Shown here one piece after another: positions 1-39,698 of a stretch of DNA of 39,698 bases. The DNA lies in the NCBI GenBank assembly GCA_964564885.1, contig CAZMEH010000109.1, forward strand, positions 1-39,698. The letters are read 5' to 3'. Both the position numbers and the translations under genes were made by a program. This stretch comes from an uncultured Saprospiraceae bacterium. Lineage in GTDB: Bacteria; Bacteroidota; Bacteroidia; Chitinophagales; Saprospiraceae. The notes below the pieces were generated by a model that was not told the DNA's origin, made no database searches, and saw nothing but the letters and a program-made list of their open reading frames with translations. Position 1 is the stretch's first letter, and each line of letters opens with the position of its first letter.

Positions 1-141
1 AATTTTAGTCTTCGTTAGTTTTTCATCAGATAGCACGGCTATCTTCCTCTAAACTGCCTCGTCTAAAATCAAAATCTAGATTTTTCGACTATAAGAACTT
101 TTGTGAATAAAGACTAATAGATATTTTCAATCTTTAATTAT

Positions 142-1104
142 TTAAAATAATCCTTGAATGATACTTTCAATTGTCTTACCTTCCGCTTCTGCTTTATAGT
201 TTAATACAACACGGTGACGCAATACATAATTTGCAACCGCTTGAACGTCTTCGATATCTGGTGAATATTTACCGTTGACTGCCGCATGACATTTTGCACC
301 AAGTACTAAGTACTGAGAGGCACGAGGTCCTGCGCCCCAAGATAAATATTGGTTCACTTCTTTTGTAGCTTTAACTGTTCCTGGGCGAGTTTTACACGCT
401 AACGAAACGGCATATTCTAACACGTTGTCAGAAATTGGAATCTTACGAACCAAGTCTCTAAAGAAGATGATTTGTTCAGACGAAACAATGTTGTTTAGTT
501 TCACCTTTTTCATCGAAGTTGTACTTTTTACAACTTGAAGTTCTTCTTCATAAGATGGATAATCCAACCTAATATTGAACATAAAACGATCTAATTGCGC
601 TTCTGGCAATGGATACGTTCCTTCTTGTTCAATCGGGTTTTGAGTCGCCAATACAAAAAATGGATCTGGTAATTTATGATTGATACCACTTACGGTTACA
701 GAACGTTCTTGCATAGCTTCCAAAAGTGCCGCTTGCGTCTTAGGAGGCGTACGGTTAATCTCATCCGCTAATACAATATTTCCAAAAATCGGTCCTTCGT
801 GAAATTTGAAATGACGGTTTTCATCAAGCATTTCCGCACCTGTAATATCCGAGGGCATTAAATCGGGCGTAAACTGAATACGTTTGAAATCTAAATCTAA
901 AACCTCTGCAATGGTACTTACTAAAAGTGTTTTTGCTAGTCCAGGTACACCGACCAATAAACTGTGTCCATTACTGAATAATGATATGATAACCGCTTTA
1001 ACAACATCTTGCTGTCCAACGATAACTTTTCCAATTTCTGCTTTTAAGTCTTTGTAAGCTTTTGCTAGTGCGTCAACCGCTTCTACATCAGAAGAGTATT
1101 TCAT
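142..1104 (-). CDS. MoxR-family AAA+ ATPase
   Basis: 320-aa ORF with Walker A-like 'GVPGLAKT' and Walker B 'VLADEINR'. The 'ATQNPIEQEGTYPLPEAQLDRF' block is typical of MoxR-type ATPases. Usual partner genes (DUF58/vWA) would lie off the left edge. Confidence 0.9.
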   Translation of the reverse strand: MKYSSDVEAVDALAKAYKDLKAEIGKVIVGQQDVVKAVIISLFSNGHSLLVGVPGLAKTLLVSTIAEVLDLDFKRIQFTPDLMPSDITGAEMLDENRHFKFHEGPIFGNIVLADEINRTPPKTQAALLEAMQERSVTVSGINHKLPDPFFVLATQNPIEQEGTYPLPEAQLDRFMFNIRLDYPSYEEELQVVKSTTSMKKVKLNNIVSSEQIIFFRDLVRKIPISDNVLEYAVSLACKTRPGTVKATKEVNQYLSWGAGPRASQYLVLGAKCHAAVNGKYSPDIEDVQAVANYVLRHRVVLNYKAEAEGKTIESIIQGLF

Positions 1105-1328
1105 ATGCTCTCTTAGTTAAATTTAAATGATGAGTGTCTGCTGGTAGGCAGGTTTAAAGTTATAGAACTGTCAATGATTGTTCCAATCTCTAAGTAAATA
1201 TACAATTTTTATAAAGCATTGTTGATAATCAGATTAAATTCTACAAAGAACGCTTTATTGATGACAAAAGAGTAGAAAGCAATTATTCGGCTGCTCTATT
1301 ATTCAATTGTTTTTTTTGTTCAATAAAA

Positions 1329-1372
1329 AAGGATTTAAAGATTCGATATAATTACCGAACCTCTAAATCCTT
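1329..1372 (-). terminator. Rho-independent terminator after the BON-LysM gene
   Basis: Long imperfect hairpin (AAGGATTTAAAG...CTCTAAATCCTT) followed on the minus strand by a T-run (complement of the A-run at 1325-1330). Confidence 0.6.
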
Positions 1373-1430
1373 CTCGTTCAAAACATATAAAACAATCAAT
1401 TTTTTTGTCGTTCTATATTCCAGACTAAGA

Positions 1431-1928
1431 TTACGCTAATGGTGGAATACGTAACATTTGCCCCGGATAAATTTTATCAGGATGCTCTAACATTGGTTTG
1501 TTAGCTTCAAAGATTACTGGGTATTTTGCCCCGTCATTATAGTGTTGAGATGAGATTTTCCAAAGTGTATCACCTTTTTCTACGGTGTAAAATACAGTAG
1601 TAGCAACTTCTACTTCATCTAAGCCACGTGGAGTTGCTTCATCTTCGCTTACTGTCACCTCTAATTGATCATCAACAGAAGCAATACCATCTACGTTACC
1701 AGCAACCAGTACAGCTTTTTCCTTTCCTGAACTTGTATCACAAATACCTGAAAGTGTTACTTTATCGTCGTCAACCGTGATACGTAAGTAATCAATTTTG
1801 ATCTTATATTTATCAATTGCAGTTTTGATAGCTGCTGATTTTTCAGCGTTTGCTTCTTCTGGCGTTTTTTTGTCTTTACGACCAAATAATTTTGCACCAG
1901 CATTCTTTACAAATGAAAACAATCCCAT
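1431..1928 (-). CDS. lysM: BON + LysM domain protein (Kbp/YgaU family, peptidoglycan-binding LysM protein)
   Basis: From Met16 the protein starts 'MGLFSFVKNAGAKLFG' and ends 'YTVEKGDTLWKISSQHY...IFEANKPMLEHPDKIYPGQMLRIP'. It is colinear with E. coli YgaU/Kbp as I recall it. The ORF track starts at 1973; 1928 is preferred by homology of the N-terminus. Confidence 0.88.
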   Translation of the reverse strand: MGLFSFVKNAGAKLFGRKDKKTPEEANAEKSAAIKTAIDKYKIKIDYLRITVDDDKVTLSGICDTSSGKEKAVLVAGNVDGIASVDDQLEVTVSEDEATPRGLDEVEVATTVFYTVEKGDTLWKISSQHYNDGAKYPVIFEANKPMLEHPDKIYPGQMLRIPPLA

Positions 1929-2122
1929 TTTCGTTAAGTTTTGATTATTAAAAATATTAGATAGCATTTTCAAAACCTATGCTACCTTATTAGTGTTTGT
2001 AAGTCTGTTTAAAAATAAGCATTTATTTTCTTAAATAACAAATCTACCTATATGATGACGACAATAAAATTTTAAGGTCACGGTAATTAATATTAAAAGC
2101 ATTAATTTTGCAGAATACAGGC

Positions 2123-2130
2123 TACTTTTG
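2123..2130 (+). promoter_or_regulatory. Bacteroidota sigma-A -7 box (TAnnTTTG), M16 peptidase promoter
   Basis: TACTTTTG lies 22 nt upstream of the ATG. A second match, TAATTTTG, is at 2103-2110. Confidence 0.45.
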
Positions 2131-2151
2131 CTGCCTAAATAAAATTAATAA

Positions 2152-3399
2152 ATGATACATTTTGAGAGGTTTGAGTTGGAGAATGGTTTGAGAGTAATTG
2201 TAAATGAAGATAAAAGTACTCCAATGGTAGCGGTCAACTTATTGTATAATGTTGGCTCAAAGGACGAAGACCCAGAAAAAACAGGATTTGCGCATCTTTT
2301 TGAACATTTGATGTTTAGTGGTTCTGCTAATATTCCAGATTTTGACCAACCGCTTCAATCGGCTGGCGGTGAAAGCAATGCTTTTACCAATAAAGATATT
2401 ACGAATTTCTATGAGGTTCTTCCTGCTGATAATATCGAAGTGGCATTTTGGTTAGAATCTGACCGTATGTTGAGTTTGAATTTCAGTGAAGAAGCATTAG
2501 ATATTCAGCGCAAAGTGGTGGTCGAAGAATTTAAGGAAACTTGCTTAAGTACACCTTATGGTGATGTCTGGCATCATTTGATGAAGTTAGCGTACAAGGT
2601 TCATCCGTATAGTTGGCCAACTATTGGAAAGATTCCTAAACATGTTGAAGATGCAACGTTAACGGATGTCAAAGAGTTTTTCTATCAATATTATCGTCCC
2701 AATAATGCAATTTTAAGTGTATCAGGTAATGCGAGTGTAGAGACGGTAAAAGCTTTGGCGGAGAAATGGTTTGGTGATATTCCAGCAGGAAACTTAGACC
2801 GTAGGATTTTAGCAAAAGAACCTCAGCAAACGAGTTTTAATTATAAAATTCATGAAGCGGATGTTCCTTTAGATATGGTTTATTTGGCTTTTCATATTCC
2901 AAATCGACTGTCTGCTGATTTTTATAAAATTGATTTGATGTCGGATGTGTTGAGTAATGGACCTTCGTCAAGATTGTTTCGTCGCTTATTAAAAGAGCAA
3001 CATATTTTCTCTGATATTGATTGTTACATTACAGGAAGCCTTGAACCTGGTTTGTGTATTATCGAAGGAAAACCAGCCGATGGTGTTAGTATTGAAACGG
3101 CGGAAGCTGCTATTTGGAAAGAATTGGAACTGTTGAAAACGGAGCTTATTCCAGGGCGAGAACTAAAGAAATTACAGAATAAAGCGGAAAGTACCTTTGC
3201 TTTTTCTAGCTCTAGTATTATGACAAAATCCATGAATTTAGGATTTTTTGAATTGCTAGGTGATGCGGATTTGATTAATAGCGAAGCGCAAAAATATCAA
3301 GAAATTACTGCTCAAGATATTCAAAATCAAGCTAGACAAGTATTTAGAAAAGAAAATTGTTCTGAGTTGATTTATAAAGCAAAGCCAAGTAAGGATTAA
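2152..3399 (+). CDS. M16-family (pitrilysin/insulinase-like) zinc peptidase
   Basis: 415-aa ORF with the inverted zinc motif HxxEH ('HLFEHLMF') near the N-terminus and the downstream Glu-containing region typical of M16 peptidases. Confidence 0.9.
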   Translation: MIHFERFELENGLRVIVNEDKSTPMVAVNLLYNVGSKDEDPEKTGFAHLFEHLMFSGSANIPDFDQPLQSAGGESNAFTNKDITNFYEVLPADNIEVAFWLESDRMLSLNFSEEALDIQRKVVVEEFKETCLSTPYGDVWHHLMKLAYKVHPYSWPTIGKIPKHVEDATLTDVKEFFYQYYRPNNAILSVSGNASVETVKALAEKWFGDIPAGNLDRRILAKEPQQTSFNYKIHEADVPLDMVYLAFHIPNRLSADFYKIDLMSDVLSNGPSSRLFRRLLKEQHIFSDIDCYITGSLEPGLCIIEGKPADGVSIETAEAAIWKELELLKTELIPGRELKKLQNKAESTFAFSSSSIMTKSMNLGFFELLGDADLINSEAQKYQEITAQDIQNQARQVFRKENCSELIYKAKPSKD

Positions 3400-3439
3400 A
3401 ATAAGTTCGGTGGTTTTAATTAAGATCACCGAACTTATT
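3400..3439. terminator. Bidirectional hairpin between convergent genes
   Basis: Perfect 13-bp stem AATAAGTTCGGTG / CACCGAACTTATT. The right arm overlaps the last codons of the minus-strand membrane protein. Confidence 0.65.
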
Positions 3440-4285
3440 ATAATATAAAAACACAATCAACGGCACACCGCCATGTGGCAAACGATAAATAACTTCGTGC
3501 AGCCATTGATAACAGCTTTCCATTGGAATATTCATATCGAAATTACAGATAATACGAGCAAAAGCCGTCATGCTGCCCCAAATAATACAATACAATAAAG
3601 CCATTTGGCTCATCCATTTGATCGGAATAAAAATAAGCACAGCGACTATTATATCAACTATTCCAATGATGTAAAGAAAAGAAATAGCTGTTGTTTCGTC
3701 CATTCCAAAACCATCAATTGTCATTTGAACAAAGTGTGCAGGCACAGGATAAAAGCCTAAAGCATACAATCCATGTCCAATAAAAGTCAATGAAATCGAT
3801 ATTTTCATTGCCAGTATCAAGTGCTTTGTATTCCACAAAACTGCCCAAACCAAAAATACTGGCGTTCCAATCTGCAAACTATATTCTATAAATTGTCCAA
3901 CACTTTGAAACTTCTCTAACCAATAAAGCAAAGACAATAATACCAATGCAATTGAACCTGCAATGATAACTTTACCTAATGATTTTCGATGTTCATTTAA
4001 AAAAAATGCAAGAAAAGCACATAGCACATAAAAAACACCTGCTATAATTGTTAGCTTAACTATCCATGCGTCAACAACCATACTTGAAATAAAACCTTCC
4101 CATTCCATTCCAAGAATGACTTTCACAGGTTGCGCCATCCATTCTTCTCGCCAAAGCAATTCACGCAATGGGATATCCAAAAAAATGTGTTGCCATGCTC
4201 TGCCTAGAAAGACGGAAATGGTTAATAATTTTAAAAAAGGTATAAAAATAGTTGATGGTTGGAATGTCTGACTACTTGATTGCAT
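3416..4285 (-). CDS. Polytopic membrane protein, unknown family
   Basis: Long ORF with many hydrophobic helices. The ORF track starts at 4339; Met19 (MQSSSQ, 4285) is preferred but uncertain. No family recognised. Confidence 0.6.
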   Translation of the reverse strand: MQSSSQTFQPSTIFIPFLKLLTISVFLGRAWQHIFLDIPLRELLWREEWMAQPVKVILGMEWEGFISSMVVDAWIVKLTIIAGVFYVLCAFLAFFLNEHRKSLGKVIIAGSIALVLLSLLYWLEKFQSVGQFIEYSLQIGTPVFLVWAVLWNTKHLILAMKISISLTFIGHGLYALGFYPVPAHFVQMTIDGFGMDETTAISFLYIIGIVDIIVAVLIFIPIKWMSQMALLYCIIWGSMTAFARIICNFDMNIPMESCYQWLHEVIYRLPHGGVPLIVFLYYNKFGDLN

Positions 4286-4437
4286 ACCCGAAATTTCAGT
4301 GATTTTTAAACAAAAAAAATCGATATTGAAATCATTCAATACCGATCTTAAATTAATTTTTTACATCTTAAAATTCGAGATGCTTCATCGTTTCGCTTCA
4401 TTAATACATTCATTTTCATTCAAATGTTGCTCGTTTC

Positions 4438-4689
4438 TTAGACGTAAGGTTCGATTGCTGGTTGTTCGTTACTATATCTAAGAATACTTTGTAGAGTGCT
4501 AGTTTTGGGTGCAAAAGTCACTTTAGGCAATATTCGATAACCTTGCTCGAGGTTTTCAAATAGCTTATGTAACTCCCAGTTACTAGCGAGAGCATCTTCT
4601 ACCACGTCGTTTTCTTTCGAATTGGTTTCATGATAAAGATACTTTAAGAGTAATGATTCAATTGTAAATTTATTCTCCATATTGGACAC
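4438..4689 (-). CDS. Small hypothetical protein (83 aa)
   Basis: ORF only. The N-terminal pattern 'LLLKYLYHETNSKENDVVEDALASNWEL' faintly resembles the N-terminal helix of anti-sigma domains, but no sigma factor is adjacent. Confidence 0.45.
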   Translation of the reverse strand: MSNMENKFTIESLLLKYLYHETNSKENDVVEDALASNWELHKLFENLEQGYRILPKVTFAPKTSTLQSILRYSNEQPAIEPYV

Positions 4690-4708
4690 GCTTAATTAAA
4701 GATGAGGT

Positions 4709-4749
4709 AATACAAATTGTTAGAATTCTTAATTCTAACAATTTGTATT
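4709..4749. repeat. Perfect 19-bp-arm inverted repeat
   Basis: AATACAAATTGTTAGAATT CTT AATTCTAACAATTTGTATT, 20 nt upstream of the start codon at 4689. Confidence 0.9.
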
Positions 4750-4944
4750 TGGTACGAATTATTAAAAAACCTAGTAACTACCAATAATTCTATTAAGATA
4801 TTTGTTTCCGCTTAAAAAACAATAATAAAACGGCTAGACCTCCTAATTATTGTTTTCCTTTGACGAATTTATAGATATGTTAGTCTACTATTACCAAGTG
4901 TTTAAGCTTTTGTTTTAGGTAAGAAATACAAATATGGGTTGATA

Positions 4945-5655
4945 CTATACCTTCATCAAACACATCCAGCGAAATGCCCAAATCCAAGTTATTCGATTTT
5001 CTTTCCAAATAGGTGCTATCAATGCTTTTAGTTCCTGTTTCTTGAATGCTCGCAATACCGAAAGTGGCGCATCATTTTTAACTAAATAAGATCCATTGAA
5101 TAAATGAACCAGCAACCAAATAGAATAATAAGCCAACGGGTGACGATGTAAATCATTGATAATAAAATAGTTATTGGTTATTTTTTTGATTTGATAAAAT
5201 ATAGTTGTCAGTTCTTCATTTGTAAAATGATGGCAAAATAAAGAGCAAGTTGTTATATCAAATGTTTGATTTTCCATGGAAGTATCAAAAACATTTAACT
5301 TCATAAAATCAATATTTGTATAATCTTTACAATGCGATTTAGCAAATTCAATCATAAAGTCATTCGCATCTATTCCCGTTAATTGCGCTTGAATATTATT
5401 CTTTTTGAACCATTTAGCTAACGCAATCAAATTGTCTCCGCCGCCAGATCCAATATCTGCAATCGTATAGATTTTCTCTTTTTTAAAGAAACCTTGTTTT
5501 TTTAACCTATTCAATGCTTTGACCAAAACAAGGTTTCCTCCTAAGAAACGATTAATGACTCTTAGCTCAATGAGGTTTTGTTTGAGTGCGTCAGAATGAA
5601 GTGTCAAATCATCCATCAGTTCTTTCTTGTAGCTTCTGTTTGCAAAATTTGGCAT
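4945..5655 (-). CDS. Class I SAM-dependent methyltransferase
   Basis: 236-aa ORF with SAM-binding motif I 'IADIGSGGGDN', an acidic residue after beta-2 ('GIDAN') and an N-terminal 'ELMD' motif. Confidence 0.85.
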   Translation of the reverse strand: MPNFANRSYKKELMDDLTLHSDALKQNLIELRVINRFLGGNLVLVKALNRLKKQGFFKKEKIYTIADIGSGGGDNLIALAKWFKKNNIQAQLTGIDANDFMIEFAKSHCKDYTNIDFMKLNVFDTSMENQTFDITTCSLFCHHFTNEELTTIFYQIKKITNNYFIINDLHRHPLAYYSIWLLVHLFNGSYLVKNDAPLSVLRAFKKQELKALIAPIWKENRITWIWAFRWMCLMKV

Positions 5656-5669
5656 ATTGATTATGTATC

Positions 5670-5732
5670 GTTGGCTTTAGCCGACATGATTAAAAAAACT
5701 AGAACAAAAACCTTGTTGGCGCTAAAGCCAAC
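5670..5732. repeat. 12-bp inverted repeat GTTGGCTTTAGC / GCTAAAGCCAAC with 39-nt loop
   Basis: Seen directly. It lies in the divergent methyltransferase/GGR intergenic region. Confidence 0.8.
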
Positions 5733-5943
5733 TGGACTATCAAAAGTAAAAGTTTTGATCCATATTGAAAGATTTATTATAAATAATCAACCGATCGCTA
5801 TTTAGTTATTTACAGACCACCACATTTTATGTAGTTTTACCTTGTTTTTAAAATTTCTTTCTTTACTTCGAGTGTTCACGAAGAAATTGGGAGAGATCAG
5901 GAGTGAAAAAAATTTAAGATTTAGAAATCAAACATATTAAAAA

Positions 5944-7194
5944 ATGGTACAAACGGATGTTTGTGTATTAGGAGCAGGACCTGGAGGAGTAGCTACTTCA
6001 TTGCAATTAGCGAAACTAGGGATTTCCTCTATATTGGTAGATAAAGCAGTTTTTCCAAGAGATAAAATCTGTGGAGATGCGTTGAGCGGTAAGGTCGTTT
6101 ATGCTTTTAATAGGATTGATAAAGCTATTTTCCACGATTTTAATGCTAAAAAAGATATAAAAGCGGATTGCTGGGGCGTCAAATTTATTTATCCTAATGG
6201 TATTGATATTGAAATCAAAATGGGTAAAGATTTGACGGTCGAAGAATTACCATTTCATAAACCAGATGGTTTTATTTCTAAACGAATCGACTTTGATAAC
6301 TTTTTAGTCAATTATGTACGGAAGGAAGATTTGATTGATTTTAGAGAAGGTACGCACATTACAGACATCAAGCGCACGGACAACGGTTTCATCCTTAAAG
6401 ATAAAAAAGGAACTACTGAAATTCAAGCAAAGTTGGTCATTTCGGCAGATGGGGCACAGTCTAAGTTTGCTCGTGAACACGGAAATATTCAAAAAGAAGA
6501 CAAACATTATGCTGGTTCAGTTCGGGCATATTATAAAAATGTGAAAGGCTGTACGGCTCATAATCATATCGAATTGCATTATATCACCGAATTTTTTCCT
6601 GGCTATTTATGGATTTTTCCTTTGCCAAATGGTGCGGCAAATGTTGGTTTAGGTATGCGAACGGATAAATTGAGTAAAAGTAAAATCAATCTAAAGAAAG
6701 AATTGCTTCGTTTATTGGACGAGCATCCTCGCTTCAAAGACCGATTTGATGAAGCGGAATTAGATGGAAAAATTAAAGGGTTTGGTTTGCCTTTAGGTTC
6801 GAAGAAACGCAAAATATCTGGAGACAACTATATGTTGATTGGCGATGCCGCTTCATTGATTGATCCTCTGACAGGTGAAGGTATTGGAAACGCTGCGATA
6901 AGTGGTCGTTTTGCGGCCTTACAAGCGAAAGAGTGTTTAGATGCGAATGACTTTTCTGCTGCTTTCCTCAAACAGTACGATAAAACGGTTTATAATAAGC
7001 TTTGGAAAGAACTTCAAATTAGTACGCAATTACAACGTGCCTTTCAATATCCGAGATTAGTCAACTTTACATCAAAATTAGTACACAAGAACAAACGTTT
7101 TATAGAAATTCTATCTGCGATGTTCACTGATGTCGATCTAAGAAAAAAACTGCGTAATCCAATGTTCTACGTTAGAATGATTTTTAATAGATAG
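5944..7194 (+). CDS. Geranylgeranyl reductase-family FAD-dependent oxidoreductase
   Basis: N-terminal dinucleotide fold 'VCVLGAGPGGV', 'FPRDKICGDALSGK' (conserved Cys region of GGR family) and 'LIGDAASLIDPLTGEGIGNAAISG'. Confidence 0.85.
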   Translation: MVQTDVCVLGAGPGGVATSLQLAKLGISSILVDKAVFPRDKICGDALSGKVVYAFNRIDKAIFHDFNAKKDIKADCWGVKFIYPNGIDIEIKMGKDLTVEELPFHKPDGFISKRIDFDNFLVNYVRKEDLIDFREGTHITDIKRTDNGFILKDKKGTTEIQAKLVISADGAQSKFAREHGNIQKEDKHYAGSVRAYYKNVKGCTAHNHIELHYITEFFPGYLWIFPLPNGAANVGLGMRTDKLSKSKINLKKELLRLLDEHPRFKDRFDEAELDGKIKGFGLPLGSKKRKISGDNYMLIGDAASLIDPLTGEGIGNAAISGRFAALQAKECLDANDFSAAFLKQYDKTVYNKLWKELQISTQLQRAFQYPRLVNFTSKLVHKNKRFIEILSAMFTDVDLRKKLRNPMFYVRMIFNR

Positions 7195-7199
7195 TTCCA

Positions 7200-7222
7200 T
7201 TTACGATTTACGATTTTAGAAT
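7200..7222. repeat. 23-nt word TTTACGATTTACGATTTTAGAAT (copy 1)
   Basis: Identical 23-mer at 33491-33513. Both copies are intergenic. Confidence 0.9.
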
Positions 7223-7269
7223 GACGATTGCAATTGTTTTGCACAAGCATTTTACAATAATAAAACTTG

Positions 7270-7285
7270 TCCCGATTTCTCGGGA
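7270..7285. repeat. TCCCGA-N4-TCGGGA hairpin module
   Basis: TCCCGA TTTC TCGGGA, between the GGR-family stop (7194) and the UbiA-family start (7305). Confidence 0.9.
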
Positions 7286-7304
7286 TCTAAAATTGTCAAT
7301 CAAA

Positions 7305-8243
7305 ATGATATTTCAATGGTATAAGTTTCTTAGAATGACCAATATTTTAATTATGGTAATCACCTTTTACCTCATTAGAATATTGGTTGTTGTGCCTTAT
7401 GCTAATGCGTTTGATATAGCATTAACATTTGACGATTGGCATTTTATTGTTTTAATAATCGTTACAATGCTTTCTGCAAGTGCGGGCAATATTGTCAATG
7501 ATATTTATGACGTTGAAATAGATCAAGTCAACAAGCCAAAAAAGGTATTTATCAATCGAATTGTATCGAAAAAGAATGCTTGGCGATTGTATTTCGTATT
7601 GAATGGAATAGCAATGGCGCTCATATTTTGGGTTTATTTTCAAATTGATTGGTTCTTGATTTGGATGTATCCATTTGGTTTTTTCTTGACTTGGAGTATG
7701 CTATGGCTTTATTCTTATCGCTACAAAAAATCTGTTTTAATTGGAAATATCATCGTTGGTATTTTTGTATCATTTGTCCCATGGAGCGTTTGCTATCCTG
7801 AATTAGTCAATGCCTTAATTGGCACAATTCCTTATCAATCCTTTTTTGTGTCAACGGGTATTATCTATATTTTATTTGCATTTATTTCTACGATTCTACG
7901 AGAGATAATAAAAGATATAGAAGACAAAGAAGGCGATGCTCAATTTGGTGGAAAGACTTTACCAATTGTTTATGGTGTCGTTAAAGCGAAACGAATGGCA
8001 CAAGGTGTTGGCGTACTTTTATTAGGAATGATGTCTTTTTCTGTGTACTTTTTATTAACAGAAAAACTATATCTAAGTGGGTTCTATGGGATATTGACCG
8101 TTATTGCACCAACTATTTATTTATTAGTTAGTTTAGAAAAAGCATCCGAAAAGAAAACATTTCATCAACTTAGTCAAATTGCAAAGCTGGTGATGATGGC
8201 AGGATTGTTTTTTTTAATCGTTCTGTATTTTGAGTATTATTAG
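7305..8243 (+). CDS. UbiA-family prenyltransferase, DGGGPS-like (geranylgeranylglycerol-phosphate geranylgeranyltransferase-like)
   Basis: Polytopic ORF with first Asp-rich motif 'NIVNDIYDVEIDQVNKP' and second motif 'KDIEDKEGDAQFGGKTLP'. The ORF-track start 7221 reads through intergenic repeat modules (7200-7285), so Met29 (7305) is preferred. Confidence 0.82.
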   Translation: MIFQWYKFLRMTNILIMVITFYLIRILVVVPYANAFDIALTFDDWHFIVLIIVTMLSASAGNIVNDIYDVEIDQVNKPKKVFINRIVSKKNAWRLYFVLNGIAMALIFWVYFQIDWFLIWMYPFGFFLTWSMLWLYSYRYKKSVLIGNIIVGIFVSFVPWSVCYPELVNALIGTIPYQSFFVSTGIIYILFAFISTILREIIKDIEDKEGDAQFGGKTLPIVYGVVKAKRMAQGVGVLLLGMMSFSVYFLLTEKLYLSGFYGILTVIAPTIYLLVSLEKASEKKTFHQLSQIAKLVMMAGLFFLIVLYFEYY

Positions 8244-8300
8244 ATGAAGAAGCGAGAGCAGAGAACTCCCGAAGCCTCGGGATGAGAGAAGAGAGAAAGA
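8244..8300 (+). repeat. Purine-arm / hairpin / purine-arm element (copy 1)
   Basis: GAAGAAGCGAGAGCAGAGAAC-[TCCCGAAGCCTCGGGA]-TGAGAGAAGAGAGAAAGA. The 14-mer TGAGAGAAGAGAGA recurs inverted at 18232-18245. Confidence 0.85.
8267..8282. repeat. TCCCGA-N4-TCGGGA hairpin module
   Basis: TCCCGA AGCC TCGGGA, embedded between purine-rich arms (8244-8300). Confidence 0.9.
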
Positions 8301-8325
8301 ATTGCCTTATCTAACAAATAAAAAA

Positions 8326-8352
8326 AGCGTAAGATGTTAAACATCTTACGCT
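8326..8352. terminator. Bidirectional Rho-independent terminator
   Basis: AGCGTAAGATGTT/AACATCTTACGCT stem flanked by an A-run (8319-8325) and T-run (8353-8356). It sits between the convergent UbiA-like gene and the 461-aa gene. Confidence 0.8.
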
Positions 8353-8381
8353 TTTCTAATCTTAATACTGTTTCCCAAAAA

Positions 8382-9767
8382 TTACTTTTCTTCCTCAGTA
8401 CTAGGTGCTTCTGGCGTTTCCGCAGGAGTTTCTTCAACTACTTCTACTTCAACTACTGCTGGAGTTTCAGCGATAGCTTCAACAACAGGAGCTTCAACTA
8501 CTTCTGCAACAGGTTCAGCTACTTTAGGAGTTTCCTCCACAACAGGAACTTCAACAGCAGGAGTTTCAACAATAGGAGCCGCTTCAACCGCTTCAACTAC
8601 AACAACAGGTTCAGCTGCTTTCGCTGCTGCTACTTTTGCATCTGCTTCCGCTTTCGCTGCTGCCTTTTCAGCTGCTACTTTTTGTTTAGCTTCATCTTCC
8701 GCCTGACGTCTTTCCGCTTTAGCTTTAGCCTGTTCCATCTTATCTTCTAGCTCGACTTTCGTCTTAAGCATTTCCGCTAACTTCGCATTTTTAGAATCGA
8801 TTCTTTCTTGAATCATTTTCAATTTTGCTTGACGGATTTGCGTTTCTAGTTGACCAGTATGGACAGAATTAATTTTTTTATGTTGGAATGACAAGTCTTC
8901 TTCATCACGTTTGATAGACGTTGTCATTTTATGAATTGCATTCATTAGTCCATCGTAACGACGAGAAAGTCGATCCGTAGGATTATTATTACTATTTGCA
9001 GCCGCACCAAAGCGTTTTTCTTTTACAACCTTGAATGCTTTGTCAATACGTTTCCAAATCTCATTACGAGAATCACGAGTTAACTTCGCTGTTTTGAAAT
9101 CATTTTGCATTCTTTTCAGCTCATCAAAAGCCGATTGCAAATTGATATTCTTTTCAATACGAGCTTCTAAATCTTCTAAATGACCCGCAAAACGATCGTA
9201 GCTAGCTTGAGACGCAACTTTGAATTCAGCATCAAGCGCAGCACGAAATTCTTTCAATTTCGCAAACAACGTATTTGTACGTTCTTTGAGCTGAGTAGCG
9301 TGATCCCTGAATAGGTTACGTTCTTGCATTTGCTCACGAACCTTTGCCCAGAAATTCTTTAAATCTTCCCACGCTTTGTGATCATAAGCTGTTAGCTTAT
9401 TGATGTGCGTAGAAAAATCATCTAACTCATTGATGTAAGATTGATTCAATTTAGAAGATAGCACCATGAAGTGCCATTCTGTTTGCGCACGCTGCAAGAT
9501 ATCTTGTTTATCAACGGTAATACCTTCTGGAACTAACGAACCAGAAACGGTCAAATCAGATTCAGTAGGAACACTTCCTTCTGGGAAAATAAAGACTTCT
9601 TTGTCTTCACGCCACTCAAAAAGTAGTTGATTGCCTAATTCTTCAGTAGCTGCTTCACCTGAGAATACCCAAGTTTTGACTTTGTTTTCGTCTGGTAAAA
9701 GCTGTAAAGCGATTAACGATTTATTTTCGTCACTATCTTTGCCCCAGAGTACAATTTTGGTTTTCAT
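8382..9767 (-). CDS. Hypothetical coiled-coil protein with acidic Val/Glu/Ala/Pro-rich C-terminal tail
   Basis: 461-aa ORF. The central helical region has blocks tentatively DUF349-like ('EIWKRIDKAFKVVKEKRF'). The last ~110 aa are low-complexity (AEAKAA..., VEAP/VETP repeats). Confidence 0.75.
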   Translation of the reverse strand: MKTKIVLWGKDSDENKSLIALQLLPDENKVKTWVFSGEAATEELGNQLLFEWREDKEVFIFPEGSVPTESDLTVSGSLVPEGITVDKQDILQRAQTEWHFMVLSSKLNQSYINELDDFSTHINKLTAYDHKAWEDLKNFWAKVREQMQERNLFRDHATQLKERTNTLFAKLKEFRAALDAEFKVASQASYDRFAGHLEDLEARIEKNINLQSAFDELKRMQNDFKTAKLTRDSRNEIWKRIDKAFKVVKEKRFGAAANSNNNPTDRLSRRYDGLMNAIHKMTTSIKRDEEDLSFQHKKINSVHTGQLETQIRQAKLKMIQERIDSKNAKLAEMLKTKVELEDKMEQAKAKAERRQAEDEAKQKVAAEKAAAKAEADAKVAAAKAAEPVVVVEAVEAAPIVETPAVEVPVVEETPKVAEPVAEVVEAPVVEAIAETPAVVEVEVVEETPAETPEAPSTEEEK

Positions 9768-10023
9768 AACAAACGCTGTGTATATTAAAAATCATTGTTC
9801 CGTTGTGATAAACAATTTTATCACCTCCTATATAAAGTAAAATATCGACCAAATGTTCTTTAAAAACAGGTAATTTCTTTCTATTTAGAAATTTATTACT
9901 CATTTCTCTATATTTAATAGATATATAAACCCTTATCAAAGTTACATTTTTCTGATAAATAAAAGAGAAAAGCCGTGTTTTATTGTTTAGGAACGTGCAA
10001 AGAATAAGTTCTACAAATACAAA

Positions 10024-10065
10024 AAGAACAATCGAACAGCAAGTTTCCGCTGTTCAATTGTTCTT
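10024..10065 (-). terminator. Rho-independent terminator after the E2 gene
   Basis: 17-bp stem (AAGAACAATCGAACAGC / GCTGTTCAATTGTTCTT, one mismatch) flanked by A and T runs. Confidence 0.8.
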
Positions 10066-10121
10066 TTCTAGTAATTCTATCAATACTTAATTAGAGATTT
10101 TTTATAATCTAAAGTCGCTCA

Positions 10122-11444
10122 TTAAATATCTCTTTTCATATCCCATGCTTCCATGTAGTCAGCGATTCGACGCAAAAATGATCCACCTAAGAAACCATCA
10201 ACTACTCTATGATCATAAGACAATGATAAGAACATCATTTGACGAATGGCAATCACATCACCGTATTCTGTTTCAACAACGGCTGGCTTCTTACGAATTG
10301 CACCAACTGCTAAAATCGCAACTTGCGGCTGATTGATAATTGGCGTTCCCATTACGTTTCCAAATGTTCCAACATTCGTTACCGTAAATGTTCCACCTTG
10401 TACTTCGTCAGGCTTCAATTTGTTGCTTCTCGCTCTATTTGCCAAGTCGTTAACAGATTTTGCTAAACCTGCAAGATTTTTATAATCCGCATTACGAATA
10501 ACAGGAACAATCAAATTTCCAGATGGTAAAGCAGCTGCCATACCTATGTTAATATCGTTTTTCTTGACGATTTGCGTTCCATCAATCGAAACATTCACCA
10601 TCGGGTAATCTCTCAATGCTTTGACAACACATTCTATAAAGATTGGCGTGAAAGTGATTTTTTCACCATAACGCTCTTGAAATTTACTTTTATTCGCCTT
10701 TCTCCAATTAAATAAGTTCGTCACATCTGCTTCAACAAATGAAGTAACGTGTGGAGAAACCTGTTTTGACATCACCATATGATCAGCGATCAAACGACGC
10801 ATTCTGTCCATTTCGATGATTTCAACATTGCCACTTCTATCAACGGGCGGTGCAGTCATTTTTGGCGCAGCTGCTTTTGGTGCTGCTGTTTTAGCTGGTT
10901 TCGCTACCGTTTTTTGTTTAGGAACTACTACAGCAGGCTCAGGCTTCGTATTTCGATTAGAAACGTATGCCAAAATATCTTTCTTGGTTACTCTTCCGTT
11001 TGAACCTGTTCCACTAACGTTAGCCAATTCTTGCTGAGAAATGCCTTCTGTCTTAGCAATATTTCTAACCAAAGGAGAATAAAAACGATCGTCTCCGTCA
11101 AATGCTAAATCAACGACTTCTTCAACAGTTGTCTGCTCAGTAACACCGTTTGTTGCAGCAGCTATATTTTCAGTTGCTGTTTCAACAGTTGTTTCTTCAC
11201 CATTGGCAGAACTAATAATAGCAATCACTTTTCCAACTTCTACTACATCACCTTCGGCAAAAAAGATTTCTTTAATAACGCCTTCGACTGGAGATGGCAC
11301 TTCGGAATCAACTTTATCCGTCGCAATTTCCAAGATAGTTTCGTCTTCTTCGACTGTATCACCAACTTGCTTATTCCAAGTAAGAATGGTCGCTTCTATG
11401 ATACTTTCGCCCATTTTAGGCATGACTAATTCAACGGTTGTCAT
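10122..11444 (-). CDS. 2-oxoacid dehydrogenase E2 component (dihydrolipoyllysine-residue acyltransferase)
   Basis: Lipoyl domain 'EIATDKVDSEVPSP', a peripheral subunit-binding domain 'SPLVRNIAKTEGISQQELANVSGTGSNGRVTKKDI' and a catalytic domain with 'SLSYDHRVVDG'. No E1/E3 gene adjacent. Confidence 0.93.
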   Translation of the reverse strand: MTTVELVMPKMGESIIEATILTWNKQVGDTVEEDETILEIATDKVDSEVPSPVEGVIKEIFFAEGDVVEVGKVIAIISSANGEETTVETATENIAAATNGVTEQTTVEEVVDLAFDGDDRFYSPLVRNIAKTEGISQQELANVSGTGSNGRVTKKDILAYVSNRNTKPEPAVVVPKQKTVAKPAKTAAPKAAAPKMTAPPVDRSGNVEIIEMDRMRRLIADHMVMSKQVSPHVTSFVEADVTNLFNWRKANKSKFQERYGEKITFTPIFIECVVKALRDYPMVNVSIDGTQIVKKNDINIGMAAALPSGNLIVPVIRNADYKNLAGLAKSVNDLANRARSNKLKPDEVQGGTFTVTNVGTFGNVMGTPIINQPQVAILAVGAIRKKPAVVETEYGDVIAIRQMMFLSLSYDHRVVDGFLGGSFLRRIADYMEAWDMKRDI

Positions 11445-11475
11445 ATTGCGTTTTACTTTAAAGGTGTGAGGAGCG

Positions 11476-11493
11476 TCCCGATAGTTATCGGGA
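11476..11493. repeat. TCCCGA-N6-TCGGGA hairpin module
   Basis: TCCCGA TAGTTA TCGGGA, followed by GTCAGATGTCAG. It lies 32 nt upstream of the E2 start codon. Confidence 0.9.
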
Positions 11494-11892
11494 GTCAGAT
11501 GTCAGTTTATTTGTGCTAACATCTTGAAACTTCATTTACAATTTTTACAAACTGATCAATTTATAAAAAATGTCTCAAAACCTATATTATTTTTTAATTC
11601 CAAGTTCATTTTTTTTCTTTACAAGAATACTCAACGAACGTAATTTTTTTTAAAAAGAGTGGAAATAATCGTTCCAATCTAGTTTTTAATTTTATAATTC
11701 CTAATTTACTAATGATAAAAGGATTTTATTAAAATTAAATTTTACAAAATGAAAGTAAACCTATTTTAAATTTCAAATCAGAAAAATGCTTTTTAAAAAT
11801 GTTTATCACAAATAAAATACTGTTTTTAGCCATTTATATCCCTTGATAAACCGTTCACTTTCAATGAGTAATGAACAAAAATATACTATTTT

Positions 11893-13134
11893 TTAGTTAG
11901 AAAGCAAGAATTTGCGCAAAATATTTAGTCCCATATTAGCGGTTCTCTTAATATTATGCATTCGATTATCAGAACCTTTTAACATATACGTCTCTACTCT
12001 GTCCTTGTTTCCGACCGCAATCCAAATTGTACCAACAGGTTTATCTGGCGTTCCACCGCTTGGTCCTGCAATTCCAGAAACCGCAATTCCATAGTCAACA
12101 TTTAACGCTTTCAAACCACCTTTTACCATCTCAATCACTGTTTGTTCGCTGACTGCGCCATGGTTTTTCAAGGTTTCTTTGCTAACGTCTAGCAAGTTCA
12201 TTTTGATTTCATTACTATACGCCACAATAGAACCTTTAAAGTAAGCAGAAGAACCAGAAATAGCAGTCAATTCATGCGCAATAAATCCGCCTGTACAGCT
12301 TTCAAATGTTCCAAGGCTCACGCCTTTTTCTTTGCAAACTCTACCCGCCGCTGCTGCAATAGATTCCGTTTCGTAACCGTAAATATATTCTGGAATCAAT
12401 GCATTTAGTTCTTGAACTTTAGCATCCAAAGCAGTATTTAATGCGGCTTCGTCTGTTCCTCTTGCCGTCAAACGCAAACGAACTTGCGCAATATTGGGTA
12501 AATATGCCAACTTGATAAACTTAGGCAAATTTGTTTCAAAATCTTCTATTGCCCTTGCTAGCATTCCTTCTCCAACACCAGCGGTTCGGATGGTTCTATG
12601 AACGATAGCCTGTTTAACAAATCTTGTTTTGAGTTTTGGAATAACGCCAAATTCCATCAAATACTTCATCTCATAAGGTACACCAGGCATTGAAACGTAG
12701 ATTTTTCCTTGGTGTTCAATCCACATGCCAGGCGCTGTGCCCATTTTATTATGAACAGTCGTACAATTAGCAGGCAAATAGCATTGTGTTCGGTGTGCCT
12801 CTTGAAGCGGATAACCTCTTTGTTTAAACATTCCTTGAATATGATTCCACATTCCTTCATTAAAAACCAAGTCTACACCAAAATATTCTGCAAGTACTTT
12901 CTTGGTAATATCATCTTTAGTTGGACCTAATCCGCCTGTCATTAAGATAACATCCGCATCCTTTGAAGCATGTTTCAATCCTTCCAAAATACCATAACGT
13001 GTATCACTTACCGTTAAGCTTTGATGTATTTCCAATCCTGCGAGATTGAGTTGTTGACCAATCCAAGCCGAGTTTGTATCTACAATTTGTCCAATCAGTA
13101 TCTCGTCGCCAATAGCTATGACATTTACATTCAT
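11893..13134 (-). CDS. cinA: CinA-family protein (MoCF-binding domain + NMN deamidase PncC-like domain)
   Basis: 413 aa with N-terminal 'AIGDEILIGQIVDTNSAWI...GGLGPTKDDITK' and a C-terminal CinA domain 'ESCTGGFIAHELTAISGSS...GTIWIAV'. Confidence 0.92.
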   Translation of the reverse strand: MNVNVIAIGDEILIGQIVDTNSAWIGQQLNLAGLEIHQSLTVSDTRYGILEGLKHASKDADVILMTGGLGPTKDDITKKVLAEYFGVDLVFNEGMWNHIQGMFKQRGYPLQEAHRTQCYLPANCTTVHNKMGTAPGMWIEHQGKIYVSMPGVPYEMKYLMEFGVIPKLKTRFVKQAIVHRTIRTAGVGEGMLARAIEDFETNLPKFIKLAYLPNIAQVRLRLTARGTDEAALNTALDAKVQELNALIPEYIYGYETESIAAAAGRVCKEKGVSLGTFESCTGGFIAHELTAISGSSAYFKGSIVAYSNEIKMNLLDVSKETLKNHGAVSEQTVIEMVKGGLKALNVDYGIAVSGIAGPSGGTPDKPVGTIWIAVGNKDRVETYMLKGSDNRMHNIKRTANMGLNILRKFLLSN

Positions 13135-13489
13135 AAGAGATTTGTTTTATTTACTCATATCACGCAGAGTTAGCGTCATCTTTTTTTGAAAATTATTGCA
13201 ATATCGAAAGGATAACAATTTAAAACAAGAATTGTCAATGAATGTCCCTAGAATTTATCATAATTTTAACTATTGCCCAGAGAATCCCAATATACACTAC
13301 TGTTTCATTCGGCCAAGAATCCTACTAATAGCGTAAAAAAAATATTATTGAAGATAAATTTTAATTGTGAAGTTGCCAATTTTAACTTATATTTCAATTT
13401 GAATTTCCGGAATTCAAATCATAAATAGGCAGAAGTTATTCTGCTTAATCGCTTAGTAATGAAATATAAATAACTTATAATCGAAAAGA

Positions 13490-16096
13490 ATGGTTTTTAA
13501 GAAAAAAAACGAAGCACTTGGCGGTAACTTTAAGATGAAGAGCATCAAGGTGTTTAGCTCTAAAGAAAACCTGTTTTTTAATAACAAGAAATATAGAAAG
13601 GTATTTGACGAACAGGAATGTAATTACATTTACTGTGAACTTTCCTTTTATAATAAGCTCTTTGATGAGCAGGATTGGGATACTCATATCAGCATGGTTT
13701 GCCAAAACCTGGACACCAATACGGAAGTTTGCAACCTCAAAAAAGAATTGAGTATTAGCAAAGACCGAAATGTGGTTTTGGTCAGAGAAGGCTGGGGCAC
13801 GCCTGATGCAGGTTGGTGGAAACGGGGCAAATATTCTTGGAAGGTTTTTGTTGGCGATGAAGAAATCGGCGAAACCATTTTTTATATTGTTAATGCTGGC
13901 TTAGTTTCAGAGGAAGAGAATCCATATTTTGAGATTGAATACATTAAGTTATTTGAAAGTCCTCGCAATGGTTTGCCGTTTGGTGAACGTACTTATTATA
14001 GTCAATACGACAAAGAGAATACTCGTTTTATCAATTTAGAAATATCGTTGAAAAACTATTTGACACATGAAGAGCAATTTCCGCTTGAAGTTCAATTCAA
14101 CTATTACAATGATACAGGGCTACTCAAAGCTCATGTTGAGTATTTAAAAGAAATAACAGATAAGCGGGATAAAATAATTTTAGATGCAGGTTATGGTTCT
14201 GCTACTTCTGATTATTGGTTTCCAGATCGCTATACGATTGAGGTTATTTTTATGGATCAGTTGATTGCGGTTGTTCCTTTTGTAGTAGGAGAAGAAGCTG
14301 TAGAACAAGAAGGTAACTTTGCGTTTACAAATGTTCATGGTCGTGTACCACAAATCGTTGAAACGGAGGAAGAAGATAAGAAATTGACCTTTGAAGAAGC
14401 GTCTGAGGAATTAGAAGCTTTGATTGGTTTGAAAACGGTTAAAGAGCAGTTGCGAGAATTGGCGTCTTATCTTCAGTTTTTAAAAATTAGAAAAGAAAAA
14501 GGTTTACAAGAAAGTAGTCGTTTTAGTTTGCATTCTGTCTTTTCGGGTAATCCAGGAACAGGAAAAACAACGGTTGCTAATATGCTAGGCAAAATTTATA
14601 ACAGCTTAGGATTGTTGTCTCATGGTAAAGTTCACGAAGTTGGTCGAGCAGACCTAGTTGGTGAATTTATTGGGCAAACTGCGCCAAAGGTCAAAAAAGC
14701 AATTGATAAGGCAAGAGGCGGTATTTTATTTATCGACGAAGCTTATTCATTGACTAATCGTGGTGATGATAAAAAAGATTTTGGTCGTGAAGTGATTGAA
14801 GTATTGTTGAAAGAAATGTCTGATGGTGAAGGTGATTTAGCCATTATTTGTGCTGGTTATCCGAAGGAAATGCAGCGTTTCTTGAATTCTAATCCCGGCA
14901 TGACTTCTCGCTTGAGAAACATTGTTCATTTCCCAGATTATACGCCAGAGGAATTGGTACAGGTAGCAGATTATACGTCGGTGAAGCGTGGCGTTATCAT
15001 TTCGGAAGGTGCGAAAGAACAGATTTATAAAAAACTAGTCGAAGCGTATCGCAATCGAAATGAGTATTTTGGAAATGCTAGATATGTGAATGGTGTGATT
15101 GAAGAGTCGAAGCAAAACATGGCGCTGCGATTGATGAAAAACAAAAATATCAAGCAATTAAGTAAAAAGAAACTTTCTACGATTGATGTTGCAGATGTTA
15201 AAAAAGCATTTAAGAAAAATACTAAAAAACGAGTCAAATTGCCAATTGATGAAGCATTATTAGAAGATGCTTTGACGCAATTACATGATTTGGTTGGTTT
15301 AGGAGATGTTAAAAAGGAAGTGGACGAGATGGCGAAATTGGTTCGCTATTATCGTGAAATTGGAAAAAATATTGGTCGAGCATTTTCGTTACACACTGTT
15401 TTTAAAGGTAATTCAGGAACAGGAAAAACAACGATAGCAAGGTTGATTGTCCAGATTTATAAATCACTTGGAATCCTCGAGCGTGGTCAATTAATTGAAG
15501 TGGATAGAAAGGATTTGGTCGCAGGTTTTGTTGGTCAGACGGCTATCAAAACAGGCAAAATGATTGACAAAGCAATGGGCGGTGGTTTGTTTATTGATGA
15601 AGCTTATGCCTTGAATGCTAGTCAGTTTGGAAAGGAAGCGATTGAAACTTTATTGAAGCGAATGGAAGACCATCGTGGTGATTTTATGGTCATTGTTGCT
15701 GGTTATCCGCAAGAAATGACGGAGTTTTTAGAAGCAAATCCTGGCTTGCTTTCTCGTTTTGATAAACAATTTAATTTTCCAGATTATAAGGAAACAGAGT
15801 TGCTTGAGATTGTTAAAATGATGTTTGAACAAGAAGAGTTGAAACTGAATGACGAAGCGAGCGAACGTTTGAATAACTACATTGGAAACTTAGTAAAGAA
15901 CAAGCATAAGTACTTTGGAAATGCACGTACGGTGCGTAAAATTGTTCAACAGTCTGTTCGTCAACAACACCTGAGAATGGCTGCTATGTCTTCTAGTGAT
16001 AGAAGTAAAGAGATGATTCAGACGGTTATTTTGGAAGATGTTCAAGAGTTTAGCTTGATGGAAGAACAGGATAGAAGTACGATTGGATTTAGATAA
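13490..16096 (+). CDS. Tandem CbbX/SpoVK-type AAA+ ATPase with duplicated N-terminal domain of unknown function
   Basis: 868 aa. Two AAA+ modules carry Walker A 'GNPGTGKTT' (14546-14572) and 'GNSGTGKTT' (15407-15433), each with 'LFIDEAY', 'AGYP.EM..F...NPG..SR' and 'YFGNAR' blocks. N-terminal residues ~16-135 and ~149-266 are internal repeats. An alternative start is Met16 (13535). Confidence 0.9.
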   Translation: MVFKKKNEALGGNFKMKSIKVFSSKENLFFNNKKYRKVFDEQECNYIYCELSFYNKLFDEQDWDTHISMVCQNLDTNTEVCNLKKELSISKDRNVVLVREGWGTPDAGWWKRGKYSWKVFVGDEEIGETIFYIVNAGLVSEEENPYFEIEYIKLFESPRNGLPFGERTYYSQYDKENTRFINLEISLKNYLTHEEQFPLEVQFNYYNDTGLLKAHVEYLKEITDKRDKIILDAGYGSATSDYWFPDRYTIEVIFMDQLIAVVPFVVGEEAVEQEGNFAFTNVHGRVPQIVETEEEDKKLTFEEASEELEALIGLKTVKEQLRELASYLQFLKIRKEKGLQESSRFSLHSVFSGNPGTGKTTVANMLGKIYNSLGLLSHGKVHEVGRADLVGEFIGQTAPKVKKAIDKARGGILFIDEAYSLTNRGDDKKDFGREVIEVLLKEMSDGEGDLAIICAGYPKEMQRFLNSNPGMTSRLRNIVHFPDYTPEELVQVADYTSVKRGVIISEGAKEQIYKKLVEAYRNRNEYFGNARYVNGVIEESKQNMALRLMKNKNIKQLSKKKLSTIDVADVKKAFKKNTKKRVKLPIDEALLEDALTQLHDLVGLGDVKKEVDEMAKLVRYYREIGKNIGRAFSLHTVFKGNSGTGKTTIARLIVQIYKSLGILERGQLIEVDRKDLVAGFVGQTAIKTGKMIDKAMGGGLFIDEAYALNASQFGKEAIETLLKRMEDHRGDFMVIVAGYPQEMTEFLEANPGLLSRFDKQFNFPDYKETELLEIVKMMFEQEELKLNDEASERLNNYIGNLVKNKHKYFGNARTVRKIVQQSVRQQHLRMAAMSSSDRSKEMIQTVILEDVQEFSLMEEQDRSTIGFR

Positions 16097-16184
16097 ATGA
16101 GTAGTTTCGAAATGGCTTTTATTTCGTTTAAAACCACGTTTACTAAACTTCAAAAGTTTAGTAAACGTAAGTCTAAGCTATTAT

Positions 16185-17591
16185 TTAATCCTCTTGAATC
16201 CCTAATGCTTCTTCAAGAACTACAGGTTTTTCTATTGGAAATGCGATAAAGAAAGTTGCGCCTTTATTGGTATCCGATTCGACCCAAATTTTTCCGTCGT
16301 GGTTTTCTACTATTTTTTTACAAATAGCTAAACCTATTCCTGTTCCTTCTATCTTATTGTGACCTAATCGCTCAAAAGGCGAGAAAATACTATTCGTTTT
16401 TTCACGAGGAATACCCATTCCGTTATCTTGAATTCTAATAATATTATACTTTCCTTTGGTTTCACTTGAAATCTCTACAAGCGGATGCATTGTTGGCTTA
16501 TGAAATTTAATCGCATTTCCAATCAAATTTTGGAAAAGTTGTGTCATGTGAGAAAACGAAGCATGAATATTTGGAAGAACCTCCTCAGCTATTTCAACAT
16601 TAGCATTTTTTTCTTTTATCTGAATTTCAAGATTTTTAATGGCTATCTCAATCGGATATTGAATATTAACTACGTCTTTAAAAACCTCCTTATTTGCTGC
16701 TGTAGCGTATTGTAATAAATCATCAAGCATCTCTTTCATCCTGTGAGAACCATCAATGATGAAGAACATAAACTGAGTTGTATCTTCATCTAATTTCCCT
16801 TTTAATCTACGTTTTATGAGCTGTGTATAGCTATTAATCATTCGTAGCGGCTCTTTCAAATCATGTGAAACAATGTAAGCAAAAGTTCTTAAATCTTCAT
16901 TTGAGGCTTTTAATAAATCTTGCGATCCTTCTAGTTCTTGATTTGATTTCCTAAGCGCATCATTTTGATAGCGCACCATTTTTCTTTGAGTGTTCAGCGC
17001 TTCGTTTTTATTATTAATTGTTTTTACTAAAAAGAGCGCTGCTTTTTCTTTTTGGTCTTGCTCTAACTTGAACGTTTCTAAAGTAAAATAGATAATTATA
17101 GCAACAACTGCATGGGTGGTATACTTCATATAAGGTAGAAAAAATATAGGTTCTTGATTTTTTATTAAAGAGCCGAAAATGAATGCAAGGACATGTAATG
17201 CTAAAAAAATGATGTGTTCCTTATTTTTATCCAGTAAGATGAGCATCATAGAAAAAGAAGCTAGCAAAAGACTTTGTCCACCACTGTCCCAACCGTACAT
17301 TATTGAAAATGAACAAGTTAGTAGAAGAATAGAAGTAATTGCAAATATTTTGCCTATATAAAATTGTTTTTTTGAATGAAACCAGATAATGGCTGACATG
17401 AAACATATAAACGGTAAAGAATGAAATAGCACAAAAAAACCTTCAGCGATTACTCTAATAATTGAGTTTATTATTGCTGCAATAACAAAAACCAAAGCTA
17501 TTTGATTTAATAGCTTTACGCGTTTTCGATCATAAACAGTTGTGTTATCATCAATACCAACATTTGATATTAATTGCCAATACTTCTTCAT
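16185..17591 (-). CDS. Membrane-bound sensor histidine kinase (orphan)
   Basis: N-terminal multi-helix membrane region, coiled coil, H-box 'FAYIVSHDLKEPLRMI', and N and G boxes ('NLIGNAIKF', 'GTGIGLAICKKIV'). No response regulator in the window. Confidence 0.9.
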   Translation of the reverse strand: MKKYWQLISNVGIDDNTTVYDRKRVKLLNQIALVFVIAAIINSIIRVIAEGFFVLFHSLPFICFMSAIIWFHSKKQFYIGKIFAITSILLLTCSFSIMYGWDSGGQSLLLASFSMMLILLDKNKEHIIFLALHVLAFIFGSLIKNQEPIFFLPYMKYTTHAVVAIIIYFTLETFKLEQDQKEKAALFLVKTINNKNEALNTQRKMVRYQNDALRKSNQELEGSQDLLKASNEDLRTFAYIVSHDLKEPLRMINSYTQLIKRRLKGKLDEDTTQFMFFIIDGSHRMKEMLDDLLQYATAANKEVFKDVVNIQYPIEIAIKNLEIQIKEKNANVEIAEEVLPNIHASFSHMTQLFQNLIGNAIKFHKPTMHPLVEISSETKGKYNIIRIQDNGMGIPREKTNSIFSPFERLGHNKIEGTGIGLAICKKIVENHDGKIWVESDTNKGATFFIAFPIEKPVVLEEALGIQED

Positions 17592-18165
17592 TCGTGACTA
17601 TCCCTTATTTTATTTGGTAATTTTTCAATATATACAAGTATCTTGCCATAGTTTTTATAAAACTATATGTTTATAAAAATTATTTATTTTTGTATTTTAT
17701 TCCGGGAAATCCTAATACGCCTTAAGCGAGCATTTGATATACTAAAAAGTCTATATCAAAATTTCAAAGAATGGGTAACTTGTTTTGTGGCAGTAGTAAT
17801 AGAAGGATAAGTGTATTGTCTATGTAATATATAATATAAAAAAAAAATACAATATTAAAGATGATTTTAACGAATTTCTGACCTGAACCCTTACAATCTT
17901 ATTATATATAGTTTTACTGTTTTTATTATTTTAAACCTATTTAAAAGTTATTTTTAGGAACGGGAGATCGCTGAGGTCACTTTGTTTCTGATATTAGAAA
18001 AGCTTAAAAGGTGGTCAAAATCTATAAAAACAATTATCATTTTTGATTTTTCTAATGTAGACAATTATAAATTTAAACTTAATAATTTTTTATCCGTTCT
18101 TAGATAATATTTTACTTATTTCTATTGAACCTTTATTAAAATTCTTTCCTTTTAATACAAGTCCG

Positions 18166-18173
18166 TACTTTTG
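18166..18173 (+). promoter_or_regulatory. Bacteroidota -7 box (TAnnTTTG), lysS promoter
   Basis: TACTTTTG lies ~125 nt upstream of the lysS ATG. The predicted 5' UTR contains the CT-arm/hairpin repeat element. Confidence 0.45.
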
Positions 18174-18225
18174 CAAAAAATTACAAGAAAATTATTTGAG
18201 AATTGAGTTTGCAAATGAAGAGAAT

Positions 18226-18287
18226 TTAAAATCTCTCTTCTCTCAGAGCCGATTAATCGGCACGTTCTCTTTTCTCTCTTCTTTATA
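18226..18287 (-). repeat. Purine-arm / hairpin / purine-arm element (copy 2, inverted)
   Basis: The reverse complement reads AAGAAGAGAGAAAAGAGAAC-GT-[GCCGATTAATCGGC]-TC-TGAGAGAAGAGAGA. The architecture matches 8244-8300 but the hairpin core differs. Confidence 0.85.
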
Positions 18288-18298
18288 AAAATAACAAT

Positions 18299-20032
18299 AT
18301 GCAGTTAAGCGAACAGGAAATCGTCAGAAGGGAAACCTTACAAAAAATCATTGACTTAGGAGTTGAGCCATATCCAGCAGCAAAATTTGATGTTGATTTT
18401 CAATCTACGGAAATCACAACCGCTACGTTTCAGAAGAATTTAAAACAGAAACTAGCAGACATTAAAGGCATTGGAGAAGCAGGCGCAGCAACGGTTTTAA
18501 CTGCATTGTTGAAAAATCGTTTCAAAGGAGCGCAAGCACTTACGGATGAAACAGTCGTTGCTTTAGGCATTGGCGAAACCATCGAATTTGACGAAAGCGT
18601 TGGACGAGAAGCAATGTTGTTTGACGATTATGCTAAAGAAATCAAAGACAGTGCATTAGGCGAATATTCAACAATAAATAGACCTTCTGTAAGTATTGCA
18701 GGTCGATTTATGGGACAACGTGGCCCGTTTGCACAATTGCAAGATGCTAATGGCAGCATTCAATTATACATTAATAAAAAAGAATTAGGTGCTGCAACTG
18801 GTGAAGTTGATAAATATAAAAAATTAGTCAAATTACTTGACATCGGTGATTACATCGGTATTCAAGGGTATTTATTTTCAACAGGAATGGGCGAAGTTTC
18901 TATTCATGTTACGGAACTACGCTTTTTGTCTAAAACGCTTCGACCGTTGCCAGTTGTAAAGCGTGATAAAGAAGGAAAAGTATTCGATGAATTTAAGGAT
19001 CCAGAATTGCGCTATCGTATGCGTTATGTGGATTTGACGGTTAATCCTCAGTATAAAGAGATTTTCATCAAGCGTTCAAAAGTGATTACGTCAATGCGTA
19101 ATTTCTTTGTAGAAAAAGGCTGGATGGAAGTAGAAACACCAATTTTGCAACCGATTCATGGTGGCGCTGCGGCTCGTCCATTTGAAACGTATCACAACAC
19201 GCTTGATATGCCGTTGTATTTGCGTATTGCAAATGAATTGTACTTGAAGCGTTTAATCGTTGCTGGTTTCGATGGTGTATTTGAATTTGCGAAAATGTTC
19301 CGTAACGAAGGAATGGACAGAACGCACAATCCTGAGTTTACGGCAATGGAAATCTATGTAGCTTACAAAGACTACATTTGGATGATGGAAATGGTGGAGA
19401 ACTGTTTGGAACACATTGCAATGTCTGTAAACGGTACAACAAAAGCACCATATGGTGATAATATCGTCGACTTCAAAGGACCTTACCGTCGTTTGACTAT
19501 GTACGATTCTATCAAAGAATATACAGGAATTGATGTTTCTGAAATGGATGAAGAAGGCATGAGAGCAGTTTGTAAACAATTGCATATAAAAATAGATGCT
19601 TCTATGGGTAAAGGTAAATTGGTAGATGAAATCTTTGGCGAAAAAGTCGAAGCTAATCTAATTCAACCAACTTACATTACTGATTATCCTGTTGAAATGT
19701 CACCTTTAGCGAAGAAACACCGAACTAAAGAAGGTTTGGTTGAGCGTTTTGAATTATTCATCAACGGTAAAGAAATCGCTAATGCGTATTCTGAGTTGAA
19801 TGACCCGATTGCTCAACGTAAACGTTTTGAAGACCAGTTGAATCTTGCCGAACGTGGCGATGATGAAGCGATGGTTTTGGATGAAGATTTCTTACGTGCT
19901 TTGGAATATGGAATGCCGCCAACGTCTGGTTTGGGTATCGGAATTGACCGCCTTGTAATGATGTTGACTAATCAACGTTCTATTCAAGAAGTGTTATTTT
20001 TCCCTCAAATGAAGCCTGAAAGTAATGGATAG
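18299..20032 (+). CDS. lysS: Lysine--tRNA ligase (class II) with N-terminal insertion
   Basis: Colinear with class II LysRS: '[10 protein letters not shown]', '[21 protein letters not shown]', '[20 protein letters not shown]', '[14 protein letters not shown]'. There are ~70 extra residues before the OB-fold. Confidence 0.97.
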
Positions 20033-20074
20033 TTGGAAGCCTGCCTGTCGTGCCTTTGGCAGGCAGGTGAACAA

Positions 20075-20090
20075 TCCCGAGCTTTCGGGA
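20075..20090. repeat. TCCCGA-N4-TCGGGA hairpin module
   Basis: TCCCGA GCTT TCGGGA, directly after a second hairpin CCTGCCTG...CAGGCAGG (20040-20067) downstream of lysS. Confidence 0.9.
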
Positions 20091-20114
20091 CAAGATTGAA
20101 AATCATTGATATGG

Positions 20115-20147
20115 AAACCTGTTGAGCTATTTGCTTGGCAGGTTTTT
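20115..20147 (+). terminator. Probable terminator downstream of lysS
   Basis: AAACCTG...CAGGTTT stem followed by TTTGTATTTTT. Confidence 0.5.
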
Positions 20148-20188
20148 GTATTTTTAGGAAAGCCTTTTTATAAAATCAATTTTACCTT

Positions 20189-20473
20189 ATGAAAAACATT
20201 CTTGCTTTATCAATATTAATTTGTTTACTCAGTTGTAATTCAGAAGAACGAACTCATGATGCGTTACAAGGTTTTTGGTGGAATGGTTTATCTAGTGCGA
20301 TGTACTTTAATGATAGTACATGTATAGCACAGGGAGGTAATTTTAAGGTTTCTAATTTTGAAATAATTTCTGACAATAAATTAGCTTTTTATCAAAATAA
20401 TGAAAAGATAGCTATTCAAGAGTTTAGATTCAATAACGACACATTGGGAACTTGTCTAAAAACTCACTGCTAA
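20189..20473 (+). CDS. Small putative lipoprotein
   Basis: 94-aa ORF with a signal peptide ending in the lipobox-like 'LLSC'. No family recognised. Confidence 0.55.
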   Translation: MKNILALSILICLLSCNSEERTHDALQGFWWNGLSSAMYFNDSTCIAQGGNFKVSNFEIISDNKLAFYQNNEKIAIQEFRFNNDTLGTCLKTHC

Positions 20474-20488
20474 TCTCTTGACAAACCA

Positions 20489-20504
20489 TCCCGAGTGCTC
20501 GGGA
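20489..20504. repeat. TCCCGA-N4-TCGGGA hairpin module
   Basis: TCCCGA GTGC TCGGGA, followed by a 16-bp-stem AT-rich hairpin at 20516-20551. Confidence 0.9.
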
Positions 20505-20856
20505 TACTTCAGCTATTTTTATTTTGGTAGCTTTGGCTACTAAAATAAAAATGAGCTTCGTTTTGAAAATCAAGCGTTTATCAATAGTTTTAGCATGAGT
20601 TCTTAAACAAGTTCTGGAAATTAGAGATACCTTAGGCTAATTAGTCTATGATTTTTCTTATTGGCATAGTTTATCTCGTTATAGGAAAATTGAATCCATA
20701 AATACAGATACTTTTAGTCAGATATATCTTTCATATTCTGGAGAGTTTTTAAGTTTCAATCTCTATGTTGATAATGAATATAATTACCTATTAGACATCA
20801 AATTTTTTGGAAAAATTAAAGCAGGTAAATATAAAGGAACTATTCAAGAGGAATTA

Positions 20857-21213
20857 ATGCCTTATTTGAATGCTATGATTAATAGAACAGAATTGTTAGA
20901 GGAAAACTCTTTTAGTGATAGAATGAATGCTTGTTATCCATCTTGGGCAGCTTTTGTTTATACAACAGGTGGAAAAAAATATAATGTGCAGAACAATTAT
21001 AAAGATGATCAAAGATATATATTTCGATTTGGCTCTATAATGATGGGCTTTCCTTTTTTATTAGATTTGAAAGAAGGTGAATTTGGAGATGAGCTAGAAA
21101 TTATAAAAGAGTTTCGCAGAAATGAAGATGAAAGAGGCTGGAAAGAATGGAAAGCGAAAACATTAAAAGAGGATCAGTTTTTAGGCTTTATATCTAGATC
21201 TTCTATTAATTGA
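20857..21213 (+). CDS. Hypothetical protein; possibly the 3' part of a degraded gene
   Basis: 118-aa ATG ORF. The same frame stays open upstream to 20641 without any ATG/GTG/TTG. An in-frame ATG at 20551 is separated from it by two stops (TGA 20596, TAA 20638). Confidence 0.4.
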   Translation: MPYLNAMINRTELLEENSFSDRMNACYPSWAAFVYTTGGKKYNVQNNYKDDQRYIFRFGSIMMGFPFLLDLKEGEFGDELEIIKEFRRNEDERGWKEWKAKTLKEDQFLGFISRSSIN

Positions 21214-21551
21214 ATAGGCGTAATTTCTCGTAATCGTGCTAGTCTTCTAATGTTAATAATACGTTCTACATTAAGTGCTTCTGCTTCGTTGATGATTGTC
21301 ATCAATTCTTGGTGTTCTGTTTCTGTAAGAGTTTCGGCAACTCTTTTTTTCCAGAGTTCCGTTTTTCGTTGGTGTTTCTCAGGATTTAATCCTACGGTGA
21401 CGTTTTTTAATAAAGTAGCTTCTTGATCTTCAAGGTTAGTAGCTACTCGTTTAGCACGAATTTGTAAGATTTTTTGGATATAATCCTCTAATACAGAAGT
21501 TTCTAACTGTTCCGCACCTTTTACTAATTCACTTATTGTAACTAATGACAT
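21174..21551 (-). CDS. Hypothetical helical protein (antitoxin-like, tentative)
   Basis: The ORF track starts at 21599; Met17 (MSLVTISEL..., 21551) is preferred. The pattern 'GLNPEKHQRKTELWKKRVAETLTETEHQELMTIINEAEALNVERI..LARLREITPIQLIEDLDIKP' recalls a small conserved hypothetical family. Its 3' end overlaps the convergent ORF by 40 bp. Confidence 0.5.
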   Translation of the reverse strand: MSLVTISELVKGAEQLETSVLEDYIQKILQIRAKRVATNLEDQEATLLKNVTVGLNPEKHQRKTELWKKRVAETLTETEHQELMTIINEAEALNVERIINIRRLARLREITPIQLIEDLDIKPKN

Positions 21552-21629
21552 ATGGAATGATTTTAATATAAACATAGCGGTTTTTGAAGAGAAGTTCAAG
21601 TACTATACATTAAAATCATAAAGAATAAT

Positions 21630-21680
21630 AAATCGGGTCGATTTCCAAAACTGACCCAATTTCCAAAACCGACCCGATTT
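21630..21680 (-). terminator. Hairpin just after the ompA-family stop codon
   Basis: Perfect 11-bp arms AAATCGGGTCG / CGACCCGATTT. They enclose a direct 18-nt duplication (ATTTCCAAAACTGACCC / ATTTCCAAAACCGACCC). Confidence 0.5.
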
Positions 21681-21688
21681 ATCAATCA

Positions 21689-24529
21689 TTAATCTACTAT
21701 TTGAACAATTTTCATTTCCACACGCTGGTTTTTCTTACGACCACCAACTGTTTTATTATCCGCAATAGGTTTTGTTTTACCATAACCATGCGATTGAATT
21801 CTTGTTTTTGAAATACCCTTACTAATCAAAAATCCCTTCACTTCTTTCGCTCGACCATCAGACAATTGATTTGCAAATTCATGGCTACACCAACTATTTG
21901 TATGTCCGCCAATTTCAACAATCAGATTAGGATGTTGCGTTAAAAATGCTAAAACCTTGTCCAATTCATTGCGAGAACCTTCTTTAAGCGTCATTTCGTT
22001 AGCGTCAAAGAAAATATTATTCATCGGAATAATTTCACCGACTTTCAATGGAACAACGACAACATCTTCTTCGTCAACAGGCGGTTCTTCTGTGGGTTTC
22101 AACTTGTCAGCATATTCCTCTTCTAGTTGCGCACGAATTTTTGTTTCCAATTCTCTACGAATCTGCGTTTCCATTTCTTTCTTAATACGATATTCCATCT
22201 GATCCCGAAGTTCCCGTTTTACCTCTTCTTCCAATTCCTCCCGTAATTCTTTTTCCACTTCTGCACGCATTTCATCTGTCAACTCACTTCTCAAATCATC
22301 TTCTACACCAGATTGCAGTTTCTTTTTTAAATCCGCTTTGACCTCCTCCTCTAGCGTTGCTTTCAAATCATTTTCAACCCTTTGCTTCAAATCATCTTCT
22401 AAATGAATGCGCATTTCATCTTCCAAATCTTCCCGAACATCATCAATCATATCTCGTTTGAGTTCTGATTTGACATCACTACGCAATTCTTCTTTTAAAC
22501 GTTCTCTGACTTCTTCCTTTAATGCTTCTGTATCAACATCCGTTGTTGGCGTAGTTCTTCTTACTAGTCGCTCTGGAACATCGGGTGTCTCAGGCGTTTC
22601 GGGTGTTTCAGGTACTTCCGCAATAGGTTCTTCTTCCACTTCTTCACCATTTAGAATCCTAAGTTTTCTTTTCAGTGCTTCATTTTCATCATCTGTTATA
22701 CTAGAAGTTTCTGTTTTCGTTGGCGTTCGCTTTTTTGAAGAAGTGCTAGTTGTTGTAGCTGTAGTTCTTGGTTTTGTAGATTCCGTTTCATCATAATCAT
22801 TATCCAAATGACGGTTATATTTCTTTTTTAAACGCTCTAATTCTGGGTCAACCTTAGCCGTTGTGGTCGTCGTTGTAGTTGTTCTTGTTTTCGGTTTATC
22901 ATACGTTGGTTTGCGATAAGTCGGCTTATCGTACGTTGTAGGTTTATCACGAGGCACTTCTACCCTATCGGCTGTTTCACTTCCTCTATCTTCAATTTTC
23001 GTCAATTCTTCATTCAAACGTTTTAAACGTTCTTTCAAGTTATCAACTTCTTTTTGAAGCATCGGATCATCATTGATAACGACAATATCTCCGTCAAGTT
23101 CTTCTTCAAAATCTTCAACAATATCATTGTCAATCAACATGACAGGATCTGGGCGTGCTTCTTTTGGCAATCGAATACGAAATAAATCCGATTGACCATT
23201 TGACCTAAAATCAGACGAAAAATAAGCATAATCACCAGATGCAGGAATCGTATAATTGTAATCATTGCCAGGCGTATTAATATCCCGACCCAAGTTTTTG
23301 GGTGTTGACCAATTCTCCCAACTATCATCTAATCGACGACTCATATACATATCTAAACCGCCATAACCAGCAAAACCATTACTAGAAAAATAAATAGTTC
23401 GATTGTCTGCTGCCAGAAAAACACTGCTTTCCATTCCAACCGAATTAATAACTTTTCCTAGACTTTTGGGTTCAGACCATTCATTACCTCCTTTTCTAAA
23501 AGAAACATACAAATCTCTGTCACCTTCGCTGTCGTCTCGTTGCACTGCCATCAATAAAATATTCCCATTCATACTGACATGATAACCGACAAAAGGGCTA
23601 TCATTATACATGTTTTCGATATTCAAAGTTACAGGTTTGCCCCAAGCATTTCCACGACGTTTAGCAACAGCAACGCCATCTTTTTCGCCTCTTTTATATG
23701 CACTAGTCACATAAACTTTACTATTGTCAGGACTTATAGCGATAACAAAATTGTGTAAATCGTTATTCAATGGTTCACCAATATTTTTAACCTTCACCCA
23801 ATTATCATCATAAGTGTTTTGAGCAATCCAGATGTCATCTTTGTTTTCTGCTCCAGTATTTTCTGGATGATGTTTTCTTGCAAAAAACAGCGTATTGCCA
23901 TCAGGTGAAATAACGGGCACTCGCTCTGCATATTTAGAATTAATTAATCGGCCAAGGTTTTCAGCACGCTCAACGCCTTCTGCATAAGTTAATGTGTTGA
24001 TTTTAGATTTGATTGTTTCATTTCCATTTGAAATAGCAATCGCATCTATTTGATTGAAACCTTTAATGGCACTCGTTTTCAAATAGACTTTCATACCGAC
24101 TACTTTGTAATCCGTAAAAGTGATTTTTTTAGCAAAAATACGTGTCGGTGTATATGCTGGACGAAATGAAGAAGCTTCGTACACCTTATGTGATTTGCCT
24201 CTGGTATCAATTAGGTCAACTCGACGAATTGCACCTGGATTAAGGCTTTCAACGATAGCGAATTGGCGAACCTTCATTGGTATTCCAAATTCAACATGAA
24301 TGAACTCTTCTCGATTGCCATTTGCCGCTTCTGGAGACCACGAATACGGACTATCAGAAAAGCCAGACATTGCATTTGGAGGACCTAAAGCTTGCTTTGC
24401 GGCATAGAACTCGTCTTCCAATTGAGAGGAATAACGTACTACTCTACTCGCCCATTGAGTTGTTTTTTGTGCAGATACTTCTATTACAAAACTCGATAAA
24501 ATGATTATAGTTATTATCCAATTTTTCAT
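21689..24529 (-). CDS. OmpA-family protein: signal peptide, TolB-like beta-propeller repeats, long charged/low-complexity spacer, OmpA peptidoglycan-binding domain
   Basis: Signal peptide 'MKNWIITIIILSSFVIEVSAQ' from Met33 (24529); upstream codons run through repeat modules. PD40-like repeats ('SPDGNTLFFA', 'ISPDNSKVYV', 'FLAADNRTIYFSS') and a C-terminal OmpA-like domain ('IFFDANEMTLK...GGHTN...GRKKNQRVEMKI'). Confidence 0.9.
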   Translation of the reverse strand: MKNWIITIIILSSFVIEVSAQKTTQWASRVVRYSSQLEDEFYAAKQALGPPNAMSGFSDSPYSWSPEAANGNREEFIHVEFGIPMKVRQFAIVESLNPGAIRRVDLIDTRGKSHKVYEASSFRPAYTPTRIFAKKITFTDYKVVGMKVYLKTSAIKGFNQIDAIAISNGNETIKSKINTLTYAEGVERAENLGRLINSKYAERVPVISPDGNTLFFARKHHPENTGAENKDDIWIAQNTYDDNWVKVKNIGEPLNNDLHNFVIAISPDNSKVYVTSAYKRGEKDGVAVAKRRGNAWGKPVTLNIENMYNDSPFVGYHVSMNGNILLMAVQRDDSEGDRDLYVSFRKGGNEWSEPKSLGKVINSVGMESSVFLAADNRTIYFSSNGFAGYGGLDMYMSRRLDDSWENWSTPKNLGRDINTPGNDYNYTIPASGDYAYFSSDFRSNGQSDLFRIRLPKEARPDPVMLIDNDIVEDFEEELDGDIVVINDDPMLQKEVDNLKERLKRLNEELTKIEDRGSETADRVEVPRDKPTTYDKPTYRKPTYDKPKTRTTTTTTTTAKVDPELERLKKKYNRHLDNDYDETESTKPRTTATTTSTSSKKRTPTKTETSSITDDENEALKRKLRILNGEEVEEEPIAEVPETPETPETPDVPERLVRRTTPTTDVDTEALKEEVRERLKEELRSDVKSELKRDMIDDVREDLEDEMRIHLEDDLKQRVENDLKATLEEEVKADLKKKLQSGVEDDLRSELTDEMRAEVEKELREELEEEVKRELRDQMEYRIKKEMETQIRRELETKIRAQLEEEYADKLKPTEEPPVDEEDVVVVPLKVGEIIPMNNIFFDANEMTLKEGSRNELDKVLAFLTQHPNLIVEIGGHTNSWCSHEFANQLSDGRAKEVKGFLISKGISKTRIQSHGYGKTKPIADNKTVGGRKKNQRVEMKIVQIVD

Positions 24530-24558
24530 GGTTGTGGTGTGTAATGTAGAATTAGGAA

Positions 24559-24574
24559 TCCCGAGCAATCGGGA
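24559..24574. repeat. TCCCGA-N4-TCGGGA hairpin module
   Basis: TCCCGA GCAA TCGGGA, 30 nt upstream of the ompA-family start, followed by the ACGAAT-word block at 24582-24610. Confidence 0.9.
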
Positions 24575-24931
24575 CAGGTTAAGAATTACGAATGACGAAT
24601 TATGAATGTCTTCTTTATTCGTCATTTAATTCTATCGCTAACTTCCATCATCTACTTTAGTTATTTACTGATTGCGTTTCATCTTGTTTTTATCTATATT
24701 TTTCTAATCAGTAATTACAGGTTTTAAAATTGTAAGGTATAGAGTCTGGGTGCAAAAAGAGAAAACTAAATTCTTGTATAAATGGGTTATTTTATATTTT
24801 GAATTATCTATTTTTATATAACGGTTAAATTTTATATTTATCGTACAAATGTTTGAAAAACCTTGATATTAACGTTTGATAATTAAAAATGAAAAGGGTA
24901 TTATTTGTTTATTTCTGACAGCTGTAGGCAA

Positions 24932-24965
24932 TCTGACAGCGGAGCGATCTGGCTTCTGATTTCTC
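24932..24965. repeat. 34-nt TCTGACAGCG...CTTCTGAYTTCTC repeat (copy 1)
   Basis: 29/34 identical to 32983-33016. It is preceded by another TCTGACAG at 24914-24921. Confidence 0.88.
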
Positions 24966-25047
24966 AAATATATAGCAGTATGAATAATAATATCATCTAA
25001 ATTTCTGGTTCTGCCGAGTCTATTCGTTTGAAAGACTGAATTTTCAC

Positions 25048-25055
25048 TATTTTTG
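25048..25055 (+). promoter_or_regulatory. Bacteroidota -7 box (TAnnTTTG), prfC promoter
   Basis: TATTTTTG lies 20 nt upstream of the prfC ATG. Confidence 0.5.
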
Positions 25056-25074
25056 CAGCCTAAATAAGAAAGAA

Positions 25075-26652
25075 ATGGATTTTAAGACAGAATTGAATCG
25101 TAGAAAAACCTTTGGTATTGTTAGTCACCCAGATGCTGGTAAAACAACTCTTACGGAGAAGTTATTATTATTTGGTGGTGCAATACAAACTGCGGGTGCG
25201 GTGAAATCCAATAAGATAAAGAAAAGTGCTACTTCGGATTTTATGGAAATTGAGCGTCAGAGAGGTATTTCTGTAGCCACATCCGTTATGGCTTTTGAGT
25301 ATAGAAATCAGAAAATCAATATTCTTGATACGCCTGGTCACCAAGATTTTGCAGAGGATACTTACCGAACGCTTACGGCAGTCGATAGCGTAATCGTTGT
25401 GATTGATGTAGCAAAAGGTGTGGAAACACAAACCGAGAAATTAGTCAAGGTTTGTAGAATGCGAGATACGCCAATCATCGTTTTTATTAATAAACTTGAC
25501 CGTTCTGGTAAAGATGCCGTAACGCTGCTAGATGAAATTGAAGAAAAATTAGGTCTGAATGTTTGTCCATTATCTTGGCCAATCGGAATGGGGCGAACCT
25601 TCAAAGGCGTTTACAATATGTACGAAAAGAAGTTGAACTTATTTAGTGCGCATGGTAAACAGAGTGATGAGGAAACGATTGTCCTAGAAGATTTGGATAG
25701 CGAAGAATTAGAAACTTACGTGGGAGATTTGGCAGATGAGCTGCGTGAAGAAGTCGAAATAGCAGAAGCTGTTTATCCAGAATTTAATAGAGAAGATTAT
25801 TTGTCAGGTGACATATCGCCAGTGTTTTTTGGAAGTGCGATTAACAATTTTGGTGTGAAGGAATTGTTGGATTGTTTCGTTGAGATTGCACCAGCGCCAC
25901 TTCCTCGTGAAACAGAGGAGCGTATAGTTGACCCGATGGAAGATAAATTTACAGGTTTTGTTTTCAAAATTCATGCGAATATTGACCCAAAACACCGTGA
26001 TAGAATTGCTTTTGTACGGGTTTGTTCTGGAACGTTTGAACGTAACACTAACTATTTGCACATTCGCAAACAGAAAAAATTGAAGTTCTCGAATCCAACT
26101 TCTTTCATGGCGGCTAAGAAATCTATTGTCGATATCGCTTATCCTGGTGATATTGTCGGTTTATATGATTCGAATAATTTCGTCATTGGAGATTCATTGA
26201 CGGAAGGCGAACAATTACATTTTAAAGGAATTCCAAGTTTCTCACCAGAGCAATTCCGTTATGTCAATAATAAAAATCCAATGAAAGCGAAGCAATTCAA
26301 CAAAGGATTGAAACAGCTGATGGATGAAGGTGTAGCGCAATTGTTTACCAAGGAATTTAATAATAGAAAAATTATTGGAACCGTTGGAGCACTTCAATTT
26401 GAAGTTATACAATATCGACTAGAGCATGAATATGGTGCGATGGTTTCTTACGAAGGTTTGAGTTTGCACAAAGCTTGTTGGGTTTCGTCAGAAGACGAGG
26501 AGTCTTTAAAATCATTCTGTAAACTAAGAAGACAAGATATAGCGACAGACACTCGTGGTAAATTGGTTTTCCTTGCGCCGAGTAATTATATCATGGAAAT
26601 GGTTCAAGAGAAATATCCTAAAATTCAATTTCACACAAAGTCTGAATTTTAA
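25075..26652 (+). CDS. prfC: Peptide chain release factor 3
   Basis: 525 aa with 'RRKTFGIVSHPDAGKTTLTEKLLLFGGAIQTAGAVK', 'DTPGHQDF', 'NKLDR' and RF3-type C-terminal domains. Confidence 0.97.
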   Translation: MDFKTELNRRKTFGIVSHPDAGKTTLTEKLLLFGGAIQTAGAVKSNKIKKSATSDFMEIERQRGISVATSVMAFEYRNQKINILDTPGHQDFAEDTYRTLTAVDSVIVVIDVAKGVETQTEKLVKVCRMRDTPIIVFINKLDRSGKDAVTLLDEIEEKLGLNVCPLSWPIGMGRTFKGVYNMYEKKLNLFSAHGKQSDEETIVLEDLDSEELETYVGDLADELREEVEIAEAVYPEFNREDYLSGDISPVFFGSAINNFGVKELLDCFVEIAPAPLPRETEERIVDPMEDKFTGFVFKIHANIDPKHRDRIAFVRVCSGTFERNTNYLHIRKQKKLKFSNPTSFMAAKKSIVDIAYPGDIVGLYDSNNFVIGDSLTEGEQLHFKGIPSFSPEQFRYVNNKNPMKAKQFNKGLKQLMDEGVAQLFTKEFNNRKIIGTVGALQFEVIQYRLEHEYGAMVSYEGLSLHKACWVSSEDEESLKSFCKLRRQDIATDTRGKLVFLAPSNYIMEMVQEKYPKIQFHTKSEF

Positions 26653-26671
26653 TTAAAGAAGTACTTGAAAA

Positions 26672-26719
26672 TAAGGGTCGGACGCCTCATCCCGATAGGG
26701 ATCGGGAGTCCGCCCCTTA
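26672..26719. repeat. Compound hairpin with TCCCGA-N6-TCGGGA core (26690-26707)
   Basis: Outer arms TAAGGGTCGGAC / GTCCGCCCCTTA (one mismatch) enclose TCCCGA TAGGGA TCGGGA. The structure sits between the prfC stop and the MFS start. Confidence 0.9.
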
Positions 26720-26743
26720 TTCGTTTCATTTATAATTTAAATC

Positions 26744-27874
26744 ATGAATCAACAGGGAAAAATTATAATTAATAGTTTTATAGCCAACACAGGAATGGGT
26801 TTTGCTACTATTTTGCCAATTCTTGTTGGTGCAATCGTAGATGATGCTGGTTTTCCTAGGGAGATGATTGGTTGGATTGCTTCTATCAATATTTTCGGAA
26901 TGGTGCTCGGTGGTATCGTTGCAACTTTATTGATTGGTCGTTTTCGATTGATTACATTGCTTCAAGTTGCTTTGGTTTGTTTAGCCCTTTTTGATGCACT
27001 TTCTATTTTTGCAACAACTTCTTCTTCATTAATATTAGGGGCACGGTTTTTCAGCGGCATTTTTGGCGGAATCATTTATGCTAGTGCATTAGCCATCTTT
27101 TCAGGTCTCGAAAAACCGATTAAAGCCTTTGGCGTCTACGTGATTGTCTATTGCGCCTGGGCTACAGTGATGCTGATTAGTTTACCTCATGGAATTGCTG
27201 CGATTGGTGTGAAAGCTGGTTTTTTGCTATTGATTGGAATGAGCATAGCTTCTTTCATTGGTACATTTATTATCAAAGGTTTAGAGAGAGAAACAGCAGA
27301 AAAGGATTTTATTTCACTCAACGAATTACTAGCTAACAAAGAAGTTTTGATTGGTTTGTCTGCTTATTTTTTAATGCAAATGGGTGGTGGAACGGTTTGG
27401 ACGTATTGCGAACGCATTGCCAAAGAAGCGGATTTATCTTCTAGTTTTATTGGTTGGGCACTCGGTATTAGTAGTATGGCTTCTATGATAGGCGGTATTT
27501 CAGTCATGCGATTAGGAACTTCAAAAGGGCTGAAAAAGCCTTTAATTATTGGTTCTACTATAATGATGACAGGGATTTTAACTTTATGGTTTGCTGAAAT
27601 TCCTACGCTCTATATCGTTGCACTTTGCATGATTGGCGGTTGCTGGGCATTTCTAATTCCATTTTTTCAACAAATTCAAACGCAATTCGATACTAGCGGC
27701 AAAGTTGTTTCATTAGGAACAATTGTAAATATGGGCGGACGTGCAACTGGACCTGCTATTGCTGCAATTGTCCTTGGTTCTAGTGCATATATCAACGTTA
27801 TTTGGATTGGAATTGGTGGGTTAATGTCGAGTGTTATTTTGGTTTTAATATTATTTAAGCGAGTGAAGAAGTAG
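26744..27874 (+). CDS. MFS transporter
   Basis: 376-aa ORF with ~12 hydrophobic helices in two six-helix halves separated by a charged loop ('KGLERETAEKD'). Confidence 0.82.
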   Translation: MNQQGKIIINSFIANTGMGFATILPILVGAIVDDAGFPREMIGWIASINIFGMVLGGIVATLLIGRFRLITLLQVALVCLALFDALSIFATTSSSLILGARFFSGIFGGIIYASALAIFSGLEKPIKAFGVYVIVYCAWATVMLISLPHGIAAIGVKAGFLLLIGMSIASFIGTFIIKGLERETAEKDFISLNELLANKEVLIGLSAYFLMQMGGGTVWTYCERIAKEADLSSSFIGWALGISSMASMIGGISVMRLGTSKGLKKPLIIGSTIMMTGILTLWFAEIPTLYIVALCMIGGCWAFLIPFFQQIQTQFDTSGKVVSLGTIVNMGGRATGPAIAAIVLGSSAYINVIWIGIGGLMSSVILVLILFKRVKK

Positions 27875-27973
27875 TAAAACAAAGAAATCTTCTTAGAGGA
27901 GTTCAGAATGTTTTTCAAGTAGATTTCCTTTTGTCTGTCATTTTAGTAGGAATTGATTAAACGCATTGTAGGA

Positions 27974-28597
27974 TTAAGAATAAATAACGTTCTCTAAGGA
28001 AAACTCAAATGGTGTAGCGTCAATTCCTGTTCCACCTTCTGACATTACTAAATCAGCAGAAGCAATACCTGCTAAGAAAACCTGCTTGTTTATCTCAGAA
28101 ATAACCGCTGAGTCAATTATATCTCCTTCTTCTATCCCAGAAGGAAGACCAATATAAATACAAGGTTTGAAGTCGAAAATAGTTTTTTGACCTGAAGCAA
28201 CTACACCTTTAGTCGCTATTAATCTACGGTTTCTATATATATATACAATAGCTGAATGACTTCCTGATACATTGTAAATCTCTACAGAAGAAGAGGTGGC
28301 GGCACGGGTAGATCTTTGTAGAAAATTACCTGTAGGCTCTTCTGATATTATTTCATATTTATATCCTGGCTCAAGTGTTTGCGGAGCGGTCATATTACCA
28401 TAGCCATCTCCTATAACTATTTGTGTATCATGTTCATAAATAAATGGATGAGAATCTCCTTGACTACAATTTTTAATTACCTTCCAAGCAATAGCTAAGT
28501 CATCAAAGCTAGTTCCTTCGTTTTTTTGGAAAATAACAATACGGGAATTACGGGTTACATCAGAACGGTTGATAAAATTTAATTTTATTGAATTCAT
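27974..28597 (-). CDS. Hypothetical protein with internal two-fold repeat (beta-rich, no signal peptide)
   Basis: 207-aa ORF flanked by long non-coding AT-rich DNA. The N-half 'IKLNFINRSDVTRNSRIVIFQKN' parallels the C-half 'VEIYNVSGSHSAIVYIYRNR'. No family recognised. Confidence 0.65.
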   Translation of the reverse strand: MNSIKLNFINRSDVTRNSRIVIFQKNEGTSFDDLAIAWKVIKNCSQGDSHPFIYEHDTQIVIGDGYGNMTAPQTLEPGYKYEIISEEPTGNFLQRSTRAATSSSVEIYNVSGSHSAIVYIYRNRRLIATKGVVASGQKTIFDFKPCIYIGLPSGIEEGDIIDSAVISEINKQVFLAGIASADLVMSEGGTGIDATPFEFSLENVIYS

Positions 28598-28919
28598 AAT
28601 TTTAATAATTTTTTAAGGCCTAAAATCTTAGATAGATATATCAGACTTAAATGAACACTTAATTATTTGGGAGTCAATTTCTTAAGTTTCCTTCTTCATA
28701 ACCTTTGTATTGAAGGTCATACATAAGGTTAATGTCTAAAATGTCACCAGTCTACTTTAAAAAAATTATTATCTACTAGGCTTAATTACTCTTTATTATG
28801 AAAAATATCCAGTCTTTAAACAATTGGTAATCTCTATACTTAAGCAATATCTAGGGTTTCGATGTGTTTGTCTCAATTCTTATTTTTTATTAGCAAAAGA
28901 TAACCAACGAAATAAAAAA

Positions 28920-28954
28920 ATAGCTGATTGAAGTTAAATTCTTCAATCAGCTAT
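28920..28954 (-). terminator. Rho-independent terminator after marC-family gene
   Basis: Perfect 14-bp stem ATAGCTGATTGAAG / CTTCAATCAGCTAT, with a T-run on the minus strand (A-run at 28914-28920). Confidence 0.8.
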
Positions 28955-28994
28955 TCTTATAATCAATTCCTTTATAAAAAGTTGTAATTATAAT

Positions 28995-29555
28995 TTACAC
29001 ATAGTTTCTAAACATCTGAATAGCAATCGCTAACAACAAAATTCCAAACGTTTTCCTAAGTGTTTTAGACACTTGTGGAGAAATTCTGTGAGACAACCAA
29101 TCAGTTGAACTTAATATCAAGTAGACAATGACCAAGTTAATCAAAATACCTGCGGCAATACTCAATGTATCGTACTCTGCCTTCAAAGAAATAATCGTTG
29201 TCAATGTTCCTGCACCTGCTAAAAGCGGAAAAGCAATCGGTACAATACTTCCTGAACCGCCGCCCTCGTGATTGTCACGGAAAATGCGCACACCGAGTAA
29301 CATTTCTAATCCAATAAAGAAAATAATTAACGAACCCGCTAAGGCAAATGAAGCAACCTCTAGCCCGAAAAGAGAAAGTATTGCATTTCCAAAAAATAGA
29401 AATGCCATCATAATAGAAGCGGCAGCAAGTGTAGCTGCTGTAGCTTTTATCTCTAAACCACTTTTTTTCATATCAATAATAACCGGCAAATTTCCTAAAA
29501 TGTCGATTACTGAAAACAAGATGAAACTAACTGATAAAATAGCTCCGAAATTCAT
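28995..29555 (-). CDS. MarC-family (UPF0056) integral membrane protein
   Basis: 186 aa, six hydrophobic helices and 'IVPIAFPLLAGAGTLTT', characteristic of the MarC family. Confidence 0.85.
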   Translation of the reverse strand: MNFGAILSVSFILFSVIDILGNLPVIIDMKKSGLEIKATAATLAAASIMMAFLFFGNAILSLFGLEVASFALAGSLIIFFIGLEMLLGVRIFRDNHEGGGSGSIVPIAFPLLAGAGTLTTIISLKAEYDTLSIAAGILINLVIVYLILSSTDWLSHRISPQVSKTLRKTFGILLLAIAIQMFRNYV

Positions 29556-29796
29556 ATCTTAAAATTTTTATGAGTGAAGTTCTTAATGTTCTTTCAAGAA
29601 CTTCAATGTTTTAATTTGTGAATGATTATGTAAGAAATACGTTTATTTTCTATTTCTTATAATTATCTAACTGTTATTTATAGTACAAAAGTGAATAATT
29701 AATTTAATATTTAAAATAGTTGAAGTAATACCGCGTCAATATTAAATTTTATAGACTATAATTGCGTAACATTTAAACTTGAACATTTTTATAAAT

Positions 29797-30264
29797 ATGA
29801 AAGAAAATCAACTTGACGCAATAGACGTGAGAATTTTAGAGGAATTGACAGCAGACGCCAGGGTTTCATTCGTTAAATTGGCTCAAAAACTCAAGGTTTC
29901 TAACACTTTGATACATCAAAGAGTCAAAAAAATGAAAGACATTGGTGTTTTGAAACAGGCTGCGTATCAAATTGACCCTTGGAAACTGGGTTATCAGACT
30001 TCGGCGTATACACAAATCATGTTGAAGAGTGCGAAACAGCACCGTCAAGTGGAAGGAGAACTAGCGAAAATTCCCGAAATCGTAGAATGTGTTAATATTT
30101 CTGGTCCATATGCGCTTCTTGTTAAAATTTACGCAAAAAATAATCGACACCTTCGTGATATTATTTATGAAAAAATTCACACGCTTGAAGCAGTTGAAGG
30201 AACAAACTCGACTTTTTCATTTGAAACCGCTTTTGTGCGAACGGTTCCTTTTAATAATGATTAA
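29797..30264 (+). CDS. Lrp/AsnC-family transcriptional regulator
   Basis: 'LDAIDVRILEELTADARVSFVKLAQKLKVSNTLIHQRVKKM' forms the HTH, followed by an AsnC-type RAM domain. The ORF-track start at 29779 is a TTG; the ATG at 29797 is preferred. Confidence 0.9.
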   Translation: MKENQLDAIDVRILEELTADARVSFVKLAQKLKVSNTLIHQRVKKMKDIGVLKQAAYQIDPWKLGYQTSAYTQIMLKSAKQHRQVEGELAKIPEIVECVNISGPYALLVKIYAKNNRHLRDIIYEKIHTLEAVEGTNSTFSFETAFVRTVPFNND

Positions 30265-30316
30265 ATAAATGCAGAAGGTTTGACCGAATAATATATTTCG
30301 GCATTCATTCCGTTTA

Positions 30317-30334
30317 AGAAACCATCAGGTTTCT
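30317..30334 (+). terminator. Probable terminator after the Lrp/AsnC gene
   Basis: AGAAACC-ATCA-GGTTTCT followed by AATTCTTAATT. Confidence 0.45.
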
Positions 30335-30581
30335 AATTCTTAATTAATACCGGTGCGTTAATTGAATCAAGTTCTTATTTCATCAGTTGAGATACCTTTC
30401 TCAATCAATTCAATCTAGTTTTCTATTACTTTGTCATTGAATCGGTGTTTTAAAGGTGTATTTATCCTTGGATATTATAGGAGAAATATATTCGAGTAAG
30501 TAGACGAATTTCAGAAAAGGGAATCTGAAACTGCTGCCTAAAGTAAATCAGTTTAATTACATAGTCTTGAATGTAATGATG

Positions 30582-30613
30582 GCACCTTCAAAATAATTTG
30601 ATGGTGCTTTTTT
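30582..30613 (+). terminator. Orphan Rho-independent terminator in the intergenic region
   Basis: GCACCTTCA / TGATGGTGC stem (one mismatch) followed by TTTTTT. No annotated ORF ends here. Confidence 0.55.
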
Positions 30614-30703
30614 ATTAATGCTACTCAATTTTGAGGTTTACTAATGTCATTTATATAAATATTTGTAACAAATATTAAAGTTTACTCAGGTTAATATTTT
30701 AAG

Positions 30704-30711
30704 TATATTTG
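30704..30711 (+). promoter_or_regulatory. Bacteroidota -7 box (TAnnTTTG), promoter of T9SS-substrate gene
   Basis: TATATTTG lies ~100 nt upstream of the ATG at 30810 and downstream of the terminator at 30582-30613. Confidence 0.4.
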
Positions 30712-30809
30712 TAGTAACTACTACTCAAAGTTTACACGTCAATAAGAGTTAACTTAAGCACAAAAAACGCTACGAATTTAATTTTTATTGAATTAGGAAA
30801 TCATATCAT

Positions 30810-32897
30810 ATGGGACGCTTAGTAGCTGTACTCATCTTCATTTTTATCTGCTTTAGCCAAGCTATTGCACAGGTTTCTATTACACCGAAAGTTGATGCTT
30901 CTCAAATAGTTGGTGTTGCTCCTATGCCTGTTTTCTTCGATGCAACAGCGACTTCTATCAATGATACAACGATAAATACATTTCACGATTTACATTACCA
31001 ATGGAATTTTGGTGATTTTTTTAGCGGTGCTTGGTACACCAAAACAAAATCAAAAAACCGTGCATCTAGTCCGTTGGCAGCCCATGTTTTTGATAGTACA
31101 GGACTTCATGTGGTAGAATTGGAAGTTTTTAAAAATGCTGAATATTCCGTTCTTAAAACCTTTATTGTCAAAATAGAAGATGCCGACAACTTTTATAAAG
31201 GTGAAAAAACGATTTGTTTTTCTACGAATGGAGCGTTTCCAGATGCGCCATATGCTGCAAGATGGGAAACGATTCAAACCTTAGATGATGTTCAGCGATT
31301 TGTGAATGATAGCACTCGATTACTTTTTAAACGAGGCGAAACGATTCTCGCTACGTCTAGTTTGGACTTAGGACATGTTAATCATCTAACAATAGGAGCA
31401 TTTGGGGCACGTCTTAATATGGACGAAAATAACCGAAGTGAAAATGCGCCTGTTATTCAAATGGATGGAAATGAACCGATTTTTTTGGTTGGAAATGTAG
31501 ACACGCTTCAGAAAAGCAGCCATATTAAAATTACAGAACTCAATTTAGTTAATGCCAATATTGAAAATATATCACCAGCTATTTTAGCCGTTGGTGAAAC
31601 TTCTAAAAACCTACTTTATCGTTTAAGAATTGAAGATTTTGGAAAGGCTATTTTTTATGATTATAGTCAATTAGAATATTTTGCTTACCCGAATGAGCGA
31701 TTGGTTCAAGTGTTTGAAGAAATTATCATCGCTGAATGTATTATTAATAATAGAAACAAATCAGGTGATTTAGTTCACCTCAATGGCAAAAAAATAGCCT
31801 TAATCGGGAATGATTTAAATAACTTTAGAAACCGAGGAAATGTGCTCAATATCTCTTGGGGCAGTAAAATGATTATTAATAATAATACTTTTCTAAATCC
31901 TGGAAGATTCCGAAATGCACTCAAAATTACTGGTCCAAATTGTGATTTTTGTATTACAGAAAGAGCAACGACCAATCAAATTATTATTACAGACAATCAT
32001 TTTGAAACTGACTTTGGTGTTCGTGAAATTATTAGGATACACAAAAATAGTGACAAAGAAGGTTTGATTGAAAATATAATTATTGATAGGAATTTCATTA
32101 GTGCTTTGCAAGATGAAAAAGTGCGTTGCGGAATTACCATTGGCGCAAATGGTGTGAGTATTCGTAATAATATTATTAACGGAACAGGTTCAAACTCTTG
32201 GCAATTCACAGGTATTTATGTGTTAAATGATTATGCGAAATCGGGTAATATCTCAAATGCAAAAATTACAAATAACACTATTTTTAAACAAGATTTGATT
32301 AATTTGATGACAGGCGTTCGCATTGGAGAGAATATCGAAAAGACCTTTGTCGCCAATAATTTGGTGTATAGTCCGAACGCAATGGATATTATGATAGTAG
32401 ACGACAATGGTTTATTTACGATAGAAAAGCGTAATATTTACCCGATTGTTCCTCCTTTTGTCAAAAGAAAACCTATACAACCACTAGATTTTCAATTAGA
32501 CTCTATTAGTATTGTATTGGACAAGGGAACATCGGAGCAATTAGCTTGTCGAGATTACTTTGAAAATGTTCGTTCGCATGAAGACCGCATTGATGTTGGC
32601 GCATTTCAGTTTACTGGAAATCCAATTACGGCTTTCAGTTTCAATGAATTATCTTCTTCTAATGTGTTAGAATATCCTTATCCTGTCCGTAGTTATTTTA
32701 CAATGGATTTATCAAAATTCACTGCCTCTTACAGTGTAGACATTTTTAATTCGGAAGGCAAACTTATTCATGAAGACCAAAAGCAGCGTAACATGTTCTA
32801 CATTTGGCAAACTCAAAATCATGAAAACGGCATTTATTGGATAATAATTCATTCAAAAAATGCAACTTTGATGACTAAGGTTTTGATTGAAAGATAA
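30810..32897 (+). CDS. Secreted PKD-domain / right-handed beta-helix protein with T9SS C-terminal sorting domain
   Basis: Signal peptide 'LVAVLIFIFICFSQAIAQ' and a PKD-like segment ('APMPVFFDAT...YQWNFGD'). Parallel beta-helix repeats ('IRNNIINGTG', 'KITNNTIF', 'VANNLVY'). The last ~75 aa match the type-A T9SS CTD pattern ('YPYPV...VDIFNSEGKLI...NGIYWIIIHS...KVLIER'). Confidence 0.85.
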   Translation: MGRLVAVLIFIFICFSQAIAQVSITPKVDASQIVGVAPMPVFFDATATSINDTTINTFHDLHYQWNFGDFFSGAWYTKTKSKNRASSPLAAHVFDSTGLHVVELEVFKNAEYSVLKTFIVKIEDADNFYKGEKTICFSTNGAFPDAPYAARWETIQTLDDVQRFVNDSTRLLFKRGETILATSSLDLGHVNHLTIGAFGARLNMDENNRSENAPVIQMDGNEPIFLVGNVDTLQKSSHIKITELNLVNANIENISPAILAVGETSKNLLYRLRIEDFGKAIFYDYSQLEYFAYPNERLVQVFEEIIIAECIINNRNKSGDLVHLNGKKIALIGNDLNNFRNRGNVLNISWGSKMIINNNTFLNPGRFRNALKITGPNCDFCITERATTNQIIITDNHFETDFGVREIIRIHKNSDKEGLIENIIIDRNFISALQDEKVRCGITIGANGVSIRNNIINGTGSNSWQFTGIYVLNDYAKSGNISNAKITNNTIFKQDLINLMTGVRIGENIEKTFVANNLVYSPNAMDIMIVDDNGLFTIEKRNIYPIVPPFVKRKPIQPLDFQLDSISIVLDKGTSEQLACRDYFENVRSHEDRIDVGAFQFTGNPITAFSFNELSSSNVLEYPYPVRSYFTMDLSKFTASYSVDIFNSEGKLIHEDQKQRNMFYIWQTQNHENGIYWIIIHSKNATLMTKVLIER

Positions 32898-32982
32898 AGC
32901 AGTTTAGAATTACGAATGCAAACAGACTGCATTCATAATCTTATGATTTTAAATTATGAATGTCATTTTAAGACATCTGACT

Positions 32983-33016
32983 TCTGACAGCGAAGCGGTC
33001 TCTCTTCTGACTTCTC
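32983..33016. repeat. 34-nt TCTGACAGCG...CTTCTGAYTTCTC repeat (copy 2)
   Basis: 29/34 identical to 24932-24965. It ends 2 nt before the smpB stop codon. Confidence 0.88.
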
Positions 33017-33018
33017 AA

Positions 33019-33480
33019 TTAATAATCCATCTTTTTAGCTCTATCCAACTCACGTTTATTATCACGATCTCTTATGGTTGTTCGCTTGTCATGTTGCTTC
33101 TTACCTTCGGCTAAAGCGATTTCCAACTTTACAAAACCTCTATCTGAAAAATATATTTTATAAGGAATAATGGTCATTCCTTTCTCTTCTTTCTTCTTGA
33201 ATAGCTTCTTAAGTTGTTGTTTTTTCAATAATACTTTTCGTTCTCGAATCGGGTCATGGTTATAATGACCACCATATTTATAAGGTGCGATGTATATATT
33301 TCGTACAAATAACTCCGTACCTCGAAAATAACAATATGCGTCTGCTAAATGTGCATTGTTCAATCGAATGCTTTTAACTTCCGTCCCTTTCAACATCAAA
33401 CCAGCCTCATACATATCTTTAAAATAGTATTCGTGCTTCGCTTTTCTGTTAACTATATGTACTTGTTTTTTAAATTCCAT
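33019..33480 (-). CDS. smpB: SsrA-binding protein
   Basis: 153 aa with 'NRKAKHEYYF...EAGLMLKGTEVKSIR...YIAPY...HDPIRERKLLLKK'-type SmpB signature and a basic C-terminal tail. Confidence 0.97.
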   Translation of the reverse strand: MEFKKQVHIVNRKAKHEYYFKDMYEAGLMLKGTEVKSIRLNNAHLADAYCYFRGTELFVRNIYIAPYKYGGHYNHDPIRERKVLLKKQQLKKLFKKKEEKGMTIIPYKIYFSDRGFVKLEIALAEGKKQHDKRTTIRDRDNKRELDRAKKMDY

Positions 33481-33490
33481 TTGTTGTTGA

Positions 33491-33513
33491 TTTACGATTT
33501 ACGATTTTAGAAT
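33491..33513. repeat. 23-nt word TTTACGATTTACGATTTTAGAAT (copy 2)
   Basis: Identical to 7200-7222, immediately upstream of the smpB start codon. Confidence 0.9.
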
Positions 33514-33633
33514 TATGATTTGTCTATTGAAATTATGTAACCGTAATTCAGAAATTGTAAAATCATTAATATCTTGCTTTATACTGTTGTGCATTTTTAC
33601 ACAAAGAAAAGTCGAGTAATGTTTTTCTGACAG

Positions 33634-33650
33634 TCCCGAGTATTCATGGA
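33634..33650. repeat. Degenerate TCCCGA hairpin module
   Basis: TCCCGA GTAT TCATGGA (right arm decayed), flanked by TCTGACAG words. Confidence 0.7.
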
Positions 33651-33668
33651 CTGTTCTGACAGTGAAAT

Positions 33669-33686
33669 TCCCGATAGCTATCGGGA
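33669..33686. repeat. TCCCGA-N6-TCGGGA hairpin module
   Basis: TCCCGA TAGCTA TCGGGA, flanked by TTCTGACAG and TTCTGAC, just downstream of the permease-DtxR stop. Confidence 0.9.
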
Positions 33687-33698
33687 CTATTCTGACTT

Positions 33699-35186
33699 CT
33701 AAACTAATATAACGTGAACTCGTTTCGCTAAGTTCAAAGGTACAGTAATTTGTTTAGTGTTTTGTTGAACAATCACCTGATTTGCATCGGTATTCGTCAC
33801 CAAAACCTCACTGTTCGGTAACAAACCCAATTGCCAAAGCTTTGCCGTAATATTTTCATTCATTTGTTCTAATGCGATAATAGCCAATTGGTTGACTAAT
33901 ATTTCATCTAAACCAACATCAGGATAACCGAACTTCTTTGGAATGAGCGAACCGTGTGGATCCATTCTCGGATAACCCAATTCGTGGTCAACTTCGTCCA
34001 AGACTTCATCCGTCAAAATATGTTCCAATCGTTCAGCATGTTCATGAATTTCAGCTTCGTTCATACCCGCTTGATTAACCAAATACGTTTCCCAAAGTCG
34101 ATGCGCACGGACTAATTTATTCGCCGCTCGAATACCTTTTTTATTTATTTTAATGGTGTCACCTTTCCATTCTAGCAAACCATTTTGACGCAATTTACTT
34201 AAATACTGTTTGACTTTAGATGCCGAAAACCCTAATCGTTCGACTAAGTTAGGTAAGTTTAAGTTATCTCTCTCCCGCAATTTAAAAGCCTGTTTCAGCG
34301 TGTCTTCCAATTCGACTTTTTTACGAATGCTATTTTTGCGCAAATACTTAAACAGCAAACCTTTCTTTGGTGAAAAGAAAACAGCCAATAAGAAAAACAT
34401 CGTTCCTGTAACCGCCATTGCTGGGCCAGGTGTTGTTTCCAACTTAATGGCAAGTAACAAACCAATAATTGCCGAAAATAAACCAATGAAGGCAGAAAGC
34501 ACCACTACTTTCTGTAATCTATCGCTGAGTAGCAAAGCCGTTGCCGCAGGTGCAATCAACATCGAAACAACCAAAATAACACCAACTGCTTTCAACGAAG
34601 CAACGATTGCAAGCGATAATAACAGCATTAAAAAATAATAAACCGCCCTGACAGGAATGCCAAGCGTTTCCGCAATCACTACTTGAAAAGTCGTTGCAAA
34701 AAGGTAACGATAAAAGATAATCACACTTAAAATGACAAAAAGCGTAATCGCACCAGTCAAATATAAATCCTCATTAGAAACGCCCAAAGCATTTCCAAAC
34801 AAAAAATCTTTCAAGTCTAAATGCACGCCATCTTGTCGGCTAATTCGTGAAATCCACATCACGCCAATTGAAAACATAGCGGTAAACACAATGCCCATCG
34901 CCGCATCATTTTTAATCGGAACATTGCGCTGCAACCAAGTAATCATTATTGCGGTAATAATCCCAGCGAAGACGGCGCCTACAAAAAATCCCATTACGCT
35001 ATAACCTGCAACTACAAAACCAAGCACAACACCAGGCAGCACCGCATGAGAAAGCGCATCGCCAATCAGTGACATATTTCGCAAGACAATAAAAACACCC
35101 AAAATTCCACACATCACGCCAATCATGGAGGAAGCAATCAAGGCTCGTATTGCCCATTCGTATTGTAAAATTTCTAAAATTTCCAT
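33699..35186 (-). CDS. Metal ABC transporter permease (ABC-3/TroCD/ZnuB type) fused to a C-terminal DtxR/MntR-type repressor module plus FeoA/SH3-like domain
   Basis: Residues 1-~280 form a polytopic ABC-3 permease ('GDALSHAVLPGVVLGF'). Residues ~285-495 carry a winged HTH, 'AHRLWETYL', 'HEHAERLEH', 'DPHGSLIP' and a C-terminal FeoA-like segment. Confidence 0.9.
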   Translation of the reverse strand: MEILEILQYEWAIRALIASSMIGVMCGILGVFIVLRNMSLIGDALSHAVLPGVVLGFVVAGYSVMGFFVGAVFAGIITAIMITWLQRNVPIKNDAAMGIVFTAMFSIGVMWISRISRQDGVHLDLKDFLFGNALGVSNEDLYLTGAITLFVILSVIIFYRYLFATTFQVVIAETLGIPVRAVYYFLMLLLSLAIVASLKAVGVILVVSMLIAPAATALLLSDRLQKVVVLSAFIGLFSAIIGLLLAIKLETTPGPAMAVTGTMFFLLAVFFSPKKGLLFKYLRKNSIRKKVELEDTLKQAFKLRERDNLNLPNLVERLGFSASKVKQYLSKLRQNGLLEWKGDTIKINKKGIRAANKLVRAHRLWETYLVNQAGMNEAEIHEHAERLEHILTDEVLDEVDHELGYPRMDPHGSLIPKKFGYPDVGLDEILVNQLAIIALEQMNENITAKLWQLGLLPNSEVLVTNTDANQVIVQQNTKQITVPLNLAKRVHVILV

Positions 35187-35384
35187 TGCTATAATTGTTT
35201 CATTTGACTTTCGTCAAATTGATTGTTATTATTGTTTTGCTCCTCCCGTCGCTGACTATTCGGTCAAGCCTCATGAGAGGAGTTGTTTTATTGCTGTAAT
35301 TGTTCCTCAAGTTAGCGCACTAATACGAGCAACAATTTAGCAATAAAACAATGAGCCGTTAGGCGACAACAATTCAACAACCTT

Positions 35385-36122
35385 CTACACTTCCATCGTT
35401 TTATGAAGAATATTCAATTGACCACCGAACGCTTTTGCGATATTCTCATCAATAAAAGTCGTTTCTGTATCGCCAATAGCGACCAAACGTTGATTGAGTA
35501 GAATAACTTTATCAAAATATTCTCGAACGGTTGATAAGTCGTGATGAATCACTAGAATAGTTTTTCCCTCTTGAGAAAGCTTCTTTAATTGAACAAGAAT
35601 TTTCTCTTCTGTCGTAATATCAATTCCAACAAATGGCTCATCCAATAAGAAAATACTAGCTTCTTGACACAAAGCTCTAGCAATAAAAACACGTTGTTGC
35701 TGACCGCCAGAAAGTTCTCCGATTTGTCGGTCTTTAAGATTTGCAATGCCCATATCTTCCAAAGATTGCATCGCCAAATTCTTATCGTATTGGTTCATTC
35801 GCTCAAAAAAACGCTTGTGCGGATAACGTCCCATGAGCACGACATCGTAAACCGTTGCAGGAAACTGCCAATCCAAATCGCTCTTTTGTGGAACATAAAC
35901 TACTTCTTTCCGCTTGTTTTTAATGACATCGCCATCCACCACAACTTGTCCAGTATTGACTTCAATTAATCCAAGTATTGCTTTGAATAGCGTCGATTTA
36001 CCAGCACCATTTGCACCTAGAACACCGTATATATTGCCTTTTTCGATACTCAAATAGATATTGGTCAACGCCATTTTTCTATCATACGATACCGAAAGAC
36101 CTTTTATTTCTATTGTTTTCAT
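35385..36122 (-). CDS. Metal ABC transporter ATP-binding protein (ZnuC/MntA/TroB type)
   Basis: Walker A 'GANGAGKST', signature 'LSGGQQQRV', Walker B 'IFLLDEP' and an H-loop 'VIHHDL'. Confidence 0.93.
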   Translation of the reverse strand: MKTIEIKGLSVSYDRKMALTNIYLSIEKGNIYGVLGANGAGKSTLFKAILGLIEVNTGQVVVDGDVIKNKRKEVVYVPQKSDLDWQFPATVYDVVLMGRYPHKRFFERMNQYDKNLAMQSLEDMGIANLKDRQIGELSGGQQQRVFIARALCQEASIFLLDEPFVGIDITTEEKILVQLKKLSQEGKTILVIHHDLSTVREYFDKVILLNQRLVAIGDTETTFIDENIAKAFGGQLNILHKTMEV

Positions 36123-36139
36123 TGATGTAGAAAATTAAT

Positions 36140-36189
36140 GTAGCATAGGTAACTTGTCCCGATATTTCGGGACAAGTTACCTGTGCTAC
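36140..36189. repeat. 23-bp-stem hairpin with TCCCGA-TATT-TCGGGA core, intercistronic
   Basis: GTAGCATAGGTAACTTGTCCCGA TATT TCGGGACAAGTTACCTGTGCTAC (one mismatch). It lies between the SBP stop (36194) and the ATPase start (36122). Confidence 0.92.
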
Positions 36190-36193
36190 TATG

Positions 36194-37213
36194 CTACTTT
36201 TTCTTATTAAGTAGCATAGGCAAGAATAATAAAGCCGCACCACCAAAGAGCAAAATAATGATTAGGGTAATGCTAATTGGAGAATAACCGCTTCCGTCTG
36301 TTTCGTCAGAATTGTCTATTTCTTCCAAGTTGACTTTTCCTGTCAAAGCATTGACGATAGTTTCCGTATTCGTTAATAGCATTTTCTCATAAGTACCCGC
36401 TTCGCCGTCTGGGGCGCCCAATGAGTCAGCGTATAATGTACCGCCAATTTTGACTTTCGTATCCTTTGCAATTTGCCGTAACGTCCGTGGATTAATCGTA
36501 CTTTCCACAAAAATGGCAGGAATACCCGTTTCCTTAATGACTCTATATAATCGATTAATATCTTGCGTTTGTGCTTGCGCATCCGTTGAAGTTCCTAAGA
36601 TAGATTCCAACTGCAAACCGTATTTTCTACCATAATACTTAAACGCATCGTGAGAAGTTACTAAAACTCGTTTATCTGCTGGAATGGTTAAAATCAGTTC
36701 TTTCAAACGTATATCCAATGCTTCAATTCTTGTTTTGAATGCTTCAAAATTGCTTTCATAAGTTGCTGTATTTTCTGCGTTTAAAGCAATCAAAGCATTT
36801 TTAATATTCTCTGCATAGATAATTCCATTTGATGCATCCATCCAAGCATGCGGATCTGGCGAATTAGCATATTGATCACTTACAATAGGGTCAACGCCTT
36901 TCGTTGTGTTGATAACAGTTGCTTTTGTACCAGAATTTTCAATAAATTCATTCAACCAACCTTCTAGGGTTAAGCCGTTCATTAATATCAAATTCGCTTT
37001 GACAATTTTAATTGCATCTTGCGGAATCGGCTCGTATAAATGCGGGTCGCCGCCAGTCGGCACTAAGCTTTCTACTTCTACCAAATCACCTGCAATTTGC
37101 ATCGTGATGTCTTTTATAATGGTGGTCGTTACAACTACTTTCGGTTTTTCAGAAGCAAATAAAGCACTGATTAGAAAAGTGTTTATTAATAGTAATAATA
37201 TGTGTTTTCTCAT
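36194..37213 (-). CDS. Metal ABC transporter substrate-binding protein (cluster A-I, ZnuA/MntC/TroA type) with C-terminal transmembrane anchor
   Basis: Signal peptide, then 'GGDPHLYEP', 'PDPHAWMD', 'LVTSHDAFKYYG' and 'LYADSLG' blocks of TroA-like SBPs. An extra tail 'EEIDNSDETDGSGYSPISITLIIILLFGGAALLFLPMLLNKKK' follows. Confidence 0.9.
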   Translation of the reverse strand: MRKHILLLLINTFLISALFASEKPKVVVTTTIIKDITMQIAGDLVEVESLVPTGGDPHLYEPIPQDAIKIVKANLILMNGLTLEGWLNEFIENSGTKATVINTTKGVDPIVSDQYANSPDPHAWMDASNGIIYAENIKNALIALNAENTATYESNFEAFKTRIEALDIRLKELILTIPADKRVLVTSHDAFKYYGRKYGLQLESILGTSTDAQAQTQDINRLYRVIKETGIPAIFVESTINPRTLRQIAKDTKVKIGGTLYADSLGAPDGEAGTYEKMLLTNTETIVNALTGKVNLEEIDNSDETDGSGYSPISITLIIILLFGGAALLFLPMLLNKKK

Positions 37214-37251
37214 GGTATTTTTAATTTATAAAAGGTTCTTTGAAGTAGAGT

Positions 37252-37293
37252 CATTGTCAATTATCCATTGTCAATTATCTATTGTCCATTAAT
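37252..37293. repeat. 14-bp tandem repeat x3 (CATTGTCAATTATC)
   Basis: Two identical units (37252-37265, 37266-37279) plus a third with 4 mismatches. They fill the dtxR-SBP spacer. Confidence 0.9.
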
Positions 37294-37296
37294 TAG

Positions 37297-37947
37297 CTAT
37301 CTTACAAAAAGGTTTTGAGCGACTTTGTTTGAAATAATCTGCTCCTCTCCGCCATCAATTTTAATGCGAATAGAACCATCATATTCTGCAATCTTAATCA
37401 CTTCAATTGCTGTTCCTAGTTTCAATTTTAATAGGTCAAGGTAATTTAGAAACGATTTTGAATGTTCTTGAACGCCAACTATGACCGCTTGACTTCCTTC
37501 AAAATCAGATAAAATGACCTGTTTACGGAAGGTGAAATTTCCATCTTTATCAGGAATAGGATCACCGTGCGGATCAAATTTAGGGAAACCTAAAAACTCA
37601 TCTAAACTGTTGATTAGTTTATCAGAACGAATATGCTCTAACTCTTCTGCCAACGGATGAACTTCATCCCAAGCAAAATTGAGTTTGTCCACTAAAAAGA
37701 CTTCCCAAATTCTATGTTTACGAATAAGATTGGTGGCTACTTTTCGCCCGCTGTCCGTTAACCGAACGCCTTTCCATTTTTCATAAAGCACCAAATCTTT
37801 GTCTGCCAGCCGTTTAATCATGTCAGAAACAGAGGCTGCCGAAGTGCTCATGCTTCCTGCAATAGAATTGGTGCTAACGGGTGCGCCTTCTTTCTCAGAT
37901 ATTTTAAATATTGCTTTTAGATAGTTTTCTTCTGTACTCGAAACCAT
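37297..37947 (-). CDS. DtxR/MntR-family metal-dependent transcriptional regulator with FeoA/SH3-like C-terminal domain
   Basis: 'ENYLKAIFKI' and the HTH 'SIAGSMSTSAASVSDMIKRLADKDLV', then 'KHRIWEVFL', 'LAEELEH', 'DPHGDPIP'. It is the first gene of the metal-uptake operon. Confidence 0.9.
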   Translation of the reverse strand: MVSSTEENYLKAIFKISEKEGAPVSTNSIAGSMSTSAASVSDMIKRLADKDLVLYEKWKGVRLTDSGRKVATNLIRKHRIWEVFLVDKLNFAWDEVHPLAEELEHIRSDKLINSLDEFLGFPKFDPHGDPIPDKDGNFTFRKQVILSDFEGSQAVIVGVQEHSKSFLNYLDLLKLKLGTAIEVIKIAEYDGSIRIKIDGGEEQIISNKVAQNLFVR

Positions 37948-38008
37948 TAGTTCTAGCTTTAAATTTTAAACGCAACTAAAATGAAGATTGTTTATGTAAA
38001 TATAATAT

Positions 38009-38026
38009 TTTTAGATTAATCTAAAA
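38009..38026 (-). promoter_or_regulatory. Perfect 18-bp palindrome, candidate DtxR-family operator
   Basis: TTTTAGATTAATCTAAAA lies 62-79 nt upstream of the dtxR-like start codon. It is AT-rich with TTAG...CTAA half-sites, as in DtxR-type operators. Confidence 0.35.
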
Positions 38027-38046
38027 GTGTTTTTAGGTTTTAAAAA

Positions 38047-38074
38047 AATGAACTTCAATTAATTGAAATTCATT
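38047..38074 (-). terminator. Terminator after the UbiA/MqnP-like gene
   Basis: 28-bp palindrome AATGAACTTCAATT/AATTGAAATTCATT (one mismatch), with a T-run on the minus strand. Confidence 0.65.
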
Positions 38075-38139
38075 TTCTTAACTGATTAGTAGTTTGGTGA
38101 CTTTAGGTCATCAACTTACTATTATACCTAAAATATTTT

Positions 38140-39003
38140 CTAAAAAAATATCAAATCAAGAATCACCAAAATACCAAATACCATACTTGCAATGCCATTT
38201 GTAGTGAAAAAAGCTAAATTGACTTTGCTTAAATCATTTGGCTTAACTAGCAAATGTTGATAAATCAGCAAACTAATAAATATACAAACCGCCACCCAAT
38301 GTAACCAACCGAAACCACCTAGATAAGCCGCAGCCAAAACAACAACCGCAGTCGTAAAGTGTAGTATTTTAGAAAAGTGTAAAGCATTCTTTTTGCCTAG
38401 CCAAGTTGGAATAGAATGTAATTGAAGCGATTTGTCAAAACTTTCATCTTGAAGTGAATAAATGATATCAAAACCAGCGACCCAAAGCAATACAACGACG
38501 GAATACAAAACGGGTATCAAAGCAAATTCAGCTGTAACAGCAATATACGCCCCGATAGGCGCAAGTGCCAAACCTAAGCCCAAAACCAAATGGCATAAAG
38601 CGGTAAAACGCTTGGTATAGCTATATCCTAAGACAACAATCAAGGCGATTGGAGAAAGGAAAAAGCAAAGCGGATTGATGAAATACGTCGTTCCAATGAA
38701 CAATAGAACATTTAGAATAATAAAAAATAAGGCAGATTGTGGTTTGATAACGCCTGCTGGAATCTCACGAGTAATCGTTCGAGGATTTTTTGCGTCAATA
38801 TCTCTATCAACATACCGATTAAATGCCATTGCGGCACTTCTTGCAAAAATCATACAAAGGATAACTAAGCCTAATTTTAATAAAATATCACTAGTGAATT
38901 GCCCATCTTTTGCTAAATAAACGGCTAAAAAAAAGCCAATCATAGCAAAAGGTAAAGCAAAAACGGTGTGGCTAAATTTAATAAGAGATAAGTAGTTTTT
39001 CAT
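38140..39003 (-). CDS. UbiA-family polyprenyltransferase (4-hydroxybenzoate polyprenyltransferase-like / MqnP-like)
   Basis: 287 aa and polytopic, starting 'LIKFSHTVFALPFAMIG', with the Asp-rich motif 'NRYVDRDIDAKNPRT' and a second motif 'YSLQDESFD'. Confidence 0.88.
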   Translation of the reverse strand: MKNYLSLIKFSHTVFALPFAMIGFFLAVYLAKDGQFTSDILLKLGLVILCMIFARSAAMAFNRYVDRDIDAKNPRTITREIPAGVIKPQSALFFIILNVLLFIGTTYFINPLCFFLSPIALIVVLGYSYTKRFTALCHLVLGLGLALAPIGAYIAVTAEFALIPVLYSVVVLLWVAGFDIIYSLQDESFDKSLQLHSIPTWLGKKNALHFSKILHFTTAVVVLAAAYLGGFGWLHWVAVCIFISLLIYQHLLVKPNDLSKVNLAFFTTNGIASMVFGILVILDLIFF

Positions 39004-39063
39004 ATTGAAATTGGTTCAATGCGTTCTTAGTAGCTTGATAGAATAAAGAGCAGAAAGCGTTTT

Positions 39064-39486
39064 TTATTCTAGTTCAATCGTAAACTCTGTATCTTCATTA
39101 ATTGGCGCTTTGTAAACATCTTTTGCGGTTTCCATGATGAACTTAATTAATTGCATCTTAGCATCACCTGCTTCAAAACGAGTACTTTTTGAATAATTAC
39201 CAAAATCAGCTTCGCTCCAACCTAAATCTAATAACTGTTGATTTTGCGCATCGGAAAGTTGCAAATCCTCTGGAAGAAATTGATTACTCACCGCTTCACA
39301 ATAAAGCTCATTATTTCCTTTGCTTCCGGTGAATTGTAAATAATAATCTTCTGTCAAATAAATAATACAAATGTTTTGCTCTCCACCTTCTGTAGTGATT
39401 TCTTCCATTGCATTTATAACGTTATCCATTGATGTTATTTTTTGTTTATGATAATCTAATAAATGGGTCTTTAACAATTTCTGCAT
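39064..39486 (-). CDS. Hypothetical cytoplasmic protein (possibly YbjN/TY-chaperone-like)
   Basis: 140-aa ORF, acidic, alpha/beta pattern. The segment 'LSDAQNQQLLDLGWSEADFGNY' recalls YbjN-like domains, but the assignment is weak. Confidence 0.55.
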   Translation of the reverse strand: MQKLLKTHLLDYHKQKITSMDNVINAMEEITTEGGEQNICIIYLTEDYYLQFTGSKGNNELYCEAVSNQFLPEDLQLSDAQNQQLLDLGWSEADFGNYSKSTRFEAGDAKMQLIKFIMETAKDVYKAPINEDTEFTIELE

Positions 39487-39493
39487 TTTAGTC

Positions 39494-39523
39494 CAATGTT
39501 CCCAATAGCTATCGGGAACATTG
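39494..39523. repeat. Degenerate TCCCGA-type palindrome
   Basis: CAATGTTCCCAATAG / CTATCGGGAACATTG (one mismatch), 8 nt upstream of the start codon at 39486. Confidence 0.8.
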
Positions 39524-39698
39524 TATTAAAATAATATTCATTGTTGCAGAAATTGTCAAAGAGCCTAATAAATTGTAAAAATAAGACTTTACAAAGCTTA
39601 TCAAAGAAAACAGCTGATTGATTAAGTTGTTTTAATTATACTATATAAAATTAGGTTATGAATAACATAAATACTTACAGCCTAATTTTTAAATCATT

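Follow-up and report, generated by a model that had tools for sequence, protein, structure and literature searches.

The window analysed here, a 39.7-kb stretch of DNA from an uncultured marine Saprospiraceae-like bacterium taken at its full length, carries genes for a geranylgeranyl reductase, a UbiA-like protein, an E2 acyltransferase, LysS, an OmpA/PorE-like protein, PrfC, an MFS protein, SmpB, a permease, an SBP and an ATPase, and a family of short hairpins with the sequence TCCCGA-N4/6-TCGGGA. Perfect copies start at 7270, 8267, 11476, 20075, 20489, 24559, 26690, 33669 and 36157; dinucleotide shuffles average 0.01 copies and never give more than 1. These are the same nine copies that the first-pass annotation had listed as rare by chance. 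That annotation also gave the spacer as 4 or 6 nt, which is correct for the N4 copies; however, the 'N6' copies read TCCCGAT-N4-ATCGGGA and their loop is still 4 nt, and thus every copy is a tetraloop hairpin. Six copies are of type A (TCCCGA-N4-TCGGGA) and four, including one at 39500, are of type B (TCCCGAT-N4-ATCGGGA), with a hairpin size of 16-18 nt and a density of about 1 per 4 kb. Of the ten stems, nine are free of mismatches and the tenth has one; compensatory changes are absent, and the loops all differ. Because lone half-sites occur at about chance level (four TCCCGA and one TCGGGA), the repeated unit is the hairpin. Two decayed copies had also been proposed. The one at 39500 departs from the pattern by one mismatch and has an outer stem of 6 bp, whereas that at 33634 (TCCCGAGTATTCATGGAC) is doubtful since it keeps the 5′ arm alone and folds into a different stem, ACAGTCC/GGACTGT. 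Rfam covariance models (E<=1) gave no relevant match in the window. The sole overlap with a hairpin was a chance match of a miRNA model to the long hairpin at 36140-36189.

The copies, to which no strand is assigned, lie in varied surroundings. A type A copy with the loop TTTC (7270-7285) is found 75 nt past the geranylgeranyl-reductase stop codon; the probable UbiA-like start (7305) follows it by 19 nt. Another (8267-8282, loop AGCC), with GA-rich tracts on both sides, is found 23 nt past the UbiA-like stop and upstream of a bidirectional terminator at 8321-8357. The type B copy at 11476-11493 (loop AGTT) is followed by GTCAGATGTCAG and precedes the E2 acyltransferase start by 31 nt. Past the lysS stop by 42 nt is a type A copy (20075-20090, loop GCTT) with a CCTGCC/GGCAGG hairpin on one side and a T-run hairpin at ~20135-20175 on the other, the latter called a terminator by eye and absent from the terminator-scan list. 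The type A copy at 20489-20504 (loop GTGC) lies 15 nt past the stop of a 94-aa ORF, with a terminator-like hairpin (20514-20553) right after it, and the identical 16-mer occurs in the metagenome locus L198. Upstream of the true start of the OmpA/PorE-like gene (Met33, about 24529) by 29 nt is a type A copy at 24559-24574 (loop GCAA), followed by a GAATKAC period-7 array at 24583-24608.

The remaining copies are parts of larger structures. Between prfC and the MFS gene, a nested element (26673-26718; fold -33.3 kcal/mol, z -5.3) consists of an outer hairpin, AAGGGTCGGAC...GTCCGCCCCTT, whose loop holds a type B hairpin (26690-26707, loop AGGG). A composite at 33626-33698, 12 nt past the permease stop, reads TCTGACAG, the degenerate copy at 33634-33651, TTCTGACAG, the perfect 18-nt palindrome TCCCGATAGCTATCGGGA (33669-33686) and TTCTGAC. 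Between the SBP and ATPase cistrons, a type A core (36157-36172, loop TATT) is extended to a 23-bp hairpin (36140-36189; fold -43.4 kcal/mol, z -12) whose outer arms, GTAGCATAGG/CCTGTGCTAC, copy the neighbouring gene-end sequence TATGCTAC in inverted and direct orientation. Finally, the one-mismatch type B copy TCCCAATAGCTATCGGGA (39500-39517) lies within 39494-39523, has the outer stem CAATGT/ACATTG and precedes the start of a TY-Chap3-like gene by 13 nt.

All nine perfect copies are non-coding, and because non-coding DNA makes up 18% of the window, the probability of this placement is about 2e-7. The two ORFs that overlap copies (7221 and 24625) had been dismissed as false N-terminal extensions, and the proteins bear this out: the OmpA-like protein has a signal peptide, MKNWIITIIILSSFVIEVSAQ, right after its internal Met33, and family matches of the UbiA-like protein start near Met29. 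Thus every copy lies outside a credible CDS. The distance to a start or stop codon is 12-47 nt, nearer to CDS ends than random intergenic placement would give (P 0.0001-0.012 depending on the test). Neither strand nor position relative to genes is fixed, with copies in 5′ UTRs, in 3′ UTRs and between cistrons.

The claim that the hairpins are joined to recurring words was confirmed in part, with TCTGACAG occurring six times in the window versus 0.75 expected; five of the six are intergenic and on the same strand. Period-7 tandem arrays lie at 7199, 24583, 33489 and 37252. The first contains ATTTACG ATTTACG ATTTTAG AATGACG (7199-7229, + strand) and is 94% identical to a second ATTTACG array at 33490-33520 (+ strand), which is conserved upstream of smpB in a relative, L276. 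A further companion repeat (24914-24970, + strand) consists of two TCTGACAG words and the 39-nt unit TCTGACAGCGGAGCGATCTGGCTTCTGATTTCTCAAATA; positions 24932-24970 form an intergenic repeat pair of 85% identity with 32983-33021 (+ strand), where the TCTGACAGCG unit recurs between smpB and the gene for a T9SS-sorted protein. The hairpins nest inside or beside these other modules, that is the AAGGGTCGGAC hairpin, the TCTGACAG arrays and the period-7 arrays.

L276 is syntenic with part of the window (permease 93% identical in amino acids, genes 82-90% identical in nucleotides) and has no hairpin copy in 11.7 kb. The copies at 33634, 33669, 36157 and 39500 are all missing at the orthologous sites, so that presence or absence at orthologous intergenic sites is polymorphic for all four copies of the syntenic block. 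In L276 the TCTGAC and ATTTACG arrays beside them are conserved though the hairpins are missing; at the 33626-33698 composite the TCTGAC framework is kept. At 36140-36189 L276 lacks the full insert of about 59 nt and has a spacer of 12 nt. The outer hairpin of the 26690 copy is present, insert-free, at another locus of L276. Three other relatives (L277-L279) also have no copies, and 80 prfC-centred Bacteroidota loci (1.38 Mb) contain one copy by the strict pattern, with 3/80 loci positive by the relaxed pattern. Since L276 lacks all four copies and the 80 loci have essentially none, we conclude that the hairpin family is a recent, lineage-specific gain in a Saprospiraceae-like lineage.

Outside this lineage the hairpin family is widespread but patchy, occurring in environmental genomes, phage contigs, tRNA D-loops and one diversity-generating retroelement (DGR) spacer. 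Public data hold the 18-mer TCCCGATAGCTATCGGGA in more than 180 contigs of viral or metagenome origin; the stretches with the 16- or 18-mer number 66 viral and, as a lower bound, more than 120 metagenome ones. Their GC content is 27-63%, mostly 30-50%, and some contigs carry several copies. In these contigs TCCCGATAGCTATCGGGA caps longer hairpins, adjoins tandem repeats of period 7, sits in the D-loops of tRNAs or, in one DGR family, separates TR from RT. Perfect palindromes dominate in the public data (loop AGCT in 45 of 66, GTAC in 15 of 19). In the wider set, 57 of 220 copies fall inside stop-free stretches of at least 120 aa, which make up 82% of the DNA; outer stems of at least 7 bp accompany 11% of copies versus 2% of controls, and period-7 repeats are enriched in the flanks.

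The first-pass annotation considered the hairpins to be REP/BIME-like elements, possibly RAYT-mobilised. Like the REP/REPIN-RAYT systems of E. coli, Pseudomonas and Stenotrophomonas, they are short, G+C-rich and extragenic, are dense in UTRs and between cistrons, differ in presence between related genomes and nest with other repeat modules. The window contains no RAYT gene. In one related contig (L244) the 18-mer occurs on either side of a RAYT-like gene, at distances of 123 nt and 154 nt from its ends. Its product (L244:3137-3883, - strand) matches the NCBIfam REP-associated tyrosine transposase model (E 2e-14) as well as E. coli TnpA-REP 4er8, and contains the motifs NHFH and YVHQNP. The latter is of the same Y-motif type as the YIH[QN]NP of Bacteroidetes TnpA-REP subclass 2.6 (Bertels group 5), and the former is an NH-x-H HUH motif as in that subclass (PMC6006769). 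Subclass 2.6 is a Bacteroidota-specific RAYT clade whose flanking hairpins, described as 'atypical secondary structures', lack a GTAG foot and recur elsewhere in the genome (PMC6006769). The supplementary REP tables of that paper, as far as they were available to us, contain neither a TCCCGA...TCGGGA nor a CTGTCAG hairpin.

Loci seeded on homologues of the L244 RAYT contained the hairpin more often than controls, both by the strict pattern (2/7 versus 1/80, P 0.016) and by the relaxed pattern (4/7 versus 3/80, P 0.0005), an enrichment that may partly reflect taxonomy as Marinilabiliales-like genomes were compared with Saprospiraceae and Flavobacteriia controls. Units of the CTGACAGCG type abound in the same loci, and this word is also repeated beside the window hairpins. 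Of 8 RAYT loci, 7 have hairpins of the CTGTCAGCG type flanking the gene and not the TCCCGA hairpin. A RAYT-like gene in L184 has a quite different hairpin on its flanks.

Several features differ from those of classical REPs. The core in the window is only 16-18 nt, and the flanks of 212 non-redundant copies contain no conserved GT[AG]G or CGTC foot beside the stem, the only preference being avoidance of T at -1 and of A at +1; a GTAG at 36140 belongs to the inverted copy of the local gene end. There are no REPIN doublets. The window copies are singletons, and the only adjacent two (33634 and 33669) do not form an inverted pair. In classical REPs the palindromes are imperfect, and the REP-RAYT pairs are lineage-specific and vertically inherited, whereas the master forms here are perfect palindromes and the hairpin is common to many distant genomes and phages. 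As in enterobacterial BIMEs, a palindromic unit forms an intergenic mosaic with other short recurring motifs; however, the copies do not alternate regularly in orientation and have no common or defined linkers, and their companions are period-7 tandem arrays and independent hairpin families. The REP-like interpretation stands as to a dynamic, extragenic family nested with repeat modules and found on both sides of one RAYT-like gene, but not as to the foot or the doublets. Because it is gene-proximal, recently gained and recurs letter for letter in other genomes, the family behaves like a very small REP-type mobile repeat. Filled and empty sites also speak for this: the 26690 copy occupies the loop of a hairpin that L276 has in empty form, a unit in L273 reads GGGGGAA-GAC-CTGTCAGCG when empty and GGGGGAA-[CCCCGATAGCTATCGGGG]-CTGTCAGCG when filled, and pseudo-tRNAs carry the hairpin in a D-loop that is free of it in the intact tRNA nearby. 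We put the probability at roughly 0.6 that TCCCGA[T]-N4-[A]TCGGGA is such a REP-like, very small, non-autonomous repeat family, possibly mobilised by a RAYT.

The same hairpin could instead be a selected RNA or DNA recognition module in UTRs, phage intercistronic regions and the DGR spacer, binding a conserved protein (an RNA-binding protein, an RNase or an RT accessory factor), with spread being secondary. Letter-perfect stems that lack compensatory changes and carry varying loops, and the close spacing to CDS ends, speak for this. So do three settings in the public contigs: the hairpin lies between most genes of one phage-like contig, occupies the place of the D-arm in the tRNAs of arrays, and forms, at a fixed position, the tip of the TR-RT stem-loop in five divergent DGRs whose outer stems differ. 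However, the apparent conservation in DGRs is biased because these loci were found by exact-sequence search, and the tip is diverged in L111, the one DGR whose sampling was free of this bias. Moreover, the hairpin is dispensable, as the close syntenic relative lacks any copy and has much shorter spacers; it is almost missing from the 80 other Bacteroidota loci, has no fixed position or strand relative to genes and matched nothing relevant in Rfam. We consider a selected recognition module unlikely as the primary explanation.

Cyanobacterial SDRs, with the STRR heptamer arrays, are reportedly elements of <30 nt that nest in hairpins and heptamer arrays, are polymorphic between relatives and can sit inside structured RNA genes. 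Judged by this description only, the window copies would resemble them: they are polymorphic, one nests in the loop of a hairpin (26690), and TCTGAC arrays surround others (33626-33698). They differ in phylum, in sequence, in length (16-18 nt versus 21-27 nt) and in their candidate transposase link. An SDR-like micro-element could also spread without a RAYT, by template switching or gene conversion between hairpin tips at replication or by an RT-dependent route. Consistent with this, copies take the place of 3-4 nt of a loop, as in L273 and the pseudo-tRNAs, and not that of a clean insertion bounded by target duplications; half-sites occur in tandem (CCCGATAG three times in L128; also in L184, L198 and L227), and the outer stem at 36140-36189 was built from the neighbouring gene end. 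The predominance of perfect palindromes, the nesting in period-7 arrays and the hairpin in DGR RNA beside an RT point the same way. Yet no enzyme or intermediate was identified, and the only gene repeatedly linked to the hairpin is RAYT-like; among 146 loci, just 3 had an RT gene as their longest ORF, and these RTs belong to DGRs, which have their own targeting rules. Such a route appears less probable still than a recognition module.

The suggestion that the hairpins act as terminators was not borne out. Five copies do lie 12-42 nt past stop codons, and a T-rich stretch comes after the 26690 composite. However, a hairpin-plus-T-tail scan passed only one of nine copies, on the strand that has no gene end; six copies precede start codons by 13-36 nt; and the T-tailed hairpins described above lie downstream of three copies, the third of them recognised by eye. 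Rho-independent terminators or attenuators sharing a stem by chance would also not be expected to share its sequence across unrelated genomes, making this explanation very improbable. It is equally improbable that the hairpins serve a single transcription factor as palindromic operators or are DNA-uptake sequences in pairs, even though the sequence is a perfect or near-perfect dyad and the uptake sequences of Neisseria and Haemophilus are often inverted pairs after genes: the arms have two spacings and no fixed promoter distance, many copies follow stops or separate cistrons of unrelated genes, and lone half-sites are about as frequent as chance predicts, with no enrichment in coding DNA. The operator of a single regulator, named beforehand as the result that would speak against mobility, was rejected on this variable spacing and position and because L276 has the same operons without the sites.

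Within the mobile-repeat interpretation, we infer how copies might arise and act. New copies would form from a single-stranded DNA hairpin intermediate through a trans-acting HUH tyrosine transposase of the Bacteroidota RAYT type, encoded elsewhere in the genome. The transposase would recognise intact stems, which would explain why stems are letter-perfect and loops vary freely. Locus-specific outer stems may come partly from landing in an existing hairpin loop (26690) and partly from local inverted duplication of flanks (36140-36189). A joint reading, which we offer only tentatively, is that of an ultra-small mobile module whose master forms are perfect 16-18-nt palindromes common to many Bacteroidota-type genomes, their phages and a DGR family. 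It would prefer to land in or replace the tips of existing hairpins, namely terminator-like stems, the D-loops of tRNAs and the stem-loop in the DGR spacer. Such a module would be to Bacteroidota what SDRs are to cyanobacteria, and would move by an undescribed route (an atypical RAYT or other), possibly with a shared protein partner.

For the host, the adjoining operons do not need the hairpins, since a close relative is without them. The window copies sit in transcribed, gene-proximal non-coding DNA, and once inserted they would be carried in the 5′ and 3′ UTRs of mRNAs, where, more speculatively, they may incidentally block exonucleases or bind protein.

A pattern search recovered exactly the nine TCCCGA-N(4-6)-TCGGGA sites that the first-pass annotation had listed in the window, whereas 100 dinucleotide-preserving shuffles of the window gave a mean of 0.01. 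The repeat family is therefore real, and it proved to be wider than first seen. Because the copies originally recorded with a 6-nt spacer read as TCCCGAT-N4-ATCGGGA, every window copy is a tetraloop hairpin. Six copies (type A) have a 6-bp stem with the loops TTTC, AGCC, GCTT, GTGC, GCAA and TATT, and three (type B) have a 7-bp stem with the loops AGTT, AGGG and AGCT. Nine stems were perfect, one contained a single mismatch and none contained two, and the loops were all unlike each other, AGCT excepted. As for the two decayed copies that had been proposed, the one at 39500 is a type B hairpin with one stem mismatch, but the one at 33634 consists of the 5′ arm only and has another fold. Permitting two or three mismatches yielded no extra credible copy in the window, and single half-sites occurred there at chance frequency. 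An Rfam scan of the window (E ≤ 1) returned nothing relevant, and no tRNA genes were found in it.

Annotation of the window ORFs with NCBIfam and Pfam bore out the earlier statement that the copies lie outside credible coding sequences: all nine were in non-coding DNA, which makes up 18% of the window (P about 2e-7). The hairpin also produces the false N-terminal extensions suspected at 7221 and 24625, as both ORFs that overlap a copy were over-extended. The OmpA/PorE-like ORF has a signal peptide after Met33 and the family matches of the UbiA-like ORF begin near Met29, so the part upstream is in each case over-extended. At the N-terminus of the lysS ORF (18299-18670), about 110-125 residues fall outside the lysine-tRNA ligase family models, which may reflect an extension or a miscalled start, and the lysS leader (18230-18298) contains a GCCGATTAATCGGC hairpin between CT-rich tracts. 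A 461-aa ORF at 8382-9767 with internal 9/15-nt periodic repeats had no NCBIfam or Pfam family match.

The nearest start or stop codon was 12-47 nt from each copy, also where the intergenic region measured 383-545 nt, and randomisation P values for this closeness to CDS ends ranged from 0.0001 to 0.012, depending on the test used. A stop codon precedes five copies, and six are followed at 13-36 nt by a start codon. The suggestion that the hairpins serve as terminators did not hold up. One copy passed a scan for a hairpin plus T-tail, on the strand without a gene end, and T-tailed terminator-like hairpins were present just downstream of two copies (8321-8357 and 20514-20553); a third terminator-like hairpin at about 20135-20175 was identified by eye from the sequence. 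Thus, the hairpins sit within UTRs and do not end transcripts. Direct tests ruled out the terminator, operator, uptake-sequence, CRISPR and known-RNA-family readings alike.

The window was assigned to a marine Saprospiraceae-like bacterium from its genes, which include T9SS sorting domains and an OmpA of the CHU_0125 type, and from its RF3, whose best matches (73-78%) were to Saprospiraceae MAGs. An assembly artefact is excluded as the source of the hairpins, since TARA assemblies and others contain near-identical contigs (99.6-99.98%). Eighty prfC-centred loci of named Bacteroidota species (1.38 Mb) contained one hairpin copy in total, and recurrent-stem hairpins were found neither in these loci nor in Saprospiraceae relatives. 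Because none of the 80 loci was syntenic with the window, orthologous comparison was made through homologues of the permease gene (33699-35186), which encodes a metal ABC-transporter permease fused to a DtxR/MntR-type repressor domain. This fusion is conserved in many Saprospiraceae, and the window has a further, separate gene of the DtxR family at 37297-37947. The search led to L276, a relative with the gene order of the window over 11.7 kb, in which the permease is 93% identical in amino acid sequence and the genes are 82-90% identical in nucleotide sequence. The presence/absence check on orthologous intergenic regions that the first-pass annotation had proposed gave a clear result, in that the window copies within the syntenic block, including the one at 39500, are absent from L276, whose 11.7 kb of syntenic sequence contained no hairpin copies. 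The SBP-ATPase spacer is 71 nt in the window versus 12 nt in L276, the surplus being the whole long hairpin at 36140-36189. In the permease-smpB spacer, a TCTGAC framework and the period-7 ATTTACG array upstream of smpB are kept in both sequences, but only in the window do two hairpins stand between the TCTGAC words. Three other relatives (86-91% amino acid identity) also contained no copies. We conclude that the family was recently gained in this lineage. After prfC (26673-26718), a TCCCGA hairpin lies inside the loop of a AAGGGTCGGAC hairpin. The family is dispensable for the operons that bear it and is able to nest in other repeats. A AAGGGTCGGAC-loop-GTCCGACCCTT hairpin (arm also GTCCG(A/C)CCCTT) is present at L276:5068-5126, between the ATPase and permease genes, and the different locations of this hairpin in the two sequences suggest that further mobile hairpin families exist in the lineage.

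The outer stem of the long hairpin at 36140-36189 is composed of local sequence. The complete long hairpin GTAGCAYAGGTAACTTGTCCCGA had no match in a scan of viral sequences, so this outer stem is local and does not belong to a travelling element. For the 36157 copy, we rejected an origin of the outer stem in a pre-existing terminator, since L276 is without a hairpin there. Around the SBP stop codon (36140-36220), GTAGCAYAGG occurs four times, in both orientations, and it occurs once more at 1976-1985. The C-terminal residues of SBP (…PMLLNKKK) differ between the window and L276, which suggests that the repeat reshaped the gene end (36194-36220). Period-7 (and period-14) tandem repeats were found at 7199-7229, 24583-24608, 33489-33521 and 37252-37291 and, in three comparison loci (L009, L011 and L014), just after prfC. 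In other Saprospiraceae as in the window, such repeats directly follow stop codons or precede start codons, and they are reminiscent of cyanobacterial STRR heptamers. TCTGACAG(CG) words, of which the window has 6 versus 0.75 expected, adjoin two hairpins and resemble the GACGCTGACAGGTC/TTGTCAGCGTGCGCAGCTCCTGACAACGTC units that accompany RAYT-like genes.

Public contigs extended the family well outside this genome. In IMG/VR, TCCCGATAGNNATCGGGA was found in 66 stretches with a GC content of 27 to 63%, mostly 30-50%, and 45 of the 66 contained the perfect 18-nt palindrome TCCCGATAGCTATCGGGA (the 18-mer, with an AGCT loop), against an expectation of 1 in 16. Of the 19 stretches that matched TCCCGAGTRCTCGGGA, 15 had the perfect palindrome with a GTAC loop. 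The 18-mer was found in at least 120 metagenome stretches, whose record names suggest varied environments, marine (TARA) contigs included. Palindromic loops are strongly over-represented across the viral and metagenome loci L085-L303; the loops of the window copies are mostly non-palindromic, unlike these public matches. BLAST searches found no exact 18-mer in 50,697 records of cultured phage or in 72,556 plasmids, and full-text searches of the literature did not find the exact hairpin sequence. Avoidance of long ORFs was also seen in this wider set, with 57 of 220 copies inside versus 82% ORF coverage of the DNA. Among 212 non-redundant copies, T was rare before the stem and A was rare after it, flank tandem repeats were enriched, mostly of period 7, and outer stems of at least 7 bp were present in 11% versus 2% of controls; some outer stems are classical terminators (L113, L119 and L147). 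Contiguous stem extension was not enriched at the first flanking base, and enrichment appeared only with a bulge permitted. Some contigs carry half-sites in tandem (L128, L184, L198 and L227), and in one phage-like contig (L125/L128/L130) the hairpin occupies several intergenic spacers, flanked by mirrored short tandem repeats.

When 186 hairpin-seeded loci were screened for HUH and Y motifs and then with NCBIfam, two RAYT-like ORFs emerged. The hairpin flanking the ORF in L184 is unrelated. The other, L244:3137-3883(-), matches the NCBIfam model of REP-associated tyrosine transposase (E 2e-14, below the curated cut-off), is not recognised by Pfam, weakly matches E. coli TnpA-REP 4er8 and contains NHFH and YVHQNP motifs. 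The 18-mer flanks this gene on both sides (3014 and 4058), in repeated units of roughly 150-200 nt. Its homologues bear the JGI label ‘REP element-mobilizing transposase RayT’ and come from Draconibacterium, Mariniphaga, Gaoshiqia and Prolixibacteraceae. RAYT-like genes of this clade, P0001 (L271-L275 and L280-L282; about 10001-11000 in most), have a conserved neighbourhood between giant HYR/SprB/CHU_C surface-protein (adhesin) genes. In seven independent homologue-seeded loci the gene was always amid GACGCTGACAGGTC or TTGTCAGCGTGCGCAGCTCCTGACAACGTC units, the arrays preceding it, with at least 12 such units at a period of about 250 nt in L273. The TCCCGA hairpin was present in 2 of the 7 loci by the strict pattern and 4 of 7 by the relaxed pattern, versus 1 and 3 of 80 controls (Fisher P 0.016 and 0.0005, respectively), and in L282 and L273 it was inside a GACGCTGACAGGTC/TTGTCAGCGTGCGCAGCTCCTGACAACGTC-type unit. 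In a published survey of Y1 transposases, subclass 2.6, from Bacteroidetes, is described as having ‘atypical secondary structures’ that lack the GTAG foot (PMC6006769); the available part of its supplementary REP tables contained no match to the TCCCGA hairpin.

The hairpin was also found within tRNA genes and retroelements. After its excision, ARAGORN called tRNAs spanning the junction in L090/L118 (Met; L090:4815-4900), L162 (Gln; ~1045-1130), L242 (Leu) and L260 (Val; 4900-5650), with the hairpin at the D-arm position. Those of L090, L162 and L260 lie in arrays and are otherwise normal-looking. Such tRNAs are called only once the hairpin is removed, and hence the hairpin conceals tRNA genes from ARAGORN. 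In six other loci (L202:~975-1110, L213:~290-420, L226, L233, L214 and L161), it takes the place of 3-7 nt of D-arm sequence (part of the D-stem in L161, the D-loop in the other five) within a degenerate 5′ tRNA fragment 50-70 nt upstream of an intact tRNA. The proposal from L213 (AGCT) that the loop is a retained target tetranucleotide was rejected, as the loops in L202, L214, L226 and L233 are AGCT whatever the original D-loop. In four diversity-generating retroelements (DGRs), at L110:1-1155, L116:7560-7900, L142:10760-11100 and L143:3480-3800 (RT 2579-3526, minus strand), the hairpin caps a stem-loop that follows the template repeat and precedes an RT gene of 316-320 aa by about 27-35 nt; a fifth member of this DGR family (L111:5545-7281) has the variant TCCCGGTATACATCGGGA in its place. 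The outer stems of these stem-loops differ between loci. L111, L116, L142 and L143 each have two variable repeats, with 12-16 mismatches almost only on template adenines; the best comparison gave 0 non-A mismatches in three loci and 3 in L143.

These data fit a REP-like non-autonomous micro-repeat that is extragenic, abundant, recently gained, nested and patchy, with a candidate HUH transposase partner. Unlike classical REPs, the hairpin has no tetranucleotide foot and does not form REPIN doublets. As these two defining features are missing and the RAYT partner is only a candidate for this genome, we describe the family as working like a REP rather than as a proven member. Also unusual for REPs are the letter-perfect stems with freely variable loops, the dominance of perfect palindromes, the substitution of loop bases without clean insertion and the outer stem at 36140-36189 made from local sequence. 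These same features would also be compatible with another mode of copying, or with selection for a hairpin that binds a protein.

To our knowledge, REP-RAYT systems have been worked out almost wholly in Proteobacteria. For Bacteroidota, the available part of the literature reports only ‘atypical secondary structures’ beside RAYT genes (PMC6006769). With a hairpin sequence that can be searched for, clear filled-versus-empty sites and a candidate clade of RAYTs, the REP-like family described here makes the question of mobilisation testable. It also bears on annotation, through the false extensions, the altered gene end and the hidden tRNAs. Leads come from the RAYT clade, from the hairpins in tRNA D-loops and from the spacer of the DGRs. 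If one 18-mer does move among hosts, phages, tRNA genes and the RNAs of retroelements, few known nucleic-acid modules that are mobile or recruited would be as small.

Follow-up and report, generated by a model that had tools for sequence, protein, structure and literature searches.

How can a repressor that is welded to the membrane regulate genes? Chlamydial YtgC-YtgR poses this question, and the four-gene metal-uptake system described here is a natural experiment on it: the repressor job is apparently supplied in trans by a canonical DtxR, and the fused copy is strictly constrained in its metal-sensing core only. The original prediction for the window (the whole stretch of DNA analysed, 39,698 nucleotides) was that an ABC-3 permease is fused to a complete DtxR/MntR-type repressor in an operon that begins with a separate DtxR paralogue. 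That paralogue is indeed the first gene, and the parts of the operon are as follows:

37297–37947, minus strand: free DtxR/MntR-family regulator, 216 aa, with winged-HTH, metal-binding/dimerisation and FeoA/SH3 domains, all three above their Pfam cut-offs
36194–37213, minus strand: cluster A-I metal substrate-binding protein (SBP; ZnuA/TroA/YfeA family), 339 aa, with a hydrophobic C-terminal tail (Pfam ZnuA, E = 4.5e-82)
36140–36189, minus strand: hairpin with a 23-bp stem between the SBP and ATPase genes (RNA MFE -38.5 kcal/mol, z -9.9)
35385–36122, minus strand: ABC ATPase, 245 aa (Pfam ABC_tran)
35187–35384, minus strand: structured 198-nt spacer between the ATPase and fusion genes (MFE -67.7 kcal/mol, z -7.7)
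33699–35186, minus strand: permease-DtxR fusion gene, a 495-aa ORF with an ATG start

Within the fusion protein, Pfam detects an ABC-3 domain at residues 8–271 (E = 1.9e-72, 244.3 bits against a cut-off of 20.1) and Fe_dep_repr_C (PF02742) at residues 349–417 (E = 7.7e-24, 83.9 bits against a cut-off of 27). The other two domains of the anticipated four-domain architecture fall short of their cut-offs: the Fe_dep_repress HTH (PF01325, residues 293–342) scores 18.1 bits against 26, and FeoA (residues 427–492) scores 20.2 bits against 23. The motifs that had been quoted for the metal-binding region, AHRLWETYL (361–369), HEHAERLEH (381–389) and DPHGSLIP (409–416), are all present. The AlphaFold2 model (pLDDT 82) comprises nine TM helices, a winged HTH, a helical dimerisation domain and a beta-rich C-terminal domain, and Foldseek matches it to PsaC and also to SloR, MntR, ScaR, IdeR and MtsR. 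The fusion protein can thus be divided in this way:

34371–35186, minus strand: permease domain, residues 1–272, nine TM helices, ABC-3 family (Pfam ABC-3, PsaC match)
34308–34370, minus strand: basic linker, residues 273–293, predicted to be a helix that continues into DtxR helix 1 (AlphaFold2 helix 277–305)
34146–34307, minus strand: winged HTH of the fused module, residues 294–347, with D295 invariant and with a variable, basic recognition helix (320–332) and wing
33927–34145, minus strand: metal-binding/dimerisation domain, residues 348–420 (Pfam Fe_dep_repr_C; MtsR, SloR and MntR alignments)
33702–33926, minus strand: SH3/FeoA-like domain, residues 421–495 (weak Pfam FeoA; beta strands 434–494 in the model)

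We give next to no credence to the possibility that a frameshift or mis-assembly has merged two separate genes, and nothing was found in its favour. The same single-ORF architecture is present in 116 homologues of 480–520 aa (57–93% identity; NCBI, ENA, JGI and Logan), and a frameshift is excluded because more than 110 independent assemblies share it. The N-terminus MEILEILQYEW is conserved among the homologues, as is the junction pattern P273-x-x-G276-L277-x-F279, and dN/dS over the junction is 0.02 between the window and locus L018, a relative of 93% identity, and 0.11–0.21 against L019. The fusion is not new: its YtgC-YtgR architecture is known and widespread, JGI already annotates such proteins as a fusion, and one review (PMC5599777) credits Thompson et al. 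(2012) with the permease-repressor fusion in 11 phyla. The rarity that the original prediction had implied is thereby withdrawn.

Judged by sequence and model, the permease half is intact. It aligns with PsaC (7kyp) with an E value of 3.4e-52 and a Foldseek TM-score of 0.91 normalised to PsaC (rmsd 2.1 Å), and its GDALSHAVLPG segment aligns with GDAISHAVLPG of PsaC, placing D43 and H47, which are invariant in 122 sequences, at D46 and H50 of the TM2 coordination site. The fusion is the only permease gene in the window's operon, it lies directly downstream of its cognate ATPase and cluster A-I SBP genes, and the permease of this four-gene system must function as a homodimer. In PsaC, each protomer has nine TM helices, and TM9 is located at the dimer interface (PMC8346216).

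Judging by the regulators, the imported metal is of the Mn/Fe type. It may also be Zn, since the binding protein has a His3Asp site: its third ligand aligns as His (VTSHDAF), and its best solved-structure matches are YfeA, AztC, MntC and PsaA. The NCBIfam Mn/Fe and AztA-type matches of the 245-aa ATPase are below their cut-offs. As for the RNA between these genes, the hairpin that separates the SBP and ATPase genes may serve segmental mRNA stability or attenuation. The 198-nt spacer is missing in L018, where the gap is 59 bp. A search of this and the other spacers against Rfam returned no family at gathering score; a riboswitch or other known RNA was rejected, the sole hits being two chance matches to miRNA models at the E-value threshold.

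On which side of the membrane does the DtxR module lie, and how firmly is it held there? A cytoplasmic location is supported by sequence and model, because the permease has nine TM helices as in PsaC, an acidic N-terminal segment and 9 K/R among the 29 residues that follow TM9; the topology evidence points away from the periplasm. In both its ORF architecture and this cytoplasmic placement, the protein bears out the choice of YtgC-YtgR as precedent. From just past TM9, helix 277–305 is predicted to run unbroken into DtxR helix 1, which bears the metal ligand D295. The linker has a mean net charge of +6.6 among homologues, with P273 and G276 invariant and L277 and F279 conserved in at least 97%, and in the model the connection between TM9 and the module looks rigid.

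This connection bears on the reading suggested most directly by the precedent, in which a membrane or cytoplasmic protease would free the module and its metal-dependent dimer would act as a soluble repressor in parallel with the free DtxR. The domain order is identical to that of YtgC-YtgR, in which YtgR is cleaved from the permease in Chlamydia and in E. coli, binds DNA with Fe2+ once released and represses the ytg promoter (PMC5599777). We nevertheless consider release of the module here possible but unlikely, and the linker is one point against it, as a conserved helix without a break is predicted there, in place of a disordered tether open to proteases. Translation of the module from a start of its own was also rejected, there being no Met near the junction and none conserved in the homologue alignment. 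At one locus, L017, an HtrA-like protease gene adjoins on the opposite strand; being confined to a single locus and to that strand, it was discounted as a sign of regulated proteolysis.

The two faces of the fused module, metal-binding and DNA-reading, have been conserved very differently. The metal ligands E294, D295, H362, E366, H381, E385, E388, H389, D409, H411 and Q441 are 100% conserved in 117 sequences. When the metal-ligand list of MtsR (PMC6698748) is used for comparison, H362, E366, D409 and H411 align with MtsR H76, E80, C123 and H125, the primary H-E-C/D-H site, and the residues of an MntR-like D-E-E-H site (D295, E385, E388 and H389) are present as well. In the SH3/FeoA domain, the 117 Saprospiraceae sequences all have Q441 and W451, which are still at least 90% conserved once distant representatives are added. 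The expectation that both DtxR copies keep their metal-binding His/Glu positions therefore holds in full, and these intact ligands also count in favour of the module acting as a released repressor.

The DNA-reading surface is another matter. Across 117 orthologues, no part of the fusion protein is less conserved than the recognition helix and wing: the mean entropy of the recognition helix is 2.35 bits, compared with 0.32 bits in 118 free DtxR sequences, and that of the wing is 2.60 bits, compared with 0.73 bits. When the same five genomes are compared in pairs, the combined recognition helix and wing reach 33% identity among the fused copies and 82% among the free ones; the permease stands at 76%. 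Between the window and L018, dN/dS is 0.11 for the fused winged HTH, 0.21 for its recognition helix plus wing and 0.03 for the permease; in the free DtxR it is 0.04 for the winged HTH, and recognition helix plus wing show 0 nonsynonymous and 9 synonymous changes. What had been called a complete repressor retains its metal sites and a predicted winged-HTH fold, but its completeness as a repressor is doubtful.

Going by these substitution rates, the fused HTH head is relaxed and not decaying: it is under purifying selection, with omega about 0.1–0.2, and therefore has some function. The MtsR alignment covers the entire fused module, and the solved-structure alignments include the winged HTH despite the sub-threshold PF01325 score. 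In addition, GFSASKVKQYL in the window's module departs less from the canonical SAxxV pattern than does the family consensus, and in bacterium HR37 the DNA-binding domain of the fused module passes its Pfam cut-off. The head carries a net charge of +4.3, compared with +2.0 in the free DtxR. Base-specific contacts are few in the DtxR family, so a helix that varies but stays basic might still bind DNA, and a retained, basic fold under purifying selection speaks for a liberated repressor. Against such a repressor, the recognition helix and wing vary more than any other part of the protein, and the candidate operator, to which we now turn, is nearly invariant.

The free DtxR has the head of a canonical regulator. 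Its closest solved structures are Mtb MntR (5zr4), SloR, ScaR and MtsR (1e-30 to 1e-39), and its recognition helix (T35–L47) and metal ligands are invariant in 118 sequences. The presence of this regulator, with its invariant head, counts against a second, released repressor. At the helix-1 ligand position, it has an invariant Asn (N8), not Asp or Met, where the fused module has D295; this difference could mean a different metal affinity, as would suit a pair of repressors that respond at different metal levels, the released module acting on the same palindrome or on lineage-specific sites. The DNA elements around the free gene are:

38009–38026, no strand: perfect 18-bp palindrome TTTTAGATTAATCTAAAA of the conserved pattern TTTAG-N6-CTAAA, put forward as the free DtxR's operator
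37997–38004, minus strand: -7-like promoter element TATATTTA, of the TAnnTTTG type with the last base differing, read from sequence and of putative function
37252–37279, no strand: 14-bp direct repeat CATTGTCAATTATC, two copies, in the spacer between dtxR and the SBP gene, not conserved in relatives

Each related locus has one copy of TTTAG-N6-CTAAA, with an extra copy inside a coding sequence in L018 and in the window, where it falls in the ATPase part (35385–36122). The single intergenic copy always precedes a free dtxR or a solitary fusion gene and lies just upstream of the Bacteroidota -7 box TAnnTTTG; in L018, TATATTTG occupies the position of the window's -7-like element, and in bacterium HR37 the palindrome overlaps TATAAT. 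As had been suggested, then, 38009–38026 is a conserved candidate operator, and we propose that the free DtxR binds it: a near-invariant palindrome goes with an invariant head, which the free DtxR has, and not with the variable head of the fused module. The palindrome is conserved across phyla. Besides the free-dtxR operons, it stands before 5 of 9 solitary fusion genes, and an operator directly upstream of so many of them is a further point for a repressor released from the fusion protein. The 198-nt spacer before the window's own fusion gene holds no copy of the palindrome, and transcription of this gene presumably continues from the operon promoter. The repeats at 37252–37293, which had been offered as another regulatory site, fare less well. 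The direct repeat at 37252–37279 is probably not an operator, as the equivalent spacers of five relatives (L001, L002, L004, L006 and L011) are unrelated and carry other repeats, and it was rejected as a second operator.

Based on these observations, we tentatively propose, with a confidence that falls a little short of an even chance, that the system's repressor is the free DtxR and that the fused module senses metal and gates the transporter itself by feedback. Regulation of the four-gene uptake system would be divided between the two DtxR-type sensors. Metal-loaded free DtxR would bind the promoter-overlapping palindrome and shut off the operon and, where the permease gene lies elsewhere, often that gene as well. 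A rise in cytoplasmic metal would load both modules of the permease dimer and make them clamp, and the clamping would be passed through the connection between helix 1 and TM9, slowing or locking the importer (feedback or trans-inhibition). Quick post-translational control would thus be laid over slower transcriptional control. We infer that the fused module acts mainly at the protein level because its metal sites and dimerisation core are intact, its DNA-reading surface is unconstrained and an apparently rigid helix joins it to TM9. The stricter statement, that a repressor fold has been exapted as an in-cis allosteric gate and is not a transcription factor here, we regard as plausible yet on the unlikely side. 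Against gating, the sole characterised relative of the fusion, YtgC-YtgR, is cleaved, and its released module binds DNA.

It is also conceivable that the tethered module holds or releases the free DtxR according to transporter activity or metal load, as an anti-repressor or by titration, with contacts made through a heterodimer or through FeoA/SH3-mediated oligomers. The free/fused pairing is conserved across lineages, both paralogues have the H-R-L-W-E dimerisation core, and dimers of MtsR contact one another through their FeoA domains (PMC6698748). We find capture of this sort improbable, given that the paralogues are only about 33–35% identical and that several of their dimer-interface positions differ systematically (F84, L89 and L103 in the free protein; Y368, M/I373 and Y387 in the fused one). 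The SH3 domains are, moreover, the fastest-evolving parts of both proteins, and the permease homodimer already brings two identical modules close together.

Invariant metal sites beside a DNA head that is not invariant would also fit a module that is a cytoplasmic ion acceptor or buffer, taking up the ion at the pore exit and handing it on, or a structural appendage with no regulatory part. Its direct attachment to TM9, the dimer-interface helix of PsaC (PMC8346216), would suit such a role, and similar DtxR modules, which also speak for it, occur in the protein library on Nramp and on an SBP-permease fusion. As a chaperone, however, a regulator fold that has two sites in each subunit would be unusual, and the conserved dimerisation core and helix 1 coupling favour an allosteric switch over a passive site. 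We know of no precedent for a metal-handling role of such a module and consider it quite improbable. The missing Pfam HTH in other transporter-fused modules was discounted as evidence, as a free twin-FeoA DtxR (P0157) also has no match.

How general is the arrangement of a free DtxR and a fused module? A contig search with one protein query returned six close relatives. The free and fused copies occur together in the window, in L001, L002, L004, L006, L011 and L018, and in HR37 (L016). The idea of two sensors in one system, raised for the window, gains weight from this recurrence in Saprospiraceae and in HR37, an unrelated MAG. That both share an operon is true of the window and less so elsewhere, the fusion gene standing alone in roughly half of the relatives sampled. 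L014 and L015 each have a DtxR-SBP-ATPase cluster that lacks a permease gene, and such clusters and the solitary fusion genes probably complement each other as a split system, judging by gene content. A further protein, P0205 (467 aa), lacks the SH3 domain and has a YtgC-like architecture and a composition that is not chlamydial.

New here are the recurrent free/fused pairing, the split systems, the conserved palindrome and the contrast in recognition-helix conservation. If gating is correct, metal ABC importers would have a trans-inhibition of a new class, with a transcription-factor fold reused on a transporter; gating might extend to the DtxR-Nramp and SBP-permease-DtxR fusions, and uncleaved YtgC would be worth a second look. 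Even without gating, TTTAG-N6-CTAAA is a candidate operator motif for this free DtxR subfamily, "orphan" fusion genes probably supply the permeases that DtxR-SBP-ATPase clusters lack, and caution is advised against annotating permease-DtxR fusions as repressors by default.

Among known systems, Chlamydia trachomatis YtgC-YtgR (YtgCR, CT069) is the nearest in architecture. As here, a single ORF runs from an ABC-3 permease into a DtxR-like module whose metal ligands are conserved; the module is on the cytoplasmic side, and the gene belongs to an SBP/ATPase/permease uptake operon. In Chlamydia there is a second permease, YtgD, and the ytgABCD operon as described includes no free DtxR gene, whereas the system here has one permease and a free DtxR. 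YtgR is cleaved and binds DNA, whereas the recognition helix here is unconstrained. TroABCD-TroR, MtsABC-MtsR, SloABC-SloR and ScaCBA-ScaR likewise combine a cluster A-I importer with a free three-domain DtxR-family Mn sensor. Those sensors bind an AT-rich promoter palindrome, and here the candidate palindrome is at the promoter; the free DtxR has the SAxxVSxM recognition helix of MntR, SloR, ScaR and MtsR. It differs from the tro/mts/slo/sca-type regulators in having Asn (N8) and not Asp as helix-1 ligand, and their permeases lack the sensor domain to which the permease here is fused. The SBP has His3Asp, as in TroA and AztC, and not the His2GluAsp of PsaA and YfeA.

For control at the transporter, the MetNI and ModBC importers and the MgtE and CorA Mg2+ channels have a cytoplasmic domain that senses the imported substrate and closes the transporter. 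None of these uses a DtxR fold, and the regulatory domain of MetNI and ModBC is on the ATPase and not, as here, on the permease; the analogy is one of function. The structural likeness is closest to Streptococcus pneumoniae PsaBC (PDB 7KYP/7KYO), which shares the nine TM helices and the Asp/His translocation site of the permease, and in which PsaC terminates about 9 residues past the point where the DtxR module starts here.

The original prediction had a free-standing DtxR paralogue opening the row of metal-uptake genes that ends in a fused permease, and that regulator is indeed the first of four genes in a row, flanked in the window by ubiA and smpB.

38009-38026: 18-bp perfect palindrome TTTTAGATTAATCTAAAA, candidate operator
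37947-37297, minus strand: DtxR/MntR-family regulator, 216 aa (free DtxR), gene 1
37213-36194, minus strand: cluster A-I metal-binding protein, ZnuA Pfam family, 339 aa (substrate-binding protein, SBP), gene 2
36122-35385, minus strand: ABC ATPase, 245 aa, gene 3
35186-33699, minus strand: permease-DtxR fusion ORF, 495 aa, gene 4, preceded by a 198-bp gap

Because the fusion is the single permease gene at this locus, we infer that the fused permease must act as a homodimer, which would place two DtxR modules on each transporter.

The predicted joining of an ABC-3 permease to a DtxR-type module in one ORF is borne out by Pfam, by alignment to solved structures and by modeling. Pfam places ABC-3 at residues 8-271 (E 1.9e-72) and Fe_dep_repr_C at 349-417 (E 7.7e-24), while the N-terminal HTH of DtxR (293-342) and FeoA (427-492) score more weakly, under their cut-offs; the motifs originally cited for the module are found in the protein. 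In a sequence search against solved structures, the N-terminal 280 residues match the Mn permease PsaC (7kyp, E 3.4e-52), and the C-terminal 210 align with Mtb MntR (5zr4), MtsR, SloR, ScaR, IdeR and DtxR, the entire length of MtsR (6o5c) being covered. An AlphaFold2 model (122 input sequences, mean pLDDT 82) contains nine TM helices followed by a winged HTH, a helical domain for dimerisation and a C-terminal domain rich in beta structure; with this model Foldseek returns PsaC first (TM-score 0.91 normalised to PsaC, rmsd 2.1 Å), followed by SloR, MntR, ScaR, IdeR and MtsR.

Hydropathy likewise gives nine hydrophobic spans, the number of TM helices in the PsaC protomer (PMC8346216). The first 12 residues include three acidic and no basic ones, and nine Lys/Arg stand among the 29 residues following TM9. 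Because the positive-inside rule and homology to PsaC agree, the DtxR module is assigned to the cytoplasmic side, as originally supposed. D43 and H47, counterparts of the pore metal coordination site D46/H50 of PsaC (PMC8346216), are invariant. Linker residues 273-293 are more conserved than the HTH and carry a net charge of +6.6, and AlphaFold2 predicts an unbroken helix (277-305) leading straight from the linker into DtxR helix 1 with ligand D295. In PsaC, the TM helix matching the module-bearing one lies at the permease dimer interface (PMC8346216). The window's protein also has a peculiarity of its own at L414 (33945-33947, minus strand), the Leu of DPHGSLIP, a position that is Pro in 116 of the 117 family members (DPHGSPIP); the change is of one base (CTC vs CCN) and adjoins metal ligands D409 and H411. 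H383 and L387 are minority states in the family too.

The fusion as such is of a known kind, widespread and already annotated. All of the best 120 matches in a 5.8-billion-protein collection share its architecture at 57-93% identity; nearly all are of 491-517 aa, and a few of 418-426 aa span ~85% of the query. They derive from NCBI, ENA, JGI and Logan assemblies, a recurrence across sources that rules out an artefact, and the named sources are Saprospiraceae or Bacteroidota. JGI names the product 'ABC-type Mn2+/Zn2+ transport system permease subunit/Mn-dependent DtxR family transcriptional regulator'. A 50%-identity library holds remoter full-length fusions, one of them from 'bacterium HR37' / a MAG labelled Deltaproteobacteria. 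Orthologous permease-repressor fusions occur in 11 bacterial phyla according to Thompson et al. (PNAS 2012), in the passage of a chlamydial iron review that cites that work (PMC5599777). With so many homologues, the JGI annotation and this phyletic spread, the fusion is not rare. The protein library also contains an Nramp/MntH transporter whose N-terminus carries a twin-FeoA, DtxR-like module (761 aa; P0202/P0181, a cluster with one member named mntH, Chloroflexota) and a triple fusion of ZnuA-type SBP, ABC-3 permease and DtxR-like module (869 aa; P0179).

Gene arrangement at the window and in relatives' loci (L001-L019)
Free DtxR - SBP - ATPase - fusion: window, L001, L002, L004, L006, L011, syntenic L018
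Same order in a different lineage, one additional gene between dtxR and the SBP gene: bacterium HR37 (L016)
Solitary fusion gene (SBP, ATPase and DtxR all absent within 5-6 kb): L003, L005, L007, L008/L009, L010, L012, L013, L017, L019
DtxR - SBP - ATPase without a permease gene: L014, L015 (two Lewinellaceae/Phaeodactylibacter genomes)

The simplest reading of these layouts would be a single system, kept together at some loci and divided between two at others, in which the fused protein is the only permease. The two layouts interconvert even among close relatives, because the 86%-identity L019 has an smpB-linked fusion gene without the cluster: in L019 1-3066, smpB is still downstream, a 1021-aa ORF upstream replaces DtxR-SBP-ATPase, and the operator is absent. 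The additional HR37 gene (L016 3460-4245) encodes 261 aa that begin with a signal-like segment and have no Pfam matches; the sequence is beta-rich and outer-membrane-like, and the protein may form an outer-membrane part of this uptake system. In L017 alone, an HtrA/DegP-like protease gene (7497-8981; Trypsin_2 + PDZ) is convergent to the solitary fusion gene, their ends 3 bp apart.

The gene junctions are structured. The 198-nt spacer between ATPase and fusion genes (35187-35384, minus strand) is very strongly folded (MFE -67.7 kcal/mol, z -7.7) and has no Rfam matches and no further copies in the window. It is missing in the 93%-identity L018, whose two genes are 59 bp apart; the hairpins of relatives between ATPase and fusion genes are unrelated to it. 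The spacer may be an insertion specific to the strain, or an element for attenuation or mRNA stability. A hairpin at 36140-36189 between the SBP and ATPase genes (23-bp stem, MFE -38.5 kcal/mol, z -9.9) extends into the last part of the SBP gene region; the junction of SBP and membrane component is the classic site of a stem-loop that holds the abundance of the SBP mRNA segment above that of the membrane components. Small GC-rich palindromes, CCCGA-N4-6-TCGGG, occur nine times in the window (7271, 8268, 11477, 20076, 20490, 24560, 26691, 33670, 36158), and also upstream of dtxR in L004 (TCCCGATAGTTATCGGGA). At least two of the window's copies are intergenic: 33670 follows the fusion gene, and 36158 falls within the SBP-ATPase hairpin. 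Together the palindromes resemble a family of REP-like elements.

Both DtxR modules are nearest to Mn sensors, and the NCBIfam scores for the system, all under equivalog cut-offs, are divided among Mn/Fe and Zn (Azt) systems. The best-scoring relatives of the binding protein are YfeA, AztC, MntC and PsaA. As judged from sequence, the imported metal could be any of Mn, Fe or Zn. The binding protein (36194-37213, minus strand) has a signal-like N-terminus lacking a lipobox Cys; a hydrophobic C-terminal stretch (ISITLIIILLFGGAALLFLPMLL, residues ~300-339) followed by NKKK suggests a C-terminal membrane anchor. Its tblastn matches in relatives reach residue ~330-333.

To compare the DtxR copies, the fused family (117 sequences, the window's and 116 homologues) and the free family (118, the window's and 117 homologues at 61-94% identity to it) were aligned separately and then put in register. 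Metal-ligand positions are kept in both, as predicted: E294, D295, H362, E366, H381, E385, E388, H389, D409, H411 and Q441 are invariant among the fused proteins, and E7, N8, H78, E82, H97, E101, E104, H105, D125 and H127 among the free. Fused H362, E366, D409 and H411 align with H76, E80, C123 and H125, the primary Mn site of MtsR (PMC6698748). The DNA-reading parts differ. The free family shows almost no variation in the recognition helix T35-S-A-A-S-V-(T/S)-D-M-x-K-R-L47 or the wing Y55...G60; the fused family keeps the hydrophobic core alone (L314, L318, L329, L332).

Fused versus free DtxR modules (identities over the same five genomes; dN/dS, window versus L018)
Recognition helix mean entropy: fused 2.35 bits; free 0.32 bits
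Wing mean entropy: fused 2.60 bits; free 0.73 bits
Recognition helix + wing pairwise identity: fused 33%; free 82%
Dimerisation domain pairwise identity: fused 66%; free 76%
Recognition helix + wing net charge: fused +4.3; free +2.0
wHTH dN/dS: fused 0.11; free 0.04
Recognition helix + wing dN/dS: fused 0.21; free, 0 nonsynonymous vs 9 synonymous changes

By comparison, the permease domain has 76% identity over the five genomes and a dN/dS of 0.03; the window-L018 ratios (93% identity, dS ~0.6-1.0) have few sites behind them. From these contrasts in entropy, identity and dN/dS, the fused head is, at the sequence level, a folded domain under selection without a fixed DNA-contact sequence. The module retains complete metal-sensing and dimerisation equipment and lacks the signature of a sequence-specific repressor.

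The predicted palindrome at 38009-38026 is present, and its pattern, TTTAG-N6-CTAAA, is kept in 11 related loci (~13 kb each) at one copy per locus, plus one extra in L018. The intergenic copy always falls in a promoter region, either that of free dtxR (L001, L002, L004, L011, L016, L018) or that of the solitary fusion gene (L003, L007, L008/L009, L010, L013), with a Bacteroidota-type -7 box, TAnnTTTG, directly downstream; the HR37 copy, TTTAGATGAATCTAAA, overlaps a TATAAT box. In L014 and L015 the left half of the pattern is degenerate. The pattern is missing at four solitary fusion genes (L005, L012, L017, L019), and the window's 198-bp spacer ahead of the fusion gene holds no copy. An exact match within the free dtxR coding sequence (TTTAGGGAAACCTAAA; window 37579-37594, L018 2826-2841) encodes the conserved FLGFPKF motif and is probably a by-product of coding; an intragenic operator is the less probable explanation. 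The two 14-bp direct repeats noted in the dtxR-SBP spacer (37252-37279) have no counterparts in relatives. An AT-rich inverted repeat (38040-38081; 21-nt arms, zero spacer) between the operator and the stop codon of ubiA is present also in L018 and could be a ubiA terminator or a second protein-binding site.

We tentatively prefer a mechanism in which the fused module exerts feedback control on the transporter in response to cytoplasmic metal. The module would be rigidly joined to the TM helix whose PsaC equivalent forms the permease dimer interface; cytoplasmic metal would act through it on the transporter itself, providing a fast control layer beneath the transcriptional one. The main rival, which we consider only somewhat less probable, is that the module is cleaved, released and represses, as in the chlamydial YtgC-YtgR fusion; besides this precedent, retention of a basic wHTH and the operator ahead of solitary fusion genes speak for it. 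It is less likely still that the fused module captures free DtxR as a partner, or that it has a metal-handling role.

Within the literature searched, the fused-free DtxR pairing, conserved even across phyla, appears undescribed, as do the split-locus organisation under one operator and the invariant metal core vs unconstrained DNA head of the fused copy. The third ligand of the binding protein is His (VTSHDAF) where YfeA has Glu, giving a His3Asp site; AztC aligns with His at this position, and TroA has the same His3Asp set. Because the invariant operator matches the invariant recognition helix of the free family, the palindrome would belong to free DtxR, and with this assignment the locus resembles an autoregulated uptake operon of the tro/mts/slo type.
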